Positions 1 to 64,000 of a DNA stretch of 64,000 nt are shown one piece after another. The notes beneath the pieces are model-generated. The model saw only the letters and a list, made by a program, of their open reading frames with translations. It did not search any database and was not told the DNA's origin. Each line of letters begins with the position of its first letter. Within the stretch, counting starts at the first letter, position 1. The translations under genes and the position numbers were made by a program. The DNA is from a virus (taxonomy: Duplodnaviria > Caudoviricetes): the IMG/VR virus record IMGVR_UViG_3300028591_005215, positions 32,001-96,000 of that record; one strand, written 5' to 3'.

Positions 1-138
1 ATAGTAAATTATTTAATGTTGTTGTCATTTCTTTTAACATTAACAAATATATAAAAATCAAATTAAAAAATGAAACAATAATGCTCATTTAACACAACTT
101 TAACACTTAAAAGTTTTATTGAAAAAATTGTTAAATTG

Positions 139-228
139 TTTGGCAGTTTGGAAACAATTTAATATATTTGTCTTAGGAAAAATAATATACAATAAAAAGC
201 CTACCTAATAAAAATAGGTAGGTTTTTT
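139..228 (+). promoter_or_regulatory. Bacteroidetes-type promoter (TTTG 139-142, TATATTTG 163-170) followed directly by a terminator hairpin (194-228); copy 1
   Basis: -33/-7 elements 20 nt apart; hairpin aaaaagcctaccta/taggtaggtttttt; near-identical unit at 1077-1170. Confidence 0.6.
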
Positions 229-323
229 GTTATAAGACGTTTTATATTATTTGCTGATACCTTATACTATAATAGCAAAATAAAGCCCTATATCCAAAGG
301 AATAGGGCTTAAATTCAATTTTA

Positions 324-749
324 TTAATAAATTCGTGGTTCTCCACCATTCATATAGTAAGATAAACCGTTTATTTCATAGATAGGTTGATAAAAAGGCA
401 TAAAGTTACCAATATTCATAAACCCAATAAATTTAAATAATTTGTGTGGGTTCATAGGTGTAAGCTCTTCACCTTCACCGTTATAACCGATAGCTTTTAA
501 CTCTGTATCACCCCACAAACAATTTTTACGCTTTAAATTTTTAGACGTTAAAAAGTGTTTAATAAGGTAATTAAGACCTTTTTCAGCTTGTTCGTCAGTA
601 ACAAACACATCATTTTCCCCAATAGGTGAAAAATCAATATTTTCACCACGGTTTAAACGACTCTTAAGTAAGTTAATATCACGCTCACTGATAGTCTCTT
701 TTGCTACTGCTTCACTGATAACTATTTCACTTGCTCTTTTCTTTGCCAT
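324..749 (-). CDS. hypothetical protein (probable early gene)
   Basis: 141-aa ORF with an upstream promoter-like module and a downstream hairpin at about 281-311. Confidence 0.75.
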   Translation of the reverse strand: MAKKRASEIVISEAVAKETISERDINLLKSRLNRGENIDFSPIGENDVFVTDEQAEKGLNYLIKHFLTSKNLKRKNCLWGDTELKAIGYNGEGEELTPMNPHKLFKFIGFMNIGNFMPFYQPIYEINGLSYYMNGGEPRIY

Positions 750-848
750 AATAGTTTAATTTTAAAATGTTTATAACTTAATTGTGATAGGAATATAATA
801 CTTTATTTTTATTCTTGCAAATTTTTAATGAACTTTTTTTGAAGTTTT

Positions 849-953
849 TTACTCTTCTAAATCTTTAAGTTCTTTTTCCCAATCAACATCTGACTCGTAT
901 ACAAGACTACAAGCTAAAACTATTAACGCAACAATAATGAAAATTCCAAACAT
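849..953 (-). CDS. 34-aa membrane peptide (MFGIFIIVALIVLACSLVYESDVDWEKELKDLEE), below the ORF-track cutoff
   Basis: Translated by hand: hydrophobic N-half, acidic C-half; promoter-like module upstream at about 1000-1050. Confidence 0.5.
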   Translation of the reverse strand: MFGIFIIVALIVLACSLVYESDVDWEKELKDLEE

Positions 954-1076
954 ATTTTTTTCCTTTCTATTTAATTAATATTGTTATTTCTTTTAACGAC
1001 TGCAATATAACACTTTACTTTTGAATATGCAAGCTTTTAGGCAACTTTTTTTTATTTTTTTTTTCTTGCGATTTTG

Positions 1077-1170
1077 TTTGGTAGTTTGGAAAGAATTTAT
1101 TATATTTGTTTTAGGAAAAGAAATACATACATAAAAGAAAAGGCTATCTATTTTGTTAGATAACCTTTTC
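1077..1170 (+). promoter_or_regulatory. Bacteroidetes-type promoter (TTTG 1077-1080, TATATTTG 1101-1108) plus terminator hairpin (1138-1170); copy 2
   Basis: Direct repeat of 136-180 (TTGTTTGGyAGTTTGGAAAsAATTTAwTATATTTGTyTTAGGAAA). Confidence 0.6.
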
Positions 1171-1598
1171 TTTTTCGTTTATATTAATAAAGTAGGTAAA
1201 ATACGCCTATAGCTTTATTTTGTTGCTTTTAAGCGTTTATTATAATCTTCTGATAGAAATCTTTATACACTATTATAAATGCTAATTAGAGGCAAAATCT
1301 TGTTATTTGTTATCTTCTTTAATTGTAATAACAAGATAATACTTTATGATAGGAAAAGAATATATAAAAAAAAACGTACTACTTATCACAAGCAATACGT
1401 TAATTAATATTTAACTCGATTAATCAATGAATATTTGACATAATTATTTTCCTTTTTTTAATTGACTATATAAATGTATCGCTATACATTATTTTTATTC
1501 ATTCCCTTAACGTTAGCTAATATATACATTTCATTTTAAACTTGCAAATTTTTGAGCGACTTTTTTTAAAAAAATATTTATGCAATTAATATTCATAT

Positions 1599-1614
1599 TG
1601 TTTCACGTGAAACA
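1599..1614. promoter_or_regulatory. parS: parS centromere-like site TGTTTCACGTGAAACA
   Basis: Exact 16-bp palindrome matching the chromosomal ParB/Spo0J binding consensus, in non-coding DNA. Confidence 0.8.
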
Positions 1615-1616
1615 TA

Positions 1617-1673
1617 TGGGGGGTACTACCCTACTATACCCCACCCCTATCCGCACCCATAGGGGTAGGGGGA
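1617..1673. other. GC-rich island: hairpin (ACCCCTAT/ATAGGGGT) with four G-tracts on the minus strand
   Basis: Strong GC-rich patch in a very AT-rich intergenic region; minus strand reads GGG..GGGG-T-GGGG..GGG. Confidence 0.6.
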
Positions 1674-1706
1674 TTTTTAGTGCTTTATATGAGGGAACAG
1701 TTCTTT

Positions 1707-1935
1707 AAAAAATTCCAGAAAAAAAATTTCAATTTTTTAAATAAAGGCTTCTTTTTTTTAATACAGATAACAACTAAAAAAAAAATTCCAGAAAAAAATT
1801 TTCAATTCTTTAAATAAGTAAGGTATGTTTTTTATACTGTTATTCAGAAAATAATTTTCTATTTTTTTTAAATGGGGGGGCGTATATTTTTTATTACCCT
1901 TAATAAAAAAAATTCCAGAAAAATTTTTTGTAATT
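1707..1935 (+). repeat. three direct repeats AAAAAATTCCAGAAAAA(A)TTT (cores at about 1713, 1786, 1913), iteron-like
   Basis: Read directly; a degenerate fourth copy at about 1842. Confidence 0.7.
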
Positions 1936-2011
1936 TTTTAATAAAGAAGTCTGATTTTTAAAAAGTCATATAACTGTTATCACTGATAATGTTTTAGTGC
2001 AAATAATAATA

Positions 2012-2136
2012 AAAACCACTATCACATATAGTATGATAGTGGTTTAATAATTTTGTAATTACATTCATCTGCACTGCTTACCATATATAATAAAACTACA
2101 GTGCTTTGAATGAATGTCTTTACTACAATGATTTTC
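2012..2136 (-). ncRNA. candidate small RNA between promoter (2143-2150, -33 at 2171-2174) and terminator (2012-2045)
   Basis: Internal stem ACATTCAT..GCACTG/CAGTGC..ATGAATGT; only a 20-codon ORF inside. Confidence 0.35.
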
Positions 2137-2219
2137 ACAATGCAAATATATAGAAAAAATCTGAGAAAAACAAATTTATAGTAATATTTTTATAATGATA
2201 TAGAAGTTGGCACAAAACA

Positions 2220-2645
2220 TCAAATTATATTTTCAATGGCTTCTTTATTAATTATTATTGTCCCAACATCCCCTTGCCTATTAAATTCTATGACATCATA
2301 TCCAAGTTTTTTTGCTTTATATAACACTTTGCATAAATAAGAAAGATAATTATCGTTTCTATTAGGCTTAATTCTCATTTTTCTTTCTGTCGCTATTTTT
2401 GCGCTTGGTTTCATTTGATATATTGTTATATGATTTCCATAATCCATAGCCAATGCCTTATCTTTTGAGACAAATAAGTTATTATCCCAAAATTCATTAC
2501 CAGTGGCAATGTGCCTTGTTTCATTAGGGACTGTTCCTCTATAATATATATTACCACCTTTATGATGGTTTTGGCTAAGTTTATTTGTTACTTCTTGTAT
2601 AACTTTTTTTACAATTATATTCAAATCTGATTCTGTTATATTCAT
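2220..2645 (-). CDS. ADP-ribosyltransferase-fold protein with head-protein leader
   Basis: MNITESDLNIIVKKVIQE leader; YYRGT...LFVSKDKALAMDYG...GYDVIEF pattern typical of small ART domains. Confidence 0.55.
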   Translation of the reverse strand: MNITESDLNIIVKKVIQEVTNKLSQNHHKGGNIYYRGTVPNETRHIATGNEFWDNNLFVSKDKALAMDYGNHITIYQMKPSAKIATERKMRIKPNRNDNYLSYLCKVLYKAKKLGYDVIEFNRQGDVGTIIINKEAIENII

Positions 2646-2995
2646 ATTAAATGCATATTTTCTAATAAATAGTGTATAGAATCAATTTAATTGTACCATC
2701 TGCTATATTTTTTTATAAAAAAATGAATATTTTTTTTTCGAAGATTTATTATTTTACTAGCAAATAATAGCCTACACTATCGCCTTAATCACAACATTTT
2801 AAATATAGTGCTCAAAATTCTTCTTCCATATTTTGGGTAACATAATCGTACAAGTTATCTCTTGAGTCTTGGTCATAACAAGGATGATAATTTGGGCTAT
2901 CTAAATCCTTGTTGGTATATTTACTTTTTATTTTTCTTTTCATAATCAGTATAGTTTTTCATAAATTCTGCTAATGTAATAACATTATTCTAATT

Positions 2996-3295
2996 TTATT
3001 TTACTAACAAATTAGATACAAGTTTTCCTTCATTTAAAAACTTCTGTATTATATGATTATATTTTTCATCCCATGTCATCCAATGAAAAAGATTATGTCT
3101 TTTGCAATCCCAACGAAATGTGTTAATTAAATTTAAATATACTTCATTGCTGAATAAGAATTCACACAATGATTCTATTGTATTAAAGCTACCATAAAAT
3201 GAAGCTTGGTATAGTCCATTTTTAAAATCTTCATATATTTTATTTTTTATTAAAAATAATCTTAATATATACTCTACATCTTTATTGCTAATCAT
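2996..3295 (-). CDS. tandem paralog family member 12
   Basis: LFLIKNKIYEDF...FRW...W..WDEKY. Confidence 0.8.
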   Translation of the reverse strand: MISNKDVEYILRLFLIKNKIYEDFKNGLYQASFYGSFNTIESLCEFLFSNEVYLNLINTFRWDCKRHNLFHWMTWDEKYNHIIQKFLNEGKLVSNLLVK

Positions 3296-3567
3296 TTTTT
3301 TAATAAATTATTTATTAGTTTTGATTTGCTGTGCCATTCCATACTTATTTGAACCCAGTTGTCATAATCATCTATGAATACTTCCCAAGGAAATGCATAA
3401 CCTACTAATTCTGAATAACATTCTCCTACGTGTGTTAATAAGAAGTTTTCAAAATTGCTATCAACATATACATATTTAAATGCTTTAATATATTTTTCAT
3501 ATATGTTTCTTTTGATAAGAAATAATTTAAATAAAATTATCCTATCTTCCATAATGTTTTTATCCAT
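3292..3567 (-). CDS. tandem paralog family member 11
   Basis: LFLIKRNIYEKY...AFPW...W...W. Confidence 0.8.
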   Translation of the reverse strand: MDKNIMEDRIILFKLFLIKRNIYEKYIKAFKYVYVDSNFENFLLTHVGECYSELVGYAFPWEVFIDDYDNWVQISMEWHSKSKLINNLLKK

Positions 3568-3794
3568 TTTTTATGTATTTCTGACCAATTTACAAAATCA
3601 TTATACATTTTGTTTTCATTTAGCCAACCGAAAGCAACAAATACCCAATCAGTGGAACGTCTCGTATTAGCGAAATGTTTTATATCAATACCATTAGGCT
3701 TGTGCAAGGTACGTAGTGATAAAATATAACGTTCATAGGCATTATTCTTGATGAGAAGCAATTTAAATATTATTAGTATTTCATCTTTTTTCAT
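3537..3794 (-). CDS. tandem paralog family member 10
   Basis: LLLIKNNAYERY...AFGW...W...KKW. Confidence 0.8.
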   Translation of the reverse strand: MKKDEILIIFKLLLIKNNAYERYILSLRTLHKPNGIDIKHFANTRRSTDWVFVAFGWLNENKMYNDFVNWSEIHKKWIKTLWKIG

Positions 3795-4099
3795 TTTAAA
3801 TATTTTTTATTAAACTTTATTGCACTTTTCACCCATTTCCCATTACATCTACACCAATCAACATAGTTGCCATTCATTTCATTTTCCTCTTCCCAATTGA
3901 AAGCACCCATTATAAAATTTAATGGGGAACGGCTCTTAGTAAGAGAATCTAAATCAATATTAAGCGATTTATGAAGTGATTCTATAAATCTATCATATAA
4001 ACCACATTTTTTTAAGAATAGCACAAGCAATATTTTTTCTTCAGCATGCATATTTTTTTTTCCTATAAATGAAAACAGTATTTGTCTATATCTGTACAA
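3791..4099 (-). CDS. tandem paralog family member 9 (true start probably the internal MHAEE)
   Basis: LFLKKCGLYDRF...AFNW...W...GKW. Confidence 0.75.
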   Translation of the reverse strand: MYRYRQILFSFIGKKNMHAEEKILLVLFLKKCGLYDRFIESLHKSLNIDLDSLTKSRSPLNFIMGAFNWEEENEMNGNYVDWCRCNGKWVKSAIKFNKKYLK

Positions 4100-4386
4100 C
4101 TTCTTTTAAAGTTCGCTTTGACTATTTTATACCATTTATCATGATACAATGACCAACGTATATAATCTTTATAGTGCTTATTTTCATAATCCCATACAAA
4201 AGCACAACGTATCAGTGATTTTAATAAATTCATGTTTCGTATATTTTCAGACAAATATTGCGAAAAACTTATTTTATCAGCATCTATTGTAAGGTTGAAT
4301 CCTTCTTTAAATCTATCATATATTTTATTCTTAATCAAAAAGACTATGAAAATCGTCTCCGTGTCTTTGTAAGAAAGATAATACAT
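4063..4386 (-). CDS. tandem paralog family member 8
   Basis: VFLIKNKIYDRF...AFVW...W..YHDKW; close paralog of 4409-4720. Confidence 0.8.
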   Translation of the reverse strand: MYYLSYKDTETIFIVFLIKNKIYDRFKEGFNLTIDADKISFSQYLSENIRNMNLLKSLIRCAFVWDYENKHYKDYIRWSLYHDKWYKIVKANFKRSCTDIDKYCFHL

Positions 4387-4408
4387 AATTAATTTTTTAT
4401 ATTTAGTT

Positions 4409-4720
4409 TTATAATTTATTTTCCTTTAGCATGTTAAGATACATAAGATACAACGGAACAATTTTATGCCATTTATCATCATACGATGACCAATATATGT
4501 ATTTTTTATAAAATCTATTTTCATATTCCCATACAAAGGCTTGAAACATTAGTGTTTTTAACAAATCTACATTTAACATATGATTGTATAAATATTGCTC
4601 AAAACTTATTTCAGTTCTGCGTAATGGAAGTTGAAAACTTTTTTTGAATCTATCATATATTTTATTCTTAATTAAAAAGATTGAGAAAATCATTTTCGTG
4701 TCACCATAAAAACACATCAT
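4409..4720 (-). CDS. tandem paralog family member 7
   Basis: IFLIKNKIYDRF...AFVW...W..YDDKW. Confidence 0.8.
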   Translation of the reverse strand: MMCFYGDTKMIFSIFLIKNKIYDRFKKSFQLPLRRTEISFEQYLYNHMLNVDLLKTLMFQAFVWEYENRFYKKYIYWSSYDDKWHKIVPLYLMYLNMLKENKL

Positions 4721-4721
4721 A

Positions 4722-4991
4722 CTAATATCTTAAACGTAGTTTTCTACATATATTAAAAAATTTAGTGTCGAAATGAACCCAATAATTAATTCCGTCAGGT
4801 CTTTTAAAACTCCACGCAAATGAATTGATAACGGAAGTATTATAGTTTGGAGTATAATTCATACATAATCCTTCTATTGTTTTAAATTCTGGGCGAAATG
4901 GGTACTTTGCTAATGAATCTTTAAATTGCTCATATATTTTATTTTTTATTAAAAATAATCTTAATAAAATTTCCAAATCACGTCTATTCAT
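4722..4991 (-). CDS. tandem paralog family member 6
   Basis: LFLIKNKIYEQF...FAW...W..FDTKF; close paralog of 2996-3295. Confidence 0.8.
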   Translation of the reverse strand: MNRRDLEILLRLFLIKNKIYEQFKDSLAKYPFRPEFKTIEGLCMNYTPNYNTSVINSFAWSFKRPDGINYWVHFDTKFFNICRKLRLRY

Positions 4992-5263
4992 TATATCTTA
5001 TTTTTTTTACGTACTACAAAATAGTTTACAATTTTTTTCCAACGATTACTAATAAAATACCAATCAACATAATGACTTCTATCTCTGTTGTCGTATCCCC
5101 AAGAAAATGCAGATTCAATCAATTGAATTGGGTCTGATATTCTATTGTAATAAAAAGATTTAATTGTTATACGTGAGGACTTATATAATGATGTTTTATA
5201 TCTTTCTAATAAATCATTCTTTTTTAAAAAGATAATGAATACTATTAATAATTCTTCTTTCAT
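4991..5263 (-). CDS. tandem paralog family member 5
   Basis: IFLKKNDLLERY...AFSW...W...NRW. Confidence 0.8.
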   Translation of the reverse strand: MKEELLIVFIIFLKKNDLLERYKTSLYKSSRITIKSFYYNRISDPIQLIESAFSWGYDNRDRSHYVDWYFISNRWKKIVNYFVVRKKNKI

Positions 5264-5265
5264 AC

Positions 5266-5529
5266 TTATATTAGTCTAAGTATATTATTACAATAAAGTT
5301 TACCGTACCATATGTCATCTAATTTTTTAATAATTTCATAATTTCCTTTGATGCCATAATCTTTTATTACTAAAGTGTAGTCACGGAATGGTATATTTAA
5401 TGCCACCCACTCAATCGTTTTATCAGGTCCTAAGCTATTTATGAACCATTCATATTGCTTATGTTTGCAAAGGAAAACACGAAAAACCATTTCAATATCT
5501 TTACGGTTATATATCTCTACCTGTACCAT
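5266..5529 (-). CDS. tandem paralog family member 4
   Basis: VFLCKHKQYEWF...LDDIWYGKL; close paralog of 5530-5787. Confidence 0.8.
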   Translation of the reverse strand: MVQVEIYNRKDIEMVFRVFLCKHKQYEWFINSLGPDKTIEWVALNIPFRDYTLVIKDYGIKGNYEIIKKLDDIWYGKLYCNNILRLI

Positions 5530-5787
5530 TTAGTTCATTTTAATTATACCTTCTTGATAAAGTTTGCCATACCATATACCATCTAAATTTTTAAAAATTT
5601 CATAATTTATATGGTCATCAAAACCTTTTGCTTTTATCATGTAGTCACTGAAATGCGTATCAAGTGCAATTCTTTCAATTGTATCACCACATAAATATTT
5701 TATAAACCATTCATATTTTTTATGCTTGCAAAGGAAAATACGAAAAATTGTTTCAATATCTCCAATCTTATCTATTCGTACCTGCAT
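5530..5787 (-). CDS. tandem paralog family member 3
   Basis: IFLCKHKKYEWF...LDGIWYGKL. Confidence 0.8.
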   Translation of the reverse strand: MQVRIDKIGDIETIFRIFLCKHKKYEWFIKYLCGDTIERIALDTHFSDYMIKAKGFDDHINYEIFKNLDGIWYGKLYQEGIIKMN

Positions 5788-5825
5788 AATTTTACCTATT
5801 TAAATTTATATTGCCAAATTTACAA

Positions 5826-6158
5826 TTAATGGTAATCAAACATTATTATTTCATTACTAATTAGCTCAAAATACCATTTATTGTCTAACATATTAGCTAT
5901 TTCTTTTTCATCATTTGGAAGCCCAAGTAACTGTAAACAATAAGAAGCAGGTGAGCATATTGTATTTAGCTGGTTTATATTAAAATTTACATTTAATTTA
6001 CGATTATTTGGCAATCTTAAATTGTAGAATTCATAAAAGCCTTCTTTCATTAGAAAAATTTTAAATAGCATAAGCGATTCATCGCCTGCTTTAAATTTAA
6101 AATGCCCCATTGTAAATAATTTATCTTGTTTCATTTTTTTATTTTTGTCAGTTGGCAT
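5826..6158 (-). CDS. tandem paralog family member 2
   Basis: IFLMKEGFYEFY...LDNKWY. Confidence 0.75.
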   Translation of the reverse strand: MPTDKNKKMKQDKLFTMGHFKFKAGDESLMLFKIFLMKEGFYEFYNLRLPNNRKLNVNFNINQLNTICSPASYCLQLLGLPNDEKEIANMLDNKWYFELISNEIIMFDYH

Positions 6159-6170
6159 ACGCTATCATTA

Positions 6171-6482
6171 TTAATCTTCAAAGAGTTTATGATGATTTTT
6201 ACTATAAAAATTTTCCCATTTATATTGAAAATAACCCCAGTCTAACATATTTTCATACAATCTATTTTCAGAAGCCCATCCAAAGCTATCTATTAGCCTA
6301 TCTATAGATTTAAAAGTACGCTTTATTTTAATTAAACTATCTAACGAATTAACGTCCTTATAAAACGAAGTTTTAGAAAGCCCGCATAAAAATCTATCAT
6401 ATATGTTATTTTTTTTCAAAAACAATATAAAAACTGCTTTAATTAAAAATAACTGTTTGCTTTTATTTTTTTGATTACCCAT
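6171..6482 (-). CDS. tandem paralog family member 1 (first gene of the operon)
   Basis: LFLKKNNIYDRF...SFGW...W...YKW. Confidence 0.8.
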   Translation of the reverse strand: MGNQKNKSKQLFLIKAVFILFLKKNNIYDRFLCGLSKTSFYKDVNSLDSLIKIKRTFKSIDRLIDSFGWASENRLYENMLDWGYFQYKWENFYSKNHHKLFED

Positions 6483-6506
6483 AATATGTATATGTTATTT
6501 TATATG

Positions 6507-6538
6507 CAAATATAGTAAATTAAATCTGTAATAACAAA
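6507..6538 (-). promoter_or_regulatory. host-type promoter driving the paralog array
   Basis: TTTG-N20-TATATTTG on the minus strand, 24 nt upstream of the 6482 start. Confidence 0.65.
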
Positions 6539-6567
6539 TAAATTAAGAAACTTTAAGTTAAATAAAC

Positions 6568-6604
6568 AAAAAAGGTACACCCTTTAAAAGAGTATACCTT
6601 TTTA
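6568..6604. terminator. intrinsic terminator after the sialidase gene
   Basis: aaaaaaggtacac..gtatacctttttt hairpin. Confidence 0.65.
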
Positions 6605-6623
6605 TTATTAGAGATTTTTTCTA

Positions 6624-9600
6624 TTAATTATCATTACCACCTAAGAATGGTGTGCTTGTTGATGATGGATAGAATTGATTATGAATTATGTCATACATTC
6701 CATATACATTATCTGAATCACGCTTAACAGGTTTCATATTTAAGGTTGGGGTATCATTACCATTTATGTACAACTTAAATGAATAGAATTTACCACGATA
6801 AATCGGATATGATACAGTATTTTTATTACCAGCACTAAGTAAAGTTAAAGTGTTAGTGCCATTAGAGAATGAAACATAGTTTGAATCTAAAGCATCCCAA
6901 TGTTTAGTTGCAACACTTTCGTTAACTTTCAAACCGCCATCTTTAGTAGACCAATCAAATTCATATGAAACATTTATTTTTGTGTCAGCACTTAAGGTTA
7001 CTTTCTGATTTTGTAAATTTTCTCTTTTGTTACCGATGGTACCGCCATTACCATATAATCCTCTTTGATAAAATCCTAAAGTACAGAATGCGTTACCGTT
7101 ATGATTCAAAATTTGTACAAAATCTTCTTCAGTATCATCTATTGCTGACATAGAAACTTCTGCTTCAAATTTAACTTTATGAGTTTCTGACGAGAATGGG
7201 TTTATACCACAAATCTTAGCTACATTTTCACCATTATTACCTGCTGCTGTTGCTGATACAGTGTTCATAACCCAACCAACATCAGTATAAGTTTCAATGT
7301 TTGATACTACAATATCAACAGTCTTATCTTTAGCGTTTGTATGAGCCTTAACTGTAATAGTTTGGTTCTCTACATTTTCGTTAACTGTAATGTTGCCATT
7401 TTGGTCAATTGTAGCATATTCAGCGCCACTAATAATGCTAAATTGTATTTGTTCATTAGCCGTTACTGGTGTAATATTAGATATAGTTACATTACCGCTC
7501 TTATTAATAGTTTGTGGGGCTGACAATGTAAAGTCTTGCACGTATACTGTTTGGTCATAACCACCGCTGAAAGCAGTAGTAATAGATGGATAGAATTGTC
7601 CACTTAAATTACTATACATACCATACACATTATCTGATTTTCTTAAAGCTGCTCGTAAATCAAATTTTAATGTATTACCTTCATAAGCTTGTATATAATA
7701 TATTTGGCCGTTAAACGTATCACCAATGAATCTAGGAATTGCATAAAAACGTTGCGTTCCAATTGGGCTTAAACTGTCAAAACTTTTTGAAACTACACCT
7801 AAATTATTTACGTTTAGTGTTAATGTTCCTGCTTGTGTACTGCTAGAACTATTGTTCCCGAAATTACTTGTTGCTTCAATTTCGTAAACTGTATTAGGCT
7901 CAATTGTTAATGAATAGGTCAACCCACTATATGTGTTATTAGCTCCATCACGTTCCTCAATAGATATGCCATTTGAATTTATGTAAATAGAAAAATATAC
8001 ACTATTATGTGAGATGTCACCAGTACAAGGTGCAGTAAAATAAGTTGTACCTGTTGGTACGGCACTGCCAGTTTTTATCTTCAATTTAAATGTATATACT
8101 TCGCATTGATTAAGTTTAGATTCATAATAGTCAACGTAGCCTAATGCAGATTTCTGACTTCCGCTACCTTCTTGCTTTATCCAATTAACAAATTCAACAT
8201 CTTCTTTGTATTGAACCATCACAGTTTTTGTAGCTGTAGCGTGATAGCTACTACTAACGCAAGCAACTGTTACATTTGGTTTATAATAGTTAATCATACC
8301 ACTAGCAGTAGTTTGATTAGATAGCCCTAATTTTTTAGGTGTTAGCAGTCCTTCACTTGTTAAAGTTGCATAGTTAGAATCGTTAGTACCACTTAAAATC
8401 CATCTGTATTTTTCAGTATAATTGCTTGGCTCTATTGTAGCTGTATATTGTTTTGAAGTACCAATCGCTTCAGAATCGCCACTAATGGTAATAGCCGAAA
8501 TAGGGATAACTGTTGGATGATTCGCTTCTTCCAAAGTAGTTTTTAATTGAGGGACAATTTGTGGCATTTGGAGGAAATGAATACCATCATTACCTTCATA
8601 AACGTAAGCTAAATCCTTTTCAAAATAGTCCATATTAGAATACCCTAAATTAGAACCATTTTGTATTTCTACTGAACGTGTCCAACCATTAATACCATCA
8701 TTACTAACCCATAATGACATATTCATACGTTTATTATATGTTTCAACGGTTGCATTCATATTTGTATTATAGTCAAAAGACATTACATACATATTTTCAA
8801 TTTTATCAATGTCAGCTTGGCATTCAAGCTGTCTTGGGTCAAAATCATTGCTAACTGCTGTAAACGTGTCATTGTCAAAATCATATGTATAGCAATTCCT
8901 TTTATATGATGGTGTTGCATTTTTGTCATTGCTTCTTGCGTTCAAATATAGTTTTCCATCATTGCCTTCAAAGATAGCAACCTCATTATCACCAGCGTGT
9001 GGGGTAGTATTTGAATACGTCCAATCACCACCAACACGTTTATAAATTAAGCCACTATACCAATTATTATCAGTTTTAGTAGCCATAGCTGGCAAAACCA
9101 ATGTACCATCACTCATTTGAATACCATTTGTTGCAGCAACCCAAGAGCATTTAAATTTAGTTGAATTCCACTTATCTTTTGTTGATATTGGGTTAGACCA
9201 TGTTTTTCCATCATCATCAGAATACATGTATAAAGAATCACCTTCTTCTGTTGTAGCTGAGACTGCTTTTGCATGATTTGTTGACATATCTTTACGGTAA
9301 ACCAATACCCAAAGATAAATCCTACCTTTAACACCATGCACACCAGTTCTATCAATGACGAACATAGGGTTCATATATTTTAAGCTAGCACTTTCATCAT
9401 ATGCTAATAAAGTTCTATATTCCCAAGTTGTTGCAGAATAATTCCTACGAGCAAACAATATACTTGTATCAGTTTCATCTGCCACAGCTGGGCGGTCTTC
9501 GCAAGTTGCAATATAGTTTCCTTTATTTGTAATAGCTACTGAAGGAATACGTCTAAAAGACCCTGTGCCACTACCAGTATCAACACCACTTTTGAAAATT

Positions 9601-10574
9601 ACGTTATCTGCAATTTGATAATCACTATTATCTGTGTTAAATTCATCTAAAGTAACTGTGCTAATTGATGTATAAATCGAATTAACTTCAATTTGAATAA
9701 AAGGTAGAATTCTTATATCATTAGTGCTACTTGTATTGTTAACAGTCCAAGATTCTATTGTGTCATTAGCACCTTGAATATAATATATAGCTTCAGACGA
9801 AAATAATGCTGCATTATTTAATGCTGTCTGCTTTAATGTAGAAGTCCAATAACCTGAAGAAGCTAAAGTTGCAGAACTACCTAAAGTTTCTAAGGCAGCT
9901 TCTAAAATAGAATTGGATTTTATGCCATTTAAACGTGCACTTTCAAATTCACCAGCGCTAGGTATATACCATTCACTACTAAAATTATTTTTTAGTAATT
10001 CAAGTGCTGGGAATTTACTAAAATCACTAATAGAATCTAGCCATGCTTGAGTGTTAGACATTCCACCAAAGTCTTTTATTAATATAGGTATAGCAATACT
10101 TGGACTTATACTAGTACTAGTTATGTTTGCAGCAGCAATTTGCCCTTCAACACCATTTGTTTCTCCAGTTATCCCATAAAAGGTTAAATTAGGATTTCCT
10201 GAATTAACATCTTGTAAGGTACTGAAGTTTACATGCTGTGTAAAAGCATTATTTGTTAATGCCTTTACTGAAGCAAACATTGGCTTATTTGTCATTTCAT
10301 TAACACCAACAAAGATACCGATAGCATCAGCCTTTTGCGACTCTGTAATTGAAGCTTGAGATACAACTGTCTTCTTGTCTGAAAGCAAGAAAGAACCTAT
10401 TTTCAATGCTGTATAAACAGGGATTTCCTTTCCGCCTTCTTCTTGTGTTCCGACATTGAAGTAAACGGTATCACCTTGCCTAATCCAAGCAATTCCAGGC
10501 ACAATCATGTTTTCTTGTCCGCCTGCATCCATAAAATCTTGCAGGGTTTCGTAAGCTTTTAAATATTTTGCCAT
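6624..10574 (-). CDS. multidomain, probably virion-associated protein: DUF1566/C-type-lectin-like domain + GH33-type sialidase + two (Ig-like + beta-sandwich) modules
   Basis: FRRIP motif, Asp boxes YSDDDGKTWS and VSNDGINGWT, NE..., LNARS, KRMN, GYS catalytic set; WYIPSAGE..YWTST; internal repeat SDNVYGMY...QFYPS. Confidence 0.8.
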   Translation of the reverse strand: MAKYLKAYETLQDFMDAGGQENMIVPGIAWIRQGDTVYFNVGTQEEGGKEIPVYTALKIGSFLLSDKKTVVSQASITESQKADAIGIFVGVNEMTNKPMFASVKALTNNAFTQHVNFSTLQDVNSGNPNLTFYGITGETNGVEGQIAAANITSTSISPSIAIPILIKDFGGMSNTQAWLDSISDFSKFPALELLKNNFSSEWYIPSAGEFESARLNGIKSNSILEAALETLGSSATLASSGYWTSTLKQTALNNAALFSSEAIYYIQGANDTIESWTVNNTSSTNDIRILPFIQIEVNSIYTSISTVTLDEFNTDNSDYQIADNVIFKSGVDTGSGTGSFRRIPSVAITNKGNYIATCEDRPAVADETDTSILFARRNYSATTWEYRTLLAYDESASLKYMNPMFVIDRTGVHGVKGRIYLWVLVYRKDMSTNHAKAVSATTEEGDSLYMYSDDDGKTWSNPISTKDKWNSTKFKCSWVAATNGIQMSDGTLVLPAMATKTDNNWYSGLIYKRVGGDWTYSNTTPHAGDNEVAIFEGNDGKLYLNARSNDKNATPSYKRNCYTYDFDNDTFTAVSNDFDPRQLECQADIDKIENMYVMSFDYNTNMNATVETYNKRMNMSLWVSNDGINGWTRSVEIQNGSNLGYSNMDYFEKDLAYVYEGNDGIHFLQMPQIVPQLKTTLEEANHPTVIPISAITISGDSEAIGTSKQYTATIEPSNYTEKYRWILSGTNDSNYATLTSEGLLTPKKLGLSNQTTASGMINYYKPNVTVACVSSSYHATATKTVMVQYKEDVEFVNWIKQEGSGSQKSALGYVDYYESKLNQCEVYTFKLKIKTGSAVPTGTTYFTAPCTGDISHNSVYFSIYINSNGISIEERDGANNTYSGLTYSLTIEPNTVYEIEATSNFGNNSSSSTQAGTLTLNVNNLGVVSKSFDSLSPIGTQRFYAIPRFIGDTFNGQIYYIQAYEGNTLKFDLRAALRKSDNVYGMYSNLSGQFYPSITTAFSGGYDQTVYVQDFTLSAPQTINKSGNVTISNITPVTANEQIQFSIISGAEYATIDQNGNITVNENVENQTITVKAHTNAKDKTVDIVVSNIETYTDVGWVMNTVSATAAGNNGENVAKICGINPFSSETHKVKFEAEVSMSAIDDTEEDFVQILNHNGNAFCTLGFYQRGLYGNGGTIGNKRENLQNQKVTLSADTKINVSYEFDWSTKDGGLKVNESVATKHWDALDSNYVSFSNGTNTLTLLSAGNKNTVSYPIYRGKFYSFKLYINGNDTPTLNMKPVKRDSDNVYGMYDIIHNQFYPSSTSTPFLGGNDN

Positions 10575-10672
10575 AATTTAATAAATCGTTTAGATATAAA
10601 TATCTTACTGATTTATTAAAAAAGCAAAAAAGATGATGAATAACTTATTACTCACCATCTTTTAAATAGCCT

Positions 10673-11074
10673 TTAATCTATATTAGACATAAATTTTATA
10701 GCGTTATCAGTTTTTTGCATATATTCGCATTTAATGCTTCCTCGTTGAGTATATCTTATTGAAGAAGCATATTTCTTCTCAATAAAAATATCCATACGTT
10801 TTTTACCATCAATTGGTGGTACGTGATACCAGCAGCCTTCTTTGATAAAATCAAAATTAAATATTGGTTTAATATCTTTGAATGATTTGAATTTTCTTTC
10901 CTTTAATAAAGGACACCAAGAAGGCGTGTTTATAATATCACCATCTTTTAATCTGTGTGCAATTGATTGCTTGAAGCCGAAAACCAAACTTGCTCCACAT
11001 GAAGCAGTATATAATCCTTTTCTGAAAGGCATTACACTTCTATGAACGTATTTGCAAATGTTACAACATTTCAT
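10673..11074 (-). CDS. Cys-rich hypothetical protein
   Basis: CCNIC...C...PSWCPL, putative Zn-binding. Confidence 0.7.
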   Translation of the reverse strand: MKCCNICKYVHRSVMPFRKGLYTASCGASLVFGFKQSIAHRLKDGDIINTPSWCPLLKERKFKSFKDIKPIFNFDFIKEGCWYHVPPIDGKKRMDIFIEKKYASSIRYTQRGSIKCEYMQKTDNAIKFMSNID

Positions 11075-11234
11075 GTATTATTTTTTTAAAATTTTGTTTC
11101 ATTACTGACCTTGATAGTGGTGATGCAATATTTTCCCACCAATTTTCCACTTTTTTTCCTTTAGAATGTAAGTGTGAGTCTATTTTCCAAGAGTTACCTC
11201 CTGTGATATGTTTTTGTCTTCCATAAGGTTTCAT
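11061..11234 (-). CDS. small basic hypothetical protein (57 aa, MKPYGRQK...ENWWENI)
   Basis: Translated by hand; overlaps the start of the next gene. Confidence 0.5.
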   Translation of the reverse strand: MKPYGRQKHITGGNSWKIDSHLHSKGKKVENWWENIASPLSRSVMKQNFKKIIHEML

Positions 11235-11307
11235 ATGTGATAATATATATAAAATTTTTTTAATAAAAAACTATTTAATAATATTTAACTGTTAATATTA
11301 TTTAACT

Positions 11308-12072
11308 ATGGAAGTAGATAAAATTTTTAATGAGGATTGCGTTTCAACAATAGAGAATAGAATTGAAGATAGTACAATAGATTTAGTTATGACATCACCA
11401 CCATACAATATGACGCATAGAAAAGGTGGTTATGCTGATAGCGGAAGATATGATGTATATAAGGATTGGAAGTCTGAAGAAGAATATATAGAATGGACAT
11501 GTCATTTATTTAATGATTTTGATAGAATCGTTAAAAATAATGGTACTGTAATTTATAACTTTTCATATTCAGTTTTGAACCCTTCATTACCATACAAAAT
11601 TATTGCAGAGATAGAAAAACAAAGTAATTGGAGATTGGTAGACACTATTGTATGGAAGAAGAAATCTTGTATTCCTGTACCTGGACAGCCGAGAAGATTG
11701 ACAAGGGCATGGGAATTTGTTTGGATTTTTGCAAGAAATACTGAAATAGAAACATATAACGTATATAAAGGTGTAAAAACAATTTCACAAAAAACTGGAC
11801 AAAAATTTTATAACCTTTTCTACAACTATATTGAAGCGAAAAATAATGATAATGAAACAAGGAAATTGAATCAAGCAACTTATTCTACAGACCTATGTAA
11901 ACAGTTGTTTAGGATATATGCCACTGATGAAAACTTGATATATGACCCATTTATGGGTACAGGAACAACTGCTGCTGCTTGCAAGGAACTTGGCTTGCAT
12001 TATCTTGGTAGTGAACTATCTGAAAATCAGTGTAAATATGCTGAAGAACGCATTAAAAATATAGCTGATTAG
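11308..12072 (+). CDS. orphan DNA amino-methyltransferase (N4-C/N6-A, beta class)
   Basis: TSPPYN motif IV precedes DPFMGTGTT motif I. Confidence 0.9.
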   Translation: MEVDKIFNEDCVSTIENRIEDSTIDLVMTSPPYNMTHRKGGYADSGRYDVYKDWKSEEEYIEWTCHLFNDFDRIVKNNGTVIYNFSYSVLNPSLPYKIIAEIEKQSNWRLVDTIVWKKKSCIPVPGQPRRLTRAWEFVWIFARNTEIETYNVYKGVKTISQKTGQKFYNLFYNYIEAKNNDNETRKLNQATYSTDLCKQLFRIYATDENLIYDPFMGTGTTAAACKELGLHYLGSELSENQCKYAEERIKNIAD

Positions 12073-12141
12073 AGATAGATATTTAATAAAATAAAAGAAG
12101 AAATGAATATATTTATAGTATATTCATTTTTTTTATCATAT

Positions 12142-13200
12142 ATGAAAAATATTAAAAGTATTATAACTGAAGAAATAAATAAGTTTGTTAATGAGGTTAA
12201 ATACATTGACAATGCTTATGGTAAAGATACGATGCCACCTTTACCTGGCGAAAAACACCCTTATAAAGTTGTCGGCAAAACAAATTGGACTGATAGATAT
12301 GAACAGGAACCTATAAAGAATAGTGATAAGATTAGAGTGTTTCATAAATGTAACATGAACACTGCTATGCAATTTGCTTTATATGGCACAAGTGGTAAAG
12401 TATATGCAAAAAGAGCATTTTCATATGAATCAGGGATGAATCCTAAAGGAATATTTGTAACTACTGATTTTAATGTAGCTAAGAATGGTTCATTTGCTTC
12501 ACACGGTGTGATTATTGAATTTACTGCAAGTGCTACTGACCTTGATACACCTGTTTGGAATGGGCAAGGAACGTATTTTGGGCAAGGAACTCAGCCTATG
12601 CCTTTTGCTAATAAGTCTGAAAGGGATGCACAAAAAAAGAAATATAATGATGATGCAAGGAGTGTAGAAGATGAAAGATATTTTAATTATCAAACTAAAA
12701 AGGACGATGTAATTTCATATGACTATATAAGGAATAGTGATAATCCTGCAATGGCTTATAACATATTTAATAACAACGAACATCAAGCTTTATTCCTTGG
12801 TGATTTGAACCCTAATATGATTAAACGTTTCTGGGTCAAGGAAGAAAACAGTGAACAATACGTACCTTATAAAAGGGTTGACTTCATAAGGAAATTTAAA
12901 GAAAAAGAAAAGGAAGAATATAAACCTGAATATTCTGATATATTTAATCCTAACGATGATTTTTCTTGGAATAAATTAGCTAAATACGAATATAATTTTG
13001 ATAGTTACTACTGCAAGAAAAACAATATATCTTTTGAGGAGTATCTTAATAAAAACTTTAAAGAAATGAAAGATACAATATTATATTATGCTGAAAATAA
13101 TCCTTATGAGTTGAGATATTATTTCTGGCCAAAACAATTGATACAAATTCTTGGTAAAGAAAAATATTTGGAAACGTTTGGTGGCATAATGGGCGTTTAA
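12142..13200 (+). CDS. ART-fold-like protein with head-protein leader (start revised from 12103 to 12142)
   Basis: MKNIKSIITEEINKFVNE; VFH..GIFVTTDFNVAK..VIIEF..EHQALF; ATATTTAT at 12109. Confidence 0.55.
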   Translation: MKNIKSIITEEINKFVNEVKYIDNAYGKDTMPPLPGEKHPYKVVGKTNWTDRYEQEPIKNSDKIRVFHKCNMNTAMQFALYGTSGKVYAKRAFSYESGMNPKGIFVTTDFNVAKNGSFASHGVIIEFTASATDLDTPVWNGQGTYFGQGTQPMPFANKSERDAQKKKYNDDARSVEDERYFNYQTKKDDVISYDYIRNSDNPAMAYNIFNNNEHQALFLGDLNPNMIKRFWVKEENSEQYVPYKRVDFIRKFKEKEKEEYKPEYSDIFNPNDDFSWNKLAKYEYNFDSYYCKKNNISFEEYLNKNFKEMKDTILYYAENNPYELRYYFWPKQLIQILGKEKYLETFGGIMGV

Positions 13201-13205
13201 CGCAT

Positions 13206-13250
13206 AAATTATAAAATCCAGAAAAAAACATTTTCTGGATTTTATAATTT
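13206..13250. terminator. bidirectional terminator between convergent genes
   Basis: aaattataaaatccagaaa/tttctggattttataattt inverted repeat. Confidence 0.7.
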
Positions 13251-13258
13251 ATTTACAC

Positions 13259-13924
13259 TTACCATTTTTTTAATCCGTATAAACAATTTAGTGACCAAAA
13301 TACATATTGCATTGCCATACAATAGTTCTCAGCATTAAACCAAAGAATGATAGACCCAAAGTCAATAAACAACCAATAATACCACGATTCTTTATATCTA
13401 TATATTGATAGAACTTGCGCAATTAGCGCAGGAACTGTTGTAATTGAATCTATAAATGGTTGTGTGTCATTAGTGCATTTAAAGGTTTGCCAAGTAAATA
13501 AAGTACCAAAAAACGCAATAATCAACGAAAAAGTTAATCCTTTATGTGTTAATGACTTTGTTGCAACTTCATTTTCATCCATTTCGTTAATTCTATAATG
13601 TTTAAGCCATATATAAATTCCATATATCATTGTAACAAAATAGAAAGCATTTTCAATTAATTCACCATAGAAAGCTTCTTTCCAAGATAAAATTACGTAA
13701 GTGAATAATTGGATAAAGCCTAAGAAATAGAATGATATTTTCCTTTGAGAACAAAGCACAACTGATAAAACACCAGATAATCCGCTCATTAATGATAAAA
13801 CAGAATTATCAGTTATAACAAACGTTACAATTTGCAATAACAAACCAAAAAGGAGGAACAACACATCAAATGTTGTTCTTCCATTTACAAATTCTTCTTT
13901 TAAGAAGCTATTAATCTTCCCCAT
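13259..13924 (-). CDS. pnuC: PnuC-family nicotinamide riboside transporter
   Basis: Multiple TM helices; PFIDSITT..AQVL...ESWYYW..D and YGLKKW motifs; coupled to nadR. Confidence 0.9.
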   Translation of the reverse strand: MGKINSFLKEEFVNGRTTFDVLFLLFGLLLQIVTFVITDNSVLSLMSGLSGVLSVVLCSQRKISFYFLGFIQLFTYVILSWKEAFYGELIENAFYFVTMIYGIYIWLKHYRINEMDENEVATKSLTHKGLTFSLIIAFFGTLFTWQTFKCTNDTQPFIDSITTVPALIAQVLSIYRYKESWYYWLFIDFGSIILWFNAENYCMAMQYVFWSLNCLYGLKKW

Positions 13925-14999
13925 AAAATGAATTAATATAATCCTTTACTCGGTTAAAATTACCTTCAAAAGTATCATCAAGAATTTCAACTTTTTCCCA
14001 CAACCCAAATTCCTTAATAAATGTGACTAAAATACCAAAGTTTTTACTTCTTTCTTCGATTGAAGATTGCTTCATATATCTTGTACCATCATCGACAAAA
14101 GTGTTCTTAGGTGGTAGTAAAAATATTTTATCCCACTTAATAGAATCTTTCAAAGATAAAGCAAGCGGTTTTAATATTGTTTCAAATTCTTCACTTGTCA
14201 GTTGCATTTCATCATTAGTTGAATAAGCTAAAGCATACATAAGTGTTACGATATTATCAGTATCTGAAATAAACAAGCCACTGTTTGATTTAGTACTTTT
14301 TTCAACCATATCATTCCTTTGACCAATTATAAAATTGGTAAAATCTTTAACAGTTAAATCAGTGTCTAGCATACATTTCTTTTCCATATATTTTCTTCCA
14401 TATTCTTCCGAAAAAGGAATGTTAAAATATGTTGCAATGTCACGGACAAGTGTTGATTTACCTTCTGAAGCTGTGCCTGTAATAAGAATGTTTTTAGTTA
14501 GTGTTTCTCTAAAAGGCGGAAGTATATAGCTCCAATATTTTACAGGATTCTTTCTTATCTTTGTACCACTAATAGGAATTGTCTTTGGTATTACAACGAC
14601 ATTAAATTTGTCAGAAACTTTTTCAATAGATTCTTGGTAGAATTTTTCAGCCAAATAGAAAGTGAAATGTGATTCATCAGTGTATAAATTATGTTTTTTA
14701 AGTTTTCTTTCGACTTCACCAAGCCAAATCTTCCAGTTATTAGGACACATGCTTTCATCAAGTCCTAAATCAGTATCGTTTATTGCATCAATTATGACTT
14801 GTTCATCGTTTTTAAATATTTCTTTTACCTTACAAGTTTTTTGGCTTAAAGAAAGGGTGATTTCTTTAGCCCTTTCTTCGCCTTCATATCCGCAAACAAT
14901 AAGTAAAACCTTATCATTTTCTTTTTTTGCTTTCATGATGCTGTCTAAATGCCCTCTATGCATAGGGCAATACCCACCAAAACAAATACCTACCTTCAT
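13911..14999 (-). CDS. nadR: NadR-like bifunctional NMN adenylyltransferase / ribosylnicotinamide kinase (no HTH repressor domain)
   Basis: GGYCPMHRGH (HxGH), ISGTKIR, Walker A GTASEGKST, EYGR, DTD, DDGTR. Confidence 0.9.
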   Translation of the reverse strand: MKVGICFGGYCPMHRGHLDSIMKAKKENDKVLLIVCGYEGEERAKEITLSLSQKTCKVKEIFKNDEQVIIDAINDTDLGLDESMCPNNWKIWLGEVERKLKKHNLYTDESHFTFYLAEKFYQESIEKVSDKFNVVVIPKTIPISGTKIRKNPVKYWSYILPPFRETLTKNILITGTASEGKSTLVRDIATYFNIPFSEEYGRKYMEKKCMLDTDLTVKDFTNFIIGQRNDMVEKSTKSNSGLFISDTDNIVTLMYALAYSTNDEMQLTSEEFETILKPLALSLKDSIKWDKIFLLPPKNTFVDDGTRYMKQSSIEERSKNFGILVTFIKEFGLWEKVEILDDTFEGNFNRVKDYINSFYGED

Positions 15000-15001
15000 G
15001 C

Positions 15002-17083
15002 TTAGAAATTAATTTTAAATATACCCATCACATTAGTACCTGCAAGTGGGCAGTACAATGTTTCATTACTTGCGCCAACTGCACCTGAGCAGTAATTAGT
15101 ACGATTAAAAATATTGTTAATCTTACCAATAAATTCTAATGCTTTACTGAACTTAATATTGCCATAAAGATTAAAAGTGCAGCTATTAGGGATATAATGT
15201 TCATTTGACATATCCACATACATTTTAGAATAAAAGTTAAAATTCAAACCAACACCATATGTAGGCTTCTCCCAACTCAAGTCAGTATTCCAAATAATAG
15301 ATGGTGAAAGAATAGAATTCATATTATCACCAAAGGTTTCAGTACTTACTTTATTCTTAGATAAAGAGAATGTGTTATTAAAATTTAAGCCATCCCACAC
15401 ATTCCAATATTCACTAACTTCGACACCATATCGTTTACTTGACTTAGCATTTTCATGCTGAGGAAGGCCATTCAAGCCAAACTCACCATTAAGGACAAGT
15501 TCATCCTTAAATTTCATATAGAACAAGTTAACATTAAATTTAAAACCATCAGTAACGTATTCTGTTCCAAGTTCCCAATCATTAGCCTTTTCAGCTTTGC
15601 TTGTTGCAATAGCTGGTGTGCCATCAGCATTATAAGTGATATATTCATTACCGCCAAACATATCACTACGTGTTGGCTCACGATTTACATGGTTAAATCG
15701 TGCATAAGTTTTAAGGTTATATGTTGGGTTATATTCAAACCCTAATCCATAATTAATAAAATTCCACTTACTACCAAGTTCTGAACCAGAATACTTGTTG
15801 TTAGAGAGTAAATCAGTATATGTGAAATTAACGTGGCGATATTGAACGTTAGCATTTACCTTTAAATTAGAAAGAATTTCATAGTTAGCAATTCCAAACA
15901 ACGTTAAATCAAACTTATTTCCGCCATTATCATAATAATCGCCACCATTATATACATTGTCATTAAAGTTTACATTTTCAGATTTATTATCCAAAAAATG
16001 ATGACGATAATAATTATACGCTGATACGCCTGTTGTTACATTAAATTTATCGTAAATAAGTTTTAACGCATTAGATGTACCTTCCATATAATATCGCAAA
16101 CCATAGCTATAAAGTGAGTTAGTTGTACCAATTTTCCATGTAGGGTCAACCATACGTTGCATATAGTTATCTAAATCCATACGATATGAACCTCGCTGCG
16201 TTTGGAAATATAATGCAGATGTCAACAATGCATGGTCTGAAATCCAACCTTTATACTGAAGTTTTAAGAAAGAAGTCCAAAAATCATCAGTATCTTTTTT
16301 GCTATTGCCATTTGCACGTGGGTTACTTGCTAATTCTTCCTTAGAATTAAAAATCCAACCTTGTCCATTACGATGATAGCCAGTTACACCAAAGAAATCA
16401 ATTATGTTTTTATCATTAAACTTGTATGCAGTTTTAAATGCAAAAGAATGTGAATTATTAGAACTATAATTGCGATAACCATCAGTTTGAAAATGTGTTG
16501 ACCTTACGTGTAACCCCCACTTATCTGTTGGTGTCATATTATAAGCAACACTATTTTCAAATGTCTTATCACTTCCATAACCAAATGATGCATACGATTT
16601 ATGTGGTTTAAATACATCAATAGATTCAAAATTTACACCACCAGCTACACCTGCAATACCATTATACATAGATGATGCACCACGTTCAATTTTAACTGAT
16701 TGCATCGAACTTAAAAGGTCAGGTACATTAGCAAAATAAACACCAAAATCTTCAGCTTCATTCCAAGGACATCCATCTAACGTTACATTTATACGTGTTT
16801 GGTCAAGCCCACGAATTCTGAAATATCCATACCCATATTCAGTTCCATTATCAGACATTGAAAAGATAGATGGTAACTTTGCGAAAAGATGAGACGGCTC
16901 TTGCTGCAAGTTAGATTTACTAAGCTCATCACTTGTAATAAGACTACCTGTTAACACATTGTTACGATAAAAAGACGTAACACTAACTTCATCTATGTGA
17001 TGGATTGAATCCATCAATTCTTCATTTGCGAATGCTACGATTGATGAAATAAGCATTGCAAACATTAGAAGTAATTTTTTCAT
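15002..17083 (-). CDS. TonB-dependent outer-membrane receptor
   Basis: Signal peptide, TonB-box-like IDEVSVTS, plug RIRG..RINVTLDG..IERGASS...GGVN, amphipathic beta-strands, C-terminal Phe. Confidence 0.9.
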   Translation of the reverse strand: MKKLLLMFAMLISSIVAFANEELMDSIHHIDEVSVTSFYRNNVLTGSLITSDELSKSNLQQEPSHLFAKLPSIFSMSDNGTEYGYGYFRIRGLDQTRINVTLDGCPWNEAEDFGVYFANVPDLLSSMQSVKIERGASSMYNGIAGVAGGVNFESIDVFKPHKSYASFGYGSDKTFENSVAYNMTPTDKWGLHVRSTHFQTDGYRNYSSNNSHSFAFKTAYKFNDKNIIDFFGVTGYHRNGQGWIFNSKEELASNPRANGNSKKDTDDFWTSFLKLQYKGWISDHALLTSALYFQTQRGSYRMDLDNYMQRMVDPTWKIGTTNSLYSYGLRYYMEGTSNALKLIYDKFNVTTGVSAYNYYRHHFLDNKSENVNFNDNVYNGGDYYDNGGNKFDLTLFGIANYEILSNLKVNANVQYRHVNFTYTDLLSNNKYSGSELGSKWNFINYGLGFEYNPTYNLKTYARFNHVNREPTRSDMFGGNEYITYNADGTPAIATSKAEKANDWELGTEYVTDGFKFNVNLFYMKFKDELVLNGEFGLNGLPQHENAKSSKRYGVEVSEYWNVWDGLNFNNTFSLSKNKVSTETFGDNMNSILSPSIIWNTDLSWEKPTYGVGLNFNFYSKMYVDMSNEHYIPNSCTFNLYGNIKFSKALEFIGKINNIFNRTNYCSGAVGASNETLYCPLAGTNVMGIFKINF

Positions 17084-17120
17084 TATAAAAATATTTCGTT
17101 ATACATTTAATTAACAATGG

Positions 17121-17151
17121 CAAATATAACTATTTATTTTTATACTACAAA
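17121..17151 (-). promoter_or_regulatory. host-type promoter of the TBDR-nadR-pnuC operon
   Basis: TTTG-N19-TATATTTG, 37 nt upstream of the TBDR start. Confidence 0.65.
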
Positions 17152-17189
17152 AGTTCTAATGTTAAAAAAATAAAAAAAGGTAAGTAAAA

Positions 17190-18359
17190 TCACTTACCTT
17201 TTAACTTTTGCATAATACCATTATGGAAAAATATAGAATCACCTCCCATTTCCCTTACAAAATCAGTTAGCATTTTAACGCAATTTAGTGCATCATCACT
17301 TTCTGCATAATCGCAGTTTAATTTTTTAATTCCTTCTTGCGCTTTACTTGAAAGTATATTTAATTCTTCTCCACCTAATTCGTCTGAATATAATTCACTT
17401 GCCATTTGTACCATAGGTGTTGAATAATTTGATAATCCATAATCATCAAGATATTCTTCTGCTATATTAATAGCATCGACTTTAAATGCAAATGGTGCAT
17501 TATCATCCATCATAACATAGTACAGCCCCATAAATAATGCAACATTACAAATACAAGATGTTACTTCTTTACTAAAGTCATATTGATTGGTTTGATTTAT
17601 ATTAATTAAATCACTTGGTAGAATTTGAATTTCATTTCTATTGCTTGCAAAATCTTCCATAGTTCCATAAAAATGGAAAATATCATGATGTTCAGTAAAA
17701 TAATCTTTTATATTATTTAATTCTCTTAATATAACTTTTTTATAAGACCCTCTATCTTTAGCTGATTTTGCTATTAATATATCTATTCTTTTAATATATT
17801 TTTTAGCACCATTTATAAATGGTTTATCTGAAAATATTCTATCCTCATTTTCGATTTGTGCTTGATATTTTAATTGATTAGAACCTTGTAAGTTGTGAAG
17901 ATTTGTCACTGACTTATCCTTCCAAATGTTATTTATCCCATTTAAAGCACTTTGTTTAGTTGAAAACTCTCTTTTATCCCTGTCTTTTAAATCTATATAA
18001 TTATAATCGCTATCATCACCATCTATGGTGTTATATTTATCAGGCCATCTAAAAAAGTTAACAGGTTTTCCCCTATAATTATTAGACAATAAATCACCAT
18101 CAAGTGTTAGTCTTACAAATCCATTTGAAACCCAAGAATTATAACCTATATATGGGTTTGATGCTCTTGTAACTGACATAAAGAATCTTCTTTTTGGCTG
18201 ATTCCAATGTTCACTTTTAGAAACGGCATTTGTTTTTAGAATAAATCTGTCACTCTTAATAATTTTAACAAAATTATCCAACCCTGTAAAATGAAAACAA
18301 ATACTTGAAATGCTTTCATTTAATGTGTTTTTAACTATATCTCCAAAATTAAAGTCCAT
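17190..18359 (-). CDS. ART-fold-like protein with LNE leader
   Basis: IVKNTLNES; FHFT...FMSVTR...RLTLDG...ENEDRI (H-S-ExE pattern); ATATTTAT upstream. Confidence 0.55.
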   Translation of the reverse strand: MDFNFGDIVKNTLNESISSICFHFTGLDNFVKIIKSDRFILKTNAVSKSEHWNQPKRRFFMSVTRASNPYIGYNSWVSNGFVRLTLDGDLLSNNYRGKPVNFFRWPDKYNTIDGDDSDYNYIDLKDRDKREFSTKQSALNGINNIWKDKSVTNLHNLQGSNQLKYQAQIENEDRIFSDKPFINGAKKYIKRIDILIAKSAKDRGSYKKVILRELNNIKDYFTEHHDIFHFYGTMEDFASNRNEIQILPSDLININQTNQYDFSKEVTSCICNVALFMGLYYVMMDDNAPFAFKVDAINIAEEYLDDYGLSNYSTPMVQMASELYSDELGGEELNILSSKAQEGIKKLNCDYAESDDALNCVKMLTDFVREMGGDSIFFHNGIMQKLKGK

Positions 18360-18407
18360 TTTATGTAATAATATAGTAATAAATATGTTGGAAATAAAAA
18401 ATGGAAA

Positions 18408-19145
18408 CTATATTTCATAGTTTCCATTCATCATAGCTTGTTCGTTTTTTCGTCTTTCAATATGACCTTTTTGGTATACCCTTGTTTCACTAACACAAGA
18501 AATTGCTTGCTTAATTTTTCCACTTTTTAAAAGTTCATAAAATCTTGTTGTTTTTATTCCTCGTTCACCACAATTATAAATTAATGATGCAAGACCATCA
18601 ACAAAATCTTGACTAACATATACTTTATTAGCTGATAATTCATCGGTGATTCTAACAAGTGCAGGATTAATGAATTCATTCATATCTTTTTCAAATAATT
18701 CATCTGCATCTTTTTTTGATATCCAATCACCTACCTTTTTATTTCTCAACCATTTAGGGTCTTTTGAATTTATTTTATGACCCCAGCCTAAAGTTATACC
18801 ATTAACATCCCAATAAGCTCTTCTTGACAATGTTTCAGTACTTTTAATGAATGCCATTCCATTTTTTGAAATGTGAACTTTTTCAACTGTTTTTTGCTTT
18901 TTTACATCGTTATTTTTACCTACATTATTTGCAATACGTTGCTCATTTATTTTTTTATGTTCTTTAGTAATTATTTTAGTCTTAATATACCCTGAAGGCA
19001 TAGGATTCCCAAAGAGCGTTGATGTACCTATGATGCCCCAAAAAAGTAAAGAACATTTTATATTATCTTTAATCTTCTTTTTGGTATTATAAATGCTTAT
19101 TGCTCTTTTAGCAGTAGGATTATTTTTTACTAAATTATTCATCAT
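18408..19145 (-). CDS. phage lysozyme (GH24-like endolysin) with N-terminal hydrophobic segment
   Basis: E-x8-D-x4-T (ETLSRRAYWDVNGIT), GWGH, DGLASLIYNCG, GHIERRKNE. Confidence 0.85.
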   Translation of the reverse strand: MMNNLVKNNPTAKRAISIYNTKKKIKDNIKCSLLFWGIIGTSTLFGNPMPSGYIKTKIITKEHKKINEQRIANNVGKNNDVKKQKTVEKVHISKNGMAFIKSTETLSRRAYWDVNGITLGWGHKINSKDPKWLRNKKVGDWISKKDADELFEKDMNEFINPALVRITDELSANKVYVSQDFVDGLASLIYNCGERGIKTTRFYELLKSGKIKQAISCVSETRVYQKGHIERRKNEQAMMNGNYEI

Positions 19146-19230
19146 GTCAAAAATTGGTTATAACGGCAATATAATATAATTATTCTGTTATTGAAAATAT
19201 TTATAGTTAATAAAAGTTAAATAAAATAAT

Positions 19231-19542
19231 ATGAATTTTTTAAGGTCTTTAATTAACATAAACTCCGCTGATAGTAGCAGAAGTTTTACGCTTGTAGTTT
19301 CAAGTTTTATATCAATTTTAATTGGTGTTATAATTTGTTTTGCAATTGTATGGGATGTAATACACAATGATTACATAAAAACTGATATGGAAAACGTAGG
19401 AATCTTTATGCTATGCCTTGGTGGTTATGTAGCAGGTAGTTCTGTCAGTAAAGTTTTCCCAAATAAACTAAAAGGAACAAAAGCAGGTGAATATATGGAA
19501 GCAATTGAAAATAATGATAAAGAAGAAATTAACCAAAATTAA
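19231..19542 (+). CDS. two-TM membrane protein, holin candidate
   Basis: Two hydrophobic helices, charged C-terminus, next to the lysozyme. Confidence 0.55.
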   Translation: MNFLRSLININSADSSRSFTLVVSSFISILIGVIICFAIVWDVIHNDYIKTDMENVGIFMLCLGGYVAGSSVSKVFPNKLKGTKAGEYMEAIENNDKEEINQN

Positions 19543-19688
19543 CAAAAATAATTTGCTTTATAAAATTTAATTTTGTATATTTGGTGTACGTATAAAGAAA
19601 AGAAGCAAAAGAAATAAATAATAATATATTATATATAATAATCTATATAATATTATATAATATATATTATTAATATAATAATAAAATC

Positions 19689-20129
19689 ATGAAAAAATAT
19701 TTGTTATTTTTAGTTAGTATTTTCTATATAGTTATAGGACTTACTTCATGCTCAACAACTTTTGGAAGCACTGATGATGAATACCAAAATAGTAGTTTTG
19801 ACATAAGCATAGTACTTTCAAATGGTACTCCATATTATTACAATAATAGGCTGAATTATTACTTGTATAACGGGGTCTACTATTACCCACTTTTCTACAA
19901 TGGCTATTGGTACTATCGTGGGTATACAAGACCTTTTGCAAGAGGGTACTATCCAAGATTTGATTATCGGACAGGTTATAGATACGTTCCAAGAAGAAAT
20001 ACATTCTTTAGAAGAAGACCATATGTTAATTACCAAAGAATTAATAGGCTTCCACGAAAAAGAAGGGATTATGCAAATAGAATTTTTGGCGGTAATCATA
20101 TGCATAGACCAAACGGTTGGTATAGATAA
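19689..20129 (+). CDS. Tyr/Arg-rich lipoprotein
   Basis: Lipobox LTSC after a hydrophobic signal sequence. Confidence 0.7.
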   Translation: MKKYLLFLVSIFYIVIGLTSCSTTFGSTDDEYQNSSFDISIVLSNGTPYYYNNRLNYYLYNGVYYYPLFYNGYWYYRGYTRPFARGYYPRFDYRTGYRYVPRRNTFFRRRPYVNYQRINRLPRKRRDYANRIFGGNHMHRPNGWYR

Positions 20130-20133
20130 TATT

Positions 20134-20164
20134 AAAGGTGAATCTTAACTGATTCACCTTTTTT
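20134..20164 (+). terminator. intrinsic terminator
   Basis: aaaggtgaatc/gattcacctttttt. Confidence 0.75.
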
Positions 20165-20224
20165 GTTTTTATGTGCTATTTAATATTTATAGATAAATTA
20201 TAATTTTTATAAAAATATTATATA

Positions 20225-21940
20225 ATGGCTAATAATATAAATATGTCAGCTAGAGTAAAAATGGTATATAGTGATAAAACAAATGCTATATATTTCAATG
20301 TGCATCTACCTGATGAATCTAAAATACAAGATATAGTAGACATATTAGATGATGAAAATTTTATTGCTAATTTAATGTCAAGCATAGACTCAAAAACAAA
20401 TCAAACTGTTAGGGAAAAAGGTGCTTATGAGGTTATTTTTCCTGCTTTAGATAAAGACGGTAAATATAACATTAAAATACCAAGGGATGGTAAGCCTGAA
20501 GACTGGGTACCTATAGATTGGGAAGAGTTTATGGATGATTATGCAGAGGATAAAAGCATTTTAAATGAATTATTTGACGTTATCGAAAGGTATGGATATA
20601 CTGTTAATCCATATGATAAAAAAATGGCTTCATCTACACCATTTGTTATCGAAAAAACGATAGAAGCGTTAAATCAACCAATTAACGAAAATATGGCTAA
20701 TATGGCCGAAGCTATTTTTGCAAATATTCATAATCCTGAAATACAAAAAATGTTAAATGGAATTAGAATAGCATCAGATTCCGTAGATGATATGCAAAAT
20801 AGCATAGGTAATGCGGAATTTGGTAGTGCTAAGTATATTTTAGCAACGAAAGCGTTAAGTGAAAAAAATACAGTGTGGATTCTTTCTCAATGGTTAACTT
20901 ATAATAGACCAGGTGCGCCAACTTTGATTGCCACATCAAATCAATGGAATGAAATTGGGTGTGAAGTTGTTAACCCAAATTATCCATTAAGAGCACGTAA
21001 GCCATATAGTTATAATGGTAATGAAATGGGTGATGATGAAGCTGAAGCAAAATTAGGTGTTGATAGAGATACAGCGTATAAAATGGATAAAGGTGTTGGA
21101 AAAGCATGGGATAGATTCAGTAGTTTCCAAAGATATAATGATGGGAATTTCACACAAGTTATTTATTGGGACATACAAGATGTACAAGTAGTTGACCAAC
21201 GTCTTTGGCAAGAATTCCAAGAAGATGCCAATATGGAAAATATGTCGCATAAGTTTAATCAAAAAGCGCTTGATTTAATGTCTGATGACGAAAAAAATTC
21301 TATTGGTAATGAAATCAGCACACAGGATGATAATACACAAAACGGCAATGATGATGAAAACATGATAGCTGATAACGCAGTTAACATTGAATTAACAAGA
21401 GAAGCATTATTAGACTTAATAGGTGATAACCCAATATATAGCGACACTGTTAAGCTTATTAAATCACGTCCTGATAATATTAGTGATATATTACGTTCAT
21501 ATTTTATGCACGAACCTAATATTGACCGTGAAAAAAACATTAAATTGAAAAATTCAAAAATTGAAATTTGTAATGGTGCTGTTCAAATGACGTTAAGAAT
21601 TGGTCTTGCAGATGTAAGAAATAAATGGAGAGAAGTAGCTAATAGCTTCAAAGATATACATGAACTTACTGAAATGTATAGTAATGTGGCAAAGGTAATC
21701 AATGCAGTTAAAGCTAAGCAAAAAGAATATGTTATGAAAGAAAATAGGGTGATTAATGAAGGAAATGAATTCACTTTTAACGATTTTTTAAATTGTTTGG
21801 GAATTTCAGAAAATGATTTAGAAAAACAAATTCAACATAATCAACAAATGGCAATGGAACAAAAGCAAATAAAATCCAAATTTTACAAAATGTGGAACAA
21901 AATAATTGAAGCTAACAATTTAAATCATGGGGTTATTTAA
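20225..21940 (+). CDS. hypothetical protein with ArdC-N-like ssDNA-binding domain
   Basis: LSEKNTVWILSQ..PTLIATSNQWNEIGCEV..P...IYWDIQDV resembles the ArdC-N signature; ATATTTAT at 20183. Confidence 0.5.
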   Translation: MANNINMSARVKMVYSDKTNAIYFNVHLPDESKIQDIVDILDDENFIANLMSSIDSKTNQTVREKGAYEVIFPALDKDGKYNIKIPRDGKPEDWVPIDWEEFMDDYAEDKSILNELFDVIERYGYTVNPYDKKMASSTPFVIEKTIEALNQPINENMANMAEAIFANIHNPEIQKMLNGIRIASDSVDDMQNSIGNAEFGSAKYILATKALSEKNTVWILSQWLTYNRPGAPTLIATSNQWNEIGCEVVNPNYPLRARKPYSYNGNEMGDDEAEAKLGVDRDTAYKMDKGVGKAWDRFSSFQRYNDGNFTQVIYWDIQDVQVVDQRLWQEFQEDANMENMSHKFNQKALDLMSDDEKNSIGNEISTQDDNTQNGNDDENMIADNAVNIELTREALLDLIGDNPIYSDTVKLIKSRPDNISDILRSYFMHEPNIDREKNIKLKNSKIEICNGAVQMTLRIGLADVRNKWREVANSFKDIHELTEMYSNVAKVINAVKAKQKEYVMKENRVINEGNEFTFNDFLNCLGISENDLEKQIQHNQQMAMEQKQIKSKFYKMWNKIIEANNLNHGVI

Positions 21941-23312
21941 TAATGTAGTAGAAAACGTATTATGTGAAACTAAAAAGAAAGAAACGTTTAATTATGATTC
22001 CATTCCAGAAAGTGATTTTGTAAATGGCCCTGTGTATGTTTACCATATGACATCAGAAAATAACCTTAAAGGTGGCATTCTTAAATCAGGATGGGAAAGT
22101 TTTTATAATTTGGTTAATTCATATGGCCCTGGTATATATACCACAATATACCCAAGCTTTGACCCAAGAGCTGAAGTTAAAGATGAAAATGGCAATCCAA
22201 ACCCAACATTGGACTATGATGGTGGCACGTCAAGATATAGTGCAAGACGTTGGATTTATGGTGAAAAAGATAACAAAGGTGGTGGACGTGGTAAACCTGC
22301 TGTTATGATTGCTTGTAAAACAATTAATCCAAAACCTTTTTGGAGCTTTGTTATTTTAGATGAAAAAATAGCTAAACAAGTATATAGAAGACATTGGAGG
22401 TTAGAAGACCAACTTAAATTAATATTAGGTGATAAATTATATTCTTATGCCGAAAGAAAATTTGGACATAATTTAATACACCTTTACAATGCAGGAAGGC
22501 GATTAACATATGAAAGGGGTGATGTTGCATATAGCATTGACCATATGCTTTGCAGTGATTTGATGCTTAATAGAAAAATAAAAGGTATTATTTTCCACGG
22601 TCCTGGTGATGGATTTGTTGCAATATTCAGGGACTACAACGCATTACAGCCTTTTGCTGTTAGTGATGATTGTGGACATACATTTAGAGAACTAAATGTT
22701 GAGCATACTTACGAAGAATATAATAATAACAATGTTGACGTTAGAAGTGCTTTAGGTCTTGATAGATTCTTCTTTGTTAAAAAAGACACAATTAAACCTG
22801 AGTATATTGGCAGATTAAAAGGTGTTCCTTTTAAATATCTTAGTAGTGTGTTTTACGGTGATTATGCTATGGTAGGTGATACTGATAATCCGCAAATAAG
22901 AAGAGAAACAATTGGTGGCAGACCTTATAGTTTTATAACAACTGAAAATAAAAATGAATGGAAATGGAACTTTATTTACAAGCCTTTAATTAATTCTTCA
23001 GAAGATTATAATGATATTCTTGTTAGTAAACATATATGGTTTGATACAGTTTCAGAAGTTTGGAATAAGAATACTTGCCTTGTATCTAAAGATAATAAGC
23101 TATATTATATAATAAATAAAAGTGGAACATTCTTCTTATATGATAATAAAGGTATAGAAATAGGCGATTTAGCTAACATAACTGACGCTGATTTAATAAA
23201 CGCAGAAGAAACTAATGATAAGCAAAATGAACCTAAAAATGAGCCCAATAATACTGATAACAAATCAGTTAAGAAAGTAAGACCTAAACGAATATTTGGC
23301 TTAAAAAAATAA
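21927..23312 (+). CDS. ART/PARP-fold-like protein with C-terminal WG-like repeats
   Basis: VYHMT..GILKSG..YGPGIYTT..KGIIFHG..DG; ends KRIFGLKK. Confidence 0.55.
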   Translation: MGLFNNVVENVLCETKKKETFNYDSIPESDFVNGPVYVYHMTSENNLKGGILKSGWESFYNLVNSYGPGIYTTIYPSFDPRAEVKDENGNPNPTLDYDGGTSRYSARRWIYGEKDNKGGGRGKPAVMIACKTINPKPFWSFVILDEKIAKQVYRRHWRLEDQLKLILGDKLYSYAERKFGHNLIHLYNAGRRLTYERGDVAYSIDHMLCSDLMLNRKIKGIIFHGPGDGFVAIFRDYNALQPFAVSDDCGHTFRELNVEHTYEEYNNNNVDVRSALGLDRFFFVKKDTIKPEYIGRLKGVPFKYLSSVFYGDYAMVGDTDNPQIRRETIGGRPYSFITTENKNEWKWNFIYKPLINSSEDYNDILVSKHIWFDTVSEVWNKNTCLVSKDNKLYYIINKSGTFFLYDNKGIEIGDLANITDADLINAEETNDKQNEPKNEPNNTDNKSVKKVRPKRIFGLKK

Positions 23313-23337
23313 AAATCTGAAAAAAGTTAGCCCAAAA

Positions 23338-23369
23338 TTTGGTTCTAACTTTTTTTTATTATATATTTG
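23338..23369 (+). promoter_or_regulatory. host-type early promoter
   Basis: TTTG-N20-TATATTTG with an upstream AAAAAAGT element; the -7 box also occurs at 25469, 26603, 27570, 40117 and 51473. Confidence 0.7.
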
Positions 23370-23447
23370 CATCGTTACAAATGACGAACACAATGAATGT
23401 TATGTAACATATTATATATTTTTAATATTTAAATTTTTCAGATTTTT

Positions 23448-23984
23448 ATGAAGACTAAAATTTTAGTAGCAGAGATTCCATTCGGTGAATCAGTAGAGAG
23501 TGTTTTGGATAGTATTCTTCGTGATACTATTGTAGATGCACCACGTGGTTTTAATTCACGTACCACTCGTACCGCATTTACACCTAATCGTCAATCACGT
23601 GTTAAGCATTGCACTTTTGGTAATGCATTTGATGAAGACTTTAGCGTTTCACGTGAGGTTCGTTTTGATGAACCACTCCCAGCTTGGGGTGTAGCAGGCA
23701 AACCTGCTGACAATAACAAGGTATTCGGAGCAGGGTTCCATATTGATGAACCTGTAATTGAAAACTATGCATTTGGTGACGAATGGAAATTCGAATCAGA
23801 CAAGGAAGCATTTGACCGCTTCGTAGATGCAGGTGAAGATTGTGTAGCACGTGGTTTGGCACGTCCAGATGGTGTTACTGAGCATCGTGTACAGGCTATT
23901 CGTAAGAGAATTCAGGATGGACCTGCTTTTCCTCACGAAACTGGTGGTAATGAATTGATTGGTGAAAGCCATATTTGGCGATAA
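23448..23984 (+). CDS. hypothetical protein, probably a highly expressed early gene
   Basis: Higher GC, strong CGT/GGT codon bias, own promoter and terminator (about 24000-24035). Confidence 0.8.
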   Translation: MKTKILVAEIPFGESVESVLDSILRDTIVDAPRGFNSRTTRTAFTPNRQSRVKHCTFGNAFDEDFSVSREVRFDEPLPAWGVAGKPADNNKVFGAGFHIDEPVIENYAFGDEWKFESDKEAFDRFVDAGEDCVARGLARPDGVTEHRVQAIRKRIQDGPAFPHETGGNELIGESHIWR

Positions 23985-24086
23985 ATCAATTAAAACATAA
24001 ATAAGGCGTACTTTAATCAGTATGCCTTATTTTTTTTTATATATTGTAATTGTGAACAAGAATCTTCACTCAAATTATGAAATAAT

Positions 24087-25412
24087 ATGGAAACTTTTAG
24101 AGATATAGAAAATGATGGTAGACTTTTGTATAAATACACAAGGGGTTCTACTTTATATAATCTAAACACACCAGATAGCGATTTAGATGAAGGTGGACTT
24201 TATATTCAAAGTAAAAATAGTTTTTTAGGGCTTTCAGATATAGAGTTCAAAGGACAAGTTTCTGATGAAAGGAACGATACTACGTGGTATGAAGTAGGTA
24301 AGTTTTGTGGTATGCTTTTATCTTCAAACCCAACAGTGTTAGAAGCATTGTTTACACCTGAAGATAAACAACTATTAAAACCAAACAAAGTTTTAACGCC
24401 TTTATTTGAGAACAGGGATTTGTTTATAACAAAAGATTGCTTCAAACCTTTTGTTCAATATGCGATTGAACAAATACATAAGGCAAGAGGATTAAATAAA
24501 AAAATTGTTAATCCGATTAATGAAAGAAAATGGCCACTTGAATTTTGTTACACTTTTAGAAAGCAAGGTAGTACAAATGTAACACATTGGCTTGAATACC
24601 GTAACTTGAAACAAGAATATTGTGGCCTTGTTAATATTCCAAATATGCACGATATATATGGCGTTTATTATGATTGGGGCAAATATTTTGAAGATGAAGG
24701 AATTACAGGTGAAGACTTGGTTAAATACTATCATTACCCAAAGGAATATTGGGACACAGCAAAAATTGTAAAATTGCTTAAGGGAGCAAAATCTGAAAAA
24801 GAAAAATCTAATTATGAAAAGATGCTAAAAGGATGCCACCAATACAATATGGCGCATTTTATAGCAGATTTTTATAGTTTCAATGGTGATATTGATGAAA
24901 CATTAATGAAGTTTGCGAAGCAAAAGCCTATTGGCTATCATGGGATAGTAAGTCCAAAATCCAACGAACTTAGGCTATCTTCAGTGTCTAAGGGTGAAAT
25001 GCCTATCTGTTATATATCATTTAATCAGCAAGGTTATACAAAGCATTGCATTGAGTATAATGAATATCAAAAATGGGTTAAATTCAGAAATCCTAAAAGG
25101 TATGAAAGTAACCTTAAAAAGAATTATGACTCAAAAAATATGATGCATTGTATTAGACTTATCACAATGGGCCAAGAATTAGCTGAAGGTAAAGGACTTA
25201 TTCTTGATAGACGTATTGCTGGCGATAGGGACTTTTTAATGGATATAAGGAATCATAAATTTGAATATGATGAATTAATAGCAATTGCAATAGAAAAAGA
25301 AGCAAAAATGAAAGAAGCTATTGCTAAATCTACATTAGCGGAACATATCAATAAAGACTTAATTAATGACATTCTTATAGATATAAGAAAAAATATGTAC
25401 AAAATGCAATAA
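24087..25412 (+). CDS. DNA polymerase beta-superfamily nucleotidyltransferase (RlaP/PF10127-like)
   Basis: RGSTLYNLNTPDSDLD, NPTVLEAL, YDSKNMMHCIRL. Confidence 0.85.
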   Translation: METFRDIENDGRLLYKYTRGSTLYNLNTPDSDLDEGGLYIQSKNSFLGLSDIEFKGQVSDERNDTTWYEVGKFCGMLLSSNPTVLEALFTPEDKQLLKPNKVLTPLFENRDLFITKDCFKPFVQYAIEQIHKARGLNKKIVNPINERKWPLEFCYTFRKQGSTNVTHWLEYRNLKQEYCGLVNIPNMHDIYGVYYDWGKYFEDEGITGEDLVKYYHYPKEYWDTAKIVKLLKGAKSEKEKSNYEKMLKGCHQYNMAHFIADFYSFNGDIDETLMKFAKQKPIGYHGIVSPKSNELRLSSVSKGEMPICYISFNQQGYTKHCIEYNEYQKWVKFRNPKRYESNLKKNYDSKNMMHCIRLITMGQELAEGKGLILDRRIAGDRDFLMDIRNHKFEYDELIAIAIEKEAKMKEAIAKSTLAEHINKDLINDILIDIRKNMYKMQ

Positions 25413-25512
25413 TATTTGCCGTTAACATCACTTAACATCAAATATTTTCGTTTATGACTTATTTTTAATATATTTGCATCATCAAAACAGCAATTTAAAA
25501 TAATAAAGTAAT

Positions 25513-26559
25513 ATGGGATGCTTTAATTCAAGCGGTTTTTTCAGCCATTTGCCTTTGCAATGTGGTGATGAAATGGTAGCAATAGTTTGCTATGGTTCAT
25601 CAAATGATAAAATAAGTAATCTACCTATTAATTGCAATTCGTCATTAACTCCTATTTGTGCTCCTATATTTGGGAAATACAATGATTATGGCTCAATTCA
25701 AGATGTTATTGATGATAATAATTATATGTTTTTCCAAGACAAGCTTCAGATTAGCATTAATTGGCTTTTTGATTTTCTTCATGATAAAGGTTGTTTAACA
25801 TATAATGATTCAGAATCATATGAAGAAAATAAAGAAAAAGAATATAAAATACATTCTAAAGAGAGCAGCCTAAATAAATATATAATTGAATCTGACATAA
25901 AAGATTTGGAGGATATTGCGAAATACCGTTCAATCCTTGAAAAAATATTTAAAGATTTCTATGGGGATTGGAAAAATCAATACCTTTGTATTATTATGGA
26001 GCGTAAAGATGTTTACAATACTATTGTAAATGCATCATCAAAATATTGTTATTACAGTAAAAAATATATAGAAAATGTTTTTAATGATTTAATATCAAGA
26101 AGTAATGCTATTAAATCGTTATGTAATAAGATAGGATTAAAAACATCAAGCGCTGATTTTTCAATTTTTAATGATAATGAACATTTCAGTAGAATAGAAA
26201 TGAAACTATTCGATATGGCAAATGGATGTGATGAAGAAAAATGGAAAGAATATTTTGCTGAATTTAAAAAATATAAGCAAAGTAGTTTTCCTATAGAATT
26301 CAATTACATTACTTCATTTGGGCAAGAAACGGCAAAAGGGTTTGATTTATATAATGATTTTGAGCATGATTGGAATGGTATTAAAGATAATCTAATTGAT
26401 TTTTGTTTATTCGCAAAAGCACTTAATGCTATTGGTGCTAAATTTGAATTATCTTCATATAGTGGGCAAGACACATTTTATAAAATGAACAAAGAAATAT
26501 TAGAATCAATGCTTGATATTGTAACGAAAAAGATTAATAAAGAAGTTGATGAAGAATAA
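25513..26559 (+). CDS. hypothetical protein
   Basis: 348-aa ORF, MGCFN...PIFGKYNDYG N-terminus, host-type promoter upstream. Confidence 0.8.
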   Translation: MGCFNSSGFFSHLPLQCGDEMVAIVCYGSSNDKISNLPINCNSSLTPICAPIFGKYNDYGSIQDVIDDNNYMFFQDKLQISINWLFDFLHDKGCLTYNDSESYEENKEKEYKIHSKESSLNKYIIESDIKDLEDIAKYRSILEKIFKDFYGDWKNQYLCIIMERKDVYNTIVNASSKYCYYSKKYIENVFNDLISRSNAIKSLCNKIGLKTSSADFSIFNDNEHFSRIEMKLFDMANGCDEEKWKEYFAEFKKYKQSSFPIEFNYITSFGQETAKGFDLYNDFEHDWNGIKDNLIDFCLFAKALNAIGAKFELSSYSGQDTFYKMNKEILESMLDIVTKKINKEVDEE

Positions 26560-26663
26560 CATTAATTAACATATTATCTTTTTGTTTTCAAGATTTTTTT
26601 AATATATTTGCATTGTAAAATTTAAATAGAAACAATTTTTTTAATAACTTATCTTAAATAAAA

Positions 26664-27494
26664 ATGGTACAAAACAAAGAGCAGCTTCGCCAAGAAGCAC
26701 AGGCTTGGATTGCACAAGCATCACAGGATTTGAGTGGTCGTTTTAACGATTTTATTCGTCAGAGTGAAATTGATGTCGATGAGTTGGCTGACGTGTTAGA
26801 TATTAGTGTTGATACATTAGACTATATCCTACATGGTGATGTTGCCAATATTACAGCGGAAACACTTATTAAGTTGTTCATCGCTAATGATTTGGCGGTA
26901 GAAATTAAACCTGTTAGTGAGACACCTATTGGTAACTTCGGTCCTATGAGTGGTCGTATGCCAATGCCACCACTTGGTACACGCACTCCTATGGGCGTAC
27001 CTATCCCACCAAGAGGTGGATTTGGCCGTAGGCCAGTTGCAGCACCTCAGCCACGTGACGAACACGGACGTTTCGTTTCACGTGCTCGTAAGGCAGCTCC
27101 ATCACCTCAACGTGTAGTACGTAAGGTAGAAGCACCTCGTCAGCATCAAGCACCAACACCTTATGATGGGCTTGATAAAGATGCACTTGCTAATATCATT
27201 AATCGTAATCTTTGGGGTAGTGAAATTGATTTGGTTAATGCCACTAAGCAGCAGATGGTTAATTTCCTCATTGATAAGGAACGTGCATTTGCTGAGGTTG
27301 AAAGTCAGCAATCTCCACGTCAGAATGAGCCACGTAAGCAACAGGAAGCACCACGTGCTGAAACCCGTCAAGCACCTCAGTCTAATGGTAATGTAAACGA
27401 CCCACGTGTGGCTGGCTTGCTTAATGGAATGCTGAAACTCATTGAGCAGAATCCACAATTGGCTGAGCAGCTTAGTAAGTTTGGACAGAACTAA
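26664..27494 (+). CDS. XRE-like HTH protein with Pro/Arg/Gln-rich disordered region
   Basis: ELADVLDISVDTLDYILHG..NITAETLIKL; CGT-biased codons; own promoter and terminator. Confidence 0.6.
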   Translation: MVQNKEQLRQEAQAWIAQASQDLSGRFNDFIRQSEIDVDELADVLDISVDTLDYILHGDVANITAETLIKLFIANDLAVEIKPVSETPIGNFGPMSGRMPMPPLGTRTPMGVPIPPRGGFGRRPVAAPQPRDEHGRFVSRARKAAPSPQRVVRKVEAPRQHQAPTPYDGLDKDALANIINRNLWGSEIDLVNATKQQMVNFLIDKERAFAEVESQQSPRQNEPRKQQEAPRAETRQAPQSNGNVNDPRVAGLLNGMLKLIEQNPQLAEQLSKFGQN

Positions 27495-27603
27495 GCAAAA
27501 GCTTAAAAAGTATAAAAGGTAGAACAAATTAATTTGTTCTACCTTTTTTGTTATTTAACAATTTTTATATATATTTGCGTCACGATTATTAAAATAAAAC
27601 ATT

Positions 27604-30300
27604 ATGGCTAAAAAAAAGAAAAAGGACATAGAATGGTCACATTATCAATTAGCGATTTATGATTTCATACAAAATGGTCAAGGAAATGCAGTAATAGAAG
27701 CATGCGCTGGTAGTGGTAAAAGTACATCATTAGTTAAATGTTTGGATTTTATTGGTGAAGATAAACGTATTTTAATTACCGCCTTTAACAAAGACATAGT
27801 TAATGTTCTTACTAAAAAGACTAAGAATAGGACTAATGTATCTTCTATGACAATGCATAGCCTTGGTTTGCAAATGTTACGAACAAACTTTAGGGATAAA
27901 TCTTTAGAATTAGATGAATTTAAATATAGGTCTTTTGTTTCAACAAATCTTAAAAAATTAACATCAATTGACACATATGCGTTAGGCAAAAAAGACTTTC
28001 TTAGATATGTAGATAATATTTGTAAATATATTGATTTTGGTAGATATTATCTTTGTCAAACAGTAAAAGATTTAGACTTTATAGAGGATAGATACGAAAT
28101 AGACACAATTGCTGACGAAAAGGCAGTCGCAATACAATCAATGGAATGGGGTAAAAGAAATCTTGATACGATTGACTATACTGATATGGTTTGGCTTCCA
28201 AATATGCTGAACTGCCAACCTTATGGACTTAAATTTGATTGGATTGCAGTTGATGAAGCACAAGACCTTAACTGTGCGCAAAGGGAATTATTACTAAAAT
28301 GTAGGAAAATTTCAACACGTATGCTAATATTTGGCGATAGTGACCAATGCCAACCAACGGGAACTAAAGTTATGCTCACTGATGGTACTGAAAAAAATAT
28401 TGAAGACTTAAATGTTGGCGATTATGTTGTAACATATAATAGCGAATATGGATATTATGTTGGATATAAAAATTATTCTGTTAAAGGTAATATAACAAAC
28501 CATCAATGCAAACGAATTAGTGCAATAGAACATCATACTGAAAATGAACTAATAACTATTGAAACAACTAGTGGCAAAAAAAGTTCTTATACCCCTAGTC
28601 ATATTTGTTATGCTAGAATGAATAGAGAATATAGCAAGACTGCATACTGTACTTATGTCATGAGAAATGATAAAGGCATGTATCGAATTGGTAAGACTAA
28701 ACTTTATAGAAATAATTATACATTTTCATTAAGCCACCGATTACTGAGTGAGGGGTGTATAGACGCATGGATTTTAAATATTTTTGAGACAGAAAAAGAA
28801 GCTAGAATATGCGAACTTGTAAATAGTTATAAATTTGGAATACCACAACTAGTATTTGATATGGAACGAGCAAATAATGCTGAAGGTAGAACTCCATATT
28901 TTTTAAATGAAGAAATTTGTGAAATTTATAAGCAAATTAATGAAAATATCGAAGAAAGGGTTAAAAGATGTTTAGAGTATAATCATAGAAAATTGGAATA
29001 TCCAATTGTTTCTAGAAATAAAAAAAATTATATTTCAAAAGAGCATTTTACAACATTTAATGCATGCAATTTATTTCCTAAATTTATGGAGGTTAATACG
29101 TTAAATGAAAATAATTTAAGAGAAAAACATAAATATAAAATTATAAGAACACCTGAAAAAATTACAAATGTTAAATATAGTTATGGAGAATTTGAAGTAT
29201 ATTCATTAAATGTTGAGGGAAATCATAATTATGTTGCAGATGGAATATTGACACATAATTGCCTTTATAGCTTTAGCGGAAGTGACCCTGATTCATTTAA
29301 TATCCTTAAATCGCTCCCTAACACGATTTCTTTACCACTTAGTATAAGTTATCGGTGTGCAGATAATATCGTCTCATACGCAAAGCAATTAGTCCCTACA
29401 ATAGAAAAAAATACTGAAGGTAGGAAAGGCGAAATAATTGAAAATGCTAAGATAGAAGACGTTAATGATGGTGATATGATTGTTTGCCGTAATAATGCAC
29501 CTTTGATGAAAATTTATAATTCTTTTATAAAAGAAGGGAAGAAATGTTTTGTCAGGGGCAAAGACATTGGAAACAATCTTAAACGTATTGTTAAAAACAC
29601 TAAAAAAGAAAACTTGTATAAAGATTTAAGTAAAGACGGGGTTTTCGTAAGACTTTACAGCAATTTGTTTGACGCAAGAGACACTTTGATGCTTAACAGT
29701 AACATTGATTTAGACACTGCTATGCAGTCATCTTTAATCGTTAACAGATTAGATACAATTAAAGCACTTGAAGTTCTTGCTGATGGCATTAATACCACCG
29801 ATGAACTAATAGAAAAAATATCTAATGTGTTTTCTGATAGGAAAAAGAACGGTATTTCATTATCAACAATCCATAAAGCCAAAGGGCTTGAAGCAGATAG
29901 AGTATTTGTGGCATGTAAATCATTAATGCCATCAAAGTCAGCTAAAAAGGATTGGGAAATTAAACAAGAATATAATCTTATGTATGTTGCTTACACAAGA
30001 GCTAAAAATACATTAGGATTCCTTGATGAAAGCTATTTTGATGATATAATTTCAGACTTGCCAAAAGAAAAGAAAAAATTAACTGCAATTGAAATGCAAG
30101 TTAGCAAAGTATTGGGTAAAAAAGCTAAATACATTTCAGCAAGTACTGCTTACGCTTCTGAAATTGTAAAACGTGCAGGCAAATTAGAAATGCCTAAGTC
30201 CAATTCAAAGTCATTAAGTAAAGAAACCAAAAGAGTACAAGTTAAACCATCACTTAGTGGACTTTTCAATAGAAAAATAACAAAAAGAACTTTGTTTTAA
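27604..30300 (+). CDS. UvrD/Rep-family SF1 helicase with intein
   Basis: AGSGKST, DEAQD, GDSDQ, SYRC, STIHKAKGLE, YVAYTRAK. Confidence 0.9.
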   Translation: MAKKKKKDIEWSHYQLAIYDFIQNGQGNAVIEACAGSGKSTSLVKCLDFIGEDKRILITAFNKDIVNVLTKKTKNRTNVSSMTMHSLGLQMLRTNFRDKSLELDEFKYRSFVSTNLKKLTSIDTYALGKKDFLRYVDNICKYIDFGRYYLCQTVKDLDFIEDRYEIDTIADEKAVAIQSMEWGKRNLDTIDYTDMVWLPNMLNCQPYGLKFDWIAVDEAQDLNCAQRELLLKCRKISTRMLIFGDSDQCQPTGTKVMLTDGTEKNIEDLNVGDYVVTYNSEYGYYVGYKNYSVKGNITNHQCKRISAIEHHTENELITIETTSGKKSSYTPSHICYARMNREYSKTAYCTYVMRNDKGMYRIGKTKLYRNNYTFSLSHRLLSEGCIDAWILNIFETEKEARICELVNSYKFGIPQLVFDMERANNAEGRTPYFLNEEICEIYKQINENIEERVKRCLEYNHRKLEYPIVSRNKKNYISKEHFTTFNACNLFPKFMEVNTLNENNLREKHKYKIIRTPEKITNVKYSYGEFEVYSLNVEGNHNYVADGILTHNCLYSFSGSDPDSFNILKSLPNTISLPLSISYRCADNIVSYAKQLVPTIEKNTEGRKGEIIENAKIEDVNDGDMIVCRNNAPLMKIYNSFIKEGKKCFVRGKDIGNNLKRIVKNTKKENLYKDLSKDGVFVRLYSNLFDARDTLMLNSNIDLDTAMQSSLIVNRLDTIKALEVLADGINTTDELIEKISNVFSDRKKNGISLSTIHKAKGLEADRVFVACKSLMPSKSAKKDWEIKQEYNLMYVAYTRAKNTLGFLDESYFDDIISDLPKEKKKLTAIEMQVSKVLGKKAKYISASTAYASEIVKRAGKLEMPKSNSKSLSKETKRVQVKPSLSGLFNRKITKRTLF
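28348..29259 (+). mobile_element. intein (304 aa) in helicase motif III, with GIY-YIG-like insert
   Basis: Q|CQPTGTKV...TPSH...VYSLNVEGNHNYVADGILTHN|C; insert TYVMRN..YRIGKT. Confidence 0.9.
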
Positions 30301-30305
30301 ATAAT

Positions 30306-30596
30306 ATGAGCAGCATTAAAACAATTAAAAGATATTGGGCTGATTGGTGTCAGCCTTGTCACGCATTTGAAAAAACATTCAATGAAGCATCAGCCAAAGA
30401 TAAATATAAAAATATTAGTTTTGAGTCTATAAATATAGAAGATGATGAAGGTGTTGACGATTCAATTAAATATAGTATAAGAAGTATACCAACAACAATT
30501 CTTTTTGGTGAAAACGGAGAATGTTTAAAAAAAATAATAGGAAACGTATCATTATCTGATTTTGAAATGATTGTGGACGATGAATTAACTATGTGA
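30306..30596 (+). CDS. thioredoxin
   Basis: WCQPC and SIPT motifs. Confidence 0.85.
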   Translation: MSSIKTIKRYWADWCQPCHAFEKTFNEASAKDKYKNISFESINIEDDEGVDDSIKYSIRSIPTTILFGENGECLKKIIGNVSLSDFEMIVDDELTM

Positions 30597-30683
30597 TGAT
30601 AACGGTGTGAGTTTACTATATTATGGTAGATATAGTGGGTGTATTAAGAATAAGAAAATAATTCTATATAAAATAAAGCAATT

Positions 30684-31550
30684 ATGATACTTGGTTTCTG
30701 CGGGAGAATGAGGTCTGGAAAAACAGAGCTTGCTAAAGTTTGTGAAAAATATGGCTATAAAAGACTGTATTTTGCTTTGCCGTTAAAGGCAATTTGTGCT
30801 GAGTTTTTAAATATATCTATAGATGAACTTAATAGGTTAAAAAATGAAAATATTGGCATAGATATAGATATATCTAATGATGCTATTGAATATTTTTCCG
30901 AACAAACTAAAATACCAATAGAAACTGTTCAAATGGTTATCGGTGGTAAACATATTAAAAATGTTAGGGAAATGCTTCAAGTAATAGGAACTGATTTAAT
31001 TAGGGGGTATAATATGAATTGGCATATTAATAAAATTAGGGAAATGATTAACCCTGATAAAAAATATGTAATTGAAGATGTTAGATTCCCCAACGAAAAA
31101 GAAATGATTGAAGAATTAGGTGGTGAAAATTGGTTTGTTGTTAGGCCTCAATTAAGTAATATTTCGCACCACATATCTGAAGAATCTTTGAAATGGCAAG
31201 ACTTTGGTGATAATGTAATAATTAACAACAAGTCACTTGAATATCTATCTGTTACATGGGAAAATTTTTTGCTTAATTATGATATGTCAGTAAAATTAAG
31301 GCAAAAACTTGTAGTTGATATTTCATTAAAAGGTTTGGGTTATATTAAAGATGATGCTTTCACGTTGTCTGATTCATTATTTATTTCACCTTATTTTTTT
31401 AATTACAAAAAAAATAATATAAATGAAGAACAAATTAGAAATGTTTCTTTAAACGATAAAGGAAATGCTGTAGTTGAACTTAAGGACGGCTCAATTTTGC
31501 TAATATCAAACCCACTTAACATTGAAGATTTAAAATTTTTGATTAATTAA
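30684..31550 (+). CDS. deoxynucleoside monophosphate kinase (T4 gp1-like)
   Basis: GRMRSGKT, FALPLK, REMLQVIGT, DVRFPNE, HISE. Confidence 0.85.
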   Translation: MILGFCGRMRSGKTELAKVCEKYGYKRLYFALPLKAICAEFLNISIDELNRLKNENIGIDIDISNDAIEYFSEQTKIPIETVQMVIGGKHIKNVREMLQVIGTDLIRGYNMNWHINKIREMINPDKKYVIEDVRFPNEKEMIEELGGENWFVVRPQLSNISHHISEESLKWQDFGDNVIINNKSLEYLSVTWENFLLNYDMSVKLRQKLVVDISLKGLGYIKDDAFTLSDSLFISPYFFNYKKNNINEEQIRNVSLNDKGNAVVELKDGSILLISNPLNIEDLKFLIN

Positions 31551-31725
31551 CATATTTATTTTTGTGTTTAATTTTTTTAATTATATATTAGCAACATATG
31601 GCACAATTAGCAAAATTAGAAACAAAACGAATGTATCAAACTTCAGACGGTATGAAACATGACACATACGAAAAAGCTTTGTATCATTCAAACATTTTGA
31701 AGTTTAGAAAAAAAATAGGATTGTT

Positions 31726-31914
31726 ATGAAAAAGAGTAAAAGACCTAAGTCAACCGACCCAATTAAAATTTTGCGTTGGCTAAGTAGGGATGACGAATTT
31801 GAACGCAATGGAGGTGGTCAATGGGTAGCCAAAGATAGACCTTGGAAAAACAAAAAGAAGTATGATAGAAAAGTAAATAAAAAAGACTTGGGGAATATCC
31901 TCAAGTCTTTTTAG
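31726..31914 (+). CDS. small basic protein
   Basis: 62 aa, KNKKKYDRK motif. Confidence 0.6.
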   Translation: MKKSKRPKSTDPIKILRWLSRDDEFERNGGGQWVAKDRPWKNKKKYDRKVNKKDLGNILKSF

Positions 31915-31926
31915 TTTTTATACATT

Positions 31927-32874
31927 TTAATCTTCTGACTGGCCTAAATCTAATCCGTATTTTTTTCTTTCATCATAATCTTGCTGCGCTGCTATACCTC
32001 TGCTTATTCTGGCATCACTTTGACGTCTTATTGCAGCTTCTCTCTTAGTAATACCCTCTCCCCTCATAAGTCTTGATATTGGTTCTCCACACATTGAAAA
32101 GTCTTTAACGCATACTTTTAATGTTTCTATTTGTGGATTACCTTTTTCAGCCAAGATTCTGTTAAAGTTATTTAATTTAATTCTTAAATTATCAATACAT
32201 TTAAGAGTGTTTTCAGGAGTAGATGTAACTTCGTTTTGCGGAATTGGTGAAGAAAGATGGACATCCTTATTGAATAATTGGTTATATACTCTTAGAACGC
32301 CTTCGCAAGCAGTTTTAAGGCAATCATTTATATCGAAAACACCAACTAATTTATAAATTTTATTGGCCATTGAAGCTCGCTCAGGAATCCTTTTAAGCAT
32401 TTCACGCCCTTCTGCGTTAAACGAATTTATATTTAATTGCTCGTTAGGCAATTGTTTAGTTAAAATGTCCTTTGTTTTGATACTTGCTATATCAACTGTT
32501 CTAGGGTCAACAACCATTGTGGATTGGGTCATAGGTTTATTTTTTTGCACTTTTGCAACACCTGTAGTCTCTAATGATTTTAATTGCGAAGTATACATCT
32601 TAACACGTTTTCTTGCTAATGCAACACGATTAACGAAAAGCTTTTCAAGCATCATAGGATGATTTCTATGTGCATCTACTTTCTTTTTTTCAGCAACTGT
32701 TAATTTGCTATAAATAAAATCATCGTCATCTTCATGCTGTATAATAGACTTTTCTAAAGCAATCGCTTTTTTGATTTCTTCAGGGTCATTTTTAGCTTCC
32801 TTTATAATTTGTCTAACTGAATTTTCGATAATTCTGTGCAAATCACTTTCAGTTAACCTAATTAATTTCTTCAT
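31927..32874 (-). CDS. hypothetical protein with head-protein leader
   Basis: MKKLIRLTESDLHRIIENSVRQIIKE. Confidence 0.8.
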   Translation of the reverse strand: MKKLIRLTESDLHRIIENSVRQIIKEAKNDPEEIKKAIALEKSIIQHEDDDDFIYSKLTVAEKKKVDAHRNHPMMLEKLFVNRVALARKRVKMYTSQLKSLETTGVAKVQKNKPMTQSTMVVDPRTVDIASIKTKDILTKQLPNEQLNINSFNAEGREMLKRIPERASMANKIYKLVGVFDINDCLKTACEGVLRVYNQLFNKDVHLSSPIPQNEVTSTPENTLKCIDNLRIKLNNFNRILAEKGNPQIETLKVCVKDFSMCGEPISRLMRGEGITKREAAIRRQSDARISRGIAAQQDYDERKKYGLDLGQSED

Positions 32875-32932
32875 ATTTGATTATGTATTTTTTCTTAGGA
32901 ATTTATATTTATAATTATAAATATCCGTTTAA

Positions 32933-33148
32933 ATGAAAAAAAGTGAAATAGAAAAACGTAAGCTTGCAAATCGTTTACGTAAAAAAATAAATGAAAATAA
33001 AAACGATAATATCATCATTAGTGATGGTAAAGTTTATTATTCTCTAAATGAAAGTGAACTAAGAAGTCTTGTTAGTGAAGCTGTTAAAAATGTTATTGCT
33101 GATAAACGTCCAAAAAGTGGTATCACCAAAAGAATTAATAACATGTAA
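32933..33148 (+). CDS. small protein with internal leader-like motif
   Basis: LNESELRSLVSEAVKNVI; ATATTTAT at 32905. Confidence 0.6.
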   Translation: MKKSEIEKRKLANRLRKKINENKNDNIIISDGKVYYSLNESELRSLVSEAVKNVIADKRPKSGITKRINNM

Positions 33149-33187
33149 GCACTAAAAGTAATATGAGAAATAAAAATACGTAAAAAA

Positions 33188-34009
33188 ATGCTCATTAAAA
33201 AAATTATTAATGAAGTAATTAATGAAACTATAAGGGATAAAAACAATATACAGCGGAAATTAAATTCTGAAGTGTATAAATTTGCTAGAAGTATAACACC
33301 TGAAATCTTAGAAAGTTGCGTTAGTATTAAAGACGCAATAGGGTTAGGGTGTGTTGGTGATGAATATCAAGATTATGATTTAGCGTATGATAACCTTGAT
33401 AAAAGACTAGGATGGTTTGGTTTACAATTCGATACGCTTCTTATCCAGTTCGTAGATTATGATGATAGTGGGAAGAAAGCTGCTTTTGGTGAGTCAAGAG
33501 AAAGTAATGTTGCAATAATTGAATTAAGTCCTACAAGAATGTTAAGGTCAGTAAACCCTTCTATTACTATATATAGAAATTTAATTCATGAATTAACACA
33601 TTTATTAGATTGGTGTGACGCACAAAATGAAAATTATCCAGAAAATAATAAAAACATACTTAGTGATTTATTATATTGGCTAAGTAAAACTGAAATTCAA
33701 TCAAGACTTCAAGAAACATACGTTGTAGCAGCTAATTTACTAAGAAATATTGATTATATACCTAATATTAACGAACTAATTGAAATGACTAATGATGCGA
33801 GTAGATTAGATGATATTAAACTTGCATTATCAGAATTATCAAGTCAAAAAATTAGCAACAAAGATATATCTAACGCATCTAAAATGCTTAATATTAATTT
33901 TAATAACATTAGTCATACTATAGTAATTAAGTTGATTAAAAAAGAACTTACTAAAAGATTAATATATTTTCAAGAAAAACTTTATAAACTAATTGAAACT
34001 TTAATATAA
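33188..34009 (+). CDS. HExxH zinc metallopeptidase-like protein with leader
   Basis: IINEVINE; LIHELTH...TEIQSRLQE. Confidence 0.65.
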   Translation: MLIKKIINEVINETIRDKNNIQRKLNSEVYKFARSITPEILESCVSIKDAIGLGCVGDEYQDYDLAYDNLDKRLGWFGLQFDTLLIQFVDYDDSGKKAAFGESRESNVAIIELSPTRMLRSVNPSITIYRNLIHELTHLLDWCDAQNENYPENNKNILSDLLYWLSKTEIQSRLQETYVVAANLLRNIDYIPNINELIEMTNDASRLDDIKLALSELSSQKISNKDISNASKMLNINFNNISHTIVIKLIKKELTKRLIYFQEKLYKLIETLI

Positions 34010-34047
34010 CAAAAAAGGCTGAGAAGTAATCTCAGCCTTTTATATTA

Positions 34048-34515
34048 TTATTTTTTATAATATTCCAAAAACTTTTTCCAATATCCAGGTCTAACTTTTT
34101 TACTGTTAACACCACCATTCCAAATTCTGCATGCATTCATTGCAGATTTTGTTTTATTATATTGGTTCATTATTAAAATAAACATTTCTTTAGATTTTTT
34201 AATATTTAATCTATCAGCTAATGTATATTTTTTCTTACTACCTTTTCTTTTAAGAATGTTATTACATTCAGTTACAAGAATAGGTGTGATTTGTAAAATG
34301 CCAAGTGAATTCCCGTGAGAAGCTTTACTATCACCTCTACTTTCAACTTGAATTATAGCATCCATAATAGAATCCCATTTGGATGATTCATCTTCAACAT
34401 ATTCAACTTCCGTTGAAACATCCTCCTTCGTTTGATTTTCACCTGCGTATGTATTTACTGTGACAGCTAATAACATACTTAAAAACAAAAATACCTTTTT
34501 AAATTGTCTCATCAT
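34048..34515 (-). CDS. secreted lytic transglycosylase (SLT-like); start revised from 34566 to 34515
   Basis: Signal peptide MMRQFKK..TYA; AIIQVES, GILQI, WNGG. Confidence 0.8.
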   Translation of the reverse strand: MMRQFKKVFLFLSMLLAVTVNTYAGENQTKEDVSTEVEYVEDESSKWDSIMDAIIQVESRGDSKASHGNSLGILQITPILVTECNNILKRKGSKKKYTLADRLNIKKSKEMFILIMNQYNKTKSAMNACRIWNGGVNSKKVRPGYWKKFLEYYKK

Positions 34516-34528
34516 ATAAAATTTTATT

Positions 34529-34601
34529 GAGGTTCGTACAAATCTGATGTACGTTGTCTGCGGCACATGTGAGAGCGAGTTCTCCGCAGAAGGCTGACCT
34601 C
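34529..34601 (-). ncRNA. candidate cis-regulatory structured RNA in the SLT 5' leader
   Basis: GC-rich multibranch fold: GAGGU/ACCUC closing stem, UCUGCGG/CCGCAGA and CGUACA/UGUACG arms. Confidence 0.55.
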
Positions 34602-34611
34602 TTATTATTAA

Positions 34612-34986
34612 CTACTTTTCTACAATAGAACCTTCCTTAGTAATATTATGATAATACCAAGCCTTGATTACTTTTTTTAAGAAATCATCACGTTCTTTTT
34701 TATCTGAAATTAAATTTTTAAATTCTTCTTGAACAACATAAAATAATTGCGTTGCAGTCAGTAACTTAGCAACCTCTTTTTTAGGGGTTAACCAAGCTAC
34801 TAATTCTTTGTTTGTCGGATGCCCATTATCATCATAAGAATTTTCATCTGCCCTTGAAAAACTCCCATCAAGAAACTTAACTACTGATAAAACCTTATCT
34901 GATTCATCACCATTAGTTAATGATTCATTCAAAATTGCTGAAAAAAGGACACCACGTTTATTTTCACTTATTATGATTTTCTTCAT
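34612..34986 (-). CDS. hypothetical protein with head-protein leader
   Basis: MKKIIISE...ILNES; ATATTTAT upstream. Confidence 0.75.
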   Translation of the reverse strand: MKKIIISENKRGVLFSAILNESLTNGDESDKVLSVVKFLDGSFSRADENSYDDNGHPTNKELVAWLTPKKEVAKLLTATQLFYVVQEEFKNLISDKKERDDFLKKVIKAWYYHNITKEGSIVEK

Positions 34987-35015
34987 ACTATTATAACGTC
35001 CTATTTATATAAATA

Positions 35016-35615
35016 TTAAGAAAAATCTTTTAATCTATAATAATGTGATAAATCCCAATTTATACTGTCATTTTTACTTAAAATGTAAAATGAAGCTTGG
35101 GGTATTGTAAAAATTTTTTTAAAACCTAATCGTTTCCAATAATCATGTGATTTAAGGTCTTTTTCTACTGCGCACCAAATAAAATCAAATGATTCAGCAT
35201 ATTTTTTAATATACTTTAACATTTTAACATCTATTTTTTTACCTCTTAAACGTTCATCTATTATGAATGAATGACCATTTATTTGCGTGTATTGGTTTAA
35301 ATATTTGGATAGGTTAGGATTTACCAAATTAATTGGAGAGCCTTCGCATATGGGATAATATGCTATTAAAAGCAAGCCATATAGTTCGCCATCACGTGAA
35401 TCTATAAGCTTAACTGATTTATTTAAATCAATATTGCTATGAACTATCTGTTCAAATGCCATCATATTATCGCCTAAACCCCAACTTTTAGTTATAAATT
35501 CTATTATTTGTGGTACATCGTTAGGTACAGTTGACGTAATCTCGATGTTTTCCAATAGTTCTTCACCACTTAGTTCTAAGTTACCAAATCTATTGCATAA
35601 ATCTAAAGACATCAT
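35016..35615 (-). CDS. GNAT-family acetyltransferase
   Basis: FIIDERLRGKKI...YWKRLGF; host-type promoter at 35637-35668. Confidence 0.7.
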   Translation of the reverse strand: MMSLDLCNRFGNLELSGEELLENIEITSTVPNDVPQIIEFITKSWGLGDNMMAFEQIVHSNIDLNKSVKLIDSRDGELYGLLLIAYYPICEGSPINLVNPNLSKYLNQYTQINGHSFIIDERLRGKKIDVKMLKYIKKYAESFDFIWCAVEKDLKSHDYWKRLGFKKIFTIPQASFYILSKNDSINWDLSHYYRLKDFS

Positions 35616-35760
35616 ACTTTTAAAGATTTACATTTGCAAATATATAAAAAATATTTTTAATTTTCAAATTTGCTTATTTTAAAGAAAAAATGGAAAGCAA
35701 TTACTTCAAATAACGCTTTCCATTAAAGGTTGTAAAAATATTTGAGAAAATATGAGAATC

Positions 35761-36891
35761 TTATTTAATTACTACTTCATTATCAATGCAAGTTGCACTA
35801 AAAACGTAATTTTTCTTATAGTCATTCTCCAGCATTAAATCAGTAATTTTATCTTCAATATTATCTTGAACAAGCCTAATAATAGGACGAGCACCAAATT
35901 CCTTTTGACTAACTGCTTTAACGTGTAAGTAATCTACTACTTTGTCATCATATTTTAAATCATAATGTAATTCATTTAATCTATTGGCTAATTTATTAAT
36001 TTCTAACTTAACAATAGTATTAAGATTTTCATCAGTCAAATTGTTGAAATAAACTATTTTATCAATTCTATTTAAGAATTCTGGTGTAAACTTCTTTTTT
36101 AATGACTTTTCTATGATAGATTTTTTATTTGCTGTCTCGTTAGTGTTAAAACCGACACCACCACCAAGTTCAGCAGATTCTTTAGCACCAATATTAGATG
36201 TCATTAGAACAATTACGTTTTTAAAATTAACAATTTGTCCTGCTGAATCAGTTAGTCTTCCTTCATCAAATAATTGCAAGAATAAATTATAAACTTCTTG
36301 GTCAGCTTTTTCTATTTCATCAAGAAGCAAAACGCAATGCTGCTTATTTTTAATTGCTTCTGTTAATTGACCACCATTTTCATATCCTATATATCCAGGT
36401 GCAGCACCAGTTAATTTAGCAACTGAATTCTTTTCAGAATATTCTGACATATCAATCCTGACTAAAGCCTTCTCATCACCAAAAATTTCTTCGGCAAGTT
36501 TTTTCGCAATTAGCGTGTTATGACTTAGTATTCCATTTGTAAAATATCTATGGTTTGAATTGTCAGACAACGCCAAATCGTACATCTCTTCATATTCATT
36601 TGTATTAATAACGTCAGTGACGGTTTCAATACCATTTATAGTATAGATTTTATCACCTACGGCAAAATCTTTTGCAAATTTTTCTTCTAATTTTTCATTG
36701 AAAAGAATGTGGTCATCTGCACATTCAAGTTCTTTACCACTGGATGTTTTAATAATATATTTCAGATAAGGTATTGTCTTGTTTATAGAAACGATGTCAG
36801 CAAACCCATTATCAGTCTCAACTTCGTAATCTGTAACATCAATTATTTCTGTAAATTTTCTATTTATAGTATTTGATAATTTTTCATTCAT
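35761..36891 (-). CDS. clpC: ClpC/ClpB C-terminal half preceded by C-intein (125 aa, 36891-36517); start revised to MNEKLS
   Basis: ECADDHIL, MYDL, GILSHN|TLIAKKLAE; RIDMSEY, GAAPGYIGY, LLDEIEKA, GRLTD, GARP. Confidence 0.9.
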   Translation of the reverse strand: MNEKLSNTINRKFTEIIDVTDYEVETDNGFADIVSINKTIPYLKYIIKTSSGKELECADDHILFNEKLEEKFAKDFAVGDKIYTINGIETVTDVINTNEYEEMYDLALSDNSNHRYFTNGILSHNTLIAKKLAEEIFGDEKALVRIDMSEYSEKNSVAKLTGAAPGYIGYENGGQLTEAIKNKQHCVLLLDEIEKADQEVYNLFLQLFDEGRLTDSAGQIVNFKNVIVLMTSNIGAKESAELGGGVGFNTNETANKKSIIEKSLKKKFTPEFLNRIDKIVYFNNLTDENLNTIVKLEINKLANRLNELHYDLKYDDKVVDYLHVKAVSQKEFGARPIIRLVQDNIEDKITDLMLENDYKKNYVFSATCIDNEVVIK

Positions 36892-38090
36892 TTTTTTAAA
36901 AAATTTATACATTCATTAATTACTTTTTCTTTATTTTCCCTATAATCTTTTTCCCACACTACAAACTCTTCAAATCCATTTCTTTCAGCAATATTTTTTT
37001 TATCTTCATCTATTTCCCAAAGTTCTTTAGCTGTCTTATCGTGAAATGGATTTGGTTTATCAGATGGCTTAAACATTTTTGGGTTAGCATGATAAATATC
37101 TCCGTTAAATTCAATGAATTTTCTTTTATTCAAATCACAGAAATCGTACCTATAGTAAAAATTATTGTCATTTTTTAAAGTATATTCTCTATTTTTATCT
37201 TCATAAAAAACAAAATCTTTTTCTTCTTCTGGATATTTTTTCAATATTTCGCCAAAAAGCTCTTGGGATATTTTGGAATAACCTAGTTGATGAAAACCAG
37301 TTTTGTTTAGGCTATCTTGCCATTTTTCTTGTCTTTTCTTCCATCTTTTTAGTCCTTCATTTTCTCCGTATTTTTTTATGCACTTTTTAAGTGAAAATGT
37401 GGATTGTATTTCAGCAACTTTTTCCTTAGCATCATTCTCAGAGTAACCTTTTTCAATCCAGTGTTCTATGCACCTAACACTATTTTTTCTGCGTTCGCTT
37501 TTGCTTTTTGATGCATTTCTTTTAGCAAGTTCTGTTTGATATTCAGATACTTTTTTTTTAGCATCATTTTTAGAATAACCTCTTTTAAGCCAGTATTCAA
37601 CACACCAAATGCTTCTTTCTTTAAAGAATTTATTGCAATCTTTGCCAAGTGATTCTATATATTTTTTGTTAACTATTGGTACTTTACCAGCAGCTTTTTT
37701 ACCCCTTTCAGATTGCATTTTTGATATTATTTCTTTTCCTTCATTTTTAGAATAACCTTTTTTAAGCCAATATTCTATACACAACTTATTACGCTCCTTC
37801 ATATATTCATTAATGAAGTCGTCATCGAATCCACGTTCTAATAGTCCTTCACGAGAACTATGCCAATGCTTGATGAATGGAATTTTTTTAATAACATCTT
37901 TTATTAGTGTTAATTTGTTTATTTTTCCATCATTTAAACAATAGTAATCAAAGCAATCTTTTAATGCGTTTATTATTTTTGGATTTTTAAAGTTTAGTAA
38001 AGGATTAAATGACTTTAATACTTCAACAAATTCATTAAAATTTAAATCGTCACCAAATGTTTTTCTTTTTTTATCTAATAATATTGTCAT
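36888..38090 (-). CDS. free-standing Vsr/DUF559-like homing endonuclease
   Basis: Three (I/V)E(Y/H)W(L/I)xxGYS repeats; YDF...IEFNGDIYHANP...VVWEKDY. Confidence 0.75.
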   Translation of the reverse strand: MTILLDKKRKTFGDDLNFNEFVEVLKSFNPLLNFKNPKIINALKDCFDYYCLNDGKINKLTLIKDVIKKIPFIKHWHSSREGLLERGFDDDFINEYMKERNKLCIEYWLKKGYSKNEGKEIISKMQSERGKKAAGKVPIVNKKYIESLGKDCNKFFKERSIWCVEYWLKRGYSKNDAKKKVSEYQTELAKRNASKSKSERRKNSVRCIEHWIEKGYSENDAKEKVAEIQSTFSLKKCIKKYGENEGLKRWKKRQEKWQDSLNKTGFHQLGYSKISQELFGEILKKYPEEEKDFVFYEDKNREYTLKNDNNFYYRYDFCDLNKRKFIEFNGDIYHANPKMFKPSDKPNPFHDKTAKELWEIDEDKKNIAERNGFEEFVVWEKDYRENKEKVINECINFLKK

Positions 38091-38114
38091 AATATTTTGT
38101 TTTCTATATAAATA

Positions 38115-39998
38115 TTATGATTTTTTATATTTATTGGCTCTACTGGCTAACTTTTTAAACTCTTCTATCGTAAGTTCTTGTATTTCAAGTGTTTTCTTAT
38201 TTCTAACCCTTATTTTCGTGTTTTTTGTAACGCATTTTCCACAACCCGTAGGACCTCCCATTAGGATGTTAGCCATAGTTTTTGTTTTATCACCAAGTCC
38301 TACCTTGTTTCTTTTAATGACTTTGCAAATAGCATCAACAGCTTCATCTTGCCCTATAACACTATTTTTTAAAATTTCATCAATATGTGCAATCTTCTTT
38401 TTTTCGTTTGAACTGAGCTTTGAAACAGGCACCTTTACCATTTCTGAAATTGTTTCATTAATATCATCTGCGTCAATAATTACTTCTTTTGATTTTTTAG
38501 ATGACTGCTCACGTTTATAATCACTTAATTCTTTTTTGATTACATTTTCTTCTAACGTAATAGCATCAATTTTTTCAAATTCTCCAGCATTAAGATACGT
38601 TGATTTTTCTTCTTCAATTCCATCTAATCTTTTTTTCATTGCAATAATTTCTTTTGGCTCTTTTTCACCGATTGATGTTGATGCGCCTGCTAAATCAATA
38701 ACATCAAAAGCAGAATCTGGTAAACTCCTATCAGTTATATACCTTTCAGCAAGTTCAACTGCTTTTTCTATTGCTTCATCAGTGTATTTAACATTATGAA
38801 ATTCTTCATAATAACCTTTAGACTGCTTCAAAGTTTCAATGGCTTCTTTAGTACTAGGTGCTTCAATAATGATACGTTGCATTTTTCTTGAAATAGACGT
38901 ATTAGATTCAATTGAATTTCTATAATCTTTAAATGTTGTTGTACCAATAACTCTAACATCACCGCCAGATAAAATATCTCCAATCATTCCTGAAATATCA
39001 GTATCTTTATCTTTAGTTCCACTTTTTAAAACATTCTGCATATCATCAATAAAAAGAATGTACTTTGATGATGATTTTAATTCATCAAATAATCCTTTAA
39101 TGCGTTCTTCAAACATTCCTCTAAAGTGTGTTCCAGAAACAATTGCCATAATATCAATCATAACGATTTCTTTACCTTCAAGTATTGATGGTACGTTACC
39201 TTTTGAAATCATAGATGCCAAACCATACACAATTTCAGTCTTACCTACGCCACCATTACCTACAAGAATTACGTTGTTTTTCTTTCGTCTTGCAAGAACC
39301 TTGATAATTTCATTAATTTCATCTTTCCTTCCTACAAGTTCATCAATTTTACCGTTCTTAGCTAATTCATTCAAGTTAGTTGTAAACTTTGACACATATT
39401 CGTCTTTTGTTACAACGCTTGAAGTATTTACTTCACTTTTTAGAGGGAAAATAGCTGGTTTAAGCGAATTACCAATTTTATTACTGATAAAGCCTTTAGG
39501 CCTTATTGCTTTTGGTGTATGTTTTGGTTTAACTTTGTCTTCACTGCATTTATCTAAAATAAAGCTATATTCAATCCCTACTGTTTTGAATACATCCTTA
39601 ATTTTAATTTCGTTAGATGGGTTTAAAATAGAAAGTAATACATGTTCAGTGCCAACTTTTTTAGAACCTGTTGCTTCCATTTCTTTTTCAGCATTTTCTA
39701 AAATTTTATTTAGCTCAAAATCAAAGTTTACTTTACTATTGTCTTTATTTTTTACAATTGGCTTAGAATGTTCCTTTAATACGTTTATATAAATTTCTTT
39801 TAGTTCATACATATTATTGGACATTAAACAATTGTCAAGTATCATATTTGCGTGACAATTCTTTGTATCAAGAATTGAAACCATTAAGTATTCAGGCGTA
39901 AAAATTTCAGTTGGGAATTCATTTACAAGGATATCAACCATATAAGTCAAGACACCCTGTAGCTCATAAGAATAAATATCGTTTTTGCTTTCACTCAT
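38115..39998 (-). CDS. clpC: ClpC/ClpB N-terminal half ending in a 39-aa N-intein (38234-38118)
   Basis: Clp-N repeats (TPEYL, GTEHVLL), GRKDE, RRKKNN, GNGGVGKT, LPDSAFDVID, GQDEA, GPTGCGK|CVTKNTKI. Confidence 0.9.
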   Translation of the reverse strand: MSESKNDIYSYELQGVLTYMVDILVNEFPTEIFTPEYLMVSILDTKNCHANMILDNCLMSNNMYELKEIYINVLKEHSKPIVKNKDNSKVNFDFELNKILENAEKEMEATGSKKVGTEHVLLSILNPSNEIKIKDVFKTVGIEYSFILDKCSEDKVKPKHTPKAIRPKGFISNKIGNSLKPAIFPLKSEVNTSSVVTKDEYVSKFTTNLNELAKNGKIDELVGRKDEINEIIKVLARRKKNNVILVGNGGVGKTEIVYGLASMISKGNVPSILEGKEIVMIDIMAIVSGTHFRGMFEERIKGLFDELKSSSKYILFIDDMQNVLKSGTKDKDTDISGMIGDILSGGDVRVIGTTTFKDYRNSIESNTSISRKMQRIIIEAPSTKEAIETLKQSKGYYEEFHNVKYTDEAIEKAVELAERYITDRSLPDSAFDVIDLAGASTSIGEKEPKEIIAMKKRLDGIEEEKSTYLNAGEFEKIDAITLEENVIKKELSDYKREQSSKKSKEVIIDADDINETISEMVKVPVSKLSSNEKKKIAHIDEILKNSVIGQDEAVDAICKVIKRNKVGLGDKTKTMANILMGGPTGCGKCVTKNTKIRVRNKKTLEIQELTIEEFKKLASRANKYKKS

Positions 39999-40186
39999 AT
40001 TTTCTCTATTTTTATATAAAATATATAATAATATTTTAAAGAGTCAAATAAAATATTATATATATTATTAAAAATAAAATATATATTATTTTTTTTGTTT
40101 TATTAATTATTTTTAATATATTTGTAATATACGCAATGGAACTATGAAGCCTATTGCTTAGTTTTTTTTAAAAAAAAAAGAAGTTT

Positions 40187-40651
40187 ATGAGTAAATTATT
40201 TAATTATTATGCAGATGATGTTGATAAAGTATGGTATCAAAGCAGTAATATAAAATATTCAGAATGCATTGATAACGATAATAAGCCTAAGACATTAAAA
40301 GTAGTGTTTTCTAACGGTACACAATATCAATACGATGATGTTGACGTTAGAGATTATTTATTGTTTAGAGAAGATGATTCACAGGGTAAAGCACTAAACA
40401 AATTTATTAAATCAAAAGGTTATCAATTTACAAAATTACCCAATGCAGATTTAAATTTAATTAACGAAGAGTATGAATTTAGAACAGGTAATGGACTTCA
40501 AATAGAATCATTTGATAGTAGTAGCTTTAGAATCCTTGACAATAAAAATAATGAATTATATAGTATAAAAAATGCAGATGAATCTTCGTATGAAGATATA
40601 GTTAAAGATATTCTTAGTGCCGTAGGCTTCAACGTCAAAATAAAAGTTTAA
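40187..40651 (+). CDS. KTSC-domain protein
   Basis: SSNIK..LKVVFSNGTQYQYDDV..SQGKALNKFIK. Confidence 0.75.
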   Translation: MSKLFNYYADDVDKVWYQSSNIKYSECIDNDNKPKTLKVVFSNGTQYQYDDVDVRDYLLFREDDSQGKALNKFIKSKGYQFTKLPNADLNLINEEYEFRTGNGLQIESFDSSSFRILDNKNNELYSIKNADESSYEDIVKDILSAVGFNVKIKV

Positions 40652-40660
40652 TTTAAAATT

Positions 40661-40903
40661 ATGGAAAAATTTGACAATTATTTAATAGAAAATTCAAAAA
40701 CCTATAAGTCAGATATATCATGGGTGGATTGCTTTTATAATGATGCTGCAATGCGAATTATTAATGACTTGCTAACTCCGCAACTTATAGAAGAAATAGA
40801 CAGAGAAATAGTAAATTCTTTATCATCTAATCAATGGACTTGGAAAATTACGCAAAAGTCTGATGTTATTCCTAATAGCAGACCTTATCACTATGAGAAA
40901 TGA
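40661..40903 (+). CDS. small protein with a gp23-like segment
   Basis: LLTPQLIEEIDREIVNSL. Confidence 0.55.
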   Translation: MEKFDNYLIENSKTYKSDISWVDCFYNDAAMRIINDLLTPQLIEEIDREIVNSLSSNQWTWKITQKSDVIPNSRPYHYEK

Positions 40904-41060
40904 AAACATTGATATTAACATAAGTAATACATATGTTGGCAAAGCCTTAGTTGATATAGTATTTCATCGAATTCGTCCAATGGTGATTGGAAATAAAGAC
41001 GTTAATTCTATAGAAATGGATAAACCAACAGGTATTTTATTTTATATTGATTTTAAATAA
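40863..41060 (+). CDS. small hypothetical protein (true start probably MRNEN)
   Basis: SIEMDKPTGILFYIDF, also reminiscent of a gp23 N-proximal segment. Confidence 0.5.
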   Translation: MLFLIADLITMRNENIDINISNTYVGKALVDIVFHRIRPMVIGNKDVNSIEMDKPTGILFYIDFK

Positions 41061-41066
41061 AAAAAT

Positions 41067-41543
41067 ATGAGTGCAATTATAATTAGTGCTTTCCCTGGTA
41101 TGGGAAAAAGTTATGCTTTTAATGCTTTAAAGGACAAAATTAAAATATTAGATAGTGACTCTAGTAAATTTAATAAAGATGAATTTCCTTCAAATTATAT
41201 CAAGCATATAAAAGATAATATAGCAGATAATGATATAATTTTTGTATCATCGCACAAAGAAGTACGTGATGCATTAGAAATTGAAGGAATTGATTATGAT
41301 TTATTTTACCCATCTAAAGAGCGTAGGAATGAGTTTTTAGAAAATTATGTTAGTAGACATTCCCCAAGTGGGCTAATTCAAAAAATAGATAATAATTGGC
41401 CAGAATGGATAGATGAAATAGATGGTGAAGTAAGTAAACATTGCCATAAACATTGCCTAAAAAATAAAGGTGAATTTATTTTAAATAACCCTATGATTAT
41501 GTCGTTTGTGTCACAAGTTATTGACGAAAAAGAAAATAAGTAA
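41067..41543 (+). CDS. P-loop kinase-like protein
   Basis: IISAFPGMGKS, DSDSS. Confidence 0.7.
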   Translation: MSAIIISAFPGMGKSYAFNALKDKIKILDSDSSKFNKDEFPSNYIKHIKDNIADNDIIFVSSHKEVRDALEIEGIDYDLFYPSKERRNEFLENYVSRHSPSGLIQKIDNNWPEWIDEIDGEVSKHCHKHCLKNKGEFILNNPMIMSFVSQVIDEKENK

Positions 41544-41554
41544 CTTATTAAAAA

Positions 41555-42535
41555 ATGATTATGAACAACGTAGATAAGCAATATTTAAATTTACTTACTG
41601 ACATTAAAAATAATGGAGCTTTAAAATCAACAAGAAGTGGTGATGTACTATCAGTATTTTCACGTACAATGCGATTTAATTTAAAAGAAGGCTTTCCATT
41701 ACTAACAACCAAAAAAGTCTTTTACAGAGGGGTTATAGAAGAATTATTATGGTTTATAAGCGGTTCTACTAACATAAAGGCTTTAACAGATAAAAACGTA
41801 CATATATGGGATGATGATGCTTATAGGCATTATAAGTCATTGATAAAAAAACACAATTCGCTTACAAATGCGTTAGATAATGACGTTAAAGTCGCACTAA
41901 ATAAAGATGAATTTATTAAAAAAGTTTCCGAAGAAGGATTTGAAGATTTACTATATAGTCCCGATGGATATAGAATGCGATATATTTATGGTGATTTAGG
42001 CCCTGTATATGGTAAACAATGGAGAAGATTTGGAAATAGTGGCGTTGACCAAATAAAAAAAATAATTGACACATTAAAAACAAATCCTAATGATAGAAGA
42101 TTACTTTGTGTTGCATTTAACCCATCGGATTTAGATGAAATGGCATTACCTCCTTGTCATGTAATGTTTCAATTCTATGTGCGTGAATTAAATGATGGCA
42201 AATATGGGCTAAGTTGTAAATGGACGCAAAGAAGCGTAGATAGCTTTTTAGGTTTGCCATTTAACATAGCAAGTTATGCAGCGTTAACATATATGATTGC
42301 AGAAGTTGTTGGAATGGTACCAGATGAATTGATTGCCGATTTAGGTGATACTCATATTTACTGTAACCAAATGAAAGCTGTTGATGAACAATTAACAAGG
42401 AAAGGGTTTGATACATTACCTACTTTAAAATTTGGAAGAAAAATTGATGATATAGATGACTTCAAATATGAAGACTTTATAATAGAAAATTATAAAAGTG
42501 ATAGTACAATAAAAGCACCTTTAAGTGTTGGGTAA
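41555..42535 (+). CDS. thyA: thymidylate synthase
   Basis: FPLLTTKK, ELLWF, LGPVYGKQWR, MALPPCH, QRSVD.FLGLPFNIASY, GDTHIY. Confidence 0.97.
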   Translation: MIMNNVDKQYLNLLTDIKNNGALKSTRSGDVLSVFSRTMRFNLKEGFPLLTTKKVFYRGVIEELLWFISGSTNIKALTDKNVHIWDDDAYRHYKSLIKKHNSLTNALDNDVKVALNKDEFIKKVSEEGFEDLLYSPDGYRMRYIYGDLGPVYGKQWRRFGNSGVDQIKKIIDTLKTNPNDRRLLCVAFNPSDLDEMALPPCHVMFQFYVRELNDGKYGLSCKWTQRSVDSFLGLPFNIASYAALTYMIAEVVGMVPDELIADLGDTHIYCNQMKAVDEQLTRKGFDTLPTLKFGRKIDDIDDFKYEDFIIENYKSDSTIKAPLSVG

Positions 42536-42536
42536 A

Positions 42537-42576
42537 ATAAAAGCGAAGCTTGAATAAGGCTTCGCTTTTATTTTTT
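42537..42576. terminator. bidirectional terminator
   Basis: aataaaagcgaagc/gcttcgcttttatt. Confidence 0.75.
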
Positions 42577-42578
42577 TC

Positions 42579-43463
42579 TTATCTTTTAAGGCCGAATATT
42601 CTTTTACCTCTAACACTTTTAGATGCTTCTGGATTTGTAGGTTTGCTTTGCATTATATATTTTTCATACATAGACGGGTCGTTTTTTGCTTTAATATACC
42701 ATTGCATAATAGCACTTTTTTCCTTTGTTGGCACAAATTTTAAGTATTGTTCCTTTTGCCCAAACGTAGCTGGTTGAAAGTCGTTTGTTAAATATTTAGT
42801 TTCATTACCAGTTCTATTATTAACACTGCGTTTTTTCCTTATCCAATTTATAGTACCTTCTGGATAGTTGCCATTACTATCAGCCACACCAACACTTATT
42901 CGCTCTAATGTACCACTTGATATTTGATTACATTTTAAGAAAGTTTTCTTTGCCACATCATATTTTGGGTTAAAAAACAAATTAGCCCAAACTGGTACAC
43001 CGCTATTATATATTTCCATAATAAGCATATAATAGCATCTGCATTTTTGCATAAATGTTTTTCTATCTGATGGTGATAAATGCTGCTTATCATAATCTGG
43101 TTCCAAATAAAATGTAGAAGGGTGCATACCAAATTTACCTATGTTAGTCTTTTCTTTTGTTGCAGGTGGTTCATTTGTTGCTGAATTATAGAATGCATGC
43201 ATATTATGCGAAATTTTTTCGTAAGTATCATATATAGCATCAACGATTTCATTCATTTGATTTTTTAAAGCCAAATCATAAGTAATTTTATCATTACTCA
43301 TAGTCTCATCACTTATTGATGGGTTTTTAAAATAGTCATTACCTAATTTTTGATAGAGTGCTAATCGCCTAACTGCGTCATCCATTGTTTTATCTTCCAA
43401 AACTAAATTGGTAAATATATTGTTAAATGTACTTTCAGATATAATAATAGTCTTTTTCATCAT
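42579..43463 (-). CDS. hypothetical protein with head-protein leader and KRIFGLKR tail
   Basis: MMKKTIIISE...LVLE; C-terminus RGKRIFGLKR. Confidence 0.8.
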   Translation of the reverse strand: MMKKTIIISESTFNNIFTNLVLEDKTMDDAVRRLALYQKLGNDYFKNPSISDETMSNDKITYDLALKNQMNEIVDAIYDTYEKISHNMHAFYNSATNEPPATKEKTNIGKFGMHPSTFYLEPDYDKQHLSPSDRKTFMQKCRCYYMLIMEIYNSGVPVWANLFFNPKYDVAKKTFLKCNQISSGTLERISVGVADSNGNYPEGTINWIRKKRSVNNRTGNETKYLTNDFQPATFGQKEQYLKFVPTKEKSAIMQWYIKAKNDPSMYEKYIMQSKPTNPEASKSVRGKRIFGLKR

Positions 43464-43512
43464 CTATAATATTTATTAATAAATAACTAATTAAAAAGAA
43501 AAAAACGATTAT

Positions 43513-43770
43513 ATGATAGATAAAGGATATGATTCTTATGGTTATGATTTGTCAGAACAGTTTGTTCCATTGGCAGTACAATGTAATACCAGTTATGATG
43601 GCATAAAGAATAAAGATGGAATTAAATACACTGAAGCTGAATCATTTGCTTCCGAAGAAGGCGTAAAAGAAGCAGAATTAGTAGCCCCTTTATGTAATTT
43701 CAATAAAAACCAAAATGTTAAAATGATTAATGATGATGAAACTGTAAACGATAGAAAAACACAAAACTAA
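43513..43770 (+). CDS. hypothetical protein
   Basis: 85-aa ORF, ATATTTAT at 43469. Confidence 0.7.
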   Translation: MIDKGYDSYGYDLSEQFVPLAVQCNTSYDGIKNKDGIKYTEAESFASEEGVKEAELVAPLCNFNKNQNVKMINDDETVNDRKTQN

Positions 43771-43782
43771 AATATTTTTTTA

Positions 43783-46761
43783 ATGAAAAAAATAATATTA
43801 AATGAACATAAACTTTTAAATTTAAGAGAAAGTATAATAAACGAGCTTAATTTGAATCCAGAGTCAGACATGGGTTCAAATAATGATGTGTTTTATTTTG
43901 CTTTATATAAAGGTGATATTGCTATATACACAGATGATAACCCATTATCATTAAAAAGCATGTTAAATAGTCATAAGAGCGAATTAAAGGATTATTTAAA
44001 TGATTTAGATGTAGCAATTGAAAATCATGATATTGAAAATTATACAAAAATATTAGGCTCTAATTTCCCAAGACTTGTAACAGGCTGTTTCTATGGTAAT
44101 ACTTTAGAAATCACGCCTAATAGCACATATAATGTTTTAAACTCTACTGAACTCTATTCATTAAGTAAAATGTTTAGTTTAGATTACGTAAATGTTTATT
44201 ATGGGTCTAAAAAAATAAAAACTTCACAAATAAATAGAAATATAGAAAAACCAAAATCTTTTTATCATGGTACTACTTTAAAATTTGCAGAAGGAATACT
44301 TAAAAAAGGATTAAGAAGTAACCCTGAAAAAAGTAGATGGGATATTAAGCATAATGATACTGTGTTCATAACATCAAGCTTTGATATTGCAATGGAATAT
44401 GCTTCTATTGTTTCTGGTGATATGCCAATTAATGAAAAAAAATTTTATCCTTGTGTTATAGAATTTGATGGTGATAAACTTGATGAAAATAAATTTGTGT
44501 TTGACTATGATACATATAATTCTTATGCAAATGAAAGATTTGATAATGTGTATAACAACCAAATGGAAAAAAATGGTATAGACTATACTGATTACCATAA
44601 AGCAGATGCTATTGATAAAAAAGAAAACCCTGCTAAATATACAAAAATAGGGTATCGTGGGATTATTCACCCTAATGCTATTAAAAGTATTTGTATAGAC
44701 GGAATGCATGGGAAGGAATTTTATACGCCTCAAGAATATTTTAACAGTAAATATTACCAACTAAAAGAATCTAAACCTGATGGATATATAGGTGCTGAAG
44801 GTGATGGTGGTAGCAATGAATATTTTCATGTAGAACAAAATATTGAAGAAAATCAAGAATCGGAAGTAAAGGCTGATGAAGTAAGCCTTGACTCCTTTAA
44901 AAAAGAAGATACTTTAGCACCTAAAATTTGGAAAGGTGATAAATTAAATTCTAAAGTAAGGCTAAAACTATTAGATATTGCTGATGATTTTTGGGAAACT
45001 GTTAACGTTAATTGGGTTAAAAGAAAAGGTATTATTTTAACAGGTTCAATTTGTAATTACAATTGGTCTAAATTTTCAGACATTGATTTGCACATAATTG
45101 TAGATTTTTCTGAAGTTGATGAAAGGACAAATTTTGTTCAAGAATATTTCAATTCAAAAAAGAATGAATGGAATAATGAACATGAAGGGTTAAAAATTTA
45201 TGGTTTCAATGTTGAAGTATACGTAGAAGATATAAATGCTGAAACTGAATCTGGTGGGTTGTATGATTTGGAAGACAATAATTGGATAAAAAAACCTAAC
45301 CCGAATGATATACATTCCATTGCGCCTGACAGTAAAGAAATTAAACTTAAATCATCAAAAATAATGACTAAAATTGATGATTATATTGATTTAATGAATT
45401 CTACAAATGATGATGCACAACTAAGAAAAATTGGTAAGAAGGCACACAAATTGTTGAATAAGATTAAATCAATGCGTAAATTAGGCTTAAAGCGTGGAGG
45501 TGAAACTGACCCGTATAATATTATATATAAGGTATTAAGGAGAACTGAATATCTTGATAAGCTATGGGATATTTCAAGTAAATTGTATGATAAGCTTAAT
45601 TCTATCACTGAAAGTAGAATAATAAATGAATCTGCTTCAGTAGATTTATCAGAAGTAGGTGAAGTAGAATGGGAATTATCAATTGACCAAGATGATTATA
45701 AAGAATATCTTGAAGAAAATGGACTTGAAAATAGCAATGAAGTTTTAGCTGCGTATGTTAAAAACGAATTCCCTACTTTTGAATTAACATATTATGATAA
45801 TGAAGATTATCATTATTGTGGTGGCGATAGTGTTTATTGGGATGATTTGGTAGATATTTTTGGCGAAGATTGGGCTGAAAAAATGCTTAACACTTTCATA
45901 CAAAAAGGCGAAATAGATAAATACGACTTCTTCTCATACACAGGAAGATTTGAAACTTGCGAAATGTATGAAGATAGCCCTATAGATATTAACAATCCAT
46001 ATGAATTAAATTATCGTGCGTTACAATTATTTAGGCACGGTGGTTATTTTAAAGGCTGTAGGGGCTTTATTTTATCTGATGGTAACATTATATATACCGA
46101 AGGTGAACACAACGAAGTAACACGAATAAATGGTATTGATGATAAATTCCAATTTATTAAACTTGGTAACATTAGAATAATGCCTAATTCTATAGACATT
46201 GGCAGAGAGCCAACTTATGAGCAAAAAGAAGTTCTTAGAAAAGTTATAGCATCTTATTCTGATGAAGAATTATATATGGATGTATACAATGAAAAGGTAG
46301 GCGATGCTGGCGCCAAATATGTATGTCCTGATTGGAGATATGTGATTGGCGAGATAGATAGATTCTATGATAAAGGAATTAAGCCAATGGGTAGAAATGT
46401 CTATGAAAATAAAGGATATGTATTTGAGGAAGTAGTTGCTGATGGCAATTCTGAGCATAACCCATATATTAAAAAATGGAAGCACCAAAAAGATATACTT
46501 AGGAATTATATTATACAAACAGGCGAAATAATGCAAAGCATGGAGAACGGTAAACTTTACAAAGTTTTATATGATAAAGATTTATCTGTGTATTTGGGTG
46601 TTGAATATGCATATTGTATACAATATGACCCTAATAAATTGAAGCCTATAGGCGCAATATATATAAGACCATTAAGTTCTTTTACGTATGTAGTACAAAA
46701 TATTGAATATGACACAAGAGGGCATGATAATATTGAAGGTACTTCTGATGATATTGAATAA
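43783..46761 (+). CDS. polyvalent protein: leader + ART-fold domain + Pol-beta-type nucleotidyltransferase + unknown domains
   Basis: MKKIILNE; FYHGTT..GILKKGL..VFITSSFDIAMEYA; LTGSICNYNWSKFSDIDLH..VEVYVE; internal LKE/IEE/ITE/INE sites. Confidence 0.75.
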   Translation: MKKIILNEHKLLNLRESIINELNLNPESDMGSNNDVFYFALYKGDIAIYTDDNPLSLKSMLNSHKSELKDYLNDLDVAIENHDIENYTKILGSNFPRLVTGCFYGNTLEITPNSTYNVLNSTELYSLSKMFSLDYVNVYYGSKKIKTSQINRNIEKPKSFYHGTTLKFAEGILKKGLRSNPEKSRWDIKHNDTVFITSSFDIAMEYASIVSGDMPINEKKFYPCVIEFDGDKLDENKFVFDYDTYNSYANERFDNVYNNQMEKNGIDYTDYHKADAIDKKENPAKYTKIGYRGIIHPNAIKSICIDGMHGKEFYTPQEYFNSKYYQLKESKPDGYIGAEGDGGSNEYFHVEQNIEENQESEVKADEVSLDSFKKEDTLAPKIWKGDKLNSKVRLKLLDIADDFWETVNVNWVKRKGIILTGSICNYNWSKFSDIDLHIIVDFSEVDERTNFVQEYFNSKKNEWNNEHEGLKIYGFNVEVYVEDINAETESGGLYDLEDNNWIKKPNPNDIHSIAPDSKEIKLKSSKIMTKIDDYIDLMNSTNDDAQLRKIGKKAHKLLNKIKSMRKLGLKRGGETDPYNIIYKVLRRTEYLDKLWDISSKLYDKLNSITESRIINESASVDLSEVGEVEWELSIDQDDYKEYLEENGLENSNEVLAAYVKNEFPTFELTYYDNEDYHYCGGDSVYWDDLVDIFGEDWAEKMLNTFIQKGEIDKYDFFSYTGRFETCEMYEDSPIDINNPYELNYRALQLFRHGGYFKGCRGFILSDGNIIYTEGEHNEVTRINGIDDKFQFIKLGNIRIMPNSIDIGREPTYEQKEVLRKVIASYSDEELYMDVYNEKVGDAGAKYVCPDWRYVIGEIDRFYDKGIKPMGRNVYENKGYVFEEVVADGNSEHNPYIKKWKHQKDILRNYIIQTGEIMQSMENGKLYKVLYDKDLSVYLGVEYAYCIQYDPNKLKPIGAIYIRPLSSFTYVVQNIEYDTRGHDNIEGTSDDIE

Positions 46762-46838
46762 AAAATTACTACTTTTTAGATGAGAAAGATATTTATATAA
46801 AAAAATAAAAAATTAATATATATTAATAATTTAAAATT

Positions 46839-48335
46839 ATGAACAATAGCAAGGACGTAAATAGTCAGCTTTCAAGAATGAAAAGCCTTATGAAATTTGG
46901 CATTAACGAAGGCAAGAATGTTGCTTACACTGGTGTCGAATATCAGAAGGTTGGCGCTGATGGTAAATTATACGGTATTGTACGTGAAGGTGCTAAATAC
47001 TATATTAAGACTTCACCAAACAAAAAAGGACAATTAGCTGAAAATTTCGAATATATCGGTGGATTCAGAAACAGGAAAGACAATGAGTACAAAAGTTTTG
47101 CTGAAGCTCAGAAGCAGTTTGATTTAAAAATGATGAGTATCAATGAAGCCAATGCTCCTGAAAAGAAAATTATGGTTGAATCTTGGAATCCTGATAGACA
47201 AGAAGAATTGACTGTAGAATCAACTGAAAGGTTGAGAAAGGAAATCTCACGTGAACGTCAGATTATGATGAATGCTTCTCGCATCAATGAAAAGAAAGAG
47301 CAGAACTTAAAACCAATCGCTGAAGAAGCTTGCTCTTGCGAAGGCTGTGAAGCTGATGTGAAAGCACAAGGTAAAAACAATATTGGCAAACAGAAAGCAC
47401 CTCAGACAGGTGATGCAAAAAATGCAGTTAAAGATTTTAAAGCTGTAAAAGATTCTGATATGAAAGACATGAATGAAGCTGCCGAACCATTGGCATGGCA
47501 TTCAACAGGTAAAGATGCTTCTGGTAACATTGCTGACGAATATTTGGATAAATCGCACGGCACTGAAATTGGCGACTCAGCTCCTTTTGATGATGCTAAA
47601 GGCAAAGATATTACTGAAGACATTGATGACATTGATGGAGAAGCTGACGTAGAAGATGATAGTGCCTTGGCTGATGATGAAGATGGGTTCGGTGCTGAAG
47701 ATGACTTTGAAGACGAAGATAGTTTGGGTGCTGAAGATGATGATTTTGGTGCTGAAGAAGACGAAACTGACCCTGATATTCACGATTTACAAGACCAAAT
47801 TGCTGATTTGTCCGATAAGCTTGATTCAATATTAGCAGCTGTAGGTGGTGATGAGCCAACAGTTGATAGTAGTGATTATGAGGATGATGACCTTTATGGA
47901 GACGAAGATGATGACTTCGATGATGATGAAATGCCTATGGAATCTCGTAACCGTAGAGGTGTGCAAGTATATGAGTCACGTGCATTCAGAAGAATGATGG
48001 TTAATGAATCAAGACGTAATCGTGCTCGTAGGCTTAACGAAGATGAAAAAATGAAAGCTTTTTCTGATGCAGGTAGAGTTCCAAGTGGTAATATGAATAA
48101 ATTGAACGACTTTGGTAAACATCCAGCTTATCAGAAGAAAGTAATGGAATTGCCTAAGACTGCAAAGCAAGAATTCCCTGGATACTACGATATGAACGAT
48201 GAAAGTGTATATAACGAAAATCCATATGGTGAAAAAATTGGCAGCAGTGCTCCATTCGTAGTTGACCCAGAAGAAATAGAAAATACTATTGCAGAATCTA
48301 TTAAAAGGCATTTGGGAAAAAAATTCATACGATAA
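46839..48335 (+). CDS. acidic prohead core/scaffold-like protein
   Basis: Many (I/L/M)xE sites, long Asp/Glu tract, ATATTTAT at 46789, located in the head module. Confidence 0.6.
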   Translation: MNNSKDVNSQLSRMKSLMKFGINEGKNVAYTGVEYQKVGADGKLYGIVREGAKYYIKTSPNKKGQLAENFEYIGGFRNRKDNEYKSFAEAQKQFDLKMMSINEANAPEKKIMVESWNPDRQEELTVESTERLRKEISRERQIMMNASRINEKKEQNLKPIAEEACSCEGCEADVKAQGKNNIGKQKAPQTGDAKNAVKDFKAVKDSDMKDMNEAAEPLAWHSTGKDASGNIADEYLDKSHGTEIGDSAPFDDAKGKDITEDIDDIDGEADVEDDSALADDEDGFGAEDDFEDEDSLGAEDDDFGAEEDETDPDIHDLQDQIADLSDKLDSILAAVGGDEPTVDSSDYEDDDLYGDEDDDFDDDEMPMESRNRRGVQVYESRAFRRMMVNESRRNRARRLNEDEKMKAFSDAGRVPSGNMNKLNDFGKHPAYQKKVMELPKTAKQEFPGYYDMNDESVYNENPYGEKIGSSAPFVVDPEEIENTIAESIKRHLGKKFIR

Positions 48336-48844
48336 CTGAAAAGTATGTAATTAAAGTACCAAAACAGTATACAGCACCAGACCCTATGGGTGGTGCTGAC
48401 CCTATGATGGGAAATGACCCTATGGGTGGTGCTGACCCTATGGCAGGTAATGAACCTGCAGGTGGCAATGACCCTATGAATGATAGTGACCCTATGGGTG
48501 ATGGTGCTGATAATCAATCACAAGATTCTGACCAACAAGAATTGGATGATATTTTCAATAGTGCAAGTATTGAAACTAAAAATGCAATTCTAAAATACGC
48601 AAAAAGTCAATCCAAAAATGATAGCGGAAATGACGGTAACGAAGAAGATAGTCAAGAACCTATGCCAGAAATGCCTATGGAATCAAGGAAATATCATAAT
48701 AAGTTAGTTAATGAAATTGTTAACGGTATTATTGGTGATTTGGATATGAATGATAGAGAAGGTATTAAAGGCACTAAACGTGATGAAAAAAAAATTACTA
48801 ATAAAAGGGTAAAAAGAAATAATCCTTTTGTAGCAGGAAGGTAA
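48314..48844 (+). CDS. probable -1 frameshift extension of the 46839 gene (tracked ORF 48386-48844), GGADPM repeats
   Basis: Slippery G GGA AAA at 48314-48320; -1 frame is open into the 48386 ORF; shared EMPMESR motif. Confidence 0.6.
   Translation, partial: GKKIHTITEKYVIKVPKQYTAPDPMGGADPMMGNDPMGGADPMAGNEPAGGNDPMNDSDPMGDGADNQSQDSDQQELDDIFNSASIETKNAILKYAKSQSKNDSGNDGNEEDSQEPMPEMPMESRKYHNKLVNEIVNGIIGDLDMNDREGIKGTKRDEKKITNKRVKRNNPFVAGR
48380..48510 (+). repeat. GACCCTATG-based coding tandem repeats (DPM/GGADPM)
   Basis: Six GACCCTATG copies. Confidence 0.8.
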
Positions 48845-48913
48845 ATATAAGGGAAGTCTAACAGACTTCCCTTTTTGCTTTATATAGAATATTTATATTA
48901 AAAAGTTTCATAT

Positions 48914-49357
48914 ATGAAAAAAATAATTTTTGAAAAAAGACAACTTAAACTTATAGAAAATGAATTAACGTTTAATTCAGATTCTTTAAATAACGGTACA
49001 AATATAAATAAAGAAGCTAATGTAACGCCTTCAGCAACAGGTAGTTCTAATATTTCAAGTGATTTAAATACTGCTAAGGCTGATAATCCTGAAGCAAATA
49101 CATTTAATGTTAATTTATCAAACTATGCTGATAAAAATAAATCAGTTACACCAACAATTGCTAATTTTAATGTTAACGGTACTTCAGATGCGTCTAAAAC
49201 AATAGACAGTGCAATTAAATCTGACCCACAATTGGCTGCTGCTGTAAACAATGGCACTGCAATAGGTAAAATACATATGAAAGGTGCGTCAACTAATTTA
49301 GGGGAATCAATTAATTTTACTAAAAAAGAATTAGATAACTTTTTAAAAAAATTATAA
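48914..49357 (+). CDS. hypothetical protein with head-protein leader
   Basis: MKKIIFEKRQLKLIENE; ATATTTAT at 48889. Confidence 0.75.
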   Translation: MKKIIFEKRQLKLIENELTFNSDSLNNGTNINKEANVTPSATGSSNISSDLNTAKADNPEANTFNVNLSNYADKNKSVTPTIANFNVNGTSDASKTIDSAIKSDPQLAAAVNNGTAIGKIHMKGASTNLGESINFTKKELDNFLKKL

Positions 49358-49358
49358 T

Positions 49359-51455
49359 ATGAAAAAAATTATAATATCTGAAGAAAAATTAACATCACTA
49401 AAGAATTTTATGGATGAAAAGTTACCTGATTATGTATATCAGTCAGTTAAAACTCATAATACTTCTTTAGGTGAAAGTCCATGCTTCCCGCCTTCATCAG
49501 ATTATGATTTTGATTATAAGCTTCTTAAACAAAGATATTCTGAATTAATTGAGAATATGAAAGAATATGAATTACCTTTAGATGATATTGAAGCCGAAAA
49601 TTTGTTATATAAATTGACAACAAAAGCAATGTCAATTGAAAGAGGTATTAGACCTCATTTAAATAAGTTAGTTGAAAATGTTATTAACAAATTATTTGCT
49701 GTACCTCAGGAAACAATTAATTTAACTTGTGAGTTAACTGATAACGTAGCCCCACAAAAATCAATAAGGGTAATTCCTGAAGATGGCAGCGATAATGATG
49801 AATATACATTTAACGATGTAGATGAAATTTCGCAAGTTAATGATATTGTAAAACAAAGAAGGTTTATTAATTCATTGATACAAGGTTATTCTGTTATAGA
49901 ATCCGAAAACGATGAGAACTACGCTGATTTTTTTATAAGCCACGGATTGGAAAATTTACTTGATTTGTATGCAAAGATTAATACGCTGAATGATTATTTA
50001 ATTTTCACAAAGGAAGAAAAAATAGATAAAAAAAATCCAACATTAGTATCATATGTAGAAGTGCATTTAGGACATGGGGATAATAAAACTGTTATCAAAT
50101 CACAGGGTATAATATTCCCTTATCTTTTAAAGGAGACAATACGTGGATTTATGGAATTATTTTCTTCACATGGCTTACCTGAAGATAATCATAAAGCGCA
50201 AGCAATTATTAAACGTTCAGATTTTACAATGGCTGAACCTTGGGATATAAGATTGGGTGTTCCATTGTGGAATAAAATGTTTGGCAAATATCATATTCTA
50301 TCAAATATGATTCCTTATTTCTTTGCACAATATTGCTCTGAAGAAAAAGATACATTCTTCGATATAACAAAAAACATATTAGCTAATACAAGAAAAGGGA
50401 AAGAATATTTATTAAGTTCTACGGAAAATATAGAACATGATATGCAATATCAAGAATTCTTAGATAGTATATCACAAAAAAATGTTGATAATTCTCTAAT
50501 CAGTGATGGGTATATGACTGCTGATGAATTAGATAGTTACACTATTTCAGAAGAAGGCAACATCGAAGAAAATCAAGAAAACGAATATAATGATTCTTAT
50601 CATTTATCACCTTTAAAAAATCATTTGACGAATGATGATGGAATGGAAAATGTGAAAGGCTTCTATAACAACGCTGGCATGTTTGTTGATAATTACTTTA
50701 AGTATGCTGTTGATGTTAAAGACCGTGAAAAATTAAACAGTGGCAGCTTAGACTTTGAAGAGACTATTGGAATTCTTAAAAAATACCCAGAAGTGTTAAA
50801 AGCTTTTATCGAAAAATGTAATAGGTTAGCGATAGAAAGAAATGTAACAAATACATTGTTAGATTACAATAGAAATATAGACATTAATAAAGAATGGCTC
50901 ATTCATTTTACACCTGTGCCAGCTGATATTGCATTAAACGGCTTTGCTAAAGGAACATCAGATTATACTGATTTAGGAATAACGCATGGTTCATTTAAAA
51001 GAGAGGAAGGGTATAATTTTGCATTTACTGCTGATAATGCTAACGAAGAATATGCAAGGTATTATTGCGGTGATAATACGGATAATTGGGGAGCTGTTAT
51101 GTTTAAAGCAAATGGTGTAGAAGCATACCATGGTGGTGACAACCAATACCAAGTAATGTTCTGGGGACCATCGGCACGTGATATTGTCCCAATTTATTAT
51201 GGCGATATAAGTTATGATATTAATATGGACTATGAGGATGATTATTATGACACAAGAGGTAGTGCCGAAGATTGTTGGTATGTAATGGATGACAGGTCAC
51301 AACAGATTTATTACTCAAATGAATCATTGAAAGCTGTTGTTGAATGGGTTGAAAATAATTATTTTCAATATAAAGATAGATTAAATAATTACACTCACGC
51401 AAAATCCGACTATGTTAAGAAAAAGATGAATAATAATCAATGGCATACTTTTTAA
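49359..51455 (+). CDS. leader-bearing protein with C-terminal ART-like domain
   Basis: MKKIIISEE; WLIHFT..IALNGF..GYNFAF..QYQVMFWG. Confidence 0.6.
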   Translation: MKKIIISEEKLTSLKNFMDEKLPDYVYQSVKTHNTSLGESPCFPPSSDYDFDYKLLKQRYSELIENMKEYELPLDDIEAENLLYKLTTKAMSIERGIRPHLNKLVENVINKLFAVPQETINLTCELTDNVAPQKSIRVIPEDGSDNDEYTFNDVDEISQVNDIVKQRRFINSLIQGYSVIESENDENYADFFISHGLENLLDLYAKINTLNDYLIFTKEEKIDKKNPTLVSYVEVHLGHGDNKTVIKSQGIIFPYLLKETIRGFMELFSSHGLPEDNHKAQAIIKRSDFTMAEPWDIRLGVPLWNKMFGKYHILSNMIPYFFAQYCSEEKDTFFDITKNILANTRKGKEYLLSSTENIEHDMQYQEFLDSISQKNVDNSLISDGYMTADELDSYTISEEGNIEENQENEYNDSYHLSPLKNHLTNDDGMENVKGFYNNAGMFVDNYFKYAVDVKDREKLNSGSLDFEETIGILKKYPEVLKAFIEKCNRLAIERNVTNTLLDYNRNIDINKEWLIHFTPVPADIALNGFAKGTSDYTDLGITHGSFKREEGYNFAFTADNANEEYARYYCGDNTDNWGAVMFKANGVEAYHGGDNQYQVMFWGPSARDIVPIYYGDISYDINMDYEDDYYDTRGSAEDCWYVMDDRSQQIYYSNESLKAVVEWVENNYFQYKDRLNNYTHAKSDYVKKKMNNNQWHTF

Positions 51456-51503
51456 AAAAATATTTTTTTATATATATTTGTTAAAATATGTAAATTTGTC
51501 ATA

Positions 51504-52448
51504 ATGAAAAAATTAACAAAAGACGATATAGTAAAAAAAGCTAATATTATTTTTAATAATGTTTATGATTATTCTTTATTCATTAAAAATGACGTAGAAT
51601 ATACAGGTAATGCAACGAAAATGCCAATTATTTGCAAGAAACATGGCGTATTTTATAAAACCGTAAACAAACATCTTTGTGGACAAGGATGTCCAAAATG
51701 CTCATCAGAAAAAAATTCAGTGAATAAAACATTAACAACTGAAGAATTTATAAAAAGAGCCAAAGAAGTGCATGGTGATAAATATTCATACGAAAAAACT
51801 AAATATGTGGATGCTTTAACACCTGTCACAATAACTTGTAAAATACATGGCGATTTTGAGCAAATACCACATTATCATTTATCTGGTAATGGATGCCAAA
51901 AATGTGGCTTGGAAAGCAGAGCTAAAAAAAGAGTAAAACCTTTGAAACAGTTCATCAGTGATGCCAAAGAAAAGCATGGTGATAAATATGATTATTCTAA
52001 TGTAGTATATAGAAACGAAAAATCTGTTATAAAAATAAAATGCCCTATACATGGTGAATTCGAGCAAATAGCGGATAACCATGTGAGAGGGCAAGGGTGT
52101 CCTAAATGTAATTCTTCTTCTTTAGAAAATGAGATAAGAACTTTATTAACAGAATCAAAAATCTCTTTTGAAGAACAAAAGAGGTTTAGCTGGATGGGTT
52201 TACAAAGGATTGATTTTTATTTGAGCGATTACAACATTGCTATAGAATGTCAAGGCAAACAGCATTATTACCCTATAGATTTTTTTGGTGGGATAGATGA
52301 TTTTATACATAGGAAAGAACTTGATGAAAATAAGAAAAAGTTATGTAAACAAAATGGTGTAAAATTATTATATTATTCAGATAAAAAGTATTCATATGAT
52401 GTCATTGATGATAAAAATAAATTGTTAGAAGAAATTATGAAAACATGA
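51504..52448 (+). CDS. free-standing homing endonuclease (Cx2HG..GCPxC zinc-ribbon repeats + DUF559-like nuclease)
   Basis: Three CxxHG.F...H..G.GCxKC repeats; DFYL..YNIAIECQGKQH. Confidence 0.8.
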   Translation: MKKLTKDDIVKKANIIFNNVYDYSLFIKNDVEYTGNATKMPIICKKHGVFYKTVNKHLCGQGCPKCSSEKNSVNKTLTTEEFIKRAKEVHGDKYSYEKTKYVDALTPVTITCKIHGDFEQIPHYHLSGNGCQKCGLESRAKKRVKPLKQFISDAKEKHGDKYDYSNVVYRNEKSVIKIKCPIHGEFEQIADNHVRGQGCPKCNSSSLENEIRTLLTESKISFEEQKRFSWMGLQRIDFYLSDYNIAIECQGKQHYYPIDFFGGIDDFIHRKELDENKKKLCKQNGVKLLYYSDKKYSYDVIDDKNKLLEEIMKT

Positions 52449-55400
52449 TAATTGACCCTAATGAAATGGCTGCTGAATATATAAAGTCATTTCAAGATAA
52501 ATCAAGAATTTATTTCATTGAAAAATATTTGAGCACTTTCAATGCCACTAAAGGAAAGAAAACGCAATTTCATTGTTTTCCAAGGCAGAAAGTGTTCTTA
52601 CAAACATTGGCAAAGGTAAGAAATATTGTTTCTATTAAACCACGTCAGTGTGGTATAACAACGCTTACCAGTGCGTGGGCTACAGCTCAGTGTGTTTTTG
52701 CTTCAGAAGATGCTCCTGAAACAATTCTTTGCGTTGGTAACAAACTTGACCTTGCCAATCAGTTAATTACTAAAATGAGGGACTTTTTAACACAAGTTCC
52801 TCGTTGGTATTGGGGTGATGATTATTATTCACCTGACCCTAAATCTGATAAAAACACAAAATCTATATTTGTTAAAGATAGTAAATCAGAACTTGAATTA
52901 TTTAATGGGTGTCATATAATTGCTCGTTCTTCAGGTGAAAATGCAGCCCGTGGTATTTCTGCCGTATCTATATTGATACTTGATGAGGCAGGGTTTATTG
53001 AAAATGGTAAAGCTGTATATGCTACTTGTGCTGCGTGTATGGCATCTAACCCTAATTCAAAGACTGTAATGGTATCAACACCTAATGGTCATGATGAACT
53101 TTATTACAACACATATAAGCAAGCTTTAGCTCACGAAAACAACTTTACTGCCGTACAGTTTAGATGGTATCAAGACCCTCGTTATAACAAAAATCTTAAG
53201 TGGTTTAAGAAAAACGAAGAAACAGGTGAATTAAAGTGGTTTGTTGAAGATTTAGTTGATGAAGAAGGCTCTGTAAAATATGATGAAGAACATTGGGAAG
53301 AAATGATTCAAAAAGGTTGGACGCCACGTTCACCTTGGTATGAAGAAATGTGTAAATCATTTAACAACGATTCAATGAAAATTGCTCAGGAGTTGGATGT
53401 GTCATTCCAAGGTTCTGCCAATAACGTTGTTGCACCTGAATTTATCGAACAGCAAAACAATCTTAATGTTCGTGAACCGTTGGAAGATTTTAAAGACCCT
53501 ATGAATGAAGATACTTGGTTTTGGAAAAAGCCTATTGATGGGCATAGGTATATAATTGGCTGTTTACCTACAGGTGATAAAGTTTTAACTAAAGATGGTA
53601 TTAAAAAAGTTGAAGATGTAAATGAAAATGATTTACTTATTACTAAAGAGGGTGAAAAATCTAAGATTAAAACGTTTTACAAGAGAGAAGTATCAAACGA
53701 AAAAATGATTTCAATTAAACTATATGGGGATTGTGAAAAATATAATTTCACTTGGAATCATCCTATATATGCTTCTTGCAACACTAAATTAAAACGTAGT
53801 TTCAAAAAAAATAGTGATAATAAAAGATATTGGGATTTTAAATTCGACTTTGTAAATGCTGAAAACCTTTCTAAAGGCGATTGGGTGCAAATGCCAAACA
53901 TTTATGCTAATAACATTTTGAGTGATGATGAAATATTAAGCAAATGGGAAGGCTATGAACCAAAAGGCAAAGGCAATAAATTGTTTGATAACCCACTTTT
54001 AGAAAAAGATTTTTGGTGGTATTGTGGAATGTGGTTGGCTGAAGGTTCAGTTGTTGTGGATAAATCTGGGCATAATACTGTTATGACTGCACACAATATT
54101 AATGAAAAAGAATACCATTTAAAGATAAAAGAGTTTGCAAAAACAAAATTAAATCGTGATGCAACTATTTTAGATAGAGAAAAATATAATTCAACTGAAG
54201 TTATTTTTGGTTCTAAATCTATTGGTGAATTTTTAACTGATAATTTTGGTAAAGGGGCACGTTTTAAATTTATTAAAGAATGGATTAAATATTTGCCTAA
54301 AGAATATAAAATAGAATTAATCAGAGGATATTTTCAAGGCGATGGCTGCGCTTATGGAAAAAATGAAAAAGTTTCGTTTACAAGTGCTTCGCATCAATTA
54401 CTACAAGATGTACAAACATTACTATTGTCACTTGGGATTTTTTCTTCAATAAAAAAGCATAATGGGGAATTTGAAGGGGAAATTTGTGGCAGAAAATGTA
54501 TGCTCCATGATAAATTTTATCTTGAAATTGGTCTTTATGATAGTAAAAAGTTTTTAGACTTATTAGGTATTGAAAATTCAATAGAAATAAACAATAGAAG
54601 GACAATTGCTTATTCATTATTTAGTGAAGACCTTTCAACTATTTACTTTAGAATTTCTGAAATTGAAGTATGGTATTATGATGGATTCGTTTATAATTTT
54701 GAAACAGAAAATGCTTCACACACTTATTGCACCAATCGTTTTGTAACGCATAATTGTGACCCCTCCAGGGGCGTGTCAGCCGATAGGACTGCTATAGAAA
54801 TAATTGATATGGATGGTAGGGACGAAAATGGTATGCCAATCATAGAACAAGTTGGTGAATATGTAGGCAAAAAATTAGGTGATGATATTGGTGGCATGGT
54901 TTATCAATATGCTAAACTTTATAATGAAGCCTATGTTGTGGTCGATTGTACAGGTGGACAAGGTGATGCATTAATTCTTACGATGATTCAGTTAGGATAT
55001 AAGAACTTTTATTATGAAGATGCTAATCAGAAAACTTATACTATACAAAATCAATCAAATAAGCCAATGAATTTTTCTGATAGATTACCTGGATTCCATT
55101 TCCAAGGAAACAGATATCCTGTACTTGCAAGTTTTGCAGGTATGGTACGTTCAAATGAGTTTAAAATACGTTCTAATAGGGTTACTAATGAATTGGATAC
55201 ATGGATTTTTGAAGGTGAAACAGGTAGAATGAATCACCAAGATGGGGCACATGATGATACTATTTGTTCTTTAGCAATGGCTTTATTTGTCATGAAGTAT
55301 ACTTACAATAGACTTGAAGAAGCTAAGCATAAAGACCAATCTATTCTTAATGCTTATATGATGGGTGGGACTATGAATATGAATAAACCAATGGTTTCAG

Positions 55401-55522
55401 AAGGAAAACCTATTACACCTAACAATGGCTTGCCATTTTACAATGAAAGAACTATAAGAAGAACTAATAACGGCTTGAATAACATGGGAAGCTATTTATG
55501 GCTGTTCGCAGGATATAAGTAA
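52445..55522 (+). CDS. terL: terminase large subunit with intein
   Basis: KPRQCGITT, LILDEAGF, VSTPNG, QELD, G|CDPSRG, HDD motifs of T4 gp17-like terminases. Confidence 0.92.
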   Translation: MIIDPNEMAAEYIKSFQDKSRIYFIEKYLSTFNATKGKKTQFHCFPRQKVFLQTLAKVRNIVSIKPRQCGITTLTSAWATAQCVFASEDAPETILCVGNKLDLANQLITKMRDFLTQVPRWYWGDDYYSPDPKSDKNTKSIFVKDSKSELELFNGCHIIARSSGENAARGISAVSILILDEAGFIENGKAVYATCAACMASNPNSKTVMVSTPNGHDELYYNTYKQALAHENNFTAVQFRWYQDPRYNKNLKWFKKNEETGELKWFVEDLVDEEGSVKYDEEHWEEMIQKGWTPRSPWYEEMCKSFNNDSMKIAQELDVSFQGSANNVVAPEFIEQQNNLNVREPLEDFKDPMNEDTWFWKKPIDGHRYIIGCLPTGDKVLTKDGIKKVEDVNENDLLITKEGEKSKIKTFYKREVSNEKMISIKLYGDCEKYNFTWNHPIYASCNTKLKRSFKKNSDNKRYWDFKFDFVNAENLSKGDWVQMPNIYANNILSDDEILSKWEGYEPKGKGNKLFDNPLLEKDFWWYCGMWLAEGSVVVDKSGHNTVMTAHNINEKEYHLKIKEFAKTKLNRDATILDREKYNSTEVIFGSKSIGEFLTDNFGKGARFKFIKEWIKYLPKEYKIELIRGYFQGDGCAYGKNEKVSFTSASHQLLQDVQTLLLSLGIFSSIKKHNGEFEGEICGRKCMLHDKFYLEIGLYDSKKFLDLLGIENSIEINNRRTIAYSLFSEDLSTIYFRISEIEVWYYDGFVYNFETENASHTYCTNRFVTHNCDPSRGVSADRTAIEIIDMDGRDENGMPIIEQVGEYVGKKLGDDIGGMVYQYAKLYNEAYVVVDCTGGQGDALILTMIQLGYKNFYYEDANQKTYTIQNQSNKPMNFSDRLPGFHFQGNRYPVLASFAGMVRSNEFKIRSNRVTNELDTWIFEGETGRMNHQDGAHDDTICSLAMALFVMKYTYNRLEEAKHKDQSILNAYMMGGTMNMNKPMVSEGKPITPNNGLPFYNERTIRRTNNGLNNMGSYLWLFAGYK
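53561..54754 (+). mobile_element. intein (398 aa) with LAGLIDADG endonuclease in TerL
   Basis: G|CLPTGDKV..TWNH..CGMWLAEGS..IRGYFQGDG..VYNFE..VTHN|C. Confidence 0.92.
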
Positions 55523-55563
55523 TGAATAAGGCGGTGATGATATATATCATCACCTTATTTTTT

Positions 55564-56376
55564 TTATGGATTAATATAATTCAATAAGTCATTTATATCT
55601 AATATAGTATTTTTGGAATTATATAAAAACTTAAATAATTTGTATTTTGGGCTTGTATAGTACAGCAGCCTAACTCCATTTTCAAGACATTTTTTTTGCT
55701 TTAATTCATCTAACTTTAAACGCTTAACAAATCCTTCTACGCCACCAAAGTGGTCAACAGATTTAAAGTGCTGCTCTCCTTGGCATTCTATAGCTATATT
55801 ATATTTTGGTAAATAAAAATCTAACGATTGAGGTTTTAACCAATCAAACTTTTTTTGATATACATACTCTATTGATAAATCCTGTAGTTTATCTTTAATT
55901 TCTCTTTCAAGCGTACTCTCATTGCATAAAGGGCATCCGTGCCCTCTAAGATGCTCTGATGGAAGTTGGTAGAATTCACCATGCTTTGTACCATTACAAT
56001 ACGGACACCCACATCCATTAAGGTGTGAATTCGGCTTTTGCAAAAAGCTATTGCCGCATTTTTTGCAAGTTATAATTACTTTAGCCCTTGCATTTACATA
56101 ATTGACTTTATCATAATCATATGCATCGCCATGTTTTTCTTTAGCCTTTTTAATAAATTCTTCAGTTGAAGAACTTTTTAAAGCATCTGCGCATTTCTTG
56201 CACCCATAGCCCTGTAAATGAGAATTCGGTAAAACATAAAATTCTCCGTGTTCTGGACATATTATGCATACCTTAGTCCTTGCATTGATATAATTAGTTT
56301 TTGAGTAGTTATACTTGTTCGAATGAATTATATTAGACCTTTCTATAAACTCTTCAGTTGTTAATCTTTTAGTCAT
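55564..56376 (-). CDS. free-standing homing endonuclease (zinc-ribbon repeats + DUF559-like), one repeat internally deleted
   Basis: Paralog of 51504-52448; CPYCNGTKHGEF junction lacks the helical part of a repeat. Confidence 0.75.
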   Translation of the reverse strand: MTKRLTTEEFIERSNIIHSNKYNYSKTNYINARTKVCIICPEHGEFYVLPNSHLQGYGCKKCADALKSSSTEEFIKKAKEKHGDAYDYDKVNYVNARAKVIITCKKCGNSFLQKPNSHLNGCGCPYCNGTKHGEFYQLPSEHLRGHGCPLCNESTLEREIKDKLQDLSIEYVYQKKFDWLKPQSLDFYLPKYNIAIECQGEQHFKSVDHFGGVEGFVKRLKLDELKQKKCLENGVRLLYYTSPKYKLFKFLYNSKNTILDINDLLNYINP

Positions 56377-56468
56377 AGTGTAAATATATATAAAATATAT
56401 TAAAATACATAATAAAGATATTTATTTAAATGAAAATATTCATATAATTTAATTATTAATATTAAAAA

Positions 56469-59400
56469 ATGGCAAGAAATCATACTATATTCCAAAATCT
56501 TGATAAAGCTTTTAGTGGTAATTGGAATGCTGAAGCATCTGCACCGCATATTAACTCATATGATATGTCAACTGCTGATAAAGGAATTCTATATAGAACT
56601 ACCAATAAGGCTGATTATGAAGAAAAGAAACTTGAATTACAGCAAAATAATTATCTTAAAGAAAGATGGATTAAGGCTAATGTAGACCTGTCAGTAACAG
56701 CATATTCAGGACTCAATAATGTAAAACTAATGTATCGTGATTGCGACCTTATGGACTCCTTCCCTGAAATTGGCGCTGCATTAGATATTGTGTCTGAAGA
56801 ATCTACATGTTTAGATGCTAAAGGTCAAATTGTAACTGTATCATCTAAATCTGACAGAATCAAATCAATTCTTGAAGATTTGTTTGTGAATAGGTTAAAT
56901 TTACAGGTAACTGCACCTATGGTTATTAGGGCTATGTGTAAATATGGCAATCAGTTTATGCTGCTTGATATTGACAATAAGCTTGGTGTTAAGGGTTGGA
57001 AACAATTACCAGTGTTTAACGTTGAACGTATTGAAAATGGAGTTATGAATCCTTATGGAACAGGTGTATCTATGGCAGTATCTACGCAATCAGATTCAAG
57101 CAAGATTGACACTTCCACAAAATTCGTTTGGCTTGACGAAAGTAATTCACAAGTACCATTTAGAAATTGGCAAATAGCACACTTTAGATTGATGACAAAT
57201 TCAATTTATTTGCCCTATGGGTCCAGTTTTCTTAATTCTGCTAGAAGACACTGGAGAATGCTTTCCTTAATGGAGGATATGATGCTTATATATCGTTTGG
57301 AACGTTCTATTGAAAGACGTGTATATAAGATTTATGTAGGTGCTATTGATGATGCTGACGTACAGGCATATGTTGAAAATATTGCTAATAATTTCAAACG
57401 TACACCTATTATTGACCCAATGACAGGACAAATAGATTTAAGGAAAAATATCCTACCTGTGCATAAGGACACGCCAATTCCATTGTTGGATGGTAGAACA
57501 ATTACAATAGAGCAATTGTCTAAGGAATTCAATGAGGGAAAGGAAAATTATGTATATTCAATACAAGACAAAACATTAAAAATAGTCCCAGGGAAAGTAG
57601 TGTGGTGTGGAAAGAATTACACTGCTGAAAAACTCATTAGAATAACATTAGATGATGGGTCTCATTTTGATTTGGCAGCAGAACATGAGTTAATCATGAG
57701 GGATGGAACAAAGAAACGTGCTGATGAAGTATCAGTTGGGGAGTCAGTAATGCCTTTTTATCGTAAGGTTGACAAAGATAGCAAGAAACTTTTTGATAGA
57801 TATGAGAAAGTATTTAATCCGAATAGCGGTAAGTATGAGTTTACCCATAGAATTATTGCTGAGACAGTAGAAAAGGAAAATGACTTATATAATACAGTTC
57901 ATCATAAGGATTTTAATAAGTATAATAATTCACCATGCAATTTGATATGGATGGATTATCATGAACATCATAAGATGCATGGCGACTTGGCAAGAAACAA
58001 TTGGAAAGACCCAATAAAGAGAAAACGTCATATAGAAAATTTGTCAATGGCTTGTCGTGGCAGAATTATAACTGAAGAGACTAAGGATAAAATATCAAAA
58101 GCAATAAAGTCAAAGTATGAAAGCGGTGAATTTGATTTCGTTAAAGAAATTTCTAAAAAACATATAATTGGGTTTAACAAGTCTGAAAAAGCTATAGAGT
58201 GTAGAAGAAAACAAGGTATAAAGTTTGGGTATAGAGAAGAATTTAAGGTTTATAATGAGTCTGAATTACATAAACAACACGATGAAATACGTAAGGTTGC
58301 TACAGCTAAAAGTTGGGAAGGCAATGGAAGAACAAATAGGGTTCAAAAGATGAATATTCATTTCGATGATTTTATTTGGGACTCATTAAGGGATAATATA
58401 CTTCGCAAAAAGATTGATAGCCGTAAAACAATGCTTGAGTACATTAATAATAATTTGATTGACCATTTGATAGAAATAAATGACAACAAAAGATTAGAAA
58501 ACAATCATTTCATATCTAGAGAAGTATTAGAAAATAGAATTAGGGAACGTGGCTTCTGTACCATTACTGAATACGTTAAATCTATGCTAAAGAATCACAA
58601 AATAGTTAAAATTGAGACAATAGAAGGTGATGACGTATATTGTATGACTGTTGTTGGGCAAAATGGCGAAGAGGATAGGCATAATTTTGCAATTCGTTCG
58701 CTTAAAGGTGATGGTTCATTAAATGAAAGTGGTGTATTTGTGTCAAACTGCTGCGACCAAGATATCTTCATCCCTGTGCGTGACCAAAATGCACCAACAC
58801 CTATTGATACATTGTCTGCTGCGCAAAACTTGACTGCAATGGATGACATCAAGTTTGTACAGAATAAGGTTTGCACTGCGTTAAGAATTCCTAAGACATT
58901 TTTGAACTTTGAAGAAGCACAAGGGGATGGTAAGAACTTGGCACTTGAAGATATTAGATTCACAAGAACTGTTAATAAGATTCAGCAAGCATTTTTGATG
59001 GAATTAACTAAAGTTGCTTCGATTCATTTGTATTTGCTAGGATTTACTGATGATTTAACAAACTTTAGCTTGTCAATGACAAATCCATCTACACAGGCAG
59101 AACAACTTGAAATTGATAATATTCAGAAAAAGATTAGTGCTGCGAGAGACGCTATATCTGACCCAGGTAATGGCATACCTATAATGTCACAAACAAGGGC
59201 ATTGAAAGAAATTATGAAATGGTCTGACAAAGATATTAAAGACAACCTTGAAGAAATTCGTCTTGAAAAGGCAATTGCTGCTGAACTTGAAAAAACATCT
59301 CAAATCATTAAACGTACAGGCGTATTTGATACAGTTGACAGAATGTATGGCGAGCCAGGTGCTGAATATCAGGATGATGTACAGCAACAAGGTGATGATG

Positions 59401-59849
59401 GCATGGGTGGCGGCCTTGGAGGAGGTGGCGGTATGCCATCTGGAGGTGGCGACTTCGGTTCTGAATTAGATTCACTTGGTGCACCTGGTGCTGAAGATGA
59501 AGGTGAAATTGCAGGTAATGAAGGCTCTGAACCAACTATGGATATGGGTGGTGGAACTGATGACGTAGGTGCTGCACCTCCTATGGAAGGTGCTAATAAA
59601 TATAAGCCACTTATTAACGAAGTTAAAAAAGTGAAATATCGTGCCCCTGTAAAGCATAATGAAGCAAAGGTTGATTTATTGTTTGCACAATATTTTAAAC
59701 ACCTTAATGAAGATGAAAAAAAGAGGAAAGATGAAGCAAGAATAGAAAGAACTACTATCTATGATAAATCACTTATGATTAATGAAGAATTTAATAGGAT
59801 GATAGCAAATCTTGATAATAAGTTAAACGAAAAAAAAGAAGGGGATTAA
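56469..59849 (+). CDS. portal protein (T4 gp20-like) with intein
   Basis: PEIGAALDIVSEE, LPYGSS, LMEDMMLIYRLERS.ERRVY, DIFIPVR, ALRIPK, EDIRF; ATATTTAT at 56418. Confidence 0.9.
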   Translation: MARNHTIFQNLDKAFSGNWNAEASAPHINSYDMSTADKGILYRTTNKADYEEKKLELQQNNYLKERWIKANVDLSVTAYSGLNNVKLMYRDCDLMDSFPEIGAALDIVSEESTCLDAKGQIVTVSSKSDRIKSILEDLFVNRLNLQVTAPMVIRAMCKYGNQFMLLDIDNKLGVKGWKQLPVFNVERIENGVMNPYGTGVSMAVSTQSDSSKIDTSTKFVWLDESNSQVPFRNWQIAHFRLMTNSIYLPYGSSFLNSARRHWRMLSLMEDMMLIYRLERSIERRVYKIYVGAIDDADVQAYVENIANNFKRTPIIDPMTGQIDLRKNILPVHKDTPIPLLDGRTITIEQLSKEFNEGKENYVYSIQDKTLKIVPGKVVWCGKNYTAEKLIRITLDDGSHFDLAAEHELIMRDGTKKRADEVSVGESVMPFYRKVDKDSKKLFDRYEKVFNPNSGKYEFTHRIIAETVEKENDLYNTVHHKDFNKYNNSPCNLIWMDYHEHHKMHGDLARNNWKDPIKRKRHIENLSMACRGRIITEETKDKISKAIKSKYESGEFDFVKEISKKHIIGFNKSEKAIECRRKQGIKFGYREEFKVYNESELHKQHDEIRKVATAKSWEGNGRTNRVQKMNIHFDDFIWDSLRDNILRKKIDSRKTMLEYINNNLIDHLIEINDNKRLENNHFISREVLENRIRERGFCTITEYVKSMLKNHKIVKIETIEGDDVYCMTVVGQNGEEDRHNFAIRSLKGDGSLNESGVFVSNCCDQDIFIPVRDQNAPTPIDTLSAAQNLTAMDDIKFVQNKVCTALRIPKTFLNFEEAQGDGKNLALEDIRFTRTVNKIQQAFLMELTKVASIHLYLLGFTDDLTNFSLSMTNPSTQAEQLEIDNIQKKISAARDAISDPGNGIPIMSQTRALKEIMKWSDKDIKDNLEEIRLEKAIAAELEKTSQIIKRTGVFDTVDRMYGEPGAEYQDDVQQQGDDGMGGGLGGGGGMPSGGGDFGSELDSLGAPGAEDEGEIAGNEGSEPTMDMGGGTDDVGAAPPMEGANKYKPLINEVKKVKYRAPVKHNEAKVDLLFAQYFKHLNEDEKKRKDEARIERTTIYDKSLMINEEFNRMIANLDNKLNEKKEGD
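57456..58748 (+). mobile_element. Pro-initiated, class-3-like intein (431 aa) with HNH endonuclease in the portal
   Basis: NIL|PVHKDTPI..AAEH..HRIIAE..VHHKDFNKYNN..DVYCMTV..GVFVSN|C. Confidence 0.85.
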
Positions 59850-59868
59850 TTAATCCCCTTCTTTTTTT
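59831..59868. terminator. perfect 38-bp palindrome formed by two abutting convergent gene ends
   Basis: AAAAAAAGAAGGGGATTAA|TTAATCCCCTTCTTTTTTT. Confidence 0.8.
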
Positions 59869-60833
59869 ATTTTATTTAAAAGTATATTTAAATTTTCTCG
59901 TAGTATAAAATTATTATCATATATCCCACAACATAAGTCACTTAATGCTATTTTCAAATCATTCATATTTATGACATAAAGTACTTTTATGTTATTTTTA
60001 ATACATTGTTTATTTTTATTAACATCAAGTTTTATTCTATCATTAAGTGTAATTTTTTTTTCAAATATTTCTATACTGTTAAAATGTTGAGCGCCTTGGC
60101 ATTCAATTGCTATGTTATATTCTGGTAAGAAGAAATCCAAAGATTGGAAGCCTAACCATTTAAAACGTTTTTGTTCTATGAAATTAAAGTTATTTTCAGT
60201 TAAAAATTCTCTAACTTCAGATTCCATCTTGCTACTGTTACATACAGGACAACCTTTTCCCCTATAATGATTATCTGGTGTTTGCAAAAAAATGCCATGC
60301 TGTGGGCATATTATTTCTATTTTTTCTTTATACCCTTTATATTTCATTAAAGAATAATCATACTTACCTTTATGGATTTTATTAAATCTTTCTATCCATT
60401 CTTTTTCAGTAATCATTTCTTCTTTGTTTCTTTTTAATCTTCCACATATAGGGCAGCCCTTACCTTGGTATAATGAATGTGGACTTGTTAAAAACTCCCC
60501 ATGTTCAGGACAAATAACTATGCTTTTAGATTTATTATTGGTGTATACAAATTTACTTAAATCGTATTTGCTATTGAATGTGTTGTTAACACGTTTGATA
60601 AATACATCTTTACTGTTTCTAATTTTATCATTTCTGCATTTAGGACATCCTGTATGCTCTAAAACTAAATGTTTAGGACGTGCATAAAAAGAACCATGTA
60701 TTGGACATATGACTTCAACTTTTTCATTTGCATTAACGTAATTAACTTTGCTGAAATCATAATCATACGGGTATGCTTTCATTTTATCCCAAAATATCTT
60801 TTCGTTACGTTGTCTAATTTCTTCTTTATTCAT
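59850..60833 (-). CDS. free-standing homing endonuclease (zinc-ribbon repeats + DUF559-like)
   Basis: Three CPxHG..GCPxC repeats; LDFFLPEYNIAIECQGAQH. Confidence 0.8.
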   Translation of the reverse strand: MNKEEIRQRNEKIFWDKMKAYPYDYDFSKVNYVNANEKVEVICPIHGSFYARPKHLVLEHTGCPKCRNDKIRNSKDVFIKRVNNTFNSKYDLSKFVYTNNKSKSIVICPEHGEFLTSPHSLYQGKGCPICGRLKRNKEEMITEKEWIERFNKIHKGKYDYSLMKYKGYKEKIEIICPQHGIFLQTPDNHYRGKGCPVCNSSKMESEVREFLTENNFNFIEQKRFKWLGFQSLDFFLPEYNIAIECQGAQHFNSIEIFEKKITLNDRIKLDVNKNKQCIKNNIKVLYVINMNDLKIALSDLCCGIYDNNFILRENLNILLNKIKKEGD

Positions 60834-60896
60834 GTATCAAATATATCAATATTTTTTTTAATAACCAAATATTTATATGTAATAAAACGTTTTATA

Positions 60897-61853
60897 ATGA
60901 AAAATGACAATAAAAATAAATTGCTTGGAGAATGGGAAAAAGCTATGAAAGCATGGGCATCAGCTATGAAAAAAGGTGATACAGAAGTAGCTGATATTAT
61001 GCAACAGAGGGCTAATGAAGCATACAAGCAATATAAAGATGAAGCAGATTATGAAACATCTATAGCTAATTCTACGGCTGCTGAATTAGGGTCAATGTTT
61101 GAATCAGTTTTGCCAACATTATTTGTTAAGAATAAAAAGGCTGTTGGTGACATTTTAAAACTTATTAAAGAAGATTCTAACATTAAAGCTCAATTACAGT
61201 TTTTTGAAGCAATGAAGAATTATGATGGTAGTATAGATGCTAAAGAATATATTAACGAATCACTTAATTTAGCTTCAAAAAGCATTAATCCTAAAACATT
61301 GAAAGAATCTAATAAAAAATTAGGTGAACTTATGCTATCACATAATGTTAGACCTGATGAGTTAATATCAGAAAATAAAGAAAATTTTTTCAATGCAGGT
61401 ACTTATTTGCTTACACATAAGAAGAATTTAAATAATCTTTCTGAATTAGCAAAACAAAGGACAATTGTTGAAAACTATATTGTTGCAAATAAAAAAGAAA
61501 TTGATGAAAATAAAGTGAACATTAAAAAAATCACTGAAGATTTTGATAAGAAAATGGCAATGCTATCTGAAGAAGAAAAATCTTTAGTACAGGATATTAT
61601 TAATTCCAATTCATCAATTGCAGAAAAAAGGCAAATGAAATTTTTCAATGATTTGAAAGAAAAATGTCTTGATGTAATTAATAAGATGATTAATGAATCA
61701 TCTGAAGAAGAAAAACATGACTTGCAGTCTATTAAAGAAGAAATTTCTTCTATGGCATACTGCAAAGAATCAATAATTAAAGACACAGCAAAATTACTTG
61801 AAGTAGGTGCTGTATTGAGTGATAATGATAATAAAAAAATATATAAACACTAA
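60897..61853 (+). CDS. hypothetical helical protein of the head module (start revised from 60669 to 60897)
   Basis: ATATTTAT at 60869 then MKNDNK; the longer ORF overlaps the antisense endonuclease. Confidence 0.7.
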   Translation: MKNDNKNKLLGEWEKAMKAWASAMKKGDTEVADIMQQRANEAYKQYKDEADYETSIANSTAAELGSMFESVLPTLFVKNKKAVGDILKLIKEDSNIKAQLQFFEAMKNYDGSIDAKEYINESLNLASKSINPKTLKESNKKLGELMLSHNVRPDELISENKENFFNAGTYLLTHKKNLNNLSELAKQRTIVENYIVANKKEIDENKVNIKKITEDFDKKMAMLSEEEKSLVQDIINSNSSIAEKRQMKFFNDLKEKCLDVINKMINESSEEEKHDLQSIKEEISSMAYCKESIIKDTAKLLEVGAVLSDNDNKKIYKH

Positions 61854-61928
61854 TCAGTAATGGTTAGTGTTTTTTTTATTTGACACTTTCAAAAAGAAAA
61901 TTATATTTTATATATAATATAAAATATA

Positions 61929-62357
61929 ATGGAACGATTGAGTAAAGAATTTAAATTGAATATTTCAAACAACATATCAGTAAAATATGGTTCAGTGGAC
62001 AAAAATAACCCTAAAGTAATCTATATTGAAGGTAAGTGTTGGGTTTCCCCTTTATTTGAAGGTGATTATACAGCGCACATTGATAATATAAAAGCACAAT
62101 TTAGGAAAGGTGTTAGTAAATTACTCATCTCAAATGAAGTATACTCTTCAAAATTTATTTTAGATTTTGATGTTAACACTGAAAATATGAAAATTGATGA
62201 AAAAAAATTTTTATCATTTAATATTTTTTTAAGACAAAAATCTAATTCATTATACGCATTAAAAGACTCAAAATTATACGAACATTTCCCAACAATGGTT
62301 AATATGCTATACAATTTATTAAATGAAAATGAATTTAGGGTTACAAAACGTAAATAA
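61929..62357 (+). CDS. hypothetical protein
   Basis: 142-aa ORF, VKYGSVDKNNPKVIYI. Confidence 0.75.
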   Translation: MERLSKEFKLNISNNISVKYGSVDKNNPKVIYIEGKCWVSPLFEGDYTAHIDNIKAQFRKGVSKLLISNEVYSSKFILDFDVNTENMKIDEKKFLSFNIFLRQKSNSLYALKDSKLYEHFPTMVNMLYNLLNENEFRVTKRK

Positions 62358-62386
62358 TAGATATTTATTACTAAAAATAAATTATC

Positions 62387-62707
62387 ATGAAGAAATTAAT
62401 TAGATTAACCGAAGGTGACTTACATAGAATTATAGAAAATAGCGTTAAGCACATTGTCAATGAAATTGGTGATAATAGAAAGAAAAGGATAAACGAAGCT
62501 GGTAATGATGATATTGAAAACGGCATTCGTGGTTATGAAGAATACAATGGTATGACTGATGATGAATATGATGATTATGCAAATTTCATAGGGAATCAGT
62601 ATGATGACGATGATATGCAGGATTATTTAAGCGATTTAGAAGCAGACCAATATATTGACGATGACGACCATATGCTTACTGACAATGAATTATATAATAA
62701 TTTCTAA
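62387..62707 (+). CDS. small acidic protein with head-protein leader
   Basis: MKKLIRLTEGDLHRIIENSVKHIVNE followed by a Asp/Tyr-rich tail. Confidence 0.8.
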   Translation: MKKLIRLTEGDLHRIIENSVKHIVNEIGDNRKKRINEAGNDDIENGIRGYEEYNGMTDDEYDDYANFIGNQYDDDDMQDYLSDLEADQYIDDDDHMLTDNELYNNF

Positions 62708-62721
62708 AACAATTAAATGAA

Positions 62722-63447
62722 ATGAAAGCATTTATATTAGATTACATATGTAAATTGGAGGGATATAAAACTGCAATAAAATCATTGCACTGGAATAGTT
62801 CAAGCCTTGAACAACATAAACTATGCGATGATATAGCAGATAGAATATCTGAATTCCAAGACCAAGTTTCTGAAGTTGAACAATCTATCAGTGGTAAATT
62901 GCCTTTCAATAAGTTAAAAGGAATTAATTATAAAATTTCAAATTTAAAAAAGTTTGTTGAAGATGTTATATCTGAAACAAATAAATTCCATAAAAAAATA
63001 AAAACCCAAGGTGATAAATATGTTGGTATGGCAAGTGATTGCGAATCATTTTTAAGTGATATCCAACGACAATTATATCTAGTTAAATTTACCATGAAAG
63101 AAAATAAAAAAAGATTGCATTCACTAATCAGTGAGTCAATTAGAAAAAGTTTAAATGAACTTTCTTTAGATACTATTAAGTCAGCATCACAGGAAAGTTA
63201 TCCGTTAAATCATACTAATGGTAGCATATTGTATGATAAATATTATAATATAACTATTAGTGAATTATATGATATGTTATCACATTATGAATCCAAAGGC
63301 AATAGGCAAGCTTCTGAATACGTGTCATATTTAGATGAAATATTGTCATTTGTTGATAGGAAAACAAATCAAGCTGAAAATTTTGAATATACTGCCGAAG
63401 ACATGGAAAGTCAGTATGAAGACCAAATAAAAAAACAAGAAACTTAA
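62722..63447 (+). CDS. Dps/ferritin-like four-helix protein with C-terminal extension
   Basis: LHWN....HKLCDD..D....FQD.VSE metal-ligand pattern; internal MKE/ISE/LNE sites. Confidence 0.6.
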   Translation: MKAFILDYICKLEGYKTAIKSLHWNSSSLEQHKLCDDIADRISEFQDQVSEVEQSISGKLPFNKLKGINYKISNLKKFVEDVISETNKFHKKIKTQGDKYVGMASDCESFLSDIQRQLYLVKFTMKENKKRLHSLISESIRKSLNELSLDTIKSASQESYPLNHTNGSILYDKYYNITISELYDMLSHYESKGNRQASEYVSYLDEILSFVDRKTNQAENFEYTAEDMESQYEDQIKKQET

Positions 63448-63678
63448 ATAAGTTTCTTGTTTTTTTTTTTATATTATAATTTTAGAATGTTTTTTATTTG
63501 TTCTATTTTTTCATTTACTAATGTATTGTTTTCATTATAGATATTATAAATTTTCTTTTTTTAGACAGCATAATATCTTTTTCATTAATCAAATAAATTA
63601 ATTTTTTTGGCATAAAAAATGATATTTACTATTATAAGTTATAATAATAAATATCATTATTAGGTAATAGTTTTTATA

Positions 63679-64000
63679 CTATTCTTTTAATATTTCTTTA
63701 ATTTTTTGCACTTTTTCTGATATTAGTTCTTTTTTACCGTCCATTCGTATTTCTTTACCTTCAATCCAAGTTGATAAACCTTCTCTTCCACTAGTAGATA
63801 TATAAGCATTATTTGTACTAGGGTCTGAAACAATGTCCCAACATATAAGTTCAAAATCATCACCTACCATGTATGTTCCTAATTTATTTTCCACTGAACC
63901 TACACCTCTTGATGAAACACCTATTTTATAGCCATTAAGTAATAGATTAGCTGCCATATCTCCCATAGTTGAAACAATCCCTTCATTTACAAAGCCTTGT
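63679..64000 (-). CDS. prohead protease (T4 gp21-like), 5' end outside the window
   Basis: IGVSSRGVGS..DDFELICWDIVSDPST..AY; frame open to the window edge. Confidence 0.88.
   Translation of the reverse strand, partial: QGFVNEGIVSTMGDMAANLLLNGYKIGVSSRGVGSVENKLGTYMVGDDFELICWDIVSDPSTNNAYISTSGREGLSTWIEGKEIRMDGKKELISEKVQKIKEILKE

Follow-up and report, generated by a model that had tools for sequence, protein, structure and literature searches.

A conserved helical peptide opens many unrelated proteins of a 280-kb T4-like phage whose host is rumen Prevotella. On balance we favour, as the best explanation of this leader, a head-loading address that would be cut by the gp21-type prohead protease of the phage. 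The leaders form a portable family under selection at the peptide level, in a genome that encodes such a protease and in gene neighbourhoods that include it. The analysis centred on a 64,000-nucleotide stretch of the phage genome (hereafter the window), in which genes are named by their lowest coordinate.

A portable leader family

The longer form of the leader, class A, has about 26 residues that make up an amphipathic helix with the core L-T-E-S-D-L-H, three (I/L/V)-x-E motifs spaced about nine residues apart and a heptad-like spacing of its hydrophobic residues. The sequence-only reading of the window had described a nearly identical 26-residue leader in genes 31927 and 62387 and had proposed a profile scan of the genome and its relatives. 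With a class A profile built from public copies the two leaders scored 50.1 and 50.6 bits, respectively, against 7.6 bits for the best of the five-fold shuffles, which bears out their near identity. The whole genome has eight class A copies (54–64 bits in a genome scan, with the next-best match at 10.8), five related jumbo phages have 9 to 26 each, and 4,826 protein clusters of the public data contain the leader. Glu8 (after L-T) and Glu25 (after (I/L/V)-x) do not vary among the 217 best-scoring public copies, counts that were drawn from the best-scoring 150 proteins and are thus biased toward the profile. For the shorter form, class B, the profile was trained solely on public orthologues of 49359 and its top shuffle scored 14.3 bits, the next 9.6; the class A and class B profiles recognise each other.

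The leader is near-invariant across phages that have only about one third of their genes in common, and synonymous codons vary freely at its invariant residues, so that selection acts on the peptide. The codon differences at these residues also ruled out a DNA-level repeat or a recent gene conversion. A compositional artefact of "MKK + hydrophobic" starts was rejected for the core set, as signal-peptide-like N-termini scored far lower (the true signal-like N-termini of the genome reached only 3.9–5.2 bits with the class B profile) and shuffles did not exceed 7.6–14.3 bits. The leader is charged throughout and does not show the basic N-terminus followed by a hydrophobic core of at least 10 residues that was looked for as the mark of a Sec or lipoprotein signal peptide.

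The bodies behind the leader are unrelated, as had been claimed: no pair among 28 candidate cargos was found at BLASTP E ≤ 0.01, Pfam gave almost no matches to the cargos and their PHROG annotation was likewise almost empty. With unrelated cargo and selection on the peptide, the description of the tag as modular and portable holds. A tblastn search of 50,697 GenBank phage records with the leader returned noise only, no cultured relative and no proteome was found, and a full-text literature search for the leader motif strings found no paper.

Leader genes in the window

About eight of the roughly 14 leaders initially proposed hold (31927, 62387, 2220, 62722, 34612, 42579, 43783 and 49359); those of 12142, 33188 and 48914 and the internal one of 32933 are marginal, and those of 17190 and 21927 found no support. 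Gene 31927 (31927..32874, minus strand) carries the class A leader at residues 1–26 (nt 32797–32874) with an orphan cargo (315 aa), whose sole database match outside the leader is its own 97%-identical entry; TATTTAT lies about 48 nt upstream. Gene 62387 (62387..62707, plus strand; leader at nt 62387–62464) lies between the portal and protease genes of the head module and encodes an acidic protein of 106 aa; ATATTTAT precedes it at 62361–62368.

A short form of the leader (about residues 1–18, nt 2592–2645) opens 2220 (2220..2645, minus strand; 141-aa cargo). It scored 12.6 bits with the class A public profile, which no shuffle reached, and 14.0 bits with a combined A+B profile. The cargo may be an ADP-ribosyltransferase, as the ESM Atlas ties it to ART-PolyVal, taken here as a lead only. 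Comparisons by hhalign with the ART region of 49359 homologues were negative, both for the 2220 family and for the genome 171501 protein. The AlphaFold model of 2220 shows a helix at residues 5–28 and has a mean pLDDT of 48, which is too poor for a fold search.

Gene 62722 (62722..63447, plus strand) encodes a DUF5856-like domain (E = 1.2e-6, under the Pfam cut-off), then an internal leader copy (nt 63109–63174) with a significant score of 11.4–11.5 bits, then a C-terminal part; its G007 orthologue of 580 aa has two internal copies, at 19.4 and 10.6 bits. The leader had been described as N-terminal. This is true of most copies, with 127 of 224 leader domain matches N-terminal among the top public hits, but many copies of the tag of about 26 residues are internal, so that it is not strictly N-terminal, and tandem copies also exist. 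Fused gene calls account for only some of the multi-leader proteins: at least 26 of 59 internal copies are without a nearby Met, and the G007 protein has its two copies; an upstream Trp, possibly a misread TGA stop, was present in 17 of the 59. The many internal copies count against a capsid address.

Among the class B genes, 49359 (49359..51455, plus strand; leader at nt 49359–49418, 33.7 bits) encodes a protein of 698 aa whose N-terminal module is conserved and whose C-terminus varies. The leader is retained in more than 200 homologues, and some homologues match ART-PolyVal at 25.7–27 bits, under the 31.2 cut-off. With its constant N-terminal part and variable C-terminal ends, some of them resembling ADP-ribosyltransferases, the 49359 family is built like virion-delivered effectors. 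Gene 34612 (34612..34986, minus strand; leader at nt 34924–34986) scored 18.0 bits with the independent class B profile and encodes a 124-aa protein beside Clp ATPase genes; ATATTTAT lies by it at 35009–35016 and its G007 orthologue retains the leader. The leader of 43783 (43783..46761, plus strand; leader at nt 43783–43845) scored 16.9 bits and is kept in the 1954-aa G007 orthologue. The 992-aa product of 43783 matches phrog_36119 (E = 1e-39) and, weakly, a nucleotidyltransferase (NTP_transf_2 at 19.5 bits, under its cut-off); PDB sequence searches with 43783 and 49359 gave no matches. At 15.2 bits, slightly over the top shuffle of 14.3, and at 9.4 bits in a separate leave-one-out test, 42579 (42579..43463, minus strand; leader at nt 43395–43463) encodes a 294-aa protein and has TATTTAT 22 nt upstream.

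The remaining candidates, 12142, 17190, 21927, 33188, 48914 and the internal stretch of 32933, are probably not leaders but common N-terminal helices belonging to their own domains, which look tag-like through an I/L/K/N/E-rich proteome, and their scores lie inside the shuffle range. This applies to 48914 (48914..49357, plus strand; 4.5–5.5 bits), which forms an apparent operon with 49359 and is preceded by ATATTTAT at 48889–48896, to 33188 (33188..34009, plus strand; 5.0 bits, with about 0.8 such matches expected by chance) and to the stretch from nt 33044 in 32933 (32933..33148, plus strand; 5.2 bits, about 0.6 expected), a gene divergent from 31927, with a palindromic TATTTAT pair between the two. 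The profiles disagree on 12142 (12142..13200, plus strand), which scored 8.0 bits in one of them (3 of 3,030 shuffles as high) and only 1.1 in the class A public profile; a promoter-like motif at 12109–12116 favours the start at 12142 over that at 12103.

Short N-terminal elements ending in L-N-E and L-C-E open 17190 (17190..18359, minus strand) and 21927 (21927..23312, plus strand), respectively. The former had no match to the leader profiles and the latter scored 4.9 bits (30 of 3,030 shuffles as high), and neither is distinguishable from chance. The orthologues of 17190 retain the element, which abuts the conserved core domain directly, as expected of an ordinary helix. Among other genes, a stricter short motif occurs in 2.5%, and a rate of 2.5–3% per N-terminus would give about two chance cases in about 70 ORFs. 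A single [ILV]xE is found within the first 30 residues in 33% of these genes, and the commonness of (I/L/V)-x-E counts against a capsid address. Two observations speak against ordinary helices: in the G003 and G008 orthologues of 21927 the element is retained and is followed by a linker whose length varies, and a 55%-identical homologue of the 2220 cargo has another, leaderless N-terminus that is short and still ends in L-R-E. Both are hints of a minimal tag that would match those of T4 in length.

Head protease, gene neighbourhood and promoter-like motif

The gp21 homologue that had been placed at 63679 was confirmed. The C-terminal part of a gp21-type prohead protease gene occupies 63679..64000 (minus strand), and the gene extends to 64392, past the end of the window; in genome coordinates it spans 95679–96392. 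Its product matches Peptidase_S77 at 75.4 bits (cut-off 27) and, aligned to the T4 gp21 structure 5jbl, has His and Ser at the catalytic positions. Alignment of the major capsid protein to mature T4 gp23 put the mature N-terminus at residue 45, right after T-I-K-E, and the I-x-E at this predicted maturation site is conserved in relatives. We infer that the phage protease has the same cleavage specificity as that of T4.

The head module is marked by a portal gene (56469..59849, plus strand; phrog_213 portal, E = 2.3e-54) with an HNH/intein-like insert, HNH families matching the middle of its product. A conserved gene of the module (61929..62357, plus strand; 142 aa) precedes leader genes in relatives; it is 48% identical to its G007 orthologue and has the same position in L021, L033, L036 and L037. 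In these four relatives (295–412 kb), the stretch from the 61929 orthologue to the protease, scaffold and capsid genes contains one to four leader genes, and 62387 occupies the same position in our phage. The T4 core genes 67 and 68 have that same place in the head-gene order. Leader genes adjoin the protease gene in most relatives examined, and the protease is present in eight of nine near-complete leader-bearing records. In the ninth, G009 (95% complete), neither the protease nor Clp was matched, a gap that is probably technical since its gp23 match is fragmentary. The leader-bearing phages are all interrelated, so the co-occurrence of leader and protease does not constitute independent evidence; a Clp-type ATPase co-occurs with the leader as well as the protease does.

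Most leaders had been said to follow ATATTTAT. In the window this octamer shows no more than a weak excess (37 seen, 27.8 ± 4.6 expected), and what stands is an enrichment of TATTTAT, which lies 15–55 nt upstream of nine of 19 leader genes versus 39 of 284 others (Fisher p = 8e-4) and is missing before 10 of the 19. The motif is likewise found upstream of the protease, scaffold, tail tube, tape-measure-like and tail genes, as well as of some non-structural genes. TATTTAT may be promoter-like and link the leader genes to the timing of head and tail genes, which would speak in favour of head loading.

A conserved phage Clp-type unfoldase is an alternative candidate partner of the leader. Instead of being removed as a propeptide, the helix could stay in place as a handle for docking or oligomerisation that joins varied domains to another conserved phage partner, for instance as a tag for the phage ClpA/B-like unfoldase or as the coiled-coil partner of a non-capsid hub. 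The Clp-type ATPase lies in the window at 35761–39998 and is conserved in four of five relatives, 34612 and its G007 orthologue each adjoin a Clp gene, and phage Clp ATPases have been suggested to translocate proteins in virion assembly (PMC7824862). The heptad-like spacing with the extreme conservation suggests a large fixed interface, and the internal copies behave domain-like. We nevertheless hold a permanent handle to be unlikely, as it leaves unexplained the invariant Glu in (I/L/V)-x-E register, the clustering of leader genes by the protease, scaffold and capsid genes and the common promoter-like motif; moreover, a Clp route and a capsid route can coexist.

Under the favoured head-loading explanation, the leader would bind some conserved component of the prohead core during assembly and thereby bring anything fused to it into the head. 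Cleavage by the gp21-type protease behind the invariant Glu residues would follow and free the cargo, which would be ejected along with the DNA. Class A and class B would be a long and a shorter version of one address, and internal copies would serve as cleavable joints of multi-part proteins. Core binding, cleavage, packaging and ejection are all proposed here from gene and protein sequences.

Known packaging systems and copies in bacteria

The closest parallel is T4, which packages the ADP-ribosyltransferase Alt and whose internal proteins IPI-III carry a capsid targeting sequence (CTS) reportedly described by Mullaney and Black in 1996. In T4, short N-terminal capsid targeting sequences bring internal proteins into the core, gp21 cleaves after L/I-X-E, and the propeptides that it removes include those of Alt, gp67 and gp68 (PMC9026906). 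Similarly, in our T4-type phage a short, mostly N-terminal peptide is found on unrelated proteins and ends in L/I-x-E, the gp21 cleavage motif, and the phage encodes a gp21-family protease (Peptidase_S77); some tagged genes adjoin the protease gene, the tagged cargo probably includes host-modifying enzymes, and the tagged set is polymorphic between related phages. Unlike the T4 sequences of 10–19 residues, the leader has about 26 residues without sequence similarity to them, is near-invariant across phages with three cleavage-type motifs per tag, is present 8 to 26 times in each genome, with some copies internal or in tandem, and has a second, shorter class and copies on a bacterial transposon. 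Being two to three times longer and far more conserved than the T4 targeting sequences counts against a capsid address.

Head and ejection propeptides of phiKZ, 201phi2-1 and SPN3US are cut at S/A-x-E (PMC9026906, PMC5694885). These are also jumbo phages with many processed head proteins and propeptides with redundant Glu-ending sites, but they belong to another lineage, their motif differs and their propeptides are diverse, with no single portable tag. In other phages, ART-PolyVal domains are fused to the head protein MuF (PMC5512222), and the layout of the 49359 family resembles such polyvalent effectors in combining a constant carrier with variable effectors, ART-PolyVal included, that are presumed to be capsid-delivered. 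The carrier here differs, being a short helix or a 400-residue module that starts with this helix, and Pfam found no MuF domain in the tagged proteins of the window or in 150 public leader proteins.

A pattern-limited search of 185,579 bacterial species genomes uncovered 27 loci with the leader, nearly all in rumen Prevotella, and just downstream of about 14 of them lies a convergent IS1595 transposase gene (146 bits). The leader is thus cargo of an IS1595 transposon in Prevotella chromosomes, cultured isolates included, which the sequence-only reading had not foreseen; its presence where there is no capsid counts against a capsid address. Elsewhere in the phage genome, at 197273 and thus outside the window, a copy that adjoins a transposase remnant shares 92% identity with that of Prevotella sp. 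MA2016. From these loci, their transposases and this copy it could be argued that the leader serves the mobile element, as an IS1595 passenger protein for transposition or for element-host conflict, and that the phage copies are a secondary spread. We find this very improbable: both class A copies in the window are without a nearby transposase and the whole genome has a single remnant, the phages carry 9–26 copies each, some of them in the conserved head module, and the pattern-limited search of bacteria gave just 27 loci, compared with 4,826 clusters overall.

A further, improbable idea is that the tag admits proteins quite generally to the heads of a large group of gut and rumen jumbo phages and is exploited by bacteria or transposons. 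Tagged proteins expressed from Prevotella IS1595 elements would end up in the heads of phages that infect the cell, which would sabotage the phage in a Trojan-horse defence or let the element travel along. If so, the tandem leader-cargo polyproteins would represent a new way of packing several effectors per gene.

If the tag loads the head, thousands of small proteins that now have no annotation would be candidates for effectors that abundant phages of the gut and rumen inject, and a large store of functions for countering defence and taking over the host would become accessible. A defined 26-residue peptide would also be at hand for loading chosen proteins into phages of Prevotella and related bacteria. 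That the tag is also found on a host transposon raises the question of whether phage capsids serve hosts or mobile elements as vehicles for proteins of their own.

Long and short forms of the leader

The phage is represented by a single viral contig of 279,749 bp (G+C 30.6%), of which the window covers bases 32001-96000. Genes were called genome-wide and the leaders were tested by profiles and shuffles. A regular expression and a first HMM identified eight genomic copies of the class A leader, a long N-terminal peptide of about 26 residues with the core L-T-E-S-D-L-H, at 54-64 bits, the next protein scoring 10.8; two of the eight, on the ORFs 31927 and 62387 (named, like all ORFs here, by window start coordinates), lie inside the window. 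Each of five relatives has 9-26 leader copies. Among 1.84 billion representative proteins, 4,826 public clusters matched the eight-copy profile at E<=0.001, of which 599 reached E<=1e-10. We then applied to all six frames of the window a broader profile of 217 public copies, which were drawn from the 150 best-scoring proteins and are hence biased towards the profile, using five-fold shuffles as control. The near-identical leader of 62387 and 31927 was borne out (50.6 and 50.1 bits, shuffle maximum 7.6), and 2220 (12.6) and an internal stretch of 62722 (11.4) also exceeded this maximum. At 5.2 and 5.0 bits, the internal stretch of 32933 and the start of 33188 reached a level at which chance predicts about one match; 12142 had 1.1 bits, and neither 17190 nor 21927 matched this profile in the six-frame scan.

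Class B leaders, with starts of the type "MKKII-SE...", gave 15-23 bits in a leave-one-out test in which shuffles peaked at about 12, although the scores of 42579 and 48914 were weak; the class B profile matched class A members at 14-21 bits. For a cleaner test, the profile was built from public orthologues of 49359 only, excluding the window's own protein; it matched unrelated cargo at 34612 (18.0), 43783 (16.9) and 42579 (15.2), compared with 3.9-5.2 bits for true signal-peptide-like N-termini and 4.5 for 48914. Aligned by eye, class B spans about two thirds of class A from its start, once two single-residue gaps are allowed, and it is kept in the orthologues of 34612, 43783 and 49359 in the related jumbo phage G007. 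Of the fourteen leaders listed in the sequence-only reading, profile scores against shuffles supported eight, left four marginal (12142, 33188, 48914 and internal 32933) and gave no support to 17190 and 21927, so that the list should be pruned to about eight. A single [ILV]-x-E occurs within the first 30 residues of 33% of other genes and a stricter short motif in 2.5%, which predicts some two cases by chance in each window.

The proteins behind the leader are unrelated, as had been claimed: no pair among 28 candidate cargos matched at E<=0.01, 31927 has an orphan body, and Pfam matches are nearly absent among 150 public leader proteins. Conservation is at the peptide level, since the invariant residues of the eight genomic copies are encoded by several synonymous codons each (four Leu codons at one position, for example). 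All 217 public copies have the Glu of L-T-E and the Glu that closes (I/V)(L/I)-x-E, with a third motif, V-K-E, between the two. Hydrophobic residues are spaced as in an amphipathic helix, and residues 5-28 form one helix in an AlphaFold model of 2220 that is poor overall (pLDDT 48).

Head genes, proposed cleavage and expression

T4-type genes for the large terminase, portal and prohead protease are present in the window, with a scaffold-like gene and the gene of a Gp23-family major capsid protein close by outside it. The gp21 homologue proposed at 63679 is indeed a Peptidase_S77 prohead protease, extending beyond the window's end and aligning to T4 gp21 (5jbl), with His and Ser opposite the Ala (mutated His) and Ser of the crystallised protein, at the catalytic positions. 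Intein or HNH modules are inserted in both terminase and portal; terminase (52445-55522), portal (56469-59849) and a UvrD-type helicase (27604-30300), all on the plus strand, are enlarged by intein/HNH/endonuclease-like internal inserts, and the genome also contains, at dispersed sites, several free-standing endonuclease-like genes whose N-termini resemble one another.

In T4, gp21 cleaves after L/I-X-E, and IPI-III are loaded by N-terminal capsid targeting sequences of 10-19 residues into the core, which also houses gp21, gp22, gp67, gp68 and Alt (PMC9026906). The capsid protein of this phage is collinear with mature gp23, whose N-terminus maps to residue 45, immediately past T-I-K-E, in a weak N-terminal alignment (11.5 bits); the site recurs in relatives as G-I-K-E-N, and together these make L/I-X-E specificity plausible for the protease.

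We confirmed 264 leader stretches in IMG/VR, and Peptidase_S77 was found in eight of nine near-complete records (295-412 kb), the gap in the ninth being probably technical because its gp23 match is only fragmentary. Four relatives have between one and four leader genes in the interval from the orthologue of 61929, a conserved 142-aa head-module gene, to the genes for protease, scaffold and capsid, exactly the position of 62387 in this phage; the equivalent place in T4 is that of core genes 67 and 68. A fifth relative (G004) has no class A copy close to the protease, so leader genes beside head genes are common, not universal. G007 (295 kb), compared over its whole genome, has 109 of 303 genes in common with this phage and carries seven class A leaders, four adjoining the protease.

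The octamer ATATTTAT, proposed as an upstream motif, is barely enriched in this AT-rich window, whereas its core TATTTAT peaks 21-33 nt before start codons and is enriched upstream of leader genes (9/19 against 39/284 others, p = 8e-4). The core also precedes the protease, scaffold-like, tail tube, tape-measure-like and tail protein genes, as well as some non-structural genes, and would fit a late promoter. A palindromic TATTTAT pair (32905-32912, plus; 32917-32924, minus) occupies the short spacer 32875-32932 between the divergent 31927 and 32933. TATTTAT also lies upstream of a 1316-aa protein with BNR/sialidase-like repeats (6624-10574, minus), which may be a glycan-binding fibre or decoration protein.

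Internal copies, bacterial loci and cargo

Compared with the T4 capsid targeting sequence, the tag described here is long and almost invariant, and it is also found at internal positions. Two internal copies, both directly following E-S-K, lie in the G007 orthologue of 62722, and among 59 internal copies in public proteins at least 26 lack a start codon nearby; on an added assumption, internal copies would be cleavable joints. A further departure is the presence of the tag in 27 bacterial loci, nearly all of rumen Prevotella (isolates include MA2016, tf2-5 and Segatella bryantii DSM 11371), which points to Prevotella as host. In about 14 of the 27, a convergent IS1595 transposase (146 bits) lies just downstream, and several IS1595 passenger proteins have an uncharacterised domain of about 200 residues ahead of the leader. 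A decayed IS1595-type transposon was noted at genome 197273-198320 (165273-166320 in window coordinates, beyond the window itself; loci L122 and L134). Its passenger comprises an uncharacterised 200-aa domain, the leader and a variable tail, is 92% identical to a copy in Prevotella sp. MA2016 and has a transposase remnant beside its gene.

More than 200 proteins belong to the 49359 family, in which the leader and some 400 residues of N-terminal module are conserved and the C-termini vary, a few of these matching ART-PolyVal slightly under the Pfam threshold. ESM Atlas gave, as a lead, a relation between the 2220 cargo and ART-PolyVal domains, some of which are joined to the head protein MuF; profile comparison did not confirm this relation. 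ART-PolyVal-type proteins are probably capsid-delivered, and T4 Alt is a packaged ADP-ribosyltransferase (PMC5512222). Some tagged cargos may be NAD-consuming ADP-ribosyltransferases, for which reason a NAD salvage module at 13259-17083 (minus) is noteworthy; it comprises a PnuC-type NMN transporter (136.6 bits), a NadR-like adenylyltransferase/kinase and a TonB-dependent receptor with plug and barrel. Separately, about twelve small paralogues (85-110 aa) with a common N-terminal hydrophobic/basic motif are encoded in tandem at 2996-6482 (minus); the one member tested had no family match.

Possible partner and standing of the leader

A ClpA/B-like AAA+ ATPase (35761-39998, minus) is a possible alternative partner of the leader, since its conservation among relatives matches that of the protease. 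It is split over three ORFs, one of which gave a weak match of intein type (Intein_splicing, 20 bits, below cut-off), and is uninterrupted in four relatives (about 830-850 aa); the class B gene 34612 is its conserved neighbour.

A full-text literature search found no paper containing the leader motif, a comparative survey of jumbo phages does not mention such a tag, and tblastn did not find the leader in 50,697 GenBank phage records. The leader family is real, widespread and previously undescribed, and its best reading, which we hold with a little better than even confidence, is that of an elaborated capsid-address and cleavage tag.

Follow-up and report, generated by a model that had tools for sequence, protein, structure and literature searches.

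A giant gut phage operon joins NadR and PnuC to a TonB-dependent receptor from an NAD-linked family

Several phage routes that rebuild NAD+ have been described. NARP1 (Adps-Namat) and NARP2 (Nampt-Nmnat) start from ADP-ribose or nicotinamide already inside the cell and recycle it. NARP3, found in phage TrudiRoth, consists of the transporter PnuC (Bas30_87) and an HTH-less NadR (Bas30_86; PDB 9X6F/9X6H) and restores NAD+ under Sir2-HerA (Sci Adv 2026, PMC13464706); the paper never mentions TonB or the outer membrane. In NAD-jumbo phages, pnuC was reported in 68/174 together with nadR clusters, and import of nicotinamide riboside (NR) was proposed (Microbiome 2024, PMC11662467), again with no mention of a TonB receptor or an outer-membrane step. 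The thiamine importer OMthi (BT2390)-PnuT-Tnr3 of Bacteroidetes (PMC5613172) combines a TonB receptor with a Pnu channel and a trapping kinase. TonB receptors encoded by phages have been described with neighbouring nicotinamide-transport genes, one Lak phage receptor being expressed, and nicotinamide mononucleotide (NMN) transport genes occur among the neighbours of huge-phage outer-membrane proteins (bioRxiv 10.64898/2026.10.24.761521). For the 'SusC' of Mar_Mega_1 and LR745206, carbohydrate uptake was proposed (PMC9723777). Neither of these two studies names an NAD-precursor ligand or treats the receptor, PnuC and NadR as parts of a single route. Transport of vitamin B3 and NAD in gut bacteria has been described as poorly known (PMC6593275), and the literature we searched, whose coverage leaves out most subscription journals, described no transporter that takes an NAD precursor across the outer membrane.

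We analysed a window of 64,000 nucleotides from virus record IMGVR_UViG_3300028591_005215. The record (279,749 bp, about 80% complete) represents a T4-like jumbo phage of ~280 kb. A gp23 major capsid protein (E 1.6e-64) and a T4-like terminase in the same genome bear out the phage origin assumed for the window and rule out a bacterial contig. The phage is a giant gut phage and its host a two-membrane member of the Bacteroidota. The layout originally predicted, one promoter followed by three packed genes, is found: three intact minus-strand ORFs lie in the order receptor, nadR, pnuC behind a Bacteroidota-type promoter (Table 1), with a 2-nt gap at the first junction and a 14-nt overlap at the second. 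A stem upstream sets the operon apart from the preceding gene, for which an Atlas search found no named family. Code 11 was retained because ORF coverage did not clearly improve under any other genetic code.

Table 1 Features of the operon and its flanks, in positions of the window.
Feature	Position	Strand	Evidence and remarks
Terminator-like stem-loop with U-run, ending upstream gene 18359-17190	17175..17202	-	z -4.6
Bacteroidota sigma-A-type promoter	17121..17151	-	TTTG-N19-TAnnTTTG; about 38 nt 5' of receptor start
TonB-dependent receptor, 693 aa	15002..17083	-	Plug and TonB barrel profiles, predicted structure
HTH-less bifunctional NadR, 362 aa	13911..14999	-	CTP_transf_like and AAA_28
PnuC-family inner-membrane transporter, 221 aa	13259..13924	-	NMN_transporter / TIGR01528
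22-bp hairpin between convergent pnuC and ART-like genes	13204..13252		z -8.5 and -10.5
ART-fold-like protein, intact, flanking, outside operon	12103..13200	+	weak fold match

A sigma-70 promoter scan of the window showed no enrichment (29 found vs 26.9 by chance) and was replaced for promoter calling by the Bacteroidota pattern, whose -7 consensus has been published (PMC9723704). The window contains 13 copies of it, compared with 3.5 +/- 1.6 in shuffled sequence, and the whole genome 57. An Rfam search of the window returned no riboswitch match, in line with the earlier reading. The operon had also been said to end at a terminator. The hairpin beyond pnuC is present, but it has no clear U-tail and was not called by the terminator scan, so that a terminator is likely yet unproven; it is probably a bidirectional one. 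Between the operon and ten rumen RNA runs, 5-27% of the sampled words are in common, although word shares alone are no evidence of expression or habitat.

NadR lacks an HTH domain because the protein begins directly at its adenylyltransferase domain. Core motifs of both domains are intact, namely H14xGH17, W89 and W92 for the NMN adenylyltransferase, and Walker A G175-T182, R202 and D290 (equivalent to D275 of the NARP3 enzyme) for the ribosylnicotinamide kinase. The sequence is thus that of the repressor-less, presumably bifunctional enzyme originally proposed. It matches 6GYE (E 8e-54) and the NARP3 enzyme 9X6F (E 1.5e-21). PnuC scores 132.9 bits against TIGR01528, above the cut-off of 42.45, matches 4QTN (E 7e-25), and carries the motif W181xxW184xxxD188 and the gate W106/W221.

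The two proteins share with NARP3 their adjacent genes in the same order, the HTH-less NMNAT-RNK enzyme and the PnuC transporter. They differ in their Bacteroidota host and in identity (~30%), and NadR is closer to 6GYE and to enzymes of lactic-acid-bacterium phages. Residues of Bas30_87 and Bas30_86 were mapped onto the phage proteins through the T5-like homologue Bas28. The NR-contact residues N45, Q94 and N180 of the transporter correspond to G51, M99 and D188, the last within the family motif. In the enzyme pocket, H18, W90 and D275 are kept, while E80, K10 and E230 are replaced by D75, G9 and M231. The 80%-complete genome contains no Prs/Adps-like or NAMPT/NAPRT gene (no PF13793 or PF04095 match). 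The original prediction put forward an import-based anti-defence route but missed that NadR and PnuC had already been published as NARP3 (PMC13464706). The core pathway is therefore in print, which limits the surprise: the receptor-bearing trio is a variant of NARP3, and its new part is a receptor family tied to two-domain NadR.

The receptor matches the Plug (E 4e-10) and TonB barrel (E 8e-22) profiles, and its predicted structure consists of a plug within a 22-stranded barrel (pLDDT 85, pTM 0.86). With a signal-peptide-like N-terminus, a TonB-box-like DEVSV (both judged by eye) and a C-terminal Phe, it has all the features expected of a TonB-dependent transporter. The fold resembles PqqU/YncD, Fiu, FyuA and BtuB (TM 0.7-0.8), and at 12-17% identity no ligand can be derived from these matches; no solved structure matching by sequence was found. 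Among the huge-phage 22-stranded proteins, the Lak receptor is a homologue at 38-39% and that of LR745206 at 30%. Comparison with a 97% relative (69 synonymous, 21 non-synonymous codons) indicates purifying selection.

A synteny search in phage and host genomes, the check proposed alongside the original prediction, found that the receptor family travels with NadR and PnuC. Two-domain NadR is linked to it in 78/84 non-redundant loci (14/15 in gut phages, 16/17 in other phages and 48/52 in bacteria). The family spans Lak phages, 635-735-kb megaphages and Bacteroidota; all three genes are present in 15/15 Lak records, where the receptor lies 5-6 kb away from nadR, and in LR745206 the receptor gene is directly 5' of pnuC-nadR. 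Some loci also contain NrtR, NAMPT, Prs, PncB or NadE. Examples are the NrtR-NAMPT-receptor-PnuC-NadR-Prs clusters of Mucilaginibacter, NrtR-receptor-NadR in Soonwooa and PncB-NadE-receptor-PnuC-NadR in a 735-kb phage, and in Chryseobacterium the family sits in NrtR/NADAR/ARH/Tpt1 clusters. A few receptor loci (L010, L011, L162) have no NadR nearby. The family is uncharacterised and tied to NAD genes. The match in a 'Clostridia' MAG probably comes from a mis-binned phage contig, since five genus relatives lack it.

The partners of the gut-phage receptor have another origin. In trees, its NadR and PnuC fall within the Bacillota-type two-gene cassettes (AU p 7.5e-5 and 0.034), and ten phage contigs with Bacillota-type NadR-PnuC entirely lack the receptor and mostly lack Bacteroidota promoters. 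The Bacteroidota chromosomal operon, recognised here and without a published family, has its three genes from one lineage in the order receptor-pnuC-nadR; the phage operon departs from it in both gene order and the lineage of NadR and PnuC. The receptor linkage survives replacement of both NadR and PnuC.

The operon probably imports NR (or NMN/NAD+) across both membranes and converts it to NAD+. We favour an NAD precursor because the receptor family travels with NadR, PnuC and other NAD genes and not with a TPP riboswitch or thiamine pyrophosphokinase. The two-membrane route originally put forward is thus partly supported: its direction is right, and its anti-defence step was already known as NARP3. 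The operon would be a version of NARP3 that reaches the surface of a host with two membranes. Host RNA polymerase would transcribe it from the sigma-A promoter, and host machinery would export the receptor and fold it into the outer membrane. The host's TonB-ExbBD would supply the energy, because the phage genome (about 80% complete) yielded no TonB gene. Gene context suggests that the receptor captures a scarce pyridine riboside, either NR or NMN/NAD+ trimmed to NR by host periplasmic enzymes. As shown for homologues, PnuC would pass NR through the inner membrane by facilitated diffusion, and NadR would trap it as NMN and adenylate this to NAD+. Such a supply, not dependent on host synthesis, could make up for the losses caused by NAD-depleting defences, an effect demonstrated for NARP3, and could also serve NAD+ users encoded by the phage itself.

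More tentatively, with prospects somewhat short of even, the receptor may be the first of a dedicated TonB-dependent family for NAD precursors (NR, NMN, NAD+) that is scarce in Bacteroidota chromosomes but frequent in the giant phages of these bacteria. The gut jumbo phages would have joined it to NadR-PnuC of Bacillota-phage type, and infected cells would actively scavenge gut pyridine nucleotides, including those of lysed neighbours, outlasting NAD-depleting immunity. The same import chain may instead serve general metabolism or phage NAD+ consumers during a long jumbo-phage infection, a possibility we take seriously without thinking it probable. It departs from the preferred explanation in purpose alone. 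The same trio occurs under NrtR in free-living Bacteroidota, gut jumbo phages have many genes for the synthesis and consumption of NAD (PMC11662467), the gene adjoining the operon has a weak ART fold, and the NARP3 assays were made outside the native phage. Counter-defence is favoured by the finding that NARP3 alone rescues T7 and lambda from Sir2-HerA, and by the several bacterial copies whose neighbours are genes for ADP-ribose repair (NADAR, ARH, Tpt1), a setting that points to NAD+ conflict.

We consider it unlikely that the receptor imports thiamine, or thiamine and NR, beside an ordinary NARP3. Its family is sister to one led by a TPP riboswitch in 27/28 loci, with 39 residues invariant in both. 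The sister family is likely a thiamine receptor, and by gene context we take it to be the OMthi family, BT2390 itself lying outside the alignment. Its two NadR-like neighbours are short, kinase-only and without HxGH, whereas HxGH is present in 137/140 long, two-domain NadR copies; the absence of NadR and PnuC from TPP-clade loci is a lower bound because flanks there span only ~1.5 kb. The phage receptor loci have no TPP riboswitch (0/32 non-redundant), and no thiamine pyrophosphokinase was found in the phage. The operon thus differs from OMthi-PnuT-Tnr3 in lacking both riboswitch and pyrophosphokinase or single-domain kinase, in its two-domain NadR and in the NAD-type plug residues E109 and Y116, which are D and F in all TPP-led receptors. 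A Prevotella MAG and Dysgonomonas carry both receptor types in separate contexts, and the window receptor is closer to the NadR-linked copies (E 3e-94/2e-92) than to the TPP-led ones (5e-42/1e-37). Against an NAD-clade profile from which they were left out, the gut receptors reach 498-568 bits, compared with 379-443 on the TPP profile.

Profile scores, plug residues and the best trees (from FastTree and from a quick IQ-TREE of 44 rows, run with no mixture model) place the receptor outside the TPP-led clade. A tree that unites the gut-phage receptors with the TPP clade is nevertheless not rejected (AU p 0.17; here as in the other AU tests the groups were named after the trees were seen, and long branches are present). 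In two Chitinophagales genomes a NadR-linked-type receptor, the sole family member there, stands directly behind a TPP riboswitch without NadR, and another receptor of this type has thiM/thiE-like genes 1.6 kb away (L138, judged by eye). Together with the tree test, the replaced contact and pocket residues of PnuC and NadR, the distance to nadR in Lak phages and the few loci with no NadR nearby, the riboswitch cases temper the case for import of an NAD precursor. PnuC carries the D form of the WxxWxxxD/N motif, like PnuT, but D is also commonest among the NadR-linked PnuCs surveyed (107/115). The idea of a thiamine cassette with NadR swapped for the kinase probably does not hold: the receptor's family, on the best trees distinct from the TPP-led one and sister to it, is also found with NadR in Bacteroidota, and NadR and PnuC come from another lineage.

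A mainly surface role (superinfection exclusion or receptor masking) or a passenger gene, with NR entering by host routes, is very unlikely: such roles were proposed for huge-phage outer-membrane proteins generally (bioRxiv 10.64898/2026.10.24.761521), T5-like phages with NARP3 have no such receptor although their hosts possess two membranes, and the gene drifts away from nadR in some phages, but plug residues are conserved over 45 relatives, and linkage through partner replacement and gene-order change is unexpected for a decoy.

An NAD-precursor receptor would offer a testable ligand for a family now annotated 'iron complex receptor' or 'SusC', and a likely role for a gene present in all 15 Lak records and in the largest known phage genomes. 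If this reading is true, NAD+ counter-defence would extend beyond the cytoplasm to the cell surface, and phage-host balance in rumen and gut would be tied to the supply of B3 vitamers. The operon had further been thought to supply many ART-like proteins in the window, whose presence is only partly borne out. Three of these show motifs or a weak match only. For the protein flanking the operon, a possible NAD+ consumer, the ART fold is weakly matched (best E 0.0075), and the 50 fold matches listed are without exception ADP-ribosyltransferase-family structures.

The operon is real and intact. Domain matches identify its genes as a TonB-dependent receptor, a NadR without HTH domain and PnuC, and the ORF coordinates confirm the tight packing of the original prediction, with a 2-nt gap between receptor and nadR and a 14-nt overlap between nadR and pnuC. 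A host-type promoter had also been proposed, and a Bacteroidota sigma-A-type element indeed lies after the stem that ends the upstream gene. Its pattern agrees with the published -7 consensus (PMC9723704), is over-represented in the window (13 vs. 3.5 ± 1.6 expected) and occurs 57 times genome-wide. As anticipated, no riboswitch was detected in the window.

Features of the operon and of related receptor loci (L128 and L147; locus coordinates)
Feature	Position	Strand	Remark
TonB-dependent receptor ORF	17083-15002	-	intact; Plug and barrel domain matches
NadR ORF, without HTH	14999-13911	-	intact; domain matches
PnuC ORF	13924-13259	-	intact; score exceeds TIGR01528 cut-off
Terminator-like stem ending upstream gene	17202-17175	-	terminator scan
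Bacteroidota sigma-A-type promoter	17151-17121	-	pattern match; after upstream stem
22-bp hairpin between pnuC and convergent gene	13204-13252	.	probable bidirectional terminator
TPP riboswitch before NadR-type receptor	L128:4743-4836		Chitinophagales MAG
TPP riboswitch before NadR-type receptor	L147:4727-4820		Chitinophagales MAG

Judged from sequence, the operon proteins look functional. The predicted receptor structure (pLDDT 85) comprises a plug and 22 barrel strands and resembles solved TonB transporters at 12-17% identity, from which the ligand is not deducible. The receptor ends in Phe; its start resembles a signal peptide and one segment a TonB box, both judged by eye. NadR retains HxGH, Walker A and the Asp equivalent to D275 of the NARP3 enzyme; PnuC retains WxxWxxxD and both gate tryptophans. 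Counting against the import reading given below, it differs from the NARP3 transporter at two of three contact residues. Compared with a relative of 97% identity, all three genes show more synonymous codon changes than replacements (69/21 in the receptor, 29/11 in nadR, 18/11 in pnuC). Gene identity, intactness, selection and the linkage described below are direct results of this analysis.

NARP3, which consists of PnuC and an HTH-less NadR, imports NR, makes NAD+ and rescues phage from Sir2-HerA, an effect shown in phages other than its native one (PMC13464706). That study mentions neither TonB, the outer membrane nor Bacteroidota; by its gene content, our operon is NARP3 extended by an outer-membrane receptor, whose NAD-linked family is uncharacterised. 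The genome, about 80% complete, yielded no NARP1 or NARP2 genes. The pnuC and nadR genes of gut jumbo phages were described in 2024 (PMC11662467). A 2026 preprint reported outer-membrane proteins of 22 strands from huge phages of the gut, expression of a Lak TonB receptor and neighbouring nicotinamide-transport genes, assigning no ligand (bioRxiv 10.64898/2026.10.24.761521), and a marine megaphage study labelled a homologous receptor SusC (PMC9723777). Our searches, which left most subscription journals uncovered, returned no further literature on the three-gene combination.

The receptor, PnuC and NadR probably form a precursor import chain to NAD+. Energised by host TonB, the receptor would carry either NR or a phosphorylated precursor to the periplasm, from where PnuC would move NR inward, and NadR would trap it and convert it to NAD+. 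Homologues have been shown to perform the steps assigned to PnuC and NadR and to counter defence, while we infer the receptor ligand, the purpose and the use of host TonB, which would be needed because searches of the about 80%-complete phage record found no TonB gene. The same chain may serve metabolism and not counter-defence, a tentative reading that overlaps with the first.

Receptor homologues are numerous (566 in one search; 852 representatives at E 1e-30 in another). The synteny comparison proposed earlier shows the receptor travelling with nadR and pnuC in phages and Bacteroidota alike. In jumbo phages of rumen and gut and in 635-735-kb megaphages it precedes nadR and pnuC; it lies 5-6 kb from them in all Lak records, and Bacteroidota chromosomes have a related operon ordered receptor-pnuC-nadR. 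Counted over non-redundant loci, NadR neighbours the receptor in 14 of 15 from gut phages, 16 of 17 from other phages and 48 of 52 from bacteria. Further neighbours include NAMPT, Prs, NADAR, ADP-ribosylglycohydrolase, Tpt1, PncB, NadE and NrtR, a known NAD regulator that in Bacteroidetes may control pentose genes too. The Chryseobacterium loci L079-L084 carry receptor and NadR without PnuC in a cluster with NrtR, NADAR, macrodomain-like, sirtuin-like, ADP-ribosylglycohydrolase and Tpt1 genes, which implies another inner-membrane route. At L002:6001-7086, the N-terminal 268 aa of a truncated receptor are fused to unrelated sequence; genes for PnuC and an MFS-like transporter come next, with no nadR close by: a decayed or rearranged cassette. 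A radical-SAM gene near nadR-pnuC occurs at 29 phage loci of two distant lineages, following or near the pair at L014-L021, L027, L030, L035, L036 and L158-L160, and is missing from the window operon.

A receptor for thiamine, or one of dual specificity, is an unlikely alternative. Of 301 Bacteroidota genomes sampled, most carry a sister family of the NadR-linked receptors, and the top-scoring copy is NadR-type in only three, centre genome included, with type checked by context for the best 30 loci only. The sister family is TPP-riboswitch-led in 27 of 28 loci and fits the OMthi thiamine importer (PMC5613172). Its NadR-like neighbours, where present, are kinase-only; the 171-173-aa proteins encoded beside a Pnu channel in the TPP-led operons L056:3952-5011 and L062 are candidate thiamine kinases. 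Genomes with both receptor types hold them in separate contexts, and the window receptor is far closer to the NadR-linked copy. In the suggested receptor phylogeny, trees place the window receptor with the NadR-linked type, and profile scores and plug residues E109/Y116 agree. Joining gut-phage receptors to the TPP clade is not rejected by the tree alone (AU p 0.17), a point for thiamine or dual transport. Another comes from two Chitinophagales genomes in which a TPP riboswitch stands immediately before a receptor of NadR type; these genomes lack NadR beside it and have no further member of the family, so the NadR-type family may be able to carry thiamine. There the receptor may have taken over the place of the thiamine receptor or switched specificity.

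The gut-phage operon is chimeric. Its NadR and PnuC group apart from their Bacteroidota-operon homologues and fall within the two-gene nadR-pnuC cassettes found in Bacillota and in certain phages, the latter with flanks rich in Shine-Dalgarno motifs and poor in promoters. A single group of all receptor-linked NadRs is rejected (AU p 7.5e-5), as is one of PnuCs (p 0.034), with groups named after inspection of unrooted trees. The receptor is absent throughout ten two-gene phage contigs. Since it accompanies NadR and PnuC of two origins, in two gene orders, these comparisons support functional coupling, not passive co-inheritance. A surface or passenger role for the receptor is unlikely.

The many ART-like proteins of the original prediction find only partial support, in a weak ART fold of the downstream neighbour and in motifs or a weak match of three others. 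The neighbour (12103-13200, +) is an intact 365-aa protein whose phage family is large (158 homologues) and unnamed, with conserved H81, E139 and E226; fold matches to its model are all ADP-ribosyltransferases, though weak (best E 0.0075), and 4/47 relatives match ART-PolyVal. The motif candidates are 17190-18359 (-), 21927-23312 (+) and 43783-46761 (+), the last with a weak PARP match (E 0.022) and a nucleotidyltransferase domain.

The virus record spans 279,749 bp, is estimated at about 80% completeness and was translated with genetic code 11. It carries a gp23 capsid gene and a T4-like terminase, whose large subunit (52445-55522, +) contains an intein and LAGLIDADG endonuclease. Bacteroidota-type promoters and the occurrence of homologues in Prevotella phage Lak suggest that the host belongs to the Bacteroidota. 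About 14 near-identical promoters of this type precede repeated small genes on one strand at G000:C1:14000-33100 of the whole record (window 139-1108 and upstream), which looks like an early host-takeover array. A 1316-aa protein (6624-10574, -) that combines a BNR/sialidase-like domain (E 7e-15) with Ig-like repeats is probably a virion adhesin or glycosidase. Beside the operon (18408-19542, -), an endolysin (Phage_lysozyme) and, upstream of it, a small membrane protein form a likely lysis module.

Follow-up and report, generated by a model that had tools for sequence, protein, structure and literature searches.

A probable mobile split-intein cassette with an EDxHD nuclease gene in the second Walker A motif of a phage ClpC

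Genes fractured by split inteins were described by Dassa, London, Stoddard, Schueler-Furman and Pietrokovski (NAR 2009; PMC2677866) in eight kinds of host enzymes of DNA synthesis, repair and packaging. In these published cases the spacer measures 27–51 nt, the 3′ end of the nuclease gene overlaps the ORF of the C-intein (IntC), and a hairpin and a promoter lie 5′ of the nuclease gene (PMC2677866). A second group of described systems, the GOS-TerL, AceL-TerL and Cat (PDB 6DSL) inteins, combines a short N-intein (IntN) holding block A alone with a long IntC holding blocks B, F and G; these are split past the first helix (S2 site) and inserted at a P-loop. The prototype of the EDxHD homing endonucleases is I-Bth0305I (PDB 3R3P; PMC3239194), which is encoded in an intron in recA.

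A locus comparable with all three was analysed in a 64,000-nucleotide stretch of phage DNA (positions 32,001 to 96,000 of IMG/VR record IMGVR_UViG_3300028591_005215), hereafter the window; the source phage is a giant gut phage. Here the ClpC unfoldase motor is encoded by two genes, with the break inside the ATP-binding loop (Table 1). We consider it very likely that this is a fractured gene of the Dassa type, in which a mobile cassette of IntN, EDxHD nuclease and IntC occupies the second Walker A motif (GPTGCGK/T) of ClpC. The kind of element is already known, and the ClpC host appears to be unpublished. As in the described fractured genes, the enzyme is split at an intein site, the N-half with its IntN ends in a stop codon, a short non-coding spacer (24 nt plus the stop) leads to a free-standing Vsr-like nuclease gene whose 3′ end overlaps the IntC ORF, and the context is a phage. 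The locus departs from them in its host, a ClpC-type protein unfoldase, in its overlap of 4 nt (25 nt if counted from an upstream ATG), and in having ATATTTAT before the nuclease gene in place of the T4-type TATAAATA.

Table 1. Features of the fractured clpC locus, in window coordinates
Feature	Position	Strand	Basis
ClpC N-half ORF, 627 aa (588 aa ClpC plus 39-aa N-intein)	38115-39998	-	ORF reading
ClpC N-extein, 588 aa, last residues GPTGCGK	38235..39998	-	Pfam, phrog_4871 profile
IntN (N-intein fragment), 39 aa	38118..38234	-	ORF reading, relatives
TAA closing the N-half	38115..38117	-	ORF reading; same TAA kept in L036
Spacer region with ATATTTAT motif and hairpin	38087..38120	-	Motif count, folding versus shuffles
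Predicted homing-endonuclease gene, free-standing, 400 aa	36888..38090	-	AF2, structure matches, homologue alignment
Predicted Vsr-like / EDxHD nuclease domain, aa 271-400	36891-37280	-	AF2 fold, catalytic residues
IntC (C-intein fragment), 125 aa	36517..36891	-	PDB phmmer, AF2, Foldseek
ClpC C-extein, 251 aa plus stop	35761..36516	-	Pfam, phrog_4871 profile
Third gene (IntC plus ClpC C-half)	35761-36891, or from 36912	-	ORF reading
Cassette, 1,718 bp	36517-38234	-	Between GPTGCGK and Thr+1 codons

Reading of the ORFs agreed to the base with the three-gene anatomy of the first-pass annotation, including its coordinates and the lengths of both intein fragments. The nuclease ATG at 38090 is in the same frame as the N-half, 24 nt (eight sense codons) past the TAA, and the nuclease TGA (36888-36890) overlaps the IntC ATG (36889-36891) as ATGA after a run of seven A (36891-36897); both relations had been described beforehand and are present. 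From the ATGA start the frame gives 125 aa ending in GILSHN, followed by TLIAKKLAE, and the alternative ATG at 36912 would lengthen the fragment to 132 aa.

The two exteins together contain two AAA+ modules and a D2-small domain, the architecture of a class I Hsp100/Clp unfoldase of the ClpC/ClpA type. The N-extein comprises a weak Clp_N match and the AAA module D1 with its lid, then a short middle part, and it breaks off early in D2 at Walker A (Pfam AAA_lid_9, 7.8e-26; AAA, 2.9e-9). The C-extein, opening with Thr+1, supplies what is left of D2 (AAA_2, 2.2e-51, matched from profile position 16) as well as a GVGF loop and the D2-small domain (ClpB_D2-small, 2.5e-17). By its sequence the GVGF loop is a presumptive ClpP-docking loop, and the window phage has a ClpP gene of its own. 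The exteins abut exactly, since the N-half match to the PHROG ATP-dependent-protease profile phrog_4871 (1.4e-106) extends up to profile position 510 and the C-half match begins at position 510. The uninterrupted allele is preserved in the contig L003, whose exteins are 98–99% identical to those of the window and whose clpC of 839 codons reads GCGK/TLIAKK with a gap of zero. Altogether, the insert is missing in 30 of 33 relative loci, so that the intein-less alleles envisaged in the first-pass annotation do exist; the contiguous-intein alleles that it placed beside them were not found among the protein clusters searched.

The IntN fragment runs from Cys1, starts CVTKNTKIRVRN (CVTKNT), ends NKYKKS and carries a net charge of +8; it consists of a conserved core of about 28 aa and a variable tail. 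In relatives the same core is found in fragments of 31–39 aa, with the stop after 31, 32, 34 or 38 residues. No significant match was found for IntN alone against PDB sequences, because the fragment is too short. IntC, with a net charge of −12, has block B ECADDH, block F MYDL and block G ILSHN, and phmmer against PDB retrieved CatC (6dsl_B, 4e-5) as well as gp41-1 and VidaL. An AF2 model of IntC alone, folded without IntN, reached pLDDT 92.3; Foldseek matched it to VidaL (2.2e-7) and Cat (3.6e-6), and the matches listed at E≤0.001 were inteins, except for two intein-like HINT (BIL) domains. In this model the C-intein has a HINT fold, with VidaL and Cat as its nearest matches. Across 26 aligned sequences there is no variation at C57, A58, D59, H61, D105, H124 or N125. 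The residues of a class 1 intein are present (Cys1, block B H61, block F D105, block G H124-N125 and Thr+1). It should be noted that the Thr/Ser position of block B is Ala across the IntC family (CADxH), which is unusual, yet invariant. Thr+1 is the norm within the family, with 113 of the 121 C-halves examined, and for inteins in general it is a normal, if less common, class 1 nucleophile, known for example from Mxe GyrA and Neq Pol (table in PMC11766414); to call it unusual, as had been done, was an overstatement.

With 39 aa in IntN, where block A stands alone, and 125 aa in IntC, the intein has an atypical split of the S2 type; alignment to gp41-1 puts the split after about residue 24–28, and judged from these sequences the site is GOS-TerL-like. 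IntC resembles that of Cat in sequence and in predicted fold (28% identity in the Foldseek match), and close IntC relatives (50–52% identity) sit on TerL C-halves. However, the window intein sits in ClpC and has Thr at +1 instead of the Cys of the TerL group (PMC11766414), block B reads CADDH where theirs reads S/T-x-x-H, and IntN is 39 aa long as against 25, 37 and 30 aa in AceL-TerL, GOS-TerL and Cat, respectively. With the D2 of ClpC as host and Thr at +1, the element is therefore a relative of the TerL inteins in a new host rather than a TerL intein. Structurally, VidaL (PDB 6VGV) matches the IntC model best (rmsd 1.3 Å over 102 columns, 29% identity), but it has an S1 split with a 16-aa IntN (PMC13014065), whereas the window intein is split one element later. 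Homology, predicted folds and comparative genomics thus back the earlier proposal of a ClpC fractured by an atypically split intein, and the two ClpC halves would be joined by trans-splicing.

The gene between the halves encodes, besides a C-terminal Vsr-like/EDxHD domain, an N-terminal domain and three (C)xEYWxxKGYSxxxA-type repeats, and belongs to a family with 5454 representatives. Its AF2 model (pLDDT 92) superimposes on Vsr (1cw0_A) with Z 11.3, rmsd 2.9 Å and 110 aligned residues, and on I-Bth0305I (3r3p_A) with Z 10.8, rmsd 2.3 Å and 94/97 aligned. All of 50 sequences share D316, E327 and H334, and at least 90% of them have D361; the spacing D316-11-E327-7-H334-27-D361 is close to that of Vsr, D51-11-F62-7-H69-28-D97 (PMC2677866). 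In the model, the C-terminal part thus has the Vsr/I-Bth0305I (EDxHD) fold, with the Asp/Glu/His/Asp residues in Vsr-like spacing. Sequence similarity to I-Bth0305I was below detection in the phmmer search, and DUF559 was matched in 11 of 50 homologues. As in I-Bth0305I, a modular, putatively DNA-binding N-terminal region precedes the nuclease domain. Its three EYWxxxGYS repeats, helical in the AF2 model, gave no Pfam or PDB match and differ in this lack of Pfam recognition from the N-terminal region of I-Bth0305I; in contrast to that enzyme, the window nuclease is free-standing within a split intein.

The motif ATATTTAT, taken for a promoter in the first-pass annotation, lies at 38108-38115 before the nuclease gene; it holds as a gene-start-associated motif, being present in 11 of 54 upstream regions of the window phage against 2.1 expected. 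An 11-bp hairpin (arms 38110-38120 and 38087-38097; −7.0 kcal/mol, z = −3.95, with 1 of 200 shuffles as good) pairs the nuclease ATG.

The same three-gene layout was found in three other phage contigs. In L036 the TAA and the A-run are those of the window. In L037 the IntN has 32 aa, the spacer 54 nt and the overlap 7 nt; the nuclease is in frame, but across two further in-frame stops in the spacer. In L040 (IntN 31 aa, spacer 44 nt, overlap 11 nt) N-half and nuclease are read in different frames. The motif (A/C)TATTTAT also precedes the nuclease genes of L037 and L040, and the hairpin is weaker in the former (z = −1.98) and missing from the latter. Metagenomes contain the split layout in abundance: IntC is joined to the Clp C-half in at least 210 protein clusters, all called as separate proteins of 373–417 aa, and the N-half is represented by 14 clusters of 615–629 aa, all 14 ending in an IntN of 34–39 aa. 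Between the window and L036 the cassette is 93–99% identical in nucleotides and its dS is 0.17–0.20, whereas the clpC flanks are 60–85% identical and the dS of the exteins is 2.1–2.4, which shows a recent lateral move of the insert. The dN/dS values (0.11 for IntN against L036, 0.14–0.16 for IntC and 0.22–0.35 for the nuclease) indicate purifying selection on all three parts of the cassette; much of the corresponding extein signal may be older than the insertion.

The TAA and the frame change might be sequencing or assembly errors in a contiguous, intein-bearing clpC, and both breaks do lie in A/T-rich homopolymer sequence, one at the seven-A run and the other in the in-frame spacer. The L036 nuclease, moreover, has a frameshift from one extra A in another A-run, which reflects either a liability of nucleases in this lineage to decay or a miscall of the homopolymer. 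However, independent assemblies from other samples share the architecture with non-homologous breaks, one of them in another frame relation, the C- and N-halves are called as separate proteins in all the clusters above, and the clusters searched likewise held no protein near 1,000 or 1,400 aa in length. We give practically no credence to such errors; the two breaks on which the first-pass annotation depended are carried, as the same or functionally equivalent ones, by independent assemblies. Nor does the locus look like the snapshot of a contiguous intein just splitting that had been seen in it. That an intein with an internal nuclease domain was only recently divided by one stop and one frameshift would suit the reading frame, which runs from IntN into the nuclease over one TAA and eight sense codons in the window and L036 and is kept in L037. 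We regard it as very unlikely, as the layout is common to lineages with dS >1.3, L037 has its additional stops and the two frames differ in L040. The nuclease, for its part, comes with an ATG and an upstream motif of its own and with N-terminal domains that are interchangeable, and the insertion lies at S2 and not where contiguous inteins canonically carry their nuclease domain (PMC13014065). Because the split layout is old, the frame relation varies, no contiguous Clp intein was found among the clusters searched and the nuclease gene is equipped with a start of its own and a promoter-like motif, the model of Dassa (2009), in which a free-standing nuclease gene invades an intein gene, fits better than a recent break.

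Two further possibilities leave the halves unspliced. The cassette may have killed clpC, which would then be an incipient pseudogene whose loss the phage tolerates: ClpC is an accessory protein in phages, most relative loci do without the insert, and block B has Ala in place of Thr. It is nonetheless very improbable, given that no other splicing residue varies among more than 20 diverse members, that every locus seen has both extein ORFs intact, with no extra stops or indels, and that the intein pieces show dN/dS of 0.11–0.23 at dS up to about 1.7, since selection on an intein exists only where the host protein matters. Alternatively, the intein pieces, opposite in charge, might merely hold the halves together non-covalently. 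Such a rescue of a fractured phage gene has a precedent in the NrdA of Aeh1, which is reported to assemble via nuclease-derived interaction domains (PMC3045599). In ClpC, however, the break within the Walker A loop would leave about 165 intein residues in the nucleotide pocket, and the invariant nucleophiles and terminal Asn are not needed for docking, which makes this account highly improbable.

For the fractured gene with its mobile cassette we propose that the basic IntN docks on the acidic, largely pre-folded IntC and completes the HINT fold, upon which Cys1, the block B His, the block F Asp, the terminal His-Asn and Thr+1 would perform class 1 trans-splicing. The product would be an 839-aa ClpC with a whole GPTGCGKT P-loop, and it would partner the phage-encoded ClpP. 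The nuclease would cleave intein-less clpC alleles of co-infecting phages, and repair would copy the cassette in, which would account for its spread; that the cassette is so much better conserved than its flanks is indirect evidence for such cleavage. Translation of the C-half is probably coupled at the ATGA overlap, and the hairpin over the nuclease ATG may hold nuclease translation low on read-through transcripts.

A wider proposal, which we put forward as unlikely, is that one S2-split lineage with Thr or Ser at +1 has spread over four or more phage P-loop ATPases unrelated to one another (ClpC, ClpX, a DnaB-like helicase and the large terminase), always at GK/T or GK/S, and that trans-splicing of ClpC acts as a temporal gate on a protease chaperone. 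With translation of the C-half coupled to a nuclease gene that carries ATATTTAT, firing of this promoter could time the assembly of the active unfoldase. If true, this would be natural trans-splicing serving as such a gate, and the splitting of ClpC may go beyond selfish persistence. Independently of this, the family offers a naturally split intein with a short IntN and Thr+1 for protein semisynthesis.

The window covers bases 32001–96000 of an IMG/VR virus record with a length of 279,749 bp and approximately 29% G+C, whose clpC gene carries a 1,718-bp cassette (IntN, a nuclease gene and IntC) between the two halves of the ClpC coding sequence, the exteins. The first-pass annotation described this locus as three ORFs, and did so accurately: the ORFs, the stop, the overlap and the extein junction are all where it had placed them. 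Residues 1–588 of the first ORF cover the N-terminal part of an unfoldase of the class I Hsp100/Clp type (Pfam AAA, 2.9e-9; AAA_lid_9, 7.8e-26), and the N-half matched phrog_4871, ‘ATP-dependent protease’, at 1.4e-106 in the PHROG profile search. The N-extein terminates in the second Walker A motif (...GPTGCGK) and is followed by 39 residues, beginning from Cys (CVTKNT...), and TAA. After a run of seven A's (36891–36897), the TGA of the nuclease gene and the ATG of the third ORF share an ATGA overlap. The first 125 residues of the third ORF constitute IntC, ending with ...GILSHN; then come Thr, LIAKKLAE and the remaining D2 (Pfam AAA_2, 2.2e-51, from profile position 16; ClpB_D2-small, 2.5e-17). 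In the PHROG profile the first ORF covers up to position 510 and the third starts from position 510; since the exteins meet there, excision of the middle rebuilds GPTGCGK-T with nothing gained or lost. A 7-bp inverted repeat (GAATGTG...CACATTC, 36705–36726) over the invariant block B codons (ECADDHI) was scored as terminator-like on both strands and is probably a coincidence of conserved coding sequence.

Features of the clpC locus, upstream motif sites and other proteins with the same C-intein family
Feature	Position or protein	Strand	Remark
ClpC N-half + IntN ORF	38115–39998	-	627 aa, residues 1–588 Hsp100/Clp part
TAA stop of N-half	38115–38117	-	sequence reading
Nuclease ORF	36888–38090	-	400 aa; start 24 nt past TAA, same frame
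Cassette	36517–38234	-	1,718 bp
ATATTTAT sites (examples)	20183, 46789, 48889, 56418	+	motif count
ATATTTAT sites (examples)	10603, 18386, 35016, 38115	-	motif count
ClpX-type ATPases with IntC family	P0051, P0055, P0057, P0106		
DnaB-like helicases with IntC family	P0048, P0060, P0076, P0080		Ser+1
Large terminases with IntC family	P0122, P0123		Ser+1

In the PDB sequence search, IntC matched the Cat C-fragment (6dsl_B, 4e-5), gp41-1 and VidaL; with the 39-aa IntN alone, which is uninformatively short as a query, the search turned up nothing beyond a ribosomal hit by chance. The AF2 model of IntC (26 homologues, pLDDT 92.3) was matched by Foldseek to VidaL (E 2.2e-7, rmsd 1.3 A), Cat chain B (E 3.6e-6, TM 0.72) and gp41-1; the matches listed at E<=0.001 comprised inteins and two intein-like HINT (BIL) domains. 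Across the 26 aligned sequences C57-A58-D59-x-H61 of block B, M103-x-D105 of block F and L122-S123-H124-N125 of block G are invariant, with Ala replacing the usual block B Thr/Ser in all members. As the alignment with gp41-1 begins at gp41-1 residue 25, block A, together with the two initial strands and the first helix, comes from IntN. The split is thus at the S2 position, as in AceL-TerL and GOS-TerL, and not at S1 as in VidaL (PMC13014065). With natural IntN lengths of 15–37 aa published (PMC13014065), the 39 aa of this fragment make it one of the longer ones, not an exceptionally short one. Its conserved core spans approximately 28 residues, and the tail differs in length and sequence among relatives. 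The net charges of IntN and IntC are +8 and -12, respectively. Values of dN/dS were 0.11 (IntN) and 0.16 (IntC) against the related phage L036, and 0.23 and 0.14 against the distant phage L037; such constraint on an intein can be understood only if the phage benefits from splicing and hence from ClpC. We infer that the ClpC halves are joined by trans-splicing.

The whole nuclease retrieved nothing from Pfam or from the PDB sequence search, and its fold was reached via a 50-sequence alignment, drawn from a family with 5,454 representatives at E<=0.001, and an AF2 model (pLDDT 92.1). D316, E327, G330 and H334 are invariant in this alignment and D331, D361, K364 and W379 nearly so; 11 of the 50 members matched DUF559 and 10 matched REase_MTES_1575, both Vsr-like restriction-endonuclease folds. 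Foldseek with the whole 400-aa model gave weak E-values only, and VIA re-alignment of residues 271–400 gave clear Z-scores. The spacing D316-11-E327-7-H334-27-D361 corresponds to D51, position 62, H69 and D97 of Vsr, position 62 being Glu in the homing family (PMC2677866). The N-terminal two-thirds are helical, with three EYWxxxGYS repeats, and the extreme N-terminus is lineage-specific, with a Cys-rich module in the distant phages L037 and L040. The dN/dS of the nuclease is 0.22–0.35. In L036 (IMGVR_UViG_3300011989_000010, 5900–5925) the nuclease gene has nine A's versus eight in the window, in a cassette otherwise 92–99% identical, and the extra A cuts off 35 C-terminal residues, among them the strand with the conserved W379; this frameshift represents either decay of a homing endonuclease or a homopolymer miscall. 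Elsewhere in the genome, a stand-alone gene (L002:1294–1839; G000:C1 ~177.1–177.6 kb, outside the window) encodes a 181-aa Vsr/DUF559-like endonuclease (...LLEFDGSYYHSDP...RIWEKD); compared with the cassette nuclease's catalytic domain it shows 33% identity, and it is, as judged from sequence, a free-standing paralogue.

Scanning IMG/VR with the ClpC C-extein as query, we found 33 related loci. Among them, L003 has a single uninterrupted gene of 839 codons with the exact K|T joint and exteins 98–99% identical to those in the window. L036 carries the cassette with an identical TAA and an identical A-run. L037 and L040, at N-extein identities of 36–37% and C-extein identities of 61–64%, have the three-gene layout at the same codon with unrelated break sequences: the IntN lengths are 32 and 31 aa, the spacers before the nuclease 54 and 44 nt, and the nuclease/IntC overlaps 7 and 11 nt, respectively. 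In a collection of 5.8 billion proteins, C-halves of 373–417 aa opening with this C-intein formed at least 210 clusters, and N-halves of 615–629 aa closing with an IntN of 34–39 aa formed 14. The possibility, raised by the first-pass annotation, that both breaks are assembly errors does not hold, as other phages and protein clusters carry the split with differing break sequences; on these comparisons, sequencing error is excluded for practical purposes. Contiguous intein-bearing ClpC was found neither among proteins of 344–1098 aa nor in a search above 672 aa, which returned TerL C-halves only; this is weak negative evidence. Among phage GenBank records, blastn detected distant Clp matches from jumbo phages only, and nothing annotated that corresponds to the cassette.

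The in-frame TAA had also been taken to capture, like a snapshot, the splitting of a contiguous intein. Several findings speak against such a recent break: the layout is common to lineages with dS >1.3, the L037 spacer has two more in-frame stops, and the L040 nuclease lies in a different frame. Moreover, the nuclease is encoded with a start and an upstream motif of its own, its N-terminal modules are exchangeable, and no contiguous form turned up in the protein searches. According to the published model, a free-standing nuclease gene invades an intein gene (PMC2677866), and the data on the ClpC cassette fit this origin.

The upstream motif, ATATTTAT, begins 25 nt ahead of the nuclease ATG. 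It is present in 11 of 54 regions located 15–60 nt upstream of ATG (window ORFs >=100 aa), compared with 2.1 expected from composition-matched shuffles (maximum 6 in 500), and lies 25–51 nt upstream of many long ORFs, head and scaffold-region genes among them. The octamer TATTTATA is not over-represented across the whole window (19 versus 22 expected); only its placement relative to gene starts is non-random. ATATTTAT is probably a phage promoter element, distinct from T4 late TATAAATA; in L037 and L040, too, (A/C)TATTTAT precedes the gene for the nuclease. A sigma-70/terminator scan of the window was uninformative (35 sites versus 29 in shuffles). The TAA region may pair with the nuclease ATG in an 11-bp hairpin (-7.0 kcal/mol, z = -3.95), of which L037 has a weaker form (z = -1.98) and L040 none; this putative hairpin with the motif resembles the hairpin-with-promoter of fractured genes (PMC2677866).

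Comparison of the window with L036 revealed 93–99% nucleotide identity per 100-nt bin over the insert, save single bins of 76% and 89%, versus 60–85% in the clpC flanks (82–88% within 100–200 nt of the junctions). The dS values were 0.17–0.20 for IntN, nuclease and IntC and 2.1–2.4 for both exteins, so one of the two phages acquired the cassette when their clpC genes had long been separate. Set beside the empty allele of L003, 96–99% identical to the occupied one, the window shows no difference in the 30 nt upstream of the junction; the first 24 nt downstream (within 36487–36516 versus L003:6001–6030) contain three synonymous differences, two of them common to the window and the cassette-bearing L036. 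These differences, small in number, may reflect co-conversion or target-site immunity. The empty site in a phage with 98–99% identity, the recent transfer involving a diverged phage and the old stable copies in distant phages make a complete natural experiment, and with all three kinds of allele in hand, homing by the EDxHD nuclease is directly testable.

As for the host protein, the C-extein has a GVGF loop at the site of the ClpP-docking tripeptide of ClpA/C/X-type unfoldases, a putative ClpP-docking loop, and a ClpP gene of the phage itself lies outside the window (locus L041, G000:C1:261572–262093; PF00574, 3.1e-57). Given both, the spliced product is probably the ATPase partner in a phage ClpCP protease.

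The IntC family (50–63% identity) also starts the C-halves of three other hosts, always right after the P-loop Lys, and GOS-TerL and AceL-TerL therefore belong to a broader, P-loop-seeking lineage. Only a few naturally split inteins with a short N-piece are described (VidaL, PolB16, AceL-TerL and GOS-TerL; PMC13014065). The present family, which offers natural variants by the hundred together with Thr+1 and block B Ala, is a ready source of new tools and sequence–function data. The hosts of fractured genes listed by Dassa et al. are eight enzymes of DNA synthesis and repair, Clp being unmentioned (PMC2677866), and the only Clp-related intein host in the literature searched was chloroplast ClpP of Chlamydomonas, with none for ClpA/B/C/X. 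ClpC, together with ClpX in relatives, is thus a host for which we found no report in that literature. That the fractured ClpC adds a host to an already known kind of system is well supported, and it brings protein-quality-control motors into a host range of fractured genes and naturally atypically split inteins that had consisted of DNA-metabolism and packaging enzymes.
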